The notes beneath the pieces are model-generated. The model ran no database searches. It was not told where the DNA came from and saw nothing but the letters and a program-made list of their open reading frames with translations. From NCBI GenBank assembly GCA_004764695.1, contig SMSO01000035.1, positions 2,926,040 through 2,990,039 of the forward strand: a DNA stretch of 64,000 nucleotides. Reading direction: 5' to 3'. The translations under genes were made by a program, and so were the position numbers. Source of the stretch: Schizochytrium sp. TIO01 (lineage: Eukaryota; Protista; Bigyra: Labyrinthulomycetes). The stretch's first letter is position 1; every line of letters begins with the position of its first letter. Shown one piece after another: positions 1-64,000 of this stretch.

Positions 1-3000
1 CAATACATTACACGTTACATATTACAATAGGTGCACGCATGCATGCATGGACGTGAGTGATCTAGGATGGCCTTCAGAAATTCATCTTTGTTGTGTTGTC
101 ATTTTGCTCTTTGTTCGATGGATGTATACTCACTCAAACATACAACTTATCCATCCATCAAACAAACAAGCGATTGCATAAACTTGCAAAACAACACCGA
201 CCCACCCACCAAACAGCAAAGCAAGCATCATGTACAAACAAGTCCACGAGCTGCGGTGTTGCGTAGACAACTTACTCAAGTGATGTCAGCGACCGGTTCT
301 CTTTCAGCGGCCGCAGCCACTGCCTTGGCGCCCTCTGAGCCGATTTTGTTGTAGGAAAGACTGTTGATTTGATTGAATGATGGCAAGCAATACATTACAC
401 GTTACATATTTACAATAGATGCAGGCATGCATGCATGAACGTGAGTGATCTAGGTTGGCTTTCAGCATTTATCTTTGTTGTGTTGTTATTTTGCTCTCTG
501 TTCAATGGATGTATATTCAGTCAAACAGACAACTCATCATCCATCAAACAAACAAGCGATTGCATAAACTTGCAAAACAACACCGACCCACCCACTAAAC
601 AACCAAACCAAGCATCATGTACAAACAAGTCCACGAGCTGCGGTGTTGCGTAGACAACTTACTCAAGTGATGTCAGCGACCGGTTCTCTTTCAGCGCCGC
701 AGCCACTGCCTTGGCGCCCTCTGAGCCGATATCGTTGTTAGAAAGACTGTCGATTTGATTGAATGATGACAAGCAATACATTACACGTTACATATAACAA
801 TAGATGCACGCATGAATGCATGGACGTGAGTGATCTAGGTTGGCTTTCAGGATTTCATCTTTGTTGTGTTGTCATTTTGCTGTACGTTCGATGGATGGAT
901 ACTCAGTCAAACAGACAACTACCTTTTTCCATCAAACAAACAAACGATTACATAAACTTGCAATACAACGTCGATCAAAACAATACACCAATGAAGCGAG
1001 AATTATGTTACAAACAAGTCAATGAGCCGCGCTGTTTGCTAAGACAACTTACTTGAGTGATGTCAGCCGACCAGTTCTCTTTCAAAGCCGCACCCACTGC
1101 CTTGGCGCCCTCCTCGCAGATTTCATTGCCCGAAAGGACTGTCGATTTGATTGAATGATGGCAAGCAGTACATTACATTGCATTGGATCCATCAGTAGAC
1201 GTGAGTGATCTAGGTTGGATTTCAGGATTCCAACTATTTTTTTTTGTCACTTTGCTCTTTGTTTGATGGATGCATACTCAGTCAACAGACAACTTCTCCG
1301 TCCATCAAACAAACAAGCGATTGGATAAACTTGCAAAACAACATCGATCAAAACAATACACCAACAAAGCAAGCATCATGTACAAACAAGTCCATGAGCT
1401 GCGGTGTTGCGTACACAACTTACGTGAGTGATGTCAGCGACCGGTTCTCTTTCAGCGCCGCACCCCACTGCCTTGGCGCCCTCTGAGCCGATTTTGTTCC
1501 TACAAAGACTGTCGATTTGATTGAATGATGGCAAGCAGTACAATACAGTGCATTAGATGCATGCATGCATGGACGTGAGTGATCTAGGTTGGATTTCAGG
1601 ATTTCAACTAATTTTTTTGTCATTTTGCTCTTCGTTTGATGGATGCATACTCAGTCAAACAGACACTTTATCCTTCCATCAAACAAACAAGCGATTGCAT
1701 TAACTTGCGAAACAACACCGACCCACCCACTAAACAACAAACCAAGCATCATGTACAAACAAGTCCACGAGCTGCGGTGTTGCGTAGACAACTTACTCAA
1801 GTGATGTCAGCGACCGGTTCTCTTTCAGCGCCGCAGCCACTGCCTTGGCGCCCTCTGAGCCGATATTGTTGATATAAAGACTGTCGATTTGATTGAATGA
1901 TGACAAGCAATACATTACACGTTACATATAACAATAGATGCACGCATGAATGCATGGACGTGAGTGATCTAGGTTGGCTTTCAGGATTTCATCTTTGTTG
2001 TGTTGTCATTTTGCTGTACGTTCGATGGATGGATACTCAGTCAAACAGACAACTACCTTTTCCATCAAACAAACAAACGATTACATAAACTTGCAATACA
2101 ACGTCGATCAAAACAATACACCAATGAAGCGAGAATTATGTACAAACAAGTCAATGAGCCGCGCTGTTGCTAAGACAACTTACTTGAGTGATGTCAGCGA
2201 CCAGTTCTCTTTCAAAGCCGCACCCACTGCCTTGGCGCCCTCCTCGCAGATTTCATTGCCCGAAAGACTGTCGATTTGATTGAATGATGGCAAGCAGTAC
2301 ATTACATTGCATTGGATCCATCAGTAGACGTGAGTGATCTAGGTTGGATTTCAGGATTCCAACTATTTTTTTTTGTCACTTTGCTCTTTGTTTGATGGAT
2401 GCATACTCAGTCAAACAGACAACTTCTCCGTCCATCAAACAAACAAGCGATTGGATAAACTTGCAAAACAACATCGATCAAAACAATACACCAACAAAGC
2501 AAGCATCATGTACAAACAAGTCCATGAGCGGCGCTGCTGCTAAGACAACTTACTGAAGTGATGTCAGCGACCGGTTCTCTTTCAACGCTGCAGCCACTGC
2601 CTTGGCACCCTCTGAGCCGATATCGTTGATCCAAAGACTGCCGATTTGATTGAATGATGGCAAGCAATACATTACATTGCATTGGATGCACGCATGCATG
2701 CATGGAAGTGAGTGAGCTACTGACCAAAACAACACACCAACAAAGAAAGCATCGTGTACAAACAAGTCCATGAGCTGCGCTGTTGCTAAGACAACTTACT
2801 CAAGTAATGTCAGCGACCGATTCTCTTTCAACGCTGCAGCCATTGCCTTGGCGCCCTCTGAGCCGATTTTGTTCCCTCGAAGACTGTAGATTTGATTGAA
2901 TGATGGCAAGCAATACATTTCATTGCATTATATGCACGCATGCATGCATGGACGTGAGTGATCTAGGTTTGCTTTCAGGATTTCATCTTTGTTGTGATAT

Positions 3001-6000
3001 CGTTTTACTCATGGTTCGAGGGATGCATACTCAGTCAAACAGACAACTTATCCATCCATCAAACAAACAAGCGATTGCATAAACTTGCAAAACAACATCG
3101 ATCAAAACAATACACCAACAAAAGCAAGCATCATGTACAAACAAGTCCATGAGCTGTGGTGTTGCTAAGACAACTTACGCAAGTGACTCCAGCGACCGAT
3201 TCTCTTTCAATGCCGCAGCCACTGCCTTAGCGCCCTCTAAGCCGATCTGGTTGCCCGAAAGACTGTCGATTTGATTGAATGATGGCAAGCAATACATTAC
3301 ACATTACATTGCATTAGATACACGCATGCATGCATGGACGTGAGTGATCTAGGTTGGATTTCAGGATTCCAACTATTTTTTTTGTCATTTTGCTCTTTGT
3401 TTGATGGATGCATACTCAGTCAAACAGACAACTTACCCTTCCATCAAACAAACAAGCGATTGCATAAACTTGCAAAACAACACCGATCAAAACAATACAC
3501 CAACAAAGCAAGCATCATGTACAAACAAGTCCATGAGCTGCGGTGTTGCGTAGACAACTTACTCAAGTGATGTCAGCGACCGGTTCTCTTTCAGCGCCGC
3601 ACCCACTGCCTTGGCGCCCTCTGAGCCGATATAGTTGCTATAAAGACTGTCGATTTGATTGAATGATGGCAAGCAGTACAATACAGTGCATCAGATGCAT
3701 GCATGCATGGACGTGAGTGATCTAGGTTGGCTTTCAGAATTTCATCTTTGTTGTGTTGTCATTTTGCTCGTTTGTTCGATGGGTGCAGACTCAGTCAAAC
3801 AAGCCACGTATTCATCCACCAAACAAGCAAACAAGAGGTTGCATGAACTTGCAAAGTGACACCGTGCAAAGCCCACCGTGCAAAGCCATCCACCAAACAG
3901 CAAAGCAAGCATCACGTACAAACAAGTCCATGAGCTGCGGTGTTGCGTAGACAACTTACTCAAGTGATGTCAGCGACCGGTTCTCTTTCAGCGCCGCACC
4001 CACTGCCTTGGCGCCCTCTGAGCCGATATAGTTGCTATAAAGACTGTCGATTTGATTGAATGATGGCAAGCAGTACAATACAGTGCATCAGATGCATGCA
4101 TGCATGGACGTGAGTGATCTAGGTTGGCTTTCAGAATTTCATCTTTGTTGTGTTGTCATTTTGCTCGTTTGTTCGATGGGTGCAGACTCAGTCAAACAAG
4201 CCACGTATTCATCCACCAAACAAGCAAACAAGAGGTTGCATGAACTTGCAAAGTGGCACCGTGCAAAGCCCACCGTGCAAAGCCATCCACCAAACAGCAA
4301 AGCAAGCATCATGTACAAACAAGTCCATGAGCTGCGGTGTTGCGTAGACAACTTACTATAGTGACTCCAGCGACCGATTCTCTTTCAGCGCCGCAGCCAC
4401 TGCCTTGGCGCCCTCGTCGCCGATTTGGGTGCCATAAAGACTGTTCATTTCATTGAATGATGGCAAGGAGTACATTACATTACATTAAATGCATGCATGA
4501 ACGTGAGTGATCTAGGTTGGCTTTCAGGATTTCATCTTTGTTGTGTTGTCATTTTGCTCGTTTGTTCGATGGGTGCAGACTCAGTCAAACAAGCCACGTA
4601 TTCATCCATCAAACAAGCAAACAAGAGGTTGCATGAACTTGCAAAGTGACACCGTGCAAAGCCCACCGTGCAAAGCCATCCACCAAACAGCAAAGCAAGC
4701 ATCATGTACAAACAAGTCCATAAGCTGCGGTGTTGCGTAGACAACTTACTATAGTGACTCCAGCGACGGATTCTCTTTCAGCGCCGCAGCCACTGCCTTG
4801 GCGCCCTCGTCGCCGATTTGGGTGCCATAAAGACTGTTCATTTCATTGAATGATGGCAAGGAGTACATTACATTGCATTAAATGCATGCATGAACGTGAG
4901 TGATCTAGGTTGGCTTTCAGAATTTCATCTTTGTTGTGTTGTCATTTTGCTCGTTTGTTCGATGGGTGCATACTCAGTCAAACAGGCCACGTATTCATCC
5001 ACCAAACAAGCAAACAAGAGGTTGCATGAACTTGCAAAGTGACACCGTGCAAAGCCCACCGTGCAAAGCCACCCACCAAACAACAAAGCAAACATCATGA
5101 CAAACAAGTCCATCAGCTGCGGTGTTGCGTAGACAACTTACTACAGTGATGTCAGCGACCGGTTCTCTTTCAGCGCCGCAGCCACTGCCTTGGCGCCCTC
5201 GTCGTCGATATCATTCCGATAAAGACTGTCGAGTTGATTGAATGATGGTAAGCAATACATTACATTGCATTAGATGCACTCATGCATGCATGAACGTGAG
5301 TGATCTAGGTTGGCTTTCAGAATTTCATCTTTGTTGTGTTGTCATTTTGCTCTTTGTGCGATGGATGCATACTCAGTCAAACAGACAATTCATCCGTCCA
5401 TCAAACAAACAAGCGATTGCATAAACTTGCAAAGCAACACCGACTAAAACAATACACCAACAAAGCAAGCATCATGTACAAACAAGTCCATGAGCTGCGG
5501 TGTTGCGTAGACAACTTACTTGAGTGATGTCAGCGACCGGTTCTCTTTCAGCGCCGCAGCCACTGCCTTGGCGCCCTCGTCGCCGATTTTGTTCGCACAA
5601 AGACTGTCGATTTGATTGAATGGTGGCAAGCAATACATTACATTGCATTAGATGCACTCATGCATGCATGAACGTGAGTGATCTAGGTTGGCTTTCAGAA
5701 TTTCATCTTTGTTGTGTTGTTATTTTGCTCTTTGTGCGATGGATGCATACTCAGTCAAACAGACAATTCATCCGTCCATCAAACAAGCAAACAAGAGGTT
5801 GCATGAACTTGCAAAGTGACACCGTGCAAAGCCCACCGTGCAAAGCCATCCACCAAACAGCAAAGCAAGCGTCATGTATGAACAAGTCTACTAGCTGCGG
5901 TGTTGCGTAGATAACTTACTTGAGTGATGTCAGCGACCGGTTCTCTTTCAGCGCCGCAGCCACTGCCTTGGCGCCCTCGTCGCCGATTTTGTTCGCAGAA

Positions 6001-6480
6001 AGACTGTCGATTTGATTGAATGGTGGCAAGCAATACATTACATTGCATTAGATGCACTCATGCATGCATGAACGTGAGTGATCTAGGTTGGCTTTCAGAA
6101 TTTCATCTTTGTTGTGTTGTCATTTTGCTCTTTGTGCGATGGATGCATACTCAGTCAAACAGACAATTCATCCGTCCATCAAACAAACAAGCGATTGCAT
6201 AAACTTGCAAAACAACACCGACTAAAACAACACACCAACAAAGCAAGCATCATGCACAAACTAGTCCACGAGTTGCGGTGTTGCGTAGACAACTTACTCA
6301 AGTGATGTCAGCGACCGGTTCTCTTTCAGCGCCGCAGCCACTGCCTTGGCGCCCTCGTCGCCGATATTATTTTCAGAAAGACTGTCGAGTTGATTCAATA
6401 ATGGCATGCATGCATAGACGTGAGTGATCTAAGTTGGCTTTCAGGATTTCATCTTTGTTGTGTTTTCATTTTCCTCTTTG
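1..6480. repeat. Tandem array of ~370-400 bp units (intron + 84-nt LRR exon), ~17 copies, one unit shortened to 246 bp
   Basis: Recurring motifs gtgagtgatctaggttgg, gtacaaacaagtcca, acaacttac and gactgtcgatttgattgaatg at ~385-bp periodicity. Confidence 0.95.
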
Positions 6481-6483
6481 AAT

Positions 6484-6555
<72 letters not shown>

Positions 6556-6639
6556 TAGTACGATGTGAACTTACTCTAAAGTTGTAGCGCCATTCTGAAG
6601 CTTTTCAAGGGCAGTGACAACACCTGGGTGATCTGACAT
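276..6639 (-). CDS. Multi-exon LRR protein 'A' (RI-like 28-aa LRRs, one per exon); 3' end runs off the left edge of the window
   Basis: Exon 1 is 6639-6575 (MSDHPGVVTALEKLQNGATTL, then GTAAGT donor). It is followed by 17 AG/GTAAGT-bounded phase-2 exons at 6298-6381, 5920-6003, 5520-5603, 5142-5225, 4750-4833, 4357-4440, 3960-4043, 3563-3646, 3179-3262, 2800-2883, 2554-2637, 2184-2267, 1797-1880, 1424-1508, 1053-1138, 663-746 and 276-360. Consensus is xLxxNxIGxEGAKAVAAALKENRSLTSL. Fourteen exons are exactly 84 nt; three near the left edge are 85-86 nt (single-base insertions). Confidence 0.85.
6484..6553. repeat. (GCAA)n microsatellite in intron 1 of LRR gene A
   Basis: About 17 perfect caag/gcaa units, read directly. 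Confidence 0.95.
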
Positions 6640-7104
6640 CGCGCAGCAAGTAACGATCTATACCTTTACCAGCGAGCGCGTGCGTGTGCCTTTTCAGCTA
6701 AGCTCGTGGCACAGTCCCAGTCGTTGCAGAAGGTTTCGAACCTGCTGGACGTAAAGCTGCAAGTCGATGACAGAGTTGTGCACTTACTGAGTTACTATGG
6801 TTTCCCCTAAGAAGGAGATGTTTTTTAGTGCTCTCGAAGTGAAAGGATATTTTACTATTACGAACCTAACCTTGCCTACTCAGCCTCGGGTTCTGCATGT
6901 GCTGACCTCCTTTCTTTCTCGCTCTTTCAAGACTATTCCTATTTCCTAAAGCCTACTCCTAGAATATGTTTTGCAGGGATGCTTGCTGCAGAGGTTCCAC
7001 TCTCTCCTAATACTACCTACCTTGCACCTAAGTCGTCAAAAAAGTAAGTAAGTGACTATCAAATTAATGATACCTTTAAATCCATCATACACCCTCTCTT
7101 CAGC

Positions 7105-7223
7105 ACATTCGATCATACCACGCGGGTAACACCTCATCTCATTCGCACTGAGAAGTAAAGTCGCGTAGGGCCGGGTCAGTAGTATGATAGGGGACTGCAT
7201 GCGAAGCCCCGGTGTTGAATGTT
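7105..7223 (+). rRNA. 5S rRNA
   Basis: acattcgatcataccacg...gccccggtgttgaatgt, 119 nt, with complementary terminal stem, 5S-like internal motifs and a downstream poly-T Pol III terminator. Confidence 0.93.
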
Positions 7224-8450
7224 TTTTACCCCTTTATTTTTTTTTATTATCACTACAAGAAAGCAACTCCACGGTTGATATCACAATATAATACACATCA
7301 AAGATTAATTTTATGAAATAAAACCTGCCCGAAGAGGATTAAAAGCAATGCAAGAAAGGCAATCAGGCATCTACTCTCGGTCAAAGATTCTCCTCTTTTG
7401 AAACTTTCCTTTCCTTCTTTCTGGCACACCTTTGGTCGCAGCCGCCAGTAGCTCTGATCGTTGAAAGCAATTCTCTGCTTTTTTCACATTGAAGCCGTGA
7501 AGCAAATATCCAACGACTCGACACATCTTTGAAATCCGAAAATTGTCGACTTGTTCTCCATTCTCTCCCAAGCTTTAGCTATATCAAGATTATTTTCTTT
7601 TACGCTCCTCGATGACACAGTTGCGAGTTTGTGTCGCTCCAATACTTCATCAACGGCAACAAAAGGATTCAATAAGCTCCCACCTCTTATCTCAAATAGA
7701 CATCAATACAAGGATCTTTTCTTGCCTGCTATTCATTACACAATACGCCATAGCAATCAAAATTCAACATCCTTCTTTTGCTTTACACAATAACTTAATT
7801 TCTTATATTTATTTCAAAAAAAAAAAAAAAAAGGCTTGAAGAGTAGTTCTATGCGTTAACTCTCTTCATCTGCACGACCAGAAAGGGATGGAGTCCTTCC
7901 TCGTGTCGCCTCCTGCCTTGTTTTTGACCTAGACGAAGCACGAGCCCTCCTCGTCTTTCTTCAAGACAAGATTCCTCTTTTGCGCTCCCAGGATAAATTA
8001 GAAACGAAGTGAAAGCACCTTAAACAAAAGGGCAAAGGACCTTAACACAGGAAAGGAATAAAAGGGAATACCATGCCATCGCCAAAGCCGCAAAGCCGCA
8101 ACACGAGGCAGCGCGCGCGCACGATATCCACGCACCCGCAACCTCTCGCGTGCCACACCCCTCCACGCGTTCGCTGTTCGTCGGCGAGGCTTGGTCTACT
8201 GAGGCACTTGCGAGGCATCGCGGGGAGTCCATCCGATCCTCCTTCCTTGCAGCTCAAAAGAAGGAGAAGGAGAAGAAGAAGAGAGAGCAGAAGTCTCCGT
8301 TCCTGATCAGCAGCGCGAGCGAAGACTCAAACTACTCTCTCTCCCTCTATCTTACGAGTGCCAAAGCAAAGCGAAGACAAAGAAAAGCAAAGACAATCAA
8401 CGCGATTGATCAATCCATCCATTAAAGGTGATACTCACTGCTGCAACAAT

Positions 8451-11400
8451 ATGACTACGGCATACAAAATTGAGGACATCACAGAAGCCACCACGAAGAT
8501 AAAGTAAGTGCACGATGGAGAAGGGAGGAGACAGAAGAAGGAGGCATCGCGTTATCGATGTCTTGTAGTAGTCAGCTTTGTAGAAAAAGAATAGTTTTGA
8601 ACTAGTAGTGGCACTAATGAAGAAGTTGGAAATGGCATATACTTACTCTCACTTGTTCACAAACAAACAAACAAACACAGTCTTGGTGGGAAAAGAATTG
8701 GTCGTGAGGGCGCAAAGGCCGTCGCAAAGGCACTCGAGGGATGCAAGAACCTTCAAGAATTGTCGTACGTTTGTGGAATCATCCACGAGGGAAAGCTATC
8801 GTAATAGTCAGGACCAAGCTTTTTCTTTCTTGGTTTTTAGTGCTTGGTGTTTGTAGTACTGCTGGTACACTACCTAAAGTAGTTTACGTAGTTGGGTACG
8901 CAAAGAAAGGCAAAGAAGTCTTTTCTTTTTTACAAAGAGAAGAAGGAAATCTATATAATTTGATACGCAGCAGCAGCAGCAGAAGAAGAAGAGCTGATTG
9001 CTTTTTATTGTGCGGAAAAACAAAACAAAACAGGATCAACTGACTGGACCTGTCTTTCCTGACAACGAATGAACAAAACAAACTTATTCATTTATACTCA
9101 CAGTCTTTTCAACAACAACATTGGCGATGAGGGGACAAAGGCCGTCGCAAAGTCACTCGAGGGATGCAAGAACCTTCGAACTTTAAAGTACGTTTGTGGA
9201 ATCATCCACGAGGGAAAGCTATCGTAATAGTCAGGACCAAGCTTTTTCTTTCTTTCTTTTGAGTGCTTGGTGTTTGTAGTTCTGCTGGTACACTACCTAA
9301 GTAGTTTACGTAGTTGGGTACGCAAAGAAAGGCAAAGAAGTCTTTTCTTTTTTACAAAGAGAAGAACGAAATCTATATAATTTGATAGGCAGCAGCAGCA
9401 GCAGCAGAAGATGAAGAAGAGCTGATTGCTTTTTATTGTGAGGAAAGATAAAACAAAACAGGATCAACTGACTGGACCTGTCTTTCCTGACAATGAATGA
9501 ACAAAACAAACTTATTCATTTATACTCACAGTCTTCAGTATAACAACATTGGCTCAGAGGGCGCAAAGGCCGTCGCAAAGGCACTCGAGGGATGCAAGAA
9601 CCTTCAACGATTAGAGTACGTTTGTGGAATCATCCACAAGGGAAAGCTATCGTCATAGTCAGGACCAAGCTTTTTCTTTCTTTCTTTTTAGTGCTTGGTG
9701 TTTGTAGTTCTGCTGGTACACTACCTAAGTAGTTTACGTAGTTGGGTACGCAAAGAAAGGCAAAGAAGTCTTTTCTTTTTTACAAAGAGAAGAACGAAAT
9801 CTATATAATTTGATAGGCAGCAGCAGCAGCAGCAGAAGATGAAGAAGAGCTGATTGCTTTTTATTGTGAGGAAAGATAAAACAAAACAGGATCAACTGAC
9901 TGGACCTGTCTTTCCTGACAATGAATGAACAAAACAAACTTATTCATTTATACTCACAGTCTTCAGTATAACAACATTGGCTCAGAGGGCGCAAAGGCCG
10001 TCGCAAAGGCACTCGAGGGATGCAAGAACCTTCAACGATTAGAGTACGTTTGTGGAATCATCCACAAGGGAAAGCTATCGTCATAGTCAGGACCAAGCTT
10101 TTTCTTTCTTTCTTTTTAGTGCTTGGTGTTTGTAGTACTGCTGGTACACTACCTATGTAGTTTACGTAGTTGGGTACGCAAAGAAAGGCAAAGAAGTCTT
10201 TTCTTTTTTACAAAGAGAAGAAGGAAATCTATATAATTTGATAGGCAGCAGCAGCAGCAGAAGAAGAAGAGGTGATTGCTTTTTATTGTGAGGAAAAGCA
10301 AAACAAAATAGGATCAACTGACTGGACCTGTCTTTCCTGACAACGAATGAACAAAACAAACTTATTCATTTATACTCACAGTCTTGATGGGAACAACATT
10401 GGCGATGAGGGCGCAAAGGCCGTCGCAAAGGCACTCGAGGGATGCAAGAACCTGACTTATCTGAAGTACGTTTGTGGAATCATCCACGAGGGAAAGCTAT
10501 CATAATAGTCAGGACCAAGCCTTTTCTTTCTTTCTTTTTAGTGCTTGGTGTTTGTAGTACTGCTGGTACACTACCTAAGTAGTTTACGTAGTTGGGTACG
10601 CAAAGAAAGGCAAAGAAATTTTATTTTTTTACAAAGAGAAGAAGGAAATCTATAGAAGTTGATAGGCAGCAGCAGCAGCAGAAGAAGAAGAGCTGGTTGC
10701 TTTTTATTGTGAGGAAAAACAAAACAAAACAGGATCAACTGACTGGACCTGTCTTTCCTGACAACGAATGAACAAAACAAACTTATTCATTTATACTCAC
10801 AGTCTTGGTGGAAACAACATTCGCTCGGAGGGCGCAAAGGCCGTCGCAAAGGCACTCGAGGGATGCAAGAACCTGACTTATCTGAAGTACGTTTGTGGAA
10901 TCATCCACGAGGGAAAGCTATCGTAATAGTCAGGACCAAGCTTTTTCTTTCTTTCTTTTCAGTGCTTGGTGTTTGTAGTACTGCTGGTACACTACTTAAG
11001 TAGTTTACTTAGTTGGGTACGCAAAGAAAGGCAAAGAAGTCTTTTCTTTTTTACAAAGAGAAGAAGGAAATCTATATAATTTGATACGCAGCAGCAGCAG
11101 CAGAAAAAGAAGAGATGATTGCTTTTTATTGTGGGGAAATATGAAACAAAACAAGATCAACTGACTGGACCTGTCTTTCCTGACAACCAATGAAAAACAA
11201 ACTTATTCATTTTTACTCACAGTATTGAGAGCAACAACATTGGCTCAGAGGGCGCAAAGGCCGTCGCGAAGTCTCTGCACCAAGCATGTCCTTCTGTTCG
11301 AATCCAGTAAGTTCCGTTCCCTCTGCTTCTGGTCCTAGCTTTCGCAGAGCCTTGTCATCTATGGTTCTCTCCATGTCTCCATGGACTTGCGAGGCGGTCT

Positions 11401-14400
11401 TTAGATGCGTTAATCGTGCTTCTAACAAACGCTCTTGTTCTCTTTCATTCGTGTATTCACATTCGTTACAAAACGCAGCTATGACAGCTTTCGTGGAACC
11501 CCTAAAGAATTGTTCGAAAGGGTGTGTTCTCCTGGAGAGGATATTTACTCCTCATCAGAGACCGATTTCTGTGCCTCGAAGAGTGAGCAAGATGGCATAT
11601 ATGGGTAAGTTCATGCGTTTTTTTGTTTGGGATCGTGTGATCATTCATTCCACAAATTGTGTTGTTGAGATATTTTGGAGATCCTAACTTTTTTGCTTTT
11701 GCCTCTGCTGGTTCTCTCTGTGTCTCCATAGACTTGCGAAGCTATCTTTAGATGCGGTCATCGTTATTCTATCAAGTACTGTTATTCTCTTTCGTTCGTT
11801 TTTTTATTCGTTTACAAGACGCAGTCTCTATGATGCATATTTGTCTTTTAAAGAATTGTTCGAAAGGGTGCGTTCTCCTGGAGAGAACATATCTGGGTAA
11901 GTTCATGCGTTTTTTGTTAGGGATCGTGTGATCATTCATTCCACAAATTGTGTTGTTGAGATATTTTGGAGATCCTAACTTTTGCTTCTGCCTCTGTTGC
12001 TGCTTCAAATGTCTTCACTTTGCTCGTTTGTTTACGTCTTCTTGTCCACCTCAGAGAACGGCCGGATGGAGGGAGCGTGAGTTTCGCTGATGTGGTGCAG
12101 CTTGCCAAAAAAGTCTCGGACTTGCGCGCGGACCCAGGCGGGGTCAGAGAAAACTCCCTGCAGACTGGGATTGCCTTGCTTGAGGAATTCGTAGGACCGG
12201 CGATCCAGGGCTACTTTGGCCAAGTGAAGTTGCAACAGCTTTCCGCTGACATCAAGAACTCCAAAGAGGGTCTTGACGCACTACAAGGCCAGATTCGTGC
12301 AAGCTCTGCTGATGACTTGTCCAGCCTCATCGAAAAGCGGAACGCCGAACGAAGTCGCCTGCATTCGCTTTTGCAGGTTGTGTACCCATGGGTTCGCGCA
12401 AAACTTTGCGAAAGTGATGAAGATATAGGGCGAGAGTTCAAAGTGAAAGTCGAAAGTTTGGTAGATCATCTAAATATCAAACATGCGCCAGTCACGGAAG
12501 AGACCAGCACAGATGACTTTAAACACTGCCAAGAACTCGTTGTTCAGGCTGTCAAATGCGTCGAAGAGTATAAGAGGAGTGGAGAAGGCCAATCCAACAA
12601 CATTGGTGAACGAAGCCAACAAGCTGTAAAGCGCGTCATCTCTCGATTGTCTGAGCTGAAGCTTGGTGATGGATTATTGGTTGCCCTGAGGACACCGGAG
12701 CAGGCCATGGAGCTAAAACCGGAGTTGTCTGAACTTGAGCGTGCTCTTCAAGAAGAAATCGAAGCTCTACAAGGAGATATACTTCGTGCCCAATTGTCCG
12801 AAATACTTTGCGCAATAAGTGTAACATTTGCTCGATTTGAAGGATATTCTAAAAGTGCTGCGTTGAATGAAGCGAGCAAGTGCGCACCAGAAGAGCTCTC
12901 TGGACTGTATGACTATGTAGTACTGGGTTTGAAAGAACCTTCTGTCTCAGATGTTGAAGCATTATACCAGAAACTCGACAAGTCAAGGAAAGCCACAGAA
13001 AGATTGAAAATCGCCGAAGCAGAACTAGTGGCTGAGGACCTGGATGAGGAAGATCAAGCATATTTTAGAAATAGAATGAAAAACCAAGAGCTCATTCTCT
13101 CTCAAGGCAACCCTATCGACCTTAGCAAAGCTTTTCGTCATAAGCTTGCTGAGACTCTGCAACACGCGCAGGAACATTATCCAGAGTTGCTGCAAGATAG
13201 AGCCTGGCTGGAAAGGCTTCACGTAAGTGCAGAGGGTGTTTTTGAAGTAGCATGTTCTGACCTTTGGTTGACGAATGTCACAGCCGCGGACTTCAAGCCT
13301 GTCCGCGAACCCCTTGCTTCCAGAGGTGGCAAGAGAGTACAAAAGGTTCTTGACAACGTTGGTAAAACTATGGTTTTGAAACAATTTCAACTCGGCCATT
13401 CGAGCCAACACAAAATATTTTACAGGCAAGCTGCAAATATGGGAAACGTGGTGTCTCAGCACGTGATACGTATCACTGGCGCTTTTGTGGATACCTCTAA
13501 TGGAGAACCGCGTGGATGTATCCTCATGCCTTTCTACGAGCAAGGTGACCTTGCCAAGTGGATTGAGAGTCATCCTAACGAAGGCAAAGCAGTGCGCGAC
13601 CGACTTGCTATGGGCCTGCTTATCGGTGTGGCGGATTTGCATACCCATGGCATTGTGCATTGTGATATCAAACCAGAAAACATTTTTCTCACAAGCAACG
13701 GGACACCATTGATCGGCGACTTTGACGGCATCAAGGTTGCAGACTACACTGCAACTTACACATCACTCCAGGCAACGCCACGGTACGTTGCCCCCGAGTT
13801 GCAGAATGGGCCTGTAGATAGGTTTGAAACAGCGATGGATATGTACTCTGTGGGCATAAGCTTAAAGGAGCTGTATCCTACTGAGCGAACCGCTGCAATG
13901 CAGAAACTTATCGATGCTCTTACAGCAACAGACCCTGGCCAGCGTCCAACTGCTCACCAAGCACTCCAACATGAAGCTTTTGGAGCTCCTAAGATCCCTG
14001 TCAAGATATGTCTAGTATGCATGGAGGAGCATCTGCTTTCCGAGGGCACGAGCTGCGAGGAGGGAGACTTCCTTTGCAGAGACTGTATCAAATCTGCAGT
14101 AGAAGCGGCGGCACAGCCACTTGCTAACGTAAGAGTGGATGCTGATGGAACGATGACATGTATGAAACCTGAATGTGGGGGAAGAATATCAGGTCAAGAA
14201 ATCACTCGTCTTGCACCAACAGCTTTGAATCATCTTTTGTTGATTGCGAAGATGAAGGCAGAAAATGAAGCAGCAGTTTGGGCGGAGAAGGAGATTCAAA
14301 GGCGCATAGCAGAAGTTTTGCGTGCAGATGAACAGAATCGCGACGCACAACGGCATTTACTCCATATTCAAGAGAAGATCTTGAGCACATGTTGTCCGAA

Positions 14401-14743
14401 CTGTAAGGCATATGTACACGATTTTGCCGGTTGCTGCGCTGTAAAGTGTGGTACTGATACTTGTGGTCATCACTTCTGCGCTTGGTGTCTTGAGTTTAGT
14501 TCTCAGAATTCACGAGCTTGTCATGCTCATGTGAGAACTTGCTTGAAAAAGCTTGGGCAAGATCCATTTTTTCCTGATTCATTTCAGCAGGTTCGTGAGG
14601 CGTGGCAGTTGCTCCGCGCAGAACGTCTGCGTGAGTACTGGAATGCACAAATTCAGGATAGAAATCTTCGACTCGTTCTGAGAGAGTTATTGTCACCTTT
14701 GCTAACACCAGATATTGTTGGCGCAAACTTTAGATTGGAATAA
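8451..14743 (+). CDS. LRR - helical linker - Ser/Thr protein kinase - RING/RBR-like protein, copy B1 (7 LRR exons, ~1175 aa spliced)
   Basis: Exon 1 is 8451-8503 (MTTAYKIEDITEATTKI, then GTAAGT). 84-nt LRR exons lie at 8681-8764, 9104-9187, 9532-9615, 9960-10043, 10382-10465, 10803-10886 and 11223-11306. Probable phase-2 linker exons are 11479-11604 and 11825-11896, and the terminal exon is 12055-14743. All junctions are phase 2 and in frame. Confidence 0.85.
8681..11306 (+). repeat. Tandem array of 420-428 bp units (84-nt LRR exon + ~340-nt intron), 7 exons
   Basis: Recurring tactcacag|TCTT...GGCGCAAAGGCCGTCGCAAAGGCACTCGAGGGATGCAAGAACC...|gtacgtttgtgg. Confidence 0.95.
12055..14743 (+). CDS. 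Terminal exon of B1: helical/coiled region, protein kinase (~13300-13985), RING-like (~14008-14177) and RING2/Rcat(IBR)-like (~14389-14543) domains
   Basis: Lies within ORF 11966-14743. Kinase motifs: VLK, HCDIKPEN, GDFDG, ATPRYVAPE, DMYSVG. Cys motifs: CLVC...C...LCRDC...CMKPEC and CPNC...DFAGCCAVKC...CGHHFCAWC. Acceptor is cacctcag|A. Confidence 0.9.
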
Positions 14744-16192
14744 ACTAATCGAATTTTAAATGATTATCTTTTGCTTAAGCGCCGTTGACTAGAATGCAAA
14801 AAAGCAACTGCTCTCTGCCCATAGACTTTGACAATGGGCCTTGTCAGCAGTTCCTGAATATTAATTCTAACTTTTATTTTCCTTCATTTCTCTACCTACA
14901 CTATCTCTTGGTGATCGCCTCACGCTAACTTGCAATATACCTCTAAGAGGGAAACACACATATTTAAGCAACATGTGCTGAGAGTGTCAACGAAAGTGTT
15001 AAGCGGTTTACTTCTCCCACGAGATCTCTGTGATGGTGTCCCACTGAAGATTGTTTTGTTCTACAAACACACATTAAGGATTCTGTTCGAGTCAGTTTCA
15101 AAGCAGTTGAGACACATGTGAGTACACAGCCAAACAGAATGCGCACAACCGTGCTTGGCTAGTCTCTTCATTTGCTTTTATACGCACTTCTCGTTATAGT
15201 AAACTTTGTAACACGAGATATTATTAACTCATTAGGAATAGTAGCGCCCAGTAACTTTCTTTCTTGTCTCCAGCTTGGGGAATTATCTCGTTGATGTTTC
15301 CTAGGAAATACACAAATGCAAGCTTAATCCTGAACGTAGAACATCTTGCATCTGTGACAGGAAGAATCTTCAGAAGGAGAGAGTCGAACTATATCGGTGA
15401 GATTCGGACACGCAAAGGAACATATTGAAGTGAACAAGTGTGACCTTTCCTTCTACCACAGAACGGCAAACCATGCAAGAAACAACAAGTATACCAGTTT
15501 CAATTTTTTTTATTTTTTTTTTTTCTGACCTGCATTAACTCAATAATGCGGAACACCACAACTAAAGAACATTGTAAAGATTCATTTTTTTTCTAAATGT
15601 ATTAATTTAAAACTGTGCAAACTAGACTAAATCAACTACTTATAACCATTAACCTATGCAAGACAGCTTTAGAATTCTCAATCATGGCGGATAACTTCGT
15701 GCTAGGGAAAGAAATATGAAGCATTTCTTGACTATGCACACGATTTGTAATATGCACAGAATAAATAATCGAATGCTCGAAATGCGTGTGTTTCAACTCA
15801 ACCAGGAGGGTAGAGGACCTACAGCTTTACTAATCTTATCGAATTGCCTTGCAAACTCATTTTGAGGCTTGCTTTGTGCCCTTCCCTCCCTGACATAGAC
15901 GCATCACTATGTTGACTGACGCTTCAACATGATCTGGTCATGAAGGTGTTCCTTTGAGCCTTGCGAAGTCATGGCGTCAGTTTTCCTTCTCACTAACTTT
16001 ACTGTTGCTCGGCATCAGCTTGTATTTCAACAAAGGCAAATAAAGCACTCTATAACAGAAAGCCTGCAAGGAAGCTTTTGCCTTCATGGCAGGCCAGAGA
16101 GACTCGAAGGAAAGCTACTTTCTGCGTTGTTTCTTTTTATAGAATGAAATAAAGGTCTGGAGTATAAATGCTAGAGTTCGACTTACTTGTTC

Positions 16193-16311
16193 ACATTCGA
16201 TCATACCACGCGGGTAACACCTCATCTCATTCGCACTGAGAAGTAAAGTCGCGTAGGGCCGGGTCAGTAGTATGATAGGGGACTGCATGCGAAGCCCCGG
16301 TGTTGAATGTT
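16193..16311 (+). rRNA. 5S rRNA
   Basis: Same sequence as 7105-7223, with a poly-T terminator. Confidence 0.93.
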
Positions 16312-19300
16312 TTTTACCTCTTTTCCCCCCCAAACCAATCATTTTTGGTACTTTGATATAAATCACTAATAATTGAGCAGTGATATCAGTTTTCCACACA
16401 AAGCGAGGTTAATCTGTTCATTTTTGACATACGTACTGGTGTCGTTGGCTTACTATCAACATTCCTGAATAATAAAAATGATAGGGAATCACAAAATTGA
16501 TGTATTCTTTTTTTTGCAATGCATTCTAAATTAGGCACAAAGAGATAAATAAACAAAATCACTTTGCATTAATGAATGATCTACTAGGGAAAGTCAGGGG
16601 CAGCAGTTGCATTCTCTGTAAAGCACGTTTGCAGAAACAAATGAAAACTACGCATAAAAATATCGGTAAATTGAATAGAAGATTCACAGGAAAAGGTCAC
16701 ACTTGCTTTTAAAAGGGCTCCTGCTTACCACAACTCTCAATCGCGAGATGTATATTGTTCATTTCAAACGCCATTCGCTGGCCCGAGAATTCATTTTTCA
16801 TCTTCTTCGTTTGCCCTGGTGGCGGACTCTCAAGGTAACAGTGCAGTAGTTGTAAGTTGAAGATACCCTTCAGCAAATTTAAGGAAATTTAATCTTCAGA
16901 AGCTTCCCTGAAGACATCCATCAATTACTACATTTCGAAACAAAGGCGGGTACCAGGGGCCCTGGCTTCAATCTACAGCCCCCTAAATTGATCTGGGATT
17001 CTGGAGGAGCAACTCTAGCCACAACGTGATTTACTATATTCTGCTTTTTATTTTATTGGTACTTTAGCATATATCTGCTACAAGGAACGTATTAACTAGC
17101 CCAATAAAGCAAAGCCATAACTTAACAATATAATTCAACGTTGTAATTGTTGCAACAGGACAATGCCAAAATATACTAGAGCTGATTGCTTTTCGTGCAC
17201 AGTGCGAAAGACACCGAGATTATTACACTCTATCACTATATGAAGCACTAGCGTATACATATGAACCAATTAAATGCACTACGTAATTCATGCCTGATTT
17301 AAGCATTTGTAATGGTGACTGCGGTGATTGTTTGTGCAGTGAAAGGTATTACACCATGAAGGAACCAAAATCAAAAACCTTATTTTCAAGTCTCTTATTG
17401 GCTTTTATCCAGGCCAAAATGTGCAGAGCATAAGAGTAAAAACCTCACAACCTCCAGGTCTAAAACCACTCGATATGGTGATATATTGATTTTTTTGTCA
17501 CCTATGAAGTCGCTCGTATTTGTAAAATAATTGTTTATTACTCTAGTGAGCAGCGAATTTCACAAACCCATAACCAAGAGCAAAACAGTCATATACTGAG
17601 ATGGACCAAGCTTATGAATCAGCATCGATTACTTTTTCCAGAGAACATGTATTTCCCTTGATGGCAGACCGGAGACCTTGCTTGTCAAAGCGGCGATGGT
17701 GGCACGAGCTCGAGCCTCGTCGAAGTCTCGCAGAGTCAAAGTTGCTGCGATCTGATGTCACAGCATCGTTCGTTTGGCGGCCAAGCAGAGGGAACCGGAA
17801 GCTACGTAGCCTCCAAGCGCAGGTAATCAACCCAGCATCTTTGCTAAAGCCAAGCGAACCACCCACTAAGGCCTACCTGCGCACGGCCGGAGCGCCTAGA
17901 GCAGTTTGATTCAAGTTCTGATGCTTTTCCTTTTGATCTTCCCACACTTCGTTAAAGAATAAAAATACAGAGTATAGTTTAATCTATCTAGAGCATTAGT
18001 TGATGATTTGTATAACTAGGACTAACAGAACCTTAGCGTCCTTGCAATTCTACTGTTGAGAACTGTTGAGAACTATGATTGCAAGCAACTACTTTACCTA
18101 CACTAACGTCAGAACAAAATCTTGTATGTTTTGATTGCGCAGCATCTTGCTACTGCTCTTCTCTGAGTTGGAGAGGGGCTCTCTTCTTTTCTTTCGAAGC
18201 TGTACGATCACTGCAAACTTTGAAGTATTTAAGCTATGCGTATTAAATGCAGTGAATAATAAGTGCCTTCTCCCGAGCACATCACTGTCAAAGATTAGGT
18301 TGCAAATCATTCGATAGCTGCTTCTTTATATATTTTATGGTGTGATCTCACAAAATGCGTTTTTGTTTTTTTCCTTTATGAGCTCCTCTTTGTGGCATCT
18401 CCAGATTGACAAATGACCTTTCTTAGCCATGAAAAAGGCTAGTTACAAAATAAGCACATTCGTAATTCTTTGCGCAATTCCTTATTGCACTGTTTTCCCC
18501 TTCAAAACAGGTTTTCTATTTCGATTTTTTCGAAAAGCAAAGGGTAATTTGATGTGCAGGCACGAAGCGTACTTACCATACATTTGACTAGTATTTCCGG
18601 TTGCCAGAAGACTTGCTTCGAAATTGCTGCAGCATATTGTATTTCGAACATTCTGGAATCTATTATAAATATTTTGAACCTGTGTCGGAGGAGGGATGGG
18701 AGGATAGCTGGAAAGCAGGTACAGTGTCTAAAATGAAAATTAACTCTAGCGTCATCGGTAATTTAACTCCATTTTAAACACCTATTCTCTGTTATAGTTA
18801 GCTTCTCACACTAAGATAGAAGAAAAAAAGAGGCATTTTTACCCTGCCTCAGGGTAGAACGGGAATAGAACCCGTTTTATATACATGAACCAAAGCTACC
18901 CACATGAAAACGGGAAGGAGGGACCAAGATCCAAAAATCCTCCTTCTATGTAGGTTCTGTCGCTTGCAGCAAGCTCCATGACATCGTTTTTAATCAATAT
19001 TCTTATGCACACAGGCATCCTGTTAAATTCTGCTATAACACTGGAGAACCTTTGTATAAAGTACATGATTGTTGATTCAGAGTCTTATGAAAATTTGTAT
19101 TACTTGCCTTCATCGGACGTACATCACTTGAGACAAATTTAAATTGAGCTTGCCTCCAGCAAAAGCAACCCTAATTTTTTTTTTAACGAGACTCAGCAAA
19201 ACGAAAGCTTGACTTTGCTAAGGTTGCCCAAAACATTCGCAAAATGGCCCGATATTTTTTTTTGATAGATGAGGTCATACAAAAAGTCTACTCTCTAAGG

Positions 19301-21630
19301 AAGCACAATTTTGATAATTTCTTTGCACAACAGAGCTCTCCCGTCGAACAAATCTACATCATCACCATACTACAGAGTGCTCTGAGCATGGAACCATACT
19401 GCAGAGTGCTCTGAGCACGGAACTTTGAAAGACAAACGTGATTCATAGAATGCCATGCTGCAGCAAACAGCGTTGAACAGATTTATAACCAATTTGAAAA
19501 TGCTTAACGAGCTTTAAAAATATGGGTTTCGGAAAGTTCACACATCAATGATTCATTTGGATTGAGCTTCTACACAGCAAGTCGGCTTGTCACCTGTCTA
19601 AGTAGTTGCGCCTATACTATTGTGCAACCCTTTATCTGGAAATGCTCTATTTTGTACAGCAGCAAACTCGTTAAGACTCGTTAAGTCTCTAAAAGATCTC
19701 ATTCAGGCTACATCAACAATTTCTGTCAATTTAAAATTTGCCATTGCAGATACTTTTACTCTTTTAAACTTATAAAGATTAAAAACAAAAATGTATTAAA
19801 ACAGAAAATAAAATTGTTTTGTTTTAGTTAAACTTTTACTTTAGGTTTAACATCTTTAACTTTTCAAAATAAAAAGTTAAACAATGAGTTTTTGGTGTTT
19901 TGTTTGTTTTTAGATCGTACCTTGAACTATTTTAAAACTGCATCCATTCCATACTTATCAGTACTCTCACTGATAGAGAAAAGTAAAACATGTCTTGTAG
20001 ATTAGTTTAGTGGTAAGAAATGTTTTACAAGGAGTTAAATTATTATGGCAAGTGGGATGAAGTTACCGAGGCTGGAAGATCTCACACAGTGAATTCCGAC
20101 CTTTGCGAATATATTTCAGTCCTTCACGAGAAGCAAATGAAAATTGTCTTGTTCTTGCAAGAATCATATGAAAGGACCACTGAGGGATGGTGCTTCATTG
20201 AATTCCGGCAATAAATTTAGACTATCTGAATGTTCATTTACTTTCCAAGCTTGAAGCAAAACAATAACATAATCGATCAAACGCTAGTGGACGTTTTTGT
20301 TCTTGTACATAACGTATTATTATGCTCAAAATAAACTAAACAAAGCATTCATTATGCATTAGTAACACCTTGTGTATAATTTGTGATGTAATTGTTGATC
20401 GTGTAGTTAATGACCGTAAGATGAGAACAAGCAATCCACGCAAATACGGTGTCTCCATGCCAAGAGGTACCGTGAAGAATACGTTGCAGGAGAACATATG
20501 TATTTGACGTTGAAAAGCGTTGCAATGAATACTCTCGATGGGATACGGCATCTTGATATGCTTCACCAATTCATTTTGCTATTAATAGAATGATTAGTGT
20601 TAGAAACCACTTTAAATAATAACAAAAATTAATTTAAACTAAAACAAAGACATTTATTGAAATAAGTTTTTAAATATAATTGAAACTAGAAATTTTGATT
20701 TAATTTGTCTTAATATATTTCTTCAATTAAATTATTTTTAAAAGTATCGTTATCATCTAAATATACAATTATTCCAAATCGAAGAGTATAATGACAATGT
20801 GGTGCTCCATAAAGCGTCGCGTCCAATTATACAATACACAGTAACCATTGGGCAGCGTGCGGCCAACAAATCTGAGAGGCCATTTCGATTATGACGCTTC
20901 TATTTTAGATCGCAAAGGTCATAGCCTCATGAGTATCTTCATGTTTCAATTTTTCAAAGCAGCATGCATTCCTTTCTACTACACACCTTCATCACCATCG
21001 TTGCTCCACATATTGTCGTAACAGATATCTTGAAATACCTGACATTGCAGTAAACTTGAGGTAAGGCCAACTTCACCGTATTGGGTGACTTTCTCTTTCC
21101 ACTTCAGCAATTTGACACATCTGTAATGACCAATTTATGAATGTACGAATCGTTTTATTCAGACCCCGCTCTTCGGTTTTAAAATGAAGATCAATTACAT
21201 TCTTTTAAGTTAGAAGTTTCTTTTCTTCACTTTCATTTTATTAAATTAAGTTTACCTCTTTTCTTTTAAAAAAAATGAGAATTCTATTATAATATTTGTT
21301 TTAATTTACAAGAAAAGGGGTATTAAATAAACCTTCTTCAAGTGAAAAACTTTATTATATTTTAAGAGAACTCTCAACCAATCATCGTGCAGTGGCTCGC
21401 TTCTTTACGCCCACGTGCCTTGTAGAGGGCAAAAGGGTCGTTAGCTAAAATGGACTTCAAAACTTTTCATCCTTGTGCAAATTATTTATGCCAATATGTA
21501 AATTTGATTTTGCTTAAAGTAACGGTCAGCTTGAAACTTTTGTGCAAGAAAGTTTCCCCAAGGGTCAGGGCAGAGTGTGAGGAAAACATATTTTTGACAG
21601 CAACAAGTCTCGCTTTCAACTTAGCAAGTT

Positions 21631-21704
21631 GTCTCCGTGGCCAAGTTGGATAAGGTGCCTGACTACGAATCAGGAGATCGTGGGTTCAAGTCCCGCCGGA
21701 GATT
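21631..21704 (+). tRNA. tRNA-Arg(ACG)
   Basis: Cloverleaf GTCTCCG...cctga-ct-ACG-aa-tcagg...GGTTCAAGTCC...CGGAGAT. Confidence 0.93.
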
Positions 21705-22482
21705 CTGGAGCCCAAAGTGTATTTCTTTTTGTTTTAGAGAAAGTAACTGTGGGATCAGATGCTTGACCTGCGTTTTAGTTTTGCCAAAGCAAAACCACGG
21801 AAACTCGTACAGGAAGTAAATAAATTCCTGTTTATATCCTTGCGAAATTTGTTTGTAAGCTAATCGATTCTCCATGTTCTCTAAAAATGCTATGGTTTTA
21901 AACAGCACAGCACTACTTTTACAGCAAATCATCAAGACCTTACTTTGAAACTGTGTACACTCAAACGTATAACTGTACATTAGTCTAATTCAAGCATCCG
22001 AGGGAAAACAGAACCGATTATTCAAATTGTAGAAATCAAAATCATAGAATTATTATGATAAAAATGAAGAGGCCTTCAACAAGTGCCAAGGAAAGAACTG
22101 CCAAAGAACGTTTAGCTTAATCAGCGATGCCTTGCAGAAGTGTAGATCAAACCGGAGATACTTGTGTAGTACATAGAACTCTAAACCCCAACGTAATCAG
22201 CCAGACTGTAGAGTGTCTTTCCGAATACTGTCTCCTCTCCTTTGGTTTGCAAGCTAGCAAGCATCGAAGGATAGCTTTTCCATTTTTGAAACATTCATTA
22301 AAAACATTCGATACATCAGTTGTCAGTATGAAAAAAGAATCATTAAAAAATGAACTGAACTTTCATTTATTGAACTTGTATATCAAGTACCCTCTTTTAA
22401 GTAAAATACACCGTAAGATATGAAGCGTATCAGTATGAAAAGAGACCAACAAAAATGTTAACCTCACTAATCTTGAGGTGAG

Positions 22483-22553
22483 TGCCTTCGCGCGGAATCG
22501 AACCACGGTCGTCACGGCCACAACGTGACGTTCTACCATTGAACTACGAAAGC
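22483..22553 (-). tRNA. tRNA-His(GTG)
   Basis: Reverse complement reads GCTTTCG...tcacg-tt-GTG-gc-cgtga...GGTTCGATTCC...CGAAGGCA. Confidence 0.92.
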
Positions 22554-22644
22554 GTTTGACTTTACTCCAGAAGGATTCGTAAAACCACATTTTGAATTCA
22601 TTATCAACAGAATCACAGCCTTTTAGCTTCAAAAACGCATTTAC

Positions 22645-22700
22645 TACTGTGAGTGGACCACGGCCTAAAGGTGGCACATTAACCGATCGGTCATCACAGC
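22645..22700 (-). pseudogene. tRNA-Leu pseudogene (variable arm and T-arm deleted)
   Basis: Matches both ends of the intact tRNA-Leu(AAG) at 61292-61370 but lacks ~23 nt and has substitutions in the anticodon arm. Confidence 0.8.
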
Positions 22701-23692
22701 TCAATGGACTATTGTCGGCCCAGGGGTACGACCTTAACATCAGTCAAGCATCAGCAAACACAACTTCCTTTGGCACAATTAATTATCATTTCACGGAATT
22801 AAATTACGACTGGTTTGTGGGGTTTATTTCCAGCTGAAGTCAGACCAAGGTTTGGTAAGAATATCAGATATAACTCTCATGATAAAATAGGATCTCCGTT
22901 GAGGCGATCGAGCCCAACCCAAGAGCAGCACGCACTATGGTTGGGCTAACTGCGATTCTTAAGAAAGAATACCAGTGTTTTGACGCTCCTAATTCCCTTG
23001 GCATAAAAAACTTGCTTTGATTCTCAACACACAAAACAAACTTCAGATAAAACCAGTTTCCTCTGATTCAAGAACATTAGATAAATAAAATTAAGAATTT
23101 TCAAGATCAGCAGGGTTATAAGCTGCCAGAACGAGCAGCATATCCAATGCATAAGGTTAATACCCATATTGCTTTGCCTATCCATGCGTTGGACCTTTCT
23201 TAGCTTGCTCAGTTCAAAAAGAAAAACTTTTCAAAGCTTATCCTAGCTATCGCCGGGGGTCACTCTAAGAAAATACTTCAAAAACCCATTCTTCTAACAA
23301 ACAAAAAAAGGGAGTTCCACCAGTCTCTCACCTACTCTGTATAGAGTATAGCAAGAACTAATGAAACTCCCTTTCTACTTCATCACCATCGCGTTTCTTT
23401 ATCTAAACTCTATCCCTCCTAATCACCTTCCCGATAATATACTATCCAACTCCAAGGCCCCACCTTTCCATACCAAACTCTCCATAATCAACTTCTCACA
23501 TCATCTAGTTCTCATTTCAAATTAGCCTATTGTTTCATCTAACAACCGACTAACCTTCCTCGTTCCCTGCCCTTATATGATATCCAAGAAGAACTTCATC
23601 CCCAAATCATCTCAAATCACACCTCCTCTGGGAGTCACCAACAATAAAATAATAAAAATAGAGAAAAGAAAAATATACCTATCAAAGGCATA

Positions 23693-24070
23693 ACAGATCA
23701 ACGGAACGAAGGCCAAACCTCAGCAGATCGTAGGGCAAGGCCTACTCTCATGCTTACAGTACCCCGTCCAAGCTAAGTCGTCTACAAAGGATCTCTTGCT
23801 TGATTCGTTGAAATTGTGATGAGAGAAAGCACTGATTTTGACAGCACTGATTTCAATCGGTTTACAAAAAATTGTATAGATACTCGTAGTAACTAATCAA
23901 GCATGTAATATCATCGCCTTCAGCATCGTTTCGGACTTAGAGGCGTTCAGCCCTGAACGAACGCATGATAGCTTTGCGGCATTGACTTTTCAGACAACCG
24001 CGTTACCAATGATGCGGTCCAAAGGTTCCTCTCGTACTAACCTGAACTACTGGTACGACAACAACTTCAT

Positions 24071-24126
<56 letters not shown>

Positions 24127-24171
24127 TTAACGGGTGAACAATCCGACCATTGCGCCCTTCTGCAAGCGCAG

Positions 24172-24205
<34 letters not shown>

Positions 24206-24228
24206 AACGTCGCTATGAACGCTTGGCT

Positions 24229-24271
<43 letters not shown>

Positions 24272-36479: not shown

Positions 36480-39400
36480 ATGACTGTGGCAAAAAGCATT
36501 AAGGGCATCACAGAAGATACGACAGAGATAGAGTAAGTTCACGATGGAAAGAGGAGATGACAGAAGAAGGAGGCATCGCGTCGTCGATGTGTTGTAGTAG
36601 TCAGCTTTAGTTTTATACTAGTAGTGGTACTCATGAAGAAGTTGGAAATGGCATATACTTACTCTCACTTGTTCACTAACAAATAAACAAACACAGTCTT
36701 GGTTGGAAACAGATTGGTCGTAAGGGCGCAAAGGCCGTCGCAAAGGCACTCGAGGGATGCAAGAACCTTCAAGAATTGTGGTACGTTTGTGGAATCATCA
36801 ACGAGGGAAAGCTATCGTAATAGTCAGGACCAAGCTTTTTCTTTCTTTCTTCTTAGTGCTTGGTGTTTGTAGTACTGCTGGTACACTACCTACGTAGTTC
36901 ACGTAGTTGGGTACTTTAGAAAGGCAAAGAAGTCTTTTCTTTTTTACAAAGACAAGAAGGAAATCTATATAATTTGATACGCAGCAGCAGCAGAAGAAGA
37001 AGAGCTGATTGCTTTTTATTGTGAGGAAAAAAAAAAAAAAAAAAAAAAACAGGATCAACTGACTGGAGCTGTCTTTCCTGACAACAACGAATGAACAAAA
37101 CAAACTTATTCATTTATACTCACAGTCTTTCTGGCAACAACATTGGCGATGAGGGCGCAAAGGCCGTCGCAAAGGCACTCGAGGGATGCAAGAACCTTCA
37201 AACTGTAAAGTACGTTTGTGGAGTCATCAACGAGGGAAAGCTATCGTAATAGGCAGGACCAAGCTTTTTCTTTCTTTCTTTTTAGTGCTTGGTGTTTGTA
37301 GTACTGCTGGTACACTACCTAAGTAGTTTACATAGTTGGGTACGCAAAGAAAGGCAAAGAAAGGCAAAGAAGTTTTTTCTTTTTTACAAAGAGAAGAAAG
37401 AAATCTATATAATTTGATAGGCAGCAGCAACAGCAGAAGAAGAAGTGATTGCTTTTTAATGTGAAGAAAAACAAAACAAAACAAAACAGGATCAACTGAC
37501 TGGACCTGTCTTTCCTGACAACGAATGAACAAAACAAACTTATTTATTTATACTCACAGTCTTAACAACAACAAGATTGGCTATGAGGGCGCAAAGGCCG
37601 TCGCAAAGGCACTCGAGGGATGCAAGAACCTTCAAACTGTAAAGTACGTTTGTGGAATCATCCGCGAGGGAAAGCTATCGTAATAGGCAGGACCAAGCTT
37701 TTTCTTTCTTTCTTTTTAGTGCTTGGTGTTTGTAGTAATGCTGGTACACTACCTACGTAGTTTACGTAGTTGGGTACGCAAAGAAAGGCAAAGAAGTCTT
37801 TTTTTTTTTACAAAGAGAAGAAGGAAATTTATATAATTTGATAGGCAGCAGCAGCAGAAGAAGAAGAGCTGATTGCGTTTTATTGTGAGGAAAAACAAAA
37901 CAAAACAGGATCAACTGACTGGACCTGGCTTTCCTGACAACGAATGAACAAAACAAACTTATTCATTTATACTCGCAGTCTTGGTTGGAACAACATTGGC
38001 GATGAGGGCGCAAAGGCCGTCGCAAAGGCACTCGAGGGATGCAAGAACCTTCAAACTGTAAAGTACGTTTGTGGAATCATCCGCGAGGGAAAGCTATCGT
38101 AATAGGCAGGACCAAGCTTTTTCTTTCTTTCTTTTTAGTGCTTGGTGTTTGTAGTAATGCTGGTACACTACCTACGTAGTTTACGTAGTTGGGTACGCAA
38201 AGAAAGGCAAAGAAGTCTTTTCTTTTGTACAAAGAGAAGAAGGAAACCTATATAATTTGATAGGCGGCAGCAGCAGAAGAAGAAGAGCTGATTGCTTTTT
38301 ATTGTGAGGAAAAACAAAACAAAACAGGATCAACTGACTGGACCTGTCTTTCCTGACAACGAATGAACAAAACAAACTTATTCATTTATACTCACAGTCT
38401 TCATGGGAACAACATTGACGATGAGGGCGCAAAGGTCGTCGCAAAGGCACTCGAGGGATGCAAGAACCTGACTTATCTGAAGTACGTTTGTGGAATCATC
38501 CACGAGGAAAAGCTATCGTAATAGGCAGGACCAAGCTTTTTCTTTCTTTCTTTTTAATGCTTGGTGTTTGTAGTACTGCTGGTACACTACCTAAGTAGTT
38601 TACGTAGTTGGGTACGCAAAGAAAGGCAAAGAAGTCTTTTCTTTTTTACAAAGAGAAGAAGGAAATCTATATAATTTGATAGGCAGCAGCAACAGCAGCA
38701 AAAGAAGAAGAAGAGCTGATTGCTTTTTATTGTGAGGAAAAACAAAACAAAACAGGATCAACTGACTAGACCTGTCTTTCCTGACAACGAATGAACAAAA
38801 CAAACTTATTCATTCATACTCACAGTCTTTGCAACAACAACATTGGCTCGGAGGGCGCAAAGGCCGTCGCAAAGGCACTCGAGGGATGCAAGAACCTTCA
38901 AACTTTACAGTACGTTTGTGGAATCATCCACGAGGGAAAGCGATCGTAATAGGCAGGACCAAGCTTTTTCTTTCTTTCTTTTTAGTGCTTGGTGTTTGTA
39001 GTACTGCTGGTACACTACCTAAGTAGTTTACGTAGTTGGGTACGCAAAGAAAGGCAAAGAAGTCCTTTCTTTTTTACAAAGAGAAGAAGGAAGTCTATAT
39101 AATTTGATAGGCAGCAGAAGCAGCAGAAGAAGAGGTGATTGCTTTTTATTGTGAGGAAAAACAAAACAAAACAGGATCAACTGACTGGACCTGTCTTTCC
39201 TGACAACGAATGAACAAAACAAACTTATTCATTTATACTCACAGTCTTTCTGGGAACAAGATTGGCTCGGATGGCGCAAAGGCCGTTGCAAAGGCACTCG
39301 AGGGATGCAAGAACCTTCAAACTTTAGAGTACGTTTGTGGAATCATCCACGAGGGAAAGCTATCGTAATAGGCAGGACCAAGCTTTTTCTTTCTTTCTTT

Positions 39401-42400
39401 TTAGTGCTTGGTGTTTGTAGTACTGCTGGTACACTACCTAAGTAGTGTACGTAGTTGGGTACGCAAAGAAAGGCAAAGAAGTCTTTTCTTTTGTACAAAG
39501 AGAAGAAGGAAATCTATATAATTTGATAGGCGGCAGCAGCAGAAGAAGAAGAGCTGATTGCTTTTTATTGTGAGGAAAAACAAAACAAAACAGGATCAAC
39601 TGACTGGACCTGTCTTTCCTGACAACGAATGAACAAAACAAACTTATTCATTTATACTCACAGTCTTCATGGGAACAACATTGACGATGAGGGCGCAAAG
39701 GTCGTCGCAAAGGCACTCGAGGGATGCAAGAACCTGACTTATCTGAAGTACGTTTGTGGAATCATCCACGAGGGAAAGCTATCGTAATAGTCAGGACCAA
39801 GCTTTTTCTTTCTTTCTTTTGAGTGCTTGGTGTTTGTAGTACTGCTGGTACACTACCTAAGTAGTTTACGTAGTTGGGTACGCAAAGAGAGGCAAAGGAG
39901 TCTTTTCTTTTTTACAAAGAGAAGAAGGAAATCTTTATAATTTGATAGGCAGCAGCAGCAGCAGCAGAAGAAGAAGAGCTGATTGCTTTTTATTGTGAGG
40001 AAAAACAAAACAAAACAGGATCAACTGACTGGACCTGTCTTTCCTGACAACGAATGAACAAAACAAACTTATTCATTTATACTCACAGTCTTTTTAGCAA
40101 TAACATTGGCTCGGAGGGCGCAAAGGCCGTCGCAAAGGCACTCGAGCGATGCAAGAACCTTCAACAATTGCAGTACGTTTGTGGAATCATCCACGAGGGA
40201 AAGCTATCGTAATAGTCAGGACCAAGCTTTTTCTTTCTTTCTTTTTAGTGCTTGGTGTTTATAGTACTGCTGGTACACTACCTACGTAGTTTACGTAGTT
40301 GAGTACTTTAGAAAGGCAAAGAACTATTTTCTTTTTTAGAAAGAGAAGAAGGAAGGGCAAAAAAGGGAATCTGTATAATTTGATAGGCTGCAGCAGCAGA
40401 AGAAACCGTGATTGCTTTTTACTGTGAAGAAAAAGAAAACAAAACAGGATCAACTGACTGGACCTGTCTTTCCTGACAACGAATGAACAAAACAAACTTA
40501 TTCATTTATACTCACAGTCTTCATGGGAACAACATTGGCGATGAGGGCGCAAAGGCCGTCGCAAAGGCACTCGAGGGATGCAAGAACCTGACTTATCTAA
40601 GGTACGTTTGTGGAATCATCCACGAGGGAAAGCTATCGTAACAGGCAGGACCAAGCTTTTTCTTTCTTTCTTTTTAGTGCTTGGTGTTTGTAGTACTGCT
40701 GGTACACTACTTAAGTAGTTTACGTAGTTGGGTACGCAAAGAAAGGCAAAGAAGTCTTTTCTTTTTTACAAAGAGAAGATGGAAATCTATATAATTTGAT
40801 AGGCAGCAGCAGCAGAAGAAGAAGAGGTGATTGCTTTTTATTGTGAGGAAAAACAAAACAAAACAGGATCAACTGACTGGACCTGTCTTTCCTGACAACA
40901 ACGAATGAACAAAACAAACTTATTCATTTATACTCACAGTCTTTCTAGCAACAAGATTGGCTCGGATGGCGCAAAGGCCGTTGCAAAGGCACTCGAGGGA
41001 TGCAAGAACCTTCAAACTTTAGAGTACGTTTGTGGAATCATCCACGAGGGAAAGCTATCGTAATAGGCAGGACCAAGCTTTTTCTTTCTTTCTTTTTAGT
41101 GCTTGGTGTTTGTAGTACTGCTGGTACACTACCTAAGTAGTTTACATAGTTGGGTACGCAAAGAAAGGCAAAGAAAGGCAAAGAAGTTTTTTCTTTTTTA
41201 CAAAGAGAAGAAAGAAATCTATATAATTTGATACGCAGCAGCAGCAGAAGAAGAAGAGCTGATTGCTTTTTATTGTGAGGAAATATGAAACAAAACAAGA
41301 TCAACTGACTGGACCTGTCTTTCCTGACAACCAATGAAAAACAAACTTATTCATTTATACTCACAGTCTTGAGAGCAACAACATTGGCTCAGAGGGCGCA
41401 AAGGCCGTCGCGAAGTCTCTGCACAAAGCATGTCCTTCTGTTCGAGTCCAGTAAGTTCCGTTCCCTCTGCTTCTGGTCCTAGCTTTCGCAGAGCCTTGTC
41501 ATCTATGGTTCTCTCCAAGTCTCCATGGACTTGCGAAGCGGTCTTTAGATGCGTTAATCGTGCTTCTAACAAACGCTCTTATTCTCTTTCATTCGTGTAT
41601 TCACATGCGTTACAAAACGCAGCTATGACAGCTTTCGTGGAACCCCTAAAGAATTGCTCGAAAGGGTGTGTTCTCCTGGAGAGGATATTTACTCCTCATC
41701 AGAGACCGATTTCTGTGCCTCGAAGAGCAAGCAAGATGGCATATATGGGTAAGTTCATGCGTTTTTTTTTTGTTTGGGATCGTGTGATCATTCATTCCAC
41801 AAATTGTGTTGTTGAGGTATTTTGAAGATCCTAACTTTTGCTTTTGCCTCTGCTGGTTCTCTCTGTGTCTCCATAGACTTGCGAAGCTATCTTTAGATAC
41901 GGTCATCGTTATTCTATCAATTACTGTTATTCTCTTTCGTTCGTTTTTTTATTCGTTTACAAGACGCATTCTCTATGATGCATATTTGTCTTTTAAAGAA
42001 TTGTTCGAAAGGGTGCGTTCTCCTGGAGAGAACATATCTGGGTAAGTTCATGCGTTTTTTGTTAGGGATAGTGTGATCATTCATTCCACAAATTGTGTTG
42101 TTGAGATATTTTGGAGATCCTAACTTTTGCTTCTGCCTCTGTTGCTGCTTCAAATGTCTTCACTTTGCTCGTTTGTTTACGTCTTCTTGTTCACCTCAGA
42201 GAACGGCCGGATGGAGCGAGCGTGAGTTTCGCTGATGTGGTGCAGCTTGCCAAAAAAGTCTCGGACTTGCGCGCGGACCCAGACGGGGTCAGAGAAAACT
42301 CCCTGCAGACTGGGATTGCCTTGCTTGAGGAATTCGTAGGACCGGCGATCCAGGGCTACTTTGGCCAAGTGAAGTTGCGACAGCTTTCCGCTGACATCAA

Positions 42401-44888
42401 GAACTCCAAAGAGGGTCTTGACGCACTACAAGGCCAGATTCGTGCAAGCTCTGGTGATGGCTTGCCCAGCCTCATCGAAAAGCGGAACGCCGAACGAAGT
42501 CGCCTGCATTCGCTTTTGCAGGTTGTGTACCCATGGGTTCGCGCAAAACTTTGCGAAAGTGATGAAGATATAGGGCGAGAATTCAAAGTGAGAGTCGAAA
42601 GTTTGGTAGATCATCTAAATATCAAACCTGCGCCAGTCACGGAAGAGACCAGCACAGATGACTTTAAACACTGCCAAGAACTCGTTGTTCAGGCTGTCAA
42701 ATGCGTCGAAGAGTATAAGAGGAGTGGAGAAGGACAATCCAACAACATTGGTGAACGAAGCCAACAAGCTGTAAAGCGCGTTATCTCTCGATTGTCTGAG
42801 CTGAAGCTTGGTGATGGATTATTGGTTGCCCTGAGGACACCGGAGCAGGCCATGGAGCTAAAACCGGAGTTGTCTGAACTTGAGCGTGCTCTTCAAGAAG
42901 AAATCGAAGCTCTACAAGGAGATATACTTCGTGCCCAATTGTCCGAAATACTTTGCGCAATAAGTGTAACATTTGCTCGATTTGAAGGATATTCTAAAAG
43001 TGCTGCGTTAAATGAAGCGAGCAAGTGCGCACCAGAAGAGCTCTCTGGACTGTATGACTATTTAGGACTGGGTTTGAAAGAACCTTCTGTCTCAGATGTT
43101 GAAGAATTATACCAGAAACTTGACAAGTCGAGGATAGCCACAGAAATTTTGAAGAGAGCCAAAGAAGAACTCGAAATAGAGGACATGAATGAGGAAGATC
43201 AAGCATATTTTAGAAATAGAATGAAAAACCAAGAGCTCATTCTCTCTCAAGACAACCCTATCGACCTTAGCAAAGCTTTTCGTCATAAGCTTGCTGAGAC
43301 TCTGCAACACGCGCAGGAACATTATCCAGAGTTGCTGCAAGATAGAGCCTGGCTGGAAAGGCTTCACGTAAGTGCAGAGGGTGTTTTTGAAGTAGCATGT
43401 TCTGACCTTTGGTTGACGAATGTCACAGTCGCGGACTTCAAGCCTGTTGGCGAACCCCTTGCTTCCAGAGGTGGCAAGAGAGTACAAAAGGTTCTTGACA
43501 ACGTTGGTAAAACTATTGTTTTGAAACAATTTCAACTCGGCCATTCGAGCCAACACAAAATATTTTACAGGCAAGCTGCAAATATGGGAAACGTGGTGTC
43601 TCAGCACGTGATACGTATCACTGGCGCTTTTGTGGATACTTCTAATGGAGAACCGCGTGGCTGTATCCTCATGCCTTTCTACGAGCAAGGTGACCTTGCC
43701 AAGTGGATTGAGCGTCATCCTAACGAAGGCAAAGCAGTGCGCGACCGACTTGCTATGGGCCTGCTTATCGGTGTGGCGGATTTGCATACCCATGGCATTG
43801 TGCATTGTGATATCAAACCAGAAAACATTTTTCTCACAAGCAACGGGACACCATTGATCGGCGACTTTGACGGCATCAAGGTTGCAGACTACACTGCAAC
43901 TTACACATCACTCCAGGCAACGCCACGGTACGTTGCCCCCGAGTTGCAGAATGGGCCTGTAGATAGGTTTGAAACAGCGATGGACATGTACTCTGTGGGC
44001 ATAAGCTTAAAGGAGCTGTATCCTACTGAGCGAACCGCTGCAATGCAGGCACTTATCGATGCTCTTACAGCAACAGACCCTGGCCAGCGTCCAACTGCTC
44101 ACCAAGCACTCCAACATGAAGCTTTTGGAGCTCCTAAGATCCCTGTCAAGATATGTCTAGTATGCATGGAGGAGCATCTGCTTTCCGAGGGCACAAGCTG
44201 CGAGGAGGGAGACTTCCTTTGCAGAGACTGTATCAAATCTGCAGTAGAAGCGGCGTCACAGCCACTTGCTAACGTAAGAGTGGATGCTGATGGAACGATG
44301 GCATGCATGAAACCCGAATGTGGGGGAAGAATATCAGGTCAAGAAATCACTCGTCTTGCACCAACAGCTTTGAATCATCTTTTGTTGATTGCGAAGATGA
44401 AGGCAGAAAATGAAGCAGCAGTTTGGGCGGAGAAGGAGATCCAAAGGCGCATAGCAGAAGTTTTGCGTGCAGATGAACAGAATCGCGACGCACAACGGCA
44501 TTTACTTCATATTCAAGAGAAGATCTTGAGCACGAGTTGTCCGAACTGTAAGGCATATGTACACGATTTTGCCGGTTGCTGCGCTGTAAAGTGTGGTAAT
44601 GATACTTGTGGTCATCACTTCTGCGCTTGGTGTCTTGAGTTTAGTTCTCAGAATTCACGAGCTTGTCATGCTCATGTGAGAACCTGCTTGAAAAAGCTTG
44701 GGCAAGATCCATTTTTTCCTGATTCATTTGAGCAGGTTCGTGAGGCGTGGCAGTTGCTCCGCGCAGAACGTCTGCGTGAGTACTGGAATGCACAAATTCA
44801 GGATAGAAATCTTCGACTCGTTCTGAGAGAGTTTTTGTCACCTTTGCTAACACCAGATATCGTTGGCGCAAACTTTAGATTGGAATAA
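36480..44888 (+). CDS. LRR - helical linker - Ser/Thr protein kinase - RING/RBR-like protein, copy B2 (12 LRR exons, ~1290-1350 aa spliced)
   Basis: Exon 1 is 36480-36532 (MTVAKSIKGITEDTTEI). 84-nt exons lie at 36697-36780, 37126-37209, 37560-37643, 37979-38062, 38398-38481, 38826-38909, 39245-39328, 39664-39747, 40089-40172, 40518-40601, 40940-41023 and 41367-41450. Linker exons are 41623-41748 and possibly 41877-42041, and the terminal exon is 42200-44888. Confidence 0.85.
36697..41450 (+). repeat. Tandem array of 419-434 bp units (84-nt LRR exon + intron), 12 exons
   Basis: Same repeat unit as 8681-11306. Confidence 0.95.
42200..44888 (+). CDS. Terminal exon of B2: kinase + RING + RING2/IBR-like
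   Basis: Lies within ORF 42111-44888 and has the same motifs as B1, with about 32 amino-acid differences from B1 by eye. Confidence 0.9.
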
Positions 44889-47800
44889 ACTAATCGAATT
44901 TTAAATGATTATCTTTTCGTTAGCGCCGTTGACTAGAATGCAAAAAAGCAACTGCTCTCTTCCAGATAGTACCGACGTCTGCCAACAGGATCAAAATTTA
45001 TAATGTTTTTTTTTGGCAAGGTTCTTGGTGAGGGGACGTACTAAAACTTAACATAAACTAAACATAATTTAGAACAGTGTAATGATTCATTAACATTTCA
45101 CTGATGATATATATGCTTTCTTAACTTTATTTTTCCAGTTTGAGGAGCATATTTACTTTATTATTAGATACGAATCCTTTCTTAGTTTTACTTTCTTGGT
45201 TCCTTCGATAATTCATTCAGCAACACCTCAAGGTATCAGAAGCTCTATGTTTAAGCCAAATCGTTGCAAAATAAACTCAAAAATACTTTTTTGATTTATC
45301 TCTCTTTGGCAGTTCTCAATAGTTCTCATTTCGGAAAGCAACTTTTTATTTATTTATTCATCAAAGCCAAAATGCAGTTCTTCTAACTGCACTGAAACCC
45401 TTAATGTGACAATTTCCTCTCAGTTTTCAATTTAAATTCTGCACACCAATCGCTACTCCACCCTAGCATCAGAGGGCCTGTAATACGCAACTTTTTATTG
45501 TACAGTCCTATCAAACATAGAATACCATGATATTACGGTTACGAGGTGCTGGGCGTTTCCAATTTACATAAGAACTCCATCAAAGGCAGGAGCAAGAGTA
45601 GTATTACAGACACAGCCCTTTCTCCGTACATGTGATGAGCTGGGTAATAGGAGATTAGCTCTGTCTTGGTCACTATTTACTATTACACAATAAATTAATC
45701 GTAAAGATCAGACTCTGAACACAAGCCTTGGCACTCCAGACAACTTTTGAAAGCTAGAATGAAACCATTAGTTATTTAATCCTCGAAACTCTTTGATCTT
45801 GATATGCCATGTATCCAGATTTACTATTCGAAGCATGGACTCTTCTCAAGAAAACCATTTAATTTCCACATCTTAAACTCTTAGAACAAAGTTGACGCAA
45901 CGAACCTTCAAAGACAAAACATTGCGTTTCTGGTCGGCTCTTTAAGTTGTTCTTCAAAGATTTTATAGAAGAGAGCATTGCAATAACACGCAGAGTGATA
46001 AAGGAATAAGTTTACTCCATCAATCTGAGATTGCGAGACAATGACAGAATTGTGGATACCAGAGAAGCTACAAAGTAAATGCACAATCGCTATAGGAGGA
46101 GGCTATTAAAAGATTATCTCTAAGCAGCCAGAGGTTGTATGGGAAGATGGAGGCATTTTTCAATGCTTCGGCGTACGCAGTTAGCGATTGCAAACCTTGG
46201 AGATGAACATTCAGCACCAAAACTTCAAGAGTTTTGTGCATTCAAGGATTTACTGTCCTAGTAAATGATCAGCTACTGCTGCGTAGAGATATTGAACAGG
46301 TGGAACAGTTCATACCCTGAGTATGAGACTAAGACCGTTAAAACTCAGAGCTCAAGGGGTTAGGCTAGCTCGTTTGTTTAGAACAATTCTTTGGTTGTGT
46401 ATTTCATATTCACTCATGTATTTCCTTGGTCTCACTCCTTCGTATTTGATATTCATATTCTTACAAGTCCTAGACTACGAGGACTTATAATAGTGTGACA
46501 ATGACTCTTCTCCACAGAGCTCTGATTGGTAATCTCAGCACAGATGATATAAATTTTGCTGCGCCCCATGAACTGCATATTTTAATCTGGCTACTTGACT
46601 TAATAGAATCCCACATGATAAGCTTTATCAGTATTCCAACTACAATGATGAATTTGAACATTACTCCTCTACAATATGCTTCATCTGTTGAAAGAAACTA
46701 TTGGCTTTACATACTTATGCCTTATCGAAGTTTTACACCTATGTGTCGGACGGATCATCTCAAGGTGCCGAACACCGAACACAAGACCAAAGCCCATAGA
46801 CTTTGACAATGGGCCTTGTCAGCAGTTCCTGAATATTAATTCTAACTTTTCTTTTCCTTCATTTCTCTACCTACACTATCTCTTGGTGATCGCCTCACGC
46901 TAATTTGCAATATACCTCTAAGAGGGAAACACACATATTTAAGCAACATGTGCTGAGAGTGTCAACGAAAGTGTTAAGCGGTTTACTTCTCCCACGAGAT
47001 CTCTGTGATGGTGTCACACTGAAGATTGTTTTGTTCTACAAACACACATTAAGGATTCTGTTCGAGTCAGTTTCAAAGCAGTTGAGACACATGTGAGTAC
47101 ACAGCCAAACAGAATGCGCACAACCGTGCTTGGCTAGTCTCTTCATTTGCTTTTATACGCACTTCTCGTTATAGTAAACTTTGTAACACAAGATATTATT
47201 TACTCATTAGGAATAGTAGCGCCCAGTAACTTTCTGTCTTGTCTCCAGCTTGGGGAATTATCTCGTTAATGTTTCCCAGGAAATACACAAATGCAAGATT
47301 AATCCTGAACGTAGAACACCTTGCATCTGTGAAAGGAAGAATCTTCAGAAGGAGAGAGTCGAACTATATCGGTGAGATTCGGACACGCAAAGGAACATAT
47401 TGAAGTGAACAAGTGTGACCTTTCCTTCTACCACAGAACGACAAACCATGCAAGAAACAACAAGTACACCAGTTTCAATTTTTTTGTTTTTTTATTTTTT
47501 TTCTGACCTGCATTAACTCAATAATGCGGAACACCACAACTAAAGAACATTGTAAAGATTCATTTTTTTTCTAAATGTATTTATTTAAAACTGTGCAAAC
47601 TAGACTAAATCAACTACTTATAACCATTAACCTATGCAAGACAGCTTTAGAATTCTCAATCATGGCGGATAATTTCGTGCTAGGGAAAGAAATATGAAGC
47701 ATTTCTTGACTATGCACACGATTTGTAATATGCACAGAATAAATAATCGATTGCTCGAAATGCGTGTGTTTCAACTCAACCAGGAGGGTAGAGGACCTAC

Positions 47801-48171
47801 AGCTTTACGAATCTCGTCGAATTGCCTTGCCATTTTGAGGCTTGCTTTGTGCCCTTCCCTCCCTGACATAGACGCATCACTATGTTGACTGACGCTTCAA
47901 CATGATCTGGTCATGAAGGTGTTCCTTTGAGCCTTGCGAAGTCATGGCGTCAGTTTTCCTTCTCACAAACTTTACTGTTGCTCGGCATCAGCTTGTACTT
48001 CAGCAAAGGCAAATAAAGCACTCTGTAACAGAAAGCCTGCAAGGAGGCTTTTGTCTTCATGGCAGGCCAGAGAGACTCGAAGGAAAGCTACTTTCTGCGT
48101 TGTTACTTTTTATATAAAAAGAATGAAATAGAGCTCTGGAGTATAAATGCTAGAGGTCGACTTACTAGTTC

Positions 48172-48290
48172 ACATTCGATCATACCACGCGGGTAACACC
48201 TCATCTCATTCGCACTGAGAAGTAAAGTCGCGTAGGGCCGGGTCAGTAGTATGATAGGGGACTGCATGCGAAGCCCCGGTGTTGAATGTT
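48172..48290 (+). rRNA. 5S rRNA
   Basis: Same sequence as the other 5S copies; flanks are homologous to those of the 16193 copy. Confidence 0.93.
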
Positions 48291-62649: not shown

Positions 62650-63524
62650 ATAATGTCATTTGATAGCACGCAAAAGTAAAATTGAGCTTCTATACGCACC
62701 ATCTGCTGCTCAAATGCACCTTTCAATTCTTGCGAAGACCTCATCTGTCAGCTTCTGGAGATCTAAACGAACTCTGCTCGAGGTATATTCCTTAACCTTC
62801 GATATTCCCAGCTTACCTCCTCTAATAACAATTGAAATTTTAGTTACATGCTGAGATCTCCAATCGAAGGAACTAGTGGACAAGGCACTGCTTTAGTTTT
62901 TGGCGTCATTTTGTAAAAAGTCCTCGTAGACAGAAGGCTTACAATAGTGCAGAAGTAGACAGTCAGATTTATGTGGCTGCCAAAGCCAATATACAAAAGT
63001 GCGACGACATATTACCTAGATCCAAGTATGGTGTCATTTGAATTGATGGTTGAAGAGATGCAATTAACCTGGCCTCGTCAAGCATCTCTGACCATGTTCA
63101 AGAATGCCTTAGCCTCCGTAAATACTATATGAGTCAGTCTGTCCTGAAATTCATCTTCCAAGACAACAGTTCGCTAACCCTTATAACCAACCTTCTTAAA
63201 GCATTCATCAAGACTCTTGCCTTCATCTTTGCAGTCAACCTCAAGCTGGCCAGAATCATCTTTCAGAAGAGATACAGCTATATTTTGCAGCGATGTTGTG
63301 TCGATTGGTCTCAGATTCTCTTCTAACAACATCCAGTTGAGTGCTTCCGTAGTCGTCAATATTACCAACATCCAAAACATTCCTGCCCTGGACCATCGTT
63401 CGGATGACGCGCCAAAGTCTAACTGTTGTGGCGATAGCGAAAACTCAGTATACACCGATGCGGACTTGGCCGAGTTCCAATCGATTGACGCATTATTCAA
63501 AAAGGAACGGTGAACTGTGTGCAC
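62650..63524 (-). pseudogene. Possible decayed protein-coding sequence of unknown family
   Basis: ORF 63174-63524 continues in frame past its stop (KKVGYKG*RTVVLEDEFQDRLTHIVFTEAKAFLNMVRDA*) with protein-like composition. I recognise no motif. Confidence 0.25.
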
Positions 63525-64000
63525 CTAGTTCGCATGACAGCCGTGGAGAGAGGACGACGACGACCATCGCTTTAGCTCTGTTACCATTGATACATCGTAT
63601 GTTTAACGGCCGGTGCAAACAACATAAGTACAGCAAGGAGCAGTTTCCTCAAATCATGATTGACATTGTGCCCCATTTTTATGCCCAGAGATAGCTTTAC
63701 TGTTACTGACAGCCTTGGAAAGATGCGAGTGCGTACTTGGGTGACAGACATCGGGTTTCAACCCATTGATCGTGAGGCAATTACCTTTTACTTCAAAGAG
63801 GGAACACAATCTGAGAAAAAGAATGATGGGTTCATCGAGAACTTTACCTTTGTATTTATGACAGGTCAAGCCCCCAGTTCTACGCGAACCTCAAATGGAA
63901 AGCACCTGATACACAATCCTTCTGCTATTATCATGTAACACTGCAGTCCATCACGACATTGCTCGCCACAAAGCGCACACCTGTGTTAAGATCTATCCAA

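Follow-up and report, generated by a model that had tools for sequence, protein, structure and literature searches.

Repeat arrays between the 5S rRNA genes of a thraustochytrid as LRR exon arrays of a candidate receptor gene family with a kinase and RBR-like effector

The DNA analysed here is a 64,000-nt window of the Schizochytrium sp. TIO01 assembly (contig SMSO01000035.1) with two loci, B1 and B2, whose features all lie on the + strand. The start codons at 8451 (B1) and 36480 (B2) each stand in a 53-nt first exon, and that of B1 (8451..8503; ATG, 17 codons plus 2 bases, GTAAGT donor) is homologous to, and as long as, the first exon of a transcript-supported sister gene. It is followed by an 84-nt N-terminal cap LRR exon (8681..8764, from the segment scan described below), five internal 84-nt LRR exons with introns of ~340 nt (9104..10886, starting at 9104, 9532, 9960, 10382 and 10803), a C-terminal cap LRR exon with a GTAAGT donor (11223..11306), a candidate linker exon of 126 nt (11479..11604; phase-compatible, with a CAG acceptor and GTAAGT donor) and a shorter linker-like candidate exon of 72 nt which is an internal duplicate (11825..11896). 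The large exon of B1 (12055..14743, with the stop at 14741-14743) encodes a helical region (up to ~13330), a kinase (~13340-13876), and RING1-like (~14009-14176) and Rcat-like (~14393-14542) fingers. The B2 locus has the same order of features, with a first exon (36480..36532), an N-terminal cap LRR exon (36697..36780) and ten internal 84-nt LRR exons (37126..41023), both from the segment scan, a C-terminal cap LRR exon (41367..41450), a 126-nt candidate linker exon (41623..41748), and a large exon with the helical region, kinase, RING1-like and Rcat-like parts (42200..44888).

Tandem Repeats Finder reports 428 bp x 6.1 copies at 8706-11271 (the B1 array) and 419 bp x 11.1 copies at 36723-41415 (the B2 array), and in both the repeat unit corresponds to one 84-nt exon between AG and GT plus an intron of ~340 nt, the exon coding for one ribonuclease-inhibitor-type LRR of 28 residues. 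This is how the ~420-bp repeats had been read in the original prediction, which counted seven LRR exons in B1 and twelve in B2, and a scripted scan for AG/84 nt/GT segments recovered exactly 7 and exactly 12, all of them open in frame from the second base and with the LRR motif, while neither the reversed sequence nor any of 20 shuffles gave such an LRR segment in the same scan. The exons are symmetric in phase, 19/19 units of the two loci agree in length, phase, AG/GT sites and LRR motif, and paralogs with introns of other length and sequence keep the same exon structure. It should be noted that single exons score 16–22 bits with Pfam LRR_6, and those of the internal B1 group 17–22 bits, against a cut-off of 23.4, one exon holding only part of the model; the LRR motif and period are exact in the 84-nt exons, and the spliced relatives P0020 (the sister) and P0022 carry LRR_6. 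The predicted conservation of the first and last cap exons is borne out, as both are position-conserved between B1 and B2, and the last-exon type with its SLHKACPSV motif recurs in 30/30 paralogs (those for which the upstream flank was examined), among which the cap and penultimate exons vary at the variable positions only. B1 exons 3 and 4 are identical to one another, and B1 and B2 have, as claimed, no internal exon peptide in common.

The variation between repeats is unevenly placed, with nearly uniform introns, of diversity 0.046, set against a diversity roughly 12 times higher at the x positions of LxxLxLxxNxIGx, which amount to six codons (codons 2, 3, 8, 25 and 26 plus the split codon, with values of 0.47–0.66). 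Pooled over pairs, pN is 0.55 at these six codons and 0.04 at the other 22, for an intron distance of 0.045, and columns with a diversity above 0.4 number 20/84 in the exon and 7/344 in the intron (Fisher p = 3e-10). Synonymous and non-synonymous proportions are equally high at the variable codons, and the case for selection therefore lies not in a classical dN/dS >1 but in the contrast with the introns and scaffold codons. The variable residues occupy positions lining the concave binding face in LRR proteins generally, and by this correspondence the diversity of the repeats is concentrated at what are predicted to be contact residues.

Spliced directly to one another, the last LRR exon and the large exon would join in frame (CA/A), and the large-exon acceptor, ctcag/A, is kept in 29/29 paralogs. 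To this extent the predicted in-frame joining of the LRR array to the kinase exon stands, but a conserved and phase-compatible linker exon, 126 nt long in B1 and B2 and about 195 nt in most paralogs, probably intervenes between the two; it is homologous to coding sequence in the sister-gene transcript P0020.

The large exon has 895 codons and is 96% identical in protein between B1 and B2, in agreement with the earlier figure, and the proposed combination of conserved effector and variable sensor is upheld. A genome-wide collection of paralogs, which the original prediction had called for, gave a large family with differing arrays: the large exon is present at least 51 times, in 44 cases at full length and without a stop, and stops or truncations affect 6/51. 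The full-length open copies diverge from one another by up to 40%, and an overall dN/dS of 0.32 (kinase 0.22, tail 0.28; 28 copies) indicates that the large exon is under purifying selection. N-terminal to the kinase lies a 425-residue helical region, absent from the earlier reading, for which we obtained no specific fold match. The kinase itself, already recognised in that reading, matches Pkinase with 100.9 bits (Pfam cut-off 31.7) and is of the non-RD type, with HCDIKPEN in 29/29 copies and DFD in 28/29, and the beta3 Lys, HCD, Asn and DFD Asp are each kept in 28–29 of 29. It may nevertheless be a pseudokinase because the alpha-C glutamate is replaced by Gln and the glycine loop is degenerate. 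We considered and rejected three known receptor types: a plant-type surface LRR receptor kinase, as the first exon is polar (no signal peptide) and there is no membrane segment (the highest 19-residue hydropathy, 1.22, falls within the kinase), an NLR/STAND receptor, as Pfam finds no NACHT or NB-ARC domain in the large exon, and a ROCO/LRRK-type protein, as it finds no ROC-COR GTPase tandem there.

The tail C-terminal to the kinase is not directly recognised by Pfam, and among its homologues, of which 1536 were found, Pfam IBR_1 matches were obtained in 16/59. An AlphaFold model of the tail (pLDDT 95) gave Foldseek best matches which are all RBR ligases (RNF216, E = 7.5e-5), and VIA-align placed it on the RNF216 RING1 with Z 10.8 and an rmsd of 2.4 A over 88 residues, the next rows all being RBR RING1 domains. 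The RING1-like part has eight conserved ligand positions, with the RING1 His ligand replaced by Asp in the rDNA-embedded subfamily. The second finger follows the pattern CPxC...GC...C...C...FCxxC, with a candidate active cysteine conserved in at least 90%, and is the weaker match (Z 4.6 with the C-terminal part of RNF216). No IBR domain was found; in the model the two fingers are separated by one long helix (residues 93-147), with no third zinc module. As modelled, the tail consists of an RBR-type RING1 which a long helix connects to an Rcat-like finger, and is RBR-like rather than a full RBR; the earlier assignment as RING/RING2 (RBR) is retained for the RING1 fold and the Rcat-like cysteine pattern, and falls short in the missing IBR and the lack of a direct Pfam match.

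Rfam places both arrays within two ~30-kb rDNA units, each array between 5S rRNA genes of the same strand, at 7105..7223 (RF00001, 96.5 bits) and 16193..16311 for B1 and at 35107..35225 and 48172..48290 for B2, and so the rDNA location given in the original prediction is confirmed. This 5S–gene–5S arrangement occurs at no fewer than 14 loci and is the usual setting of the copies. The same arrangement defines the Group 5 LORE-TEARS of Aurantiochytrium limacinum, a unit of ~421 bp in about 5 copies between consecutive 5S genes of subtelomeric rDNA, to which correspond the repeat units of both arrays (428 and 419 bp, in 6.1 and 11.1 copies) and the flanking 5S genes at 7105/16193 and 35107/48172 found here; we note that the genome matches Aurantiochytrium transcripts from MMETSP0960/0961. 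Group 5 was published as a non-coding spacer with no similarity to known sequences (bioRxiv 10.1101/2023.06.15.545109; Collier et al. 2023, Curr Biol), and neither 'leucine' nor 'kinase' appears in the text of the paper (bioRxiv 10.1101/2023.06.15.545109). The comparison with that work urged by the original prediction therefore has a two-fold outcome, in that the arrays are the published Group 5 LORE-TEARS, whereas the reading of them as exon–intron arrays of genes is absent from that paper and goes beyond it. What was published as non-coding spacer at chromosome ends holds at least 50 genes, 44 of which are full-length and open, and this changes the reading of the 'universal subtelomeric rDNA' architecture in a model thraustochytrid.

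Transcripts from relatives bear on how these exons are used. The Aurantiochytrium transcript P0020 (MMETSP0961) maps to locus L031 as six exons, of which the four 84-nt LRR exons are identical to the genome down to their split codons, and comes from a kinase-less sister that shares the first exon, the cap exons and the linker with this family; the 84-nt exons of the family are spliced as predicted in this sister gene. P0022 (MMETSP0960) has LRR_6, Pkinase and the same tail in one complete transcript and agrees fully with the genome (100% identity) from residue 328 onward, and its LRR part is therefore spliced on. For the large exon and for parts of it, no match above 68% identity was found among 5.8 billion proteins (including the MMETSP Aurantiochytrium transcripts), and for this reason the rDNA-embedded copies may have weak expression, be expressed under certain conditions only, or be silenced by the subtelomeric rDNA chromatin around them.

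On balance we think it probable that B1 and B2 belong to a large germline protein-coding gene family, and find it similarly credible that the products bind ligands through a variable LRR arc, have a kinase/E3-like output, owe their diversity to the 5S arrays, and serve most likely in innate immunity or another form of non-self recognition. The protein would be cytosolic, as it has no signal peptide or membrane segment, and binding of a variable ligand by the LRR arc could relieve the autoinhibition of the kinase and E3-like module, the kinase perhaps licensing the RBR-like part in cis; as the output, the bound target or else a signalling partner would be phosphorylated, ubiquitinated or both. 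Because the subtelomeric rDNA arrays recombine, a position among their 5S genes would supply changes in copy number and repeat number, and selection would keep the contact residues different. We regard the whole as a candidate immune-receptor family of at least 50 genes. The organism is culturable, with persistent mirusviruses and with proteomic and RNA resources, which makes the hypothesis testable.

It is also conceivable, though unlikely, that the copies in the rDNA form a silent archive which gene conversion with expressed relatives elsewhere in the genome preserves, and are at most donors of LRR exons, or else slowly decaying passengers of the concerted evolution of the rDNA. No transcript-derived protein of the rDNA subfamily was found, although more divergent non-rDNA relatives do have transcripts (P0020, P0173, P0022 and P0029), and both the 6/51 damaged copies and the tendency to lower gene expression at chromosome ends noted by the LORE-TEARS authors (bioRxiv 10.1101/2023.06.15.545109) would fit such silence. 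However, very similar multicopy transcripts assemble poorly and so their absence from databases is weak evidence, the 44 open and divergent copies keep a dN/dS of 0.32 together with their catalytic and zinc-ligand motifs and splice sites, and conversion needs expressed donors of the same subfamily, none of which were seen outside the 5S context.

Rather less probable, in our view, is that the family is expressed and its variable LRRs do not sense pathogens, serving instead perhaps in self/non-self or mating-type recognition from cell to cell or in targeting the kinase-E3 module to diverse endogenous substrates (e.g. at the nucleolus or chromosome ends). The present data provide no tie between the family and infection, the fixed rDNA/5S position could reflect the kind of chromosome-end function which the LORE-TEARS authors proposed for the repeats (bioRxiv 10.1101/2023.06.15.545109), and the kinase and tail are joined to other repeats in other protists. 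Against this, housekeeping targeting would predict conserved contact residues, whereas antagonistic co-evolution usually shows itself in hypervariability confined to contact positions, many copies and a turnover by birth and death, as in the LRR families of Ectocarpus and Tetrahymena and in plant resistance genes. That the repeats are a non-coding satellite and the exons chance open frames, as their publication as spacers without database similarity might suggest, has next to no likelihood and is already contradicted by the 19/19 intact units with none in the controls, the persistence of the exon structure in paralogs with differing introns, and the sister-gene transcript which splices such exons exactly.

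Within the immune-receptor reading, a more far-reaching version, which we offer as a long shot, would make the subtelomeric rDNA/5S arrays a built-in diversity generator, where unequal exchange, both between ~420-bp units and between chromosome ends, and frame-neutral skipping of any of the symmetric 84-nt exons would endow every cell line with a large, changing set of cytosolic LRR sensors with a kinase that licenses its own RBR-like ligase, a new type of innate-immune receptor that might hold resident mirusviruses in check.

This is a real gene family and a variant of the one-LRR-per-exon receptors of protists. The LRR-ROCO genes of Ectocarpus, likewise a stramenopile, have one LRR per exon with exon lengths in multiples of three, a varying number of repeats, variable concave-face residues and a conserved signalling module, and differ in their 72-nt, 24-residue plant-like LRRs and ROC-COR GTPase effector (PMC3341825; PMC11378527) from the 84-nt, 28-residue ribonuclease-inhibitor-type LRRs, kinase and RBR-like effector and rDNA residence of the present family. 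The 90-bp-exon LRR genes of Tetrahymena also have one LRR per exon, with the split codon leaving, as here, one base at the start and two at the end, and in the parts of the paper available to us they are concentrated in subtelomeric and pericentromeric regions, with unequal crossing-over proposed as the driver; exon length and the ciliate lineage set them apart, and those parts mention no rDNA association or kinase-RBR effector (Xiong et al. 2019, PMC6564038). With the thraustochytrid family there is a third independent lineage, after brown algae and Tetrahymena, with expanded one-LRR-per-exon arrays and variable contact residues, and it becomes more credible that receptor repertoires have arisen in this way several times among protists.

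The RBR ligases (RNF216, Parkin, HOIP, ARIH1/2 and HOIL-1) share with the tail the RING1 fold, the Rcat-type cysteine pattern and, through its homologues, matches to Pfam IBR models, whereas the tail has no in-between-RING domain, links its fingers by a helix of ~60 residues, has Asp for the RING1 His and is fused to a kinase. An LRR sensor with variable contacts is similarly coupled to a signalling module in plant non-RD LRR receptor kinases (e.g. Xa21) and in animal and plant NLRs, and the HCD kinase of the present family is, like the plant receptor kinases, non-RD; such kinases have reportedly been linked to pattern-recognition receptors (by Dardick and Ronald in 2006). Lamprey VLRs resemble the family in having LRR modules between conserved N- and C-terminal caps and diversity on the concave face, but VLR genes are assembled somatically from flanking cassettes while every germline copy here is already complete and nothing points to somatic assembly. 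We found no description of the effector combination (helical region, non-RD kinase, and RING1 plus Rcat without an IBR) in the literature searched; other protists, namely Hondaea and a dinoflagellate, have the kinase and tail joined to ankyrin or WD40 repeats.

The exon–intron organisation of the two LRR-kinase gene copies, B1 (8451–14743) and B2 (36480–44888), both on the plus strand, was determined with a script that required an AG, 84 bases and a GT, with the 84 bases open from the second base and encoding an LRR-like motif. This returned seven exons in B1 and twelve in B2, confirming the original prediction of one 84-nt exon per ~420-bp repeat, whereas the same script returned no such exon from 20 shuffles or when the sequence was reversed. 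The acceptors of these exons read ...ACTCACAG and the donors GTACGT, with GTAAGT after the last LRR exon. Between neighbouring exons a codon is split, its first two bases ending the preceding exon and its third opening the next, so that no stop is possible at this codon, and because this phase is common to all of the 84-nt exons, any order of exons keeps the frame. Each gene starts with a 53-nt first exon carrying the ATG (at 8451 in B1 and 36480 in B2). On re-examination the first and last LRR exons were again conserved by position between B1 and B2, no internal exon peptide was common to the two, and the large exons downstream (895 codons) were 96% identical, all as predicted. Each ~340-nt array intron contains a short (CAG)n(AAG)n tract (e.g. 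8960–8990), no Rfam family was matched within these introns, and a (CAAG)17 microsatellite is found at 6484–6553.

The splicing pattern is seen in P0020, a 399-residue protein from an MMETSP0961 transcript, which maps to the minus strand of G000:C31 at ~8498633–8500777 (locus L031, G000:C31:8492726–8502725; reverse-strand locus coordinates 1950–4093) in six exons, the first of 53 nt, the next four being 84-nt LRR exons and the last holding both the linker and the RING1/Rcat tail. The four LRR exons are identical to the genome, split codons included, and the last exon is ~94% identical to it with mismatches toward the end, which may mean that the transcript was assembled as a chimera or that it derives from a paralog missing from the assembly. 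The P0020 gene is a sister of B1 without the kinase and, because the two have the same kinds of first and cap exons, it proves the splicing pattern of the family. P0022, a complete MMETSP0960 transcript protein with LRR_6, Pkinase and the tail, is 100% identical to the genome across 913 residues. It should be noted that the P0020 header names Aurantiochytrium (organism field 'Auranti...'), and that the MMETSP header gives taxid 87120, which belongs to a fungus and which we treated as a header error. The P0020 gene sits in a tandem cluster of four family members, apparently internal to a 9-Mb contig. In a collection of 5.8 billion proteins which included the transcripts of this organism, no protein exceeded 68% identity to the B1 large exon or any portion of it (the Logan proteins P0001–P0003 are 50–59% identical), and we infer only from its conservation that the rDNA-embedded subfamily is likely to be expressed.

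The P0020 linker is homologous to plus-strand segments that follow the last LRR exon and precede the large exon in B1 (11479–11604) and B2 (41623–41748), which are open, phase-compatible and provided with CAG and GTAAGT sites, and a ~195-nt version of this segment is present in many paralogs. The original prediction joined the last LRR exon directly to the kinase exon, and although that junction is in frame, a linker exon probably intervenes in the B1 and B2 mRNAs. The whole interval (11286–12054 in B1 and 41430–42199 in B2) has an internal duplication and therefore contains two open, linker-like segments that have splice sites, the second and shorter copy in B1 being at 11825–11896. In the close paralogs at L002 and L005 a single long open frame runs through this interval.

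Variation between the LRR exons was investigated using an alignment of 17 exon-plus-intron units, in which mean diversity was 0.170 for exons compared to 0.046 for introns. The excess is located in codons 2, 3, 8, 25 and 26 plus the split codon, where diversity reaches 0.47–0.66, and the scaffold codons are mostly invariant. These six codons encode the residues marked x in LxxLxLxxNxIGx, which in LRR structures lie on the concave binding surface. When pairs were pooled, pN was 0.55 at the six codons, while the other 22 gave a pN of 0.04 and a pS of 0.12, and the intron distance was 0.045; columns with diversity >0.4 numbered 20 of 84 in the exon and 7 of 344 in the intron (p = 3e-10). At the six codons the proportion of synonymous differences is high as well and there is therefore no formal dN/dS >1, and the case for selection rests on the 12-fold contrast with the introns, used as a neutral proxy. 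In the last and penultimate exons of 30 paralogs, variation falls at these same positions and almost nowhere else, and these differences persist even where the large exons of the paralogs are 99% identical.

The large exon is present in the genome in at least 51 copies, 60–100% identical, of which 44 are full-length without a stop, and over 28 copies dN/dS was 0.32 (0.22 for the kinase, 0.28 for the tail and 0.42 for the helical part). All 29 copies compared have the same large-exon acceptor, ctcag|A, with indels upstream of it and none within the exon, and copies are flanked by same-strand 5S genes wherever the 5S list is complete. Full LRR arrays were compared for nine divergent or broken copies as well as B1 and B2, with a further 30 copies compared by their last two or three LRR exons. 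The divergent paralogs (60–68% identical) keep the 84-nt exons, phase and cap exons, with introns of 230–545 nt which differ in sequence too, and have from four to at least 20 LRR exons; the arrays differ among paralogs. The 60%-identical paralog L039 (G000:C35:2429216–2439215, minus strand) has at least 20 LRR exons, five different ones forming a higher-order repeat unit (~2.46 kb), in an array which continues past the stretch examined.

The B1 and B2 exons were searched singly rather than as joined spliced proteins. The predicted kinase domain was recovered in the large exon with a Pfam score of 100.9 bits, and a metagenome scan returned unrelated kinases only. The non-RD motif HCDIKPEN is kept in 29 of 29 paralogs and DFD in 28 of 29, the alpha-C glutamate is replaced by glutamine, and the glycine loop is degenerate, so that the kinase may lack catalytic activity. 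The 425 residues preceding the kinase are predicted to be helical (pLDDT 80); this region gave noise only in Pfam, no Foldseek match below E = 0.15, no usable match in the ESM Atlas, and a best Z of 8.9 to generic helical bundles in a wide VIA-align search. Weak Foldseek rows to pore-forming toxins were not significant, and no membrane segment was found in the large exon product.

The 267-residue tail alone has no Pfam match even at E = 10, and an exhaustive HMMER search identified 1536 relatives, with IBR_1 matched by 16 of 59 shorter ones. Among these relatives, LRR, ankyrin or WD40 repeats precede the kinase-plus-tail module in Hondaea, in a dinoflagellate and in MMETSP transcripts, and the tail is found on its own in an oomycete and Paulinella. 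Two cysteine clusters are evident in the alignment, the first having the eight ligand positions of a C3HC4 RING (Asp replaces His in the B1/B2 subfamily), and the second the pattern of the RBR catalytic finger with a nearly invariant Cys at the catalytic position. Using the AlphaFold model of the tail (pLDDT 95), the top Foldseek rows were all RBR ligases (best RNF216, E = 7.5e-5), and VIA-align gave a Z of 10.8 to the RNF216 RING1 and 4.6 to its C-terminal part. The RING/RING2 tail originally proposed is supported for the RING1 and less firmly for the Rcat-like finger, but unlike RNF216 the modelled tail has no IBR, and we refer to it as RBR-like rather than RBR because a long helix joins the two fingers instead.

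The window corresponds to G000:C34:2926040–2990039, and two minus-strand rDNA operons ~30 kb apart, four plus-strand 5S genes and tRNA genes were identified in it using Rfam. The B1 array (428 bp x 6.1) and B2 array (419 bp x 11.1) are each flanked on both sides by same-strand 5S genes, and match exactly the description of the 'Group 5' LORE-TEARS, a subtelomeric rDNA repeat class of Aurantiochytrium limacinum with ~5 copies of a ~421 bp unit and consecutive 5S genes either side (bioRxiv 10.1101/2023.06.15.545109). That unit was reported to lack GenBank similarity, with chromosome-end maintenance suggested as a possible role, and the words 'leucine' and 'kinase' are absent from the paper (bioRxiv 10.1101/2023.06.15.545109). 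We found no coding reading of these ~420-bp repeats in the literature searched, and conclude that the B1/B2 family is the repeats that were published as non-coding. We note that the genome used here (64 Mb, 37 contigs) includes several contigs of 7–9 Mb with rDNA-linked family members far from the ends (e.g. C30:5.47 Mb and C31:5.68 Mb), which differs from the 26 chromosomes with a mean of ~2.4 Mb in the preprint (bioRxiv 10.1101/2023.06.15.545109), and the assembly may have chromosomes joined end to end or be a different version.

Families with one LRR per exon and variable contact residues have been described from Ectocarpus, where the exons are 72 nt and the effector is ROCO (PMC3341825, PMC11378527), and from Tetrahymena, where they are subtelomeric with 90-bp exons and the same split-codon arrangement (PMC6564038). 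The B1/B2 family is new amongst these in four respects: its repeats are of the ribonuclease-inhibitor type and 84 nt long, its effector pairs a kinase with an RBR-like tail, its members are systematically located between the 5S genes of subtelomeric rDNA, and the repeats themselves had been published as non-coding. The family may have an immune role.

Other features of the window include a tRNA cluster (61021–62110) after the second rDNA operon, the corresponding place in the first unit being occupied by LRR arrays. The minus-strand tRNA genes at 52847–52961 and 61990–62110 probably contain introns because the matches are 115–121 nt long. The 370- and 393-bp repeats at ~663–6381 (minus strand) are also arrays of 84-nt one-LRR exons (11 detected), of a sequence type different from B1 and B2 (scaffold ...AAALKENRSLTSL), and represent a further coding LORE-TEARS class. 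Finally, six 84-nt LRR exons at ~32122–33538 (minus strand), between the 18S and 5S genes of the second unit, are divergent in sequence and separated by introns of unequal length (~120–340 nt); they are an LRR gene and not a satellite.
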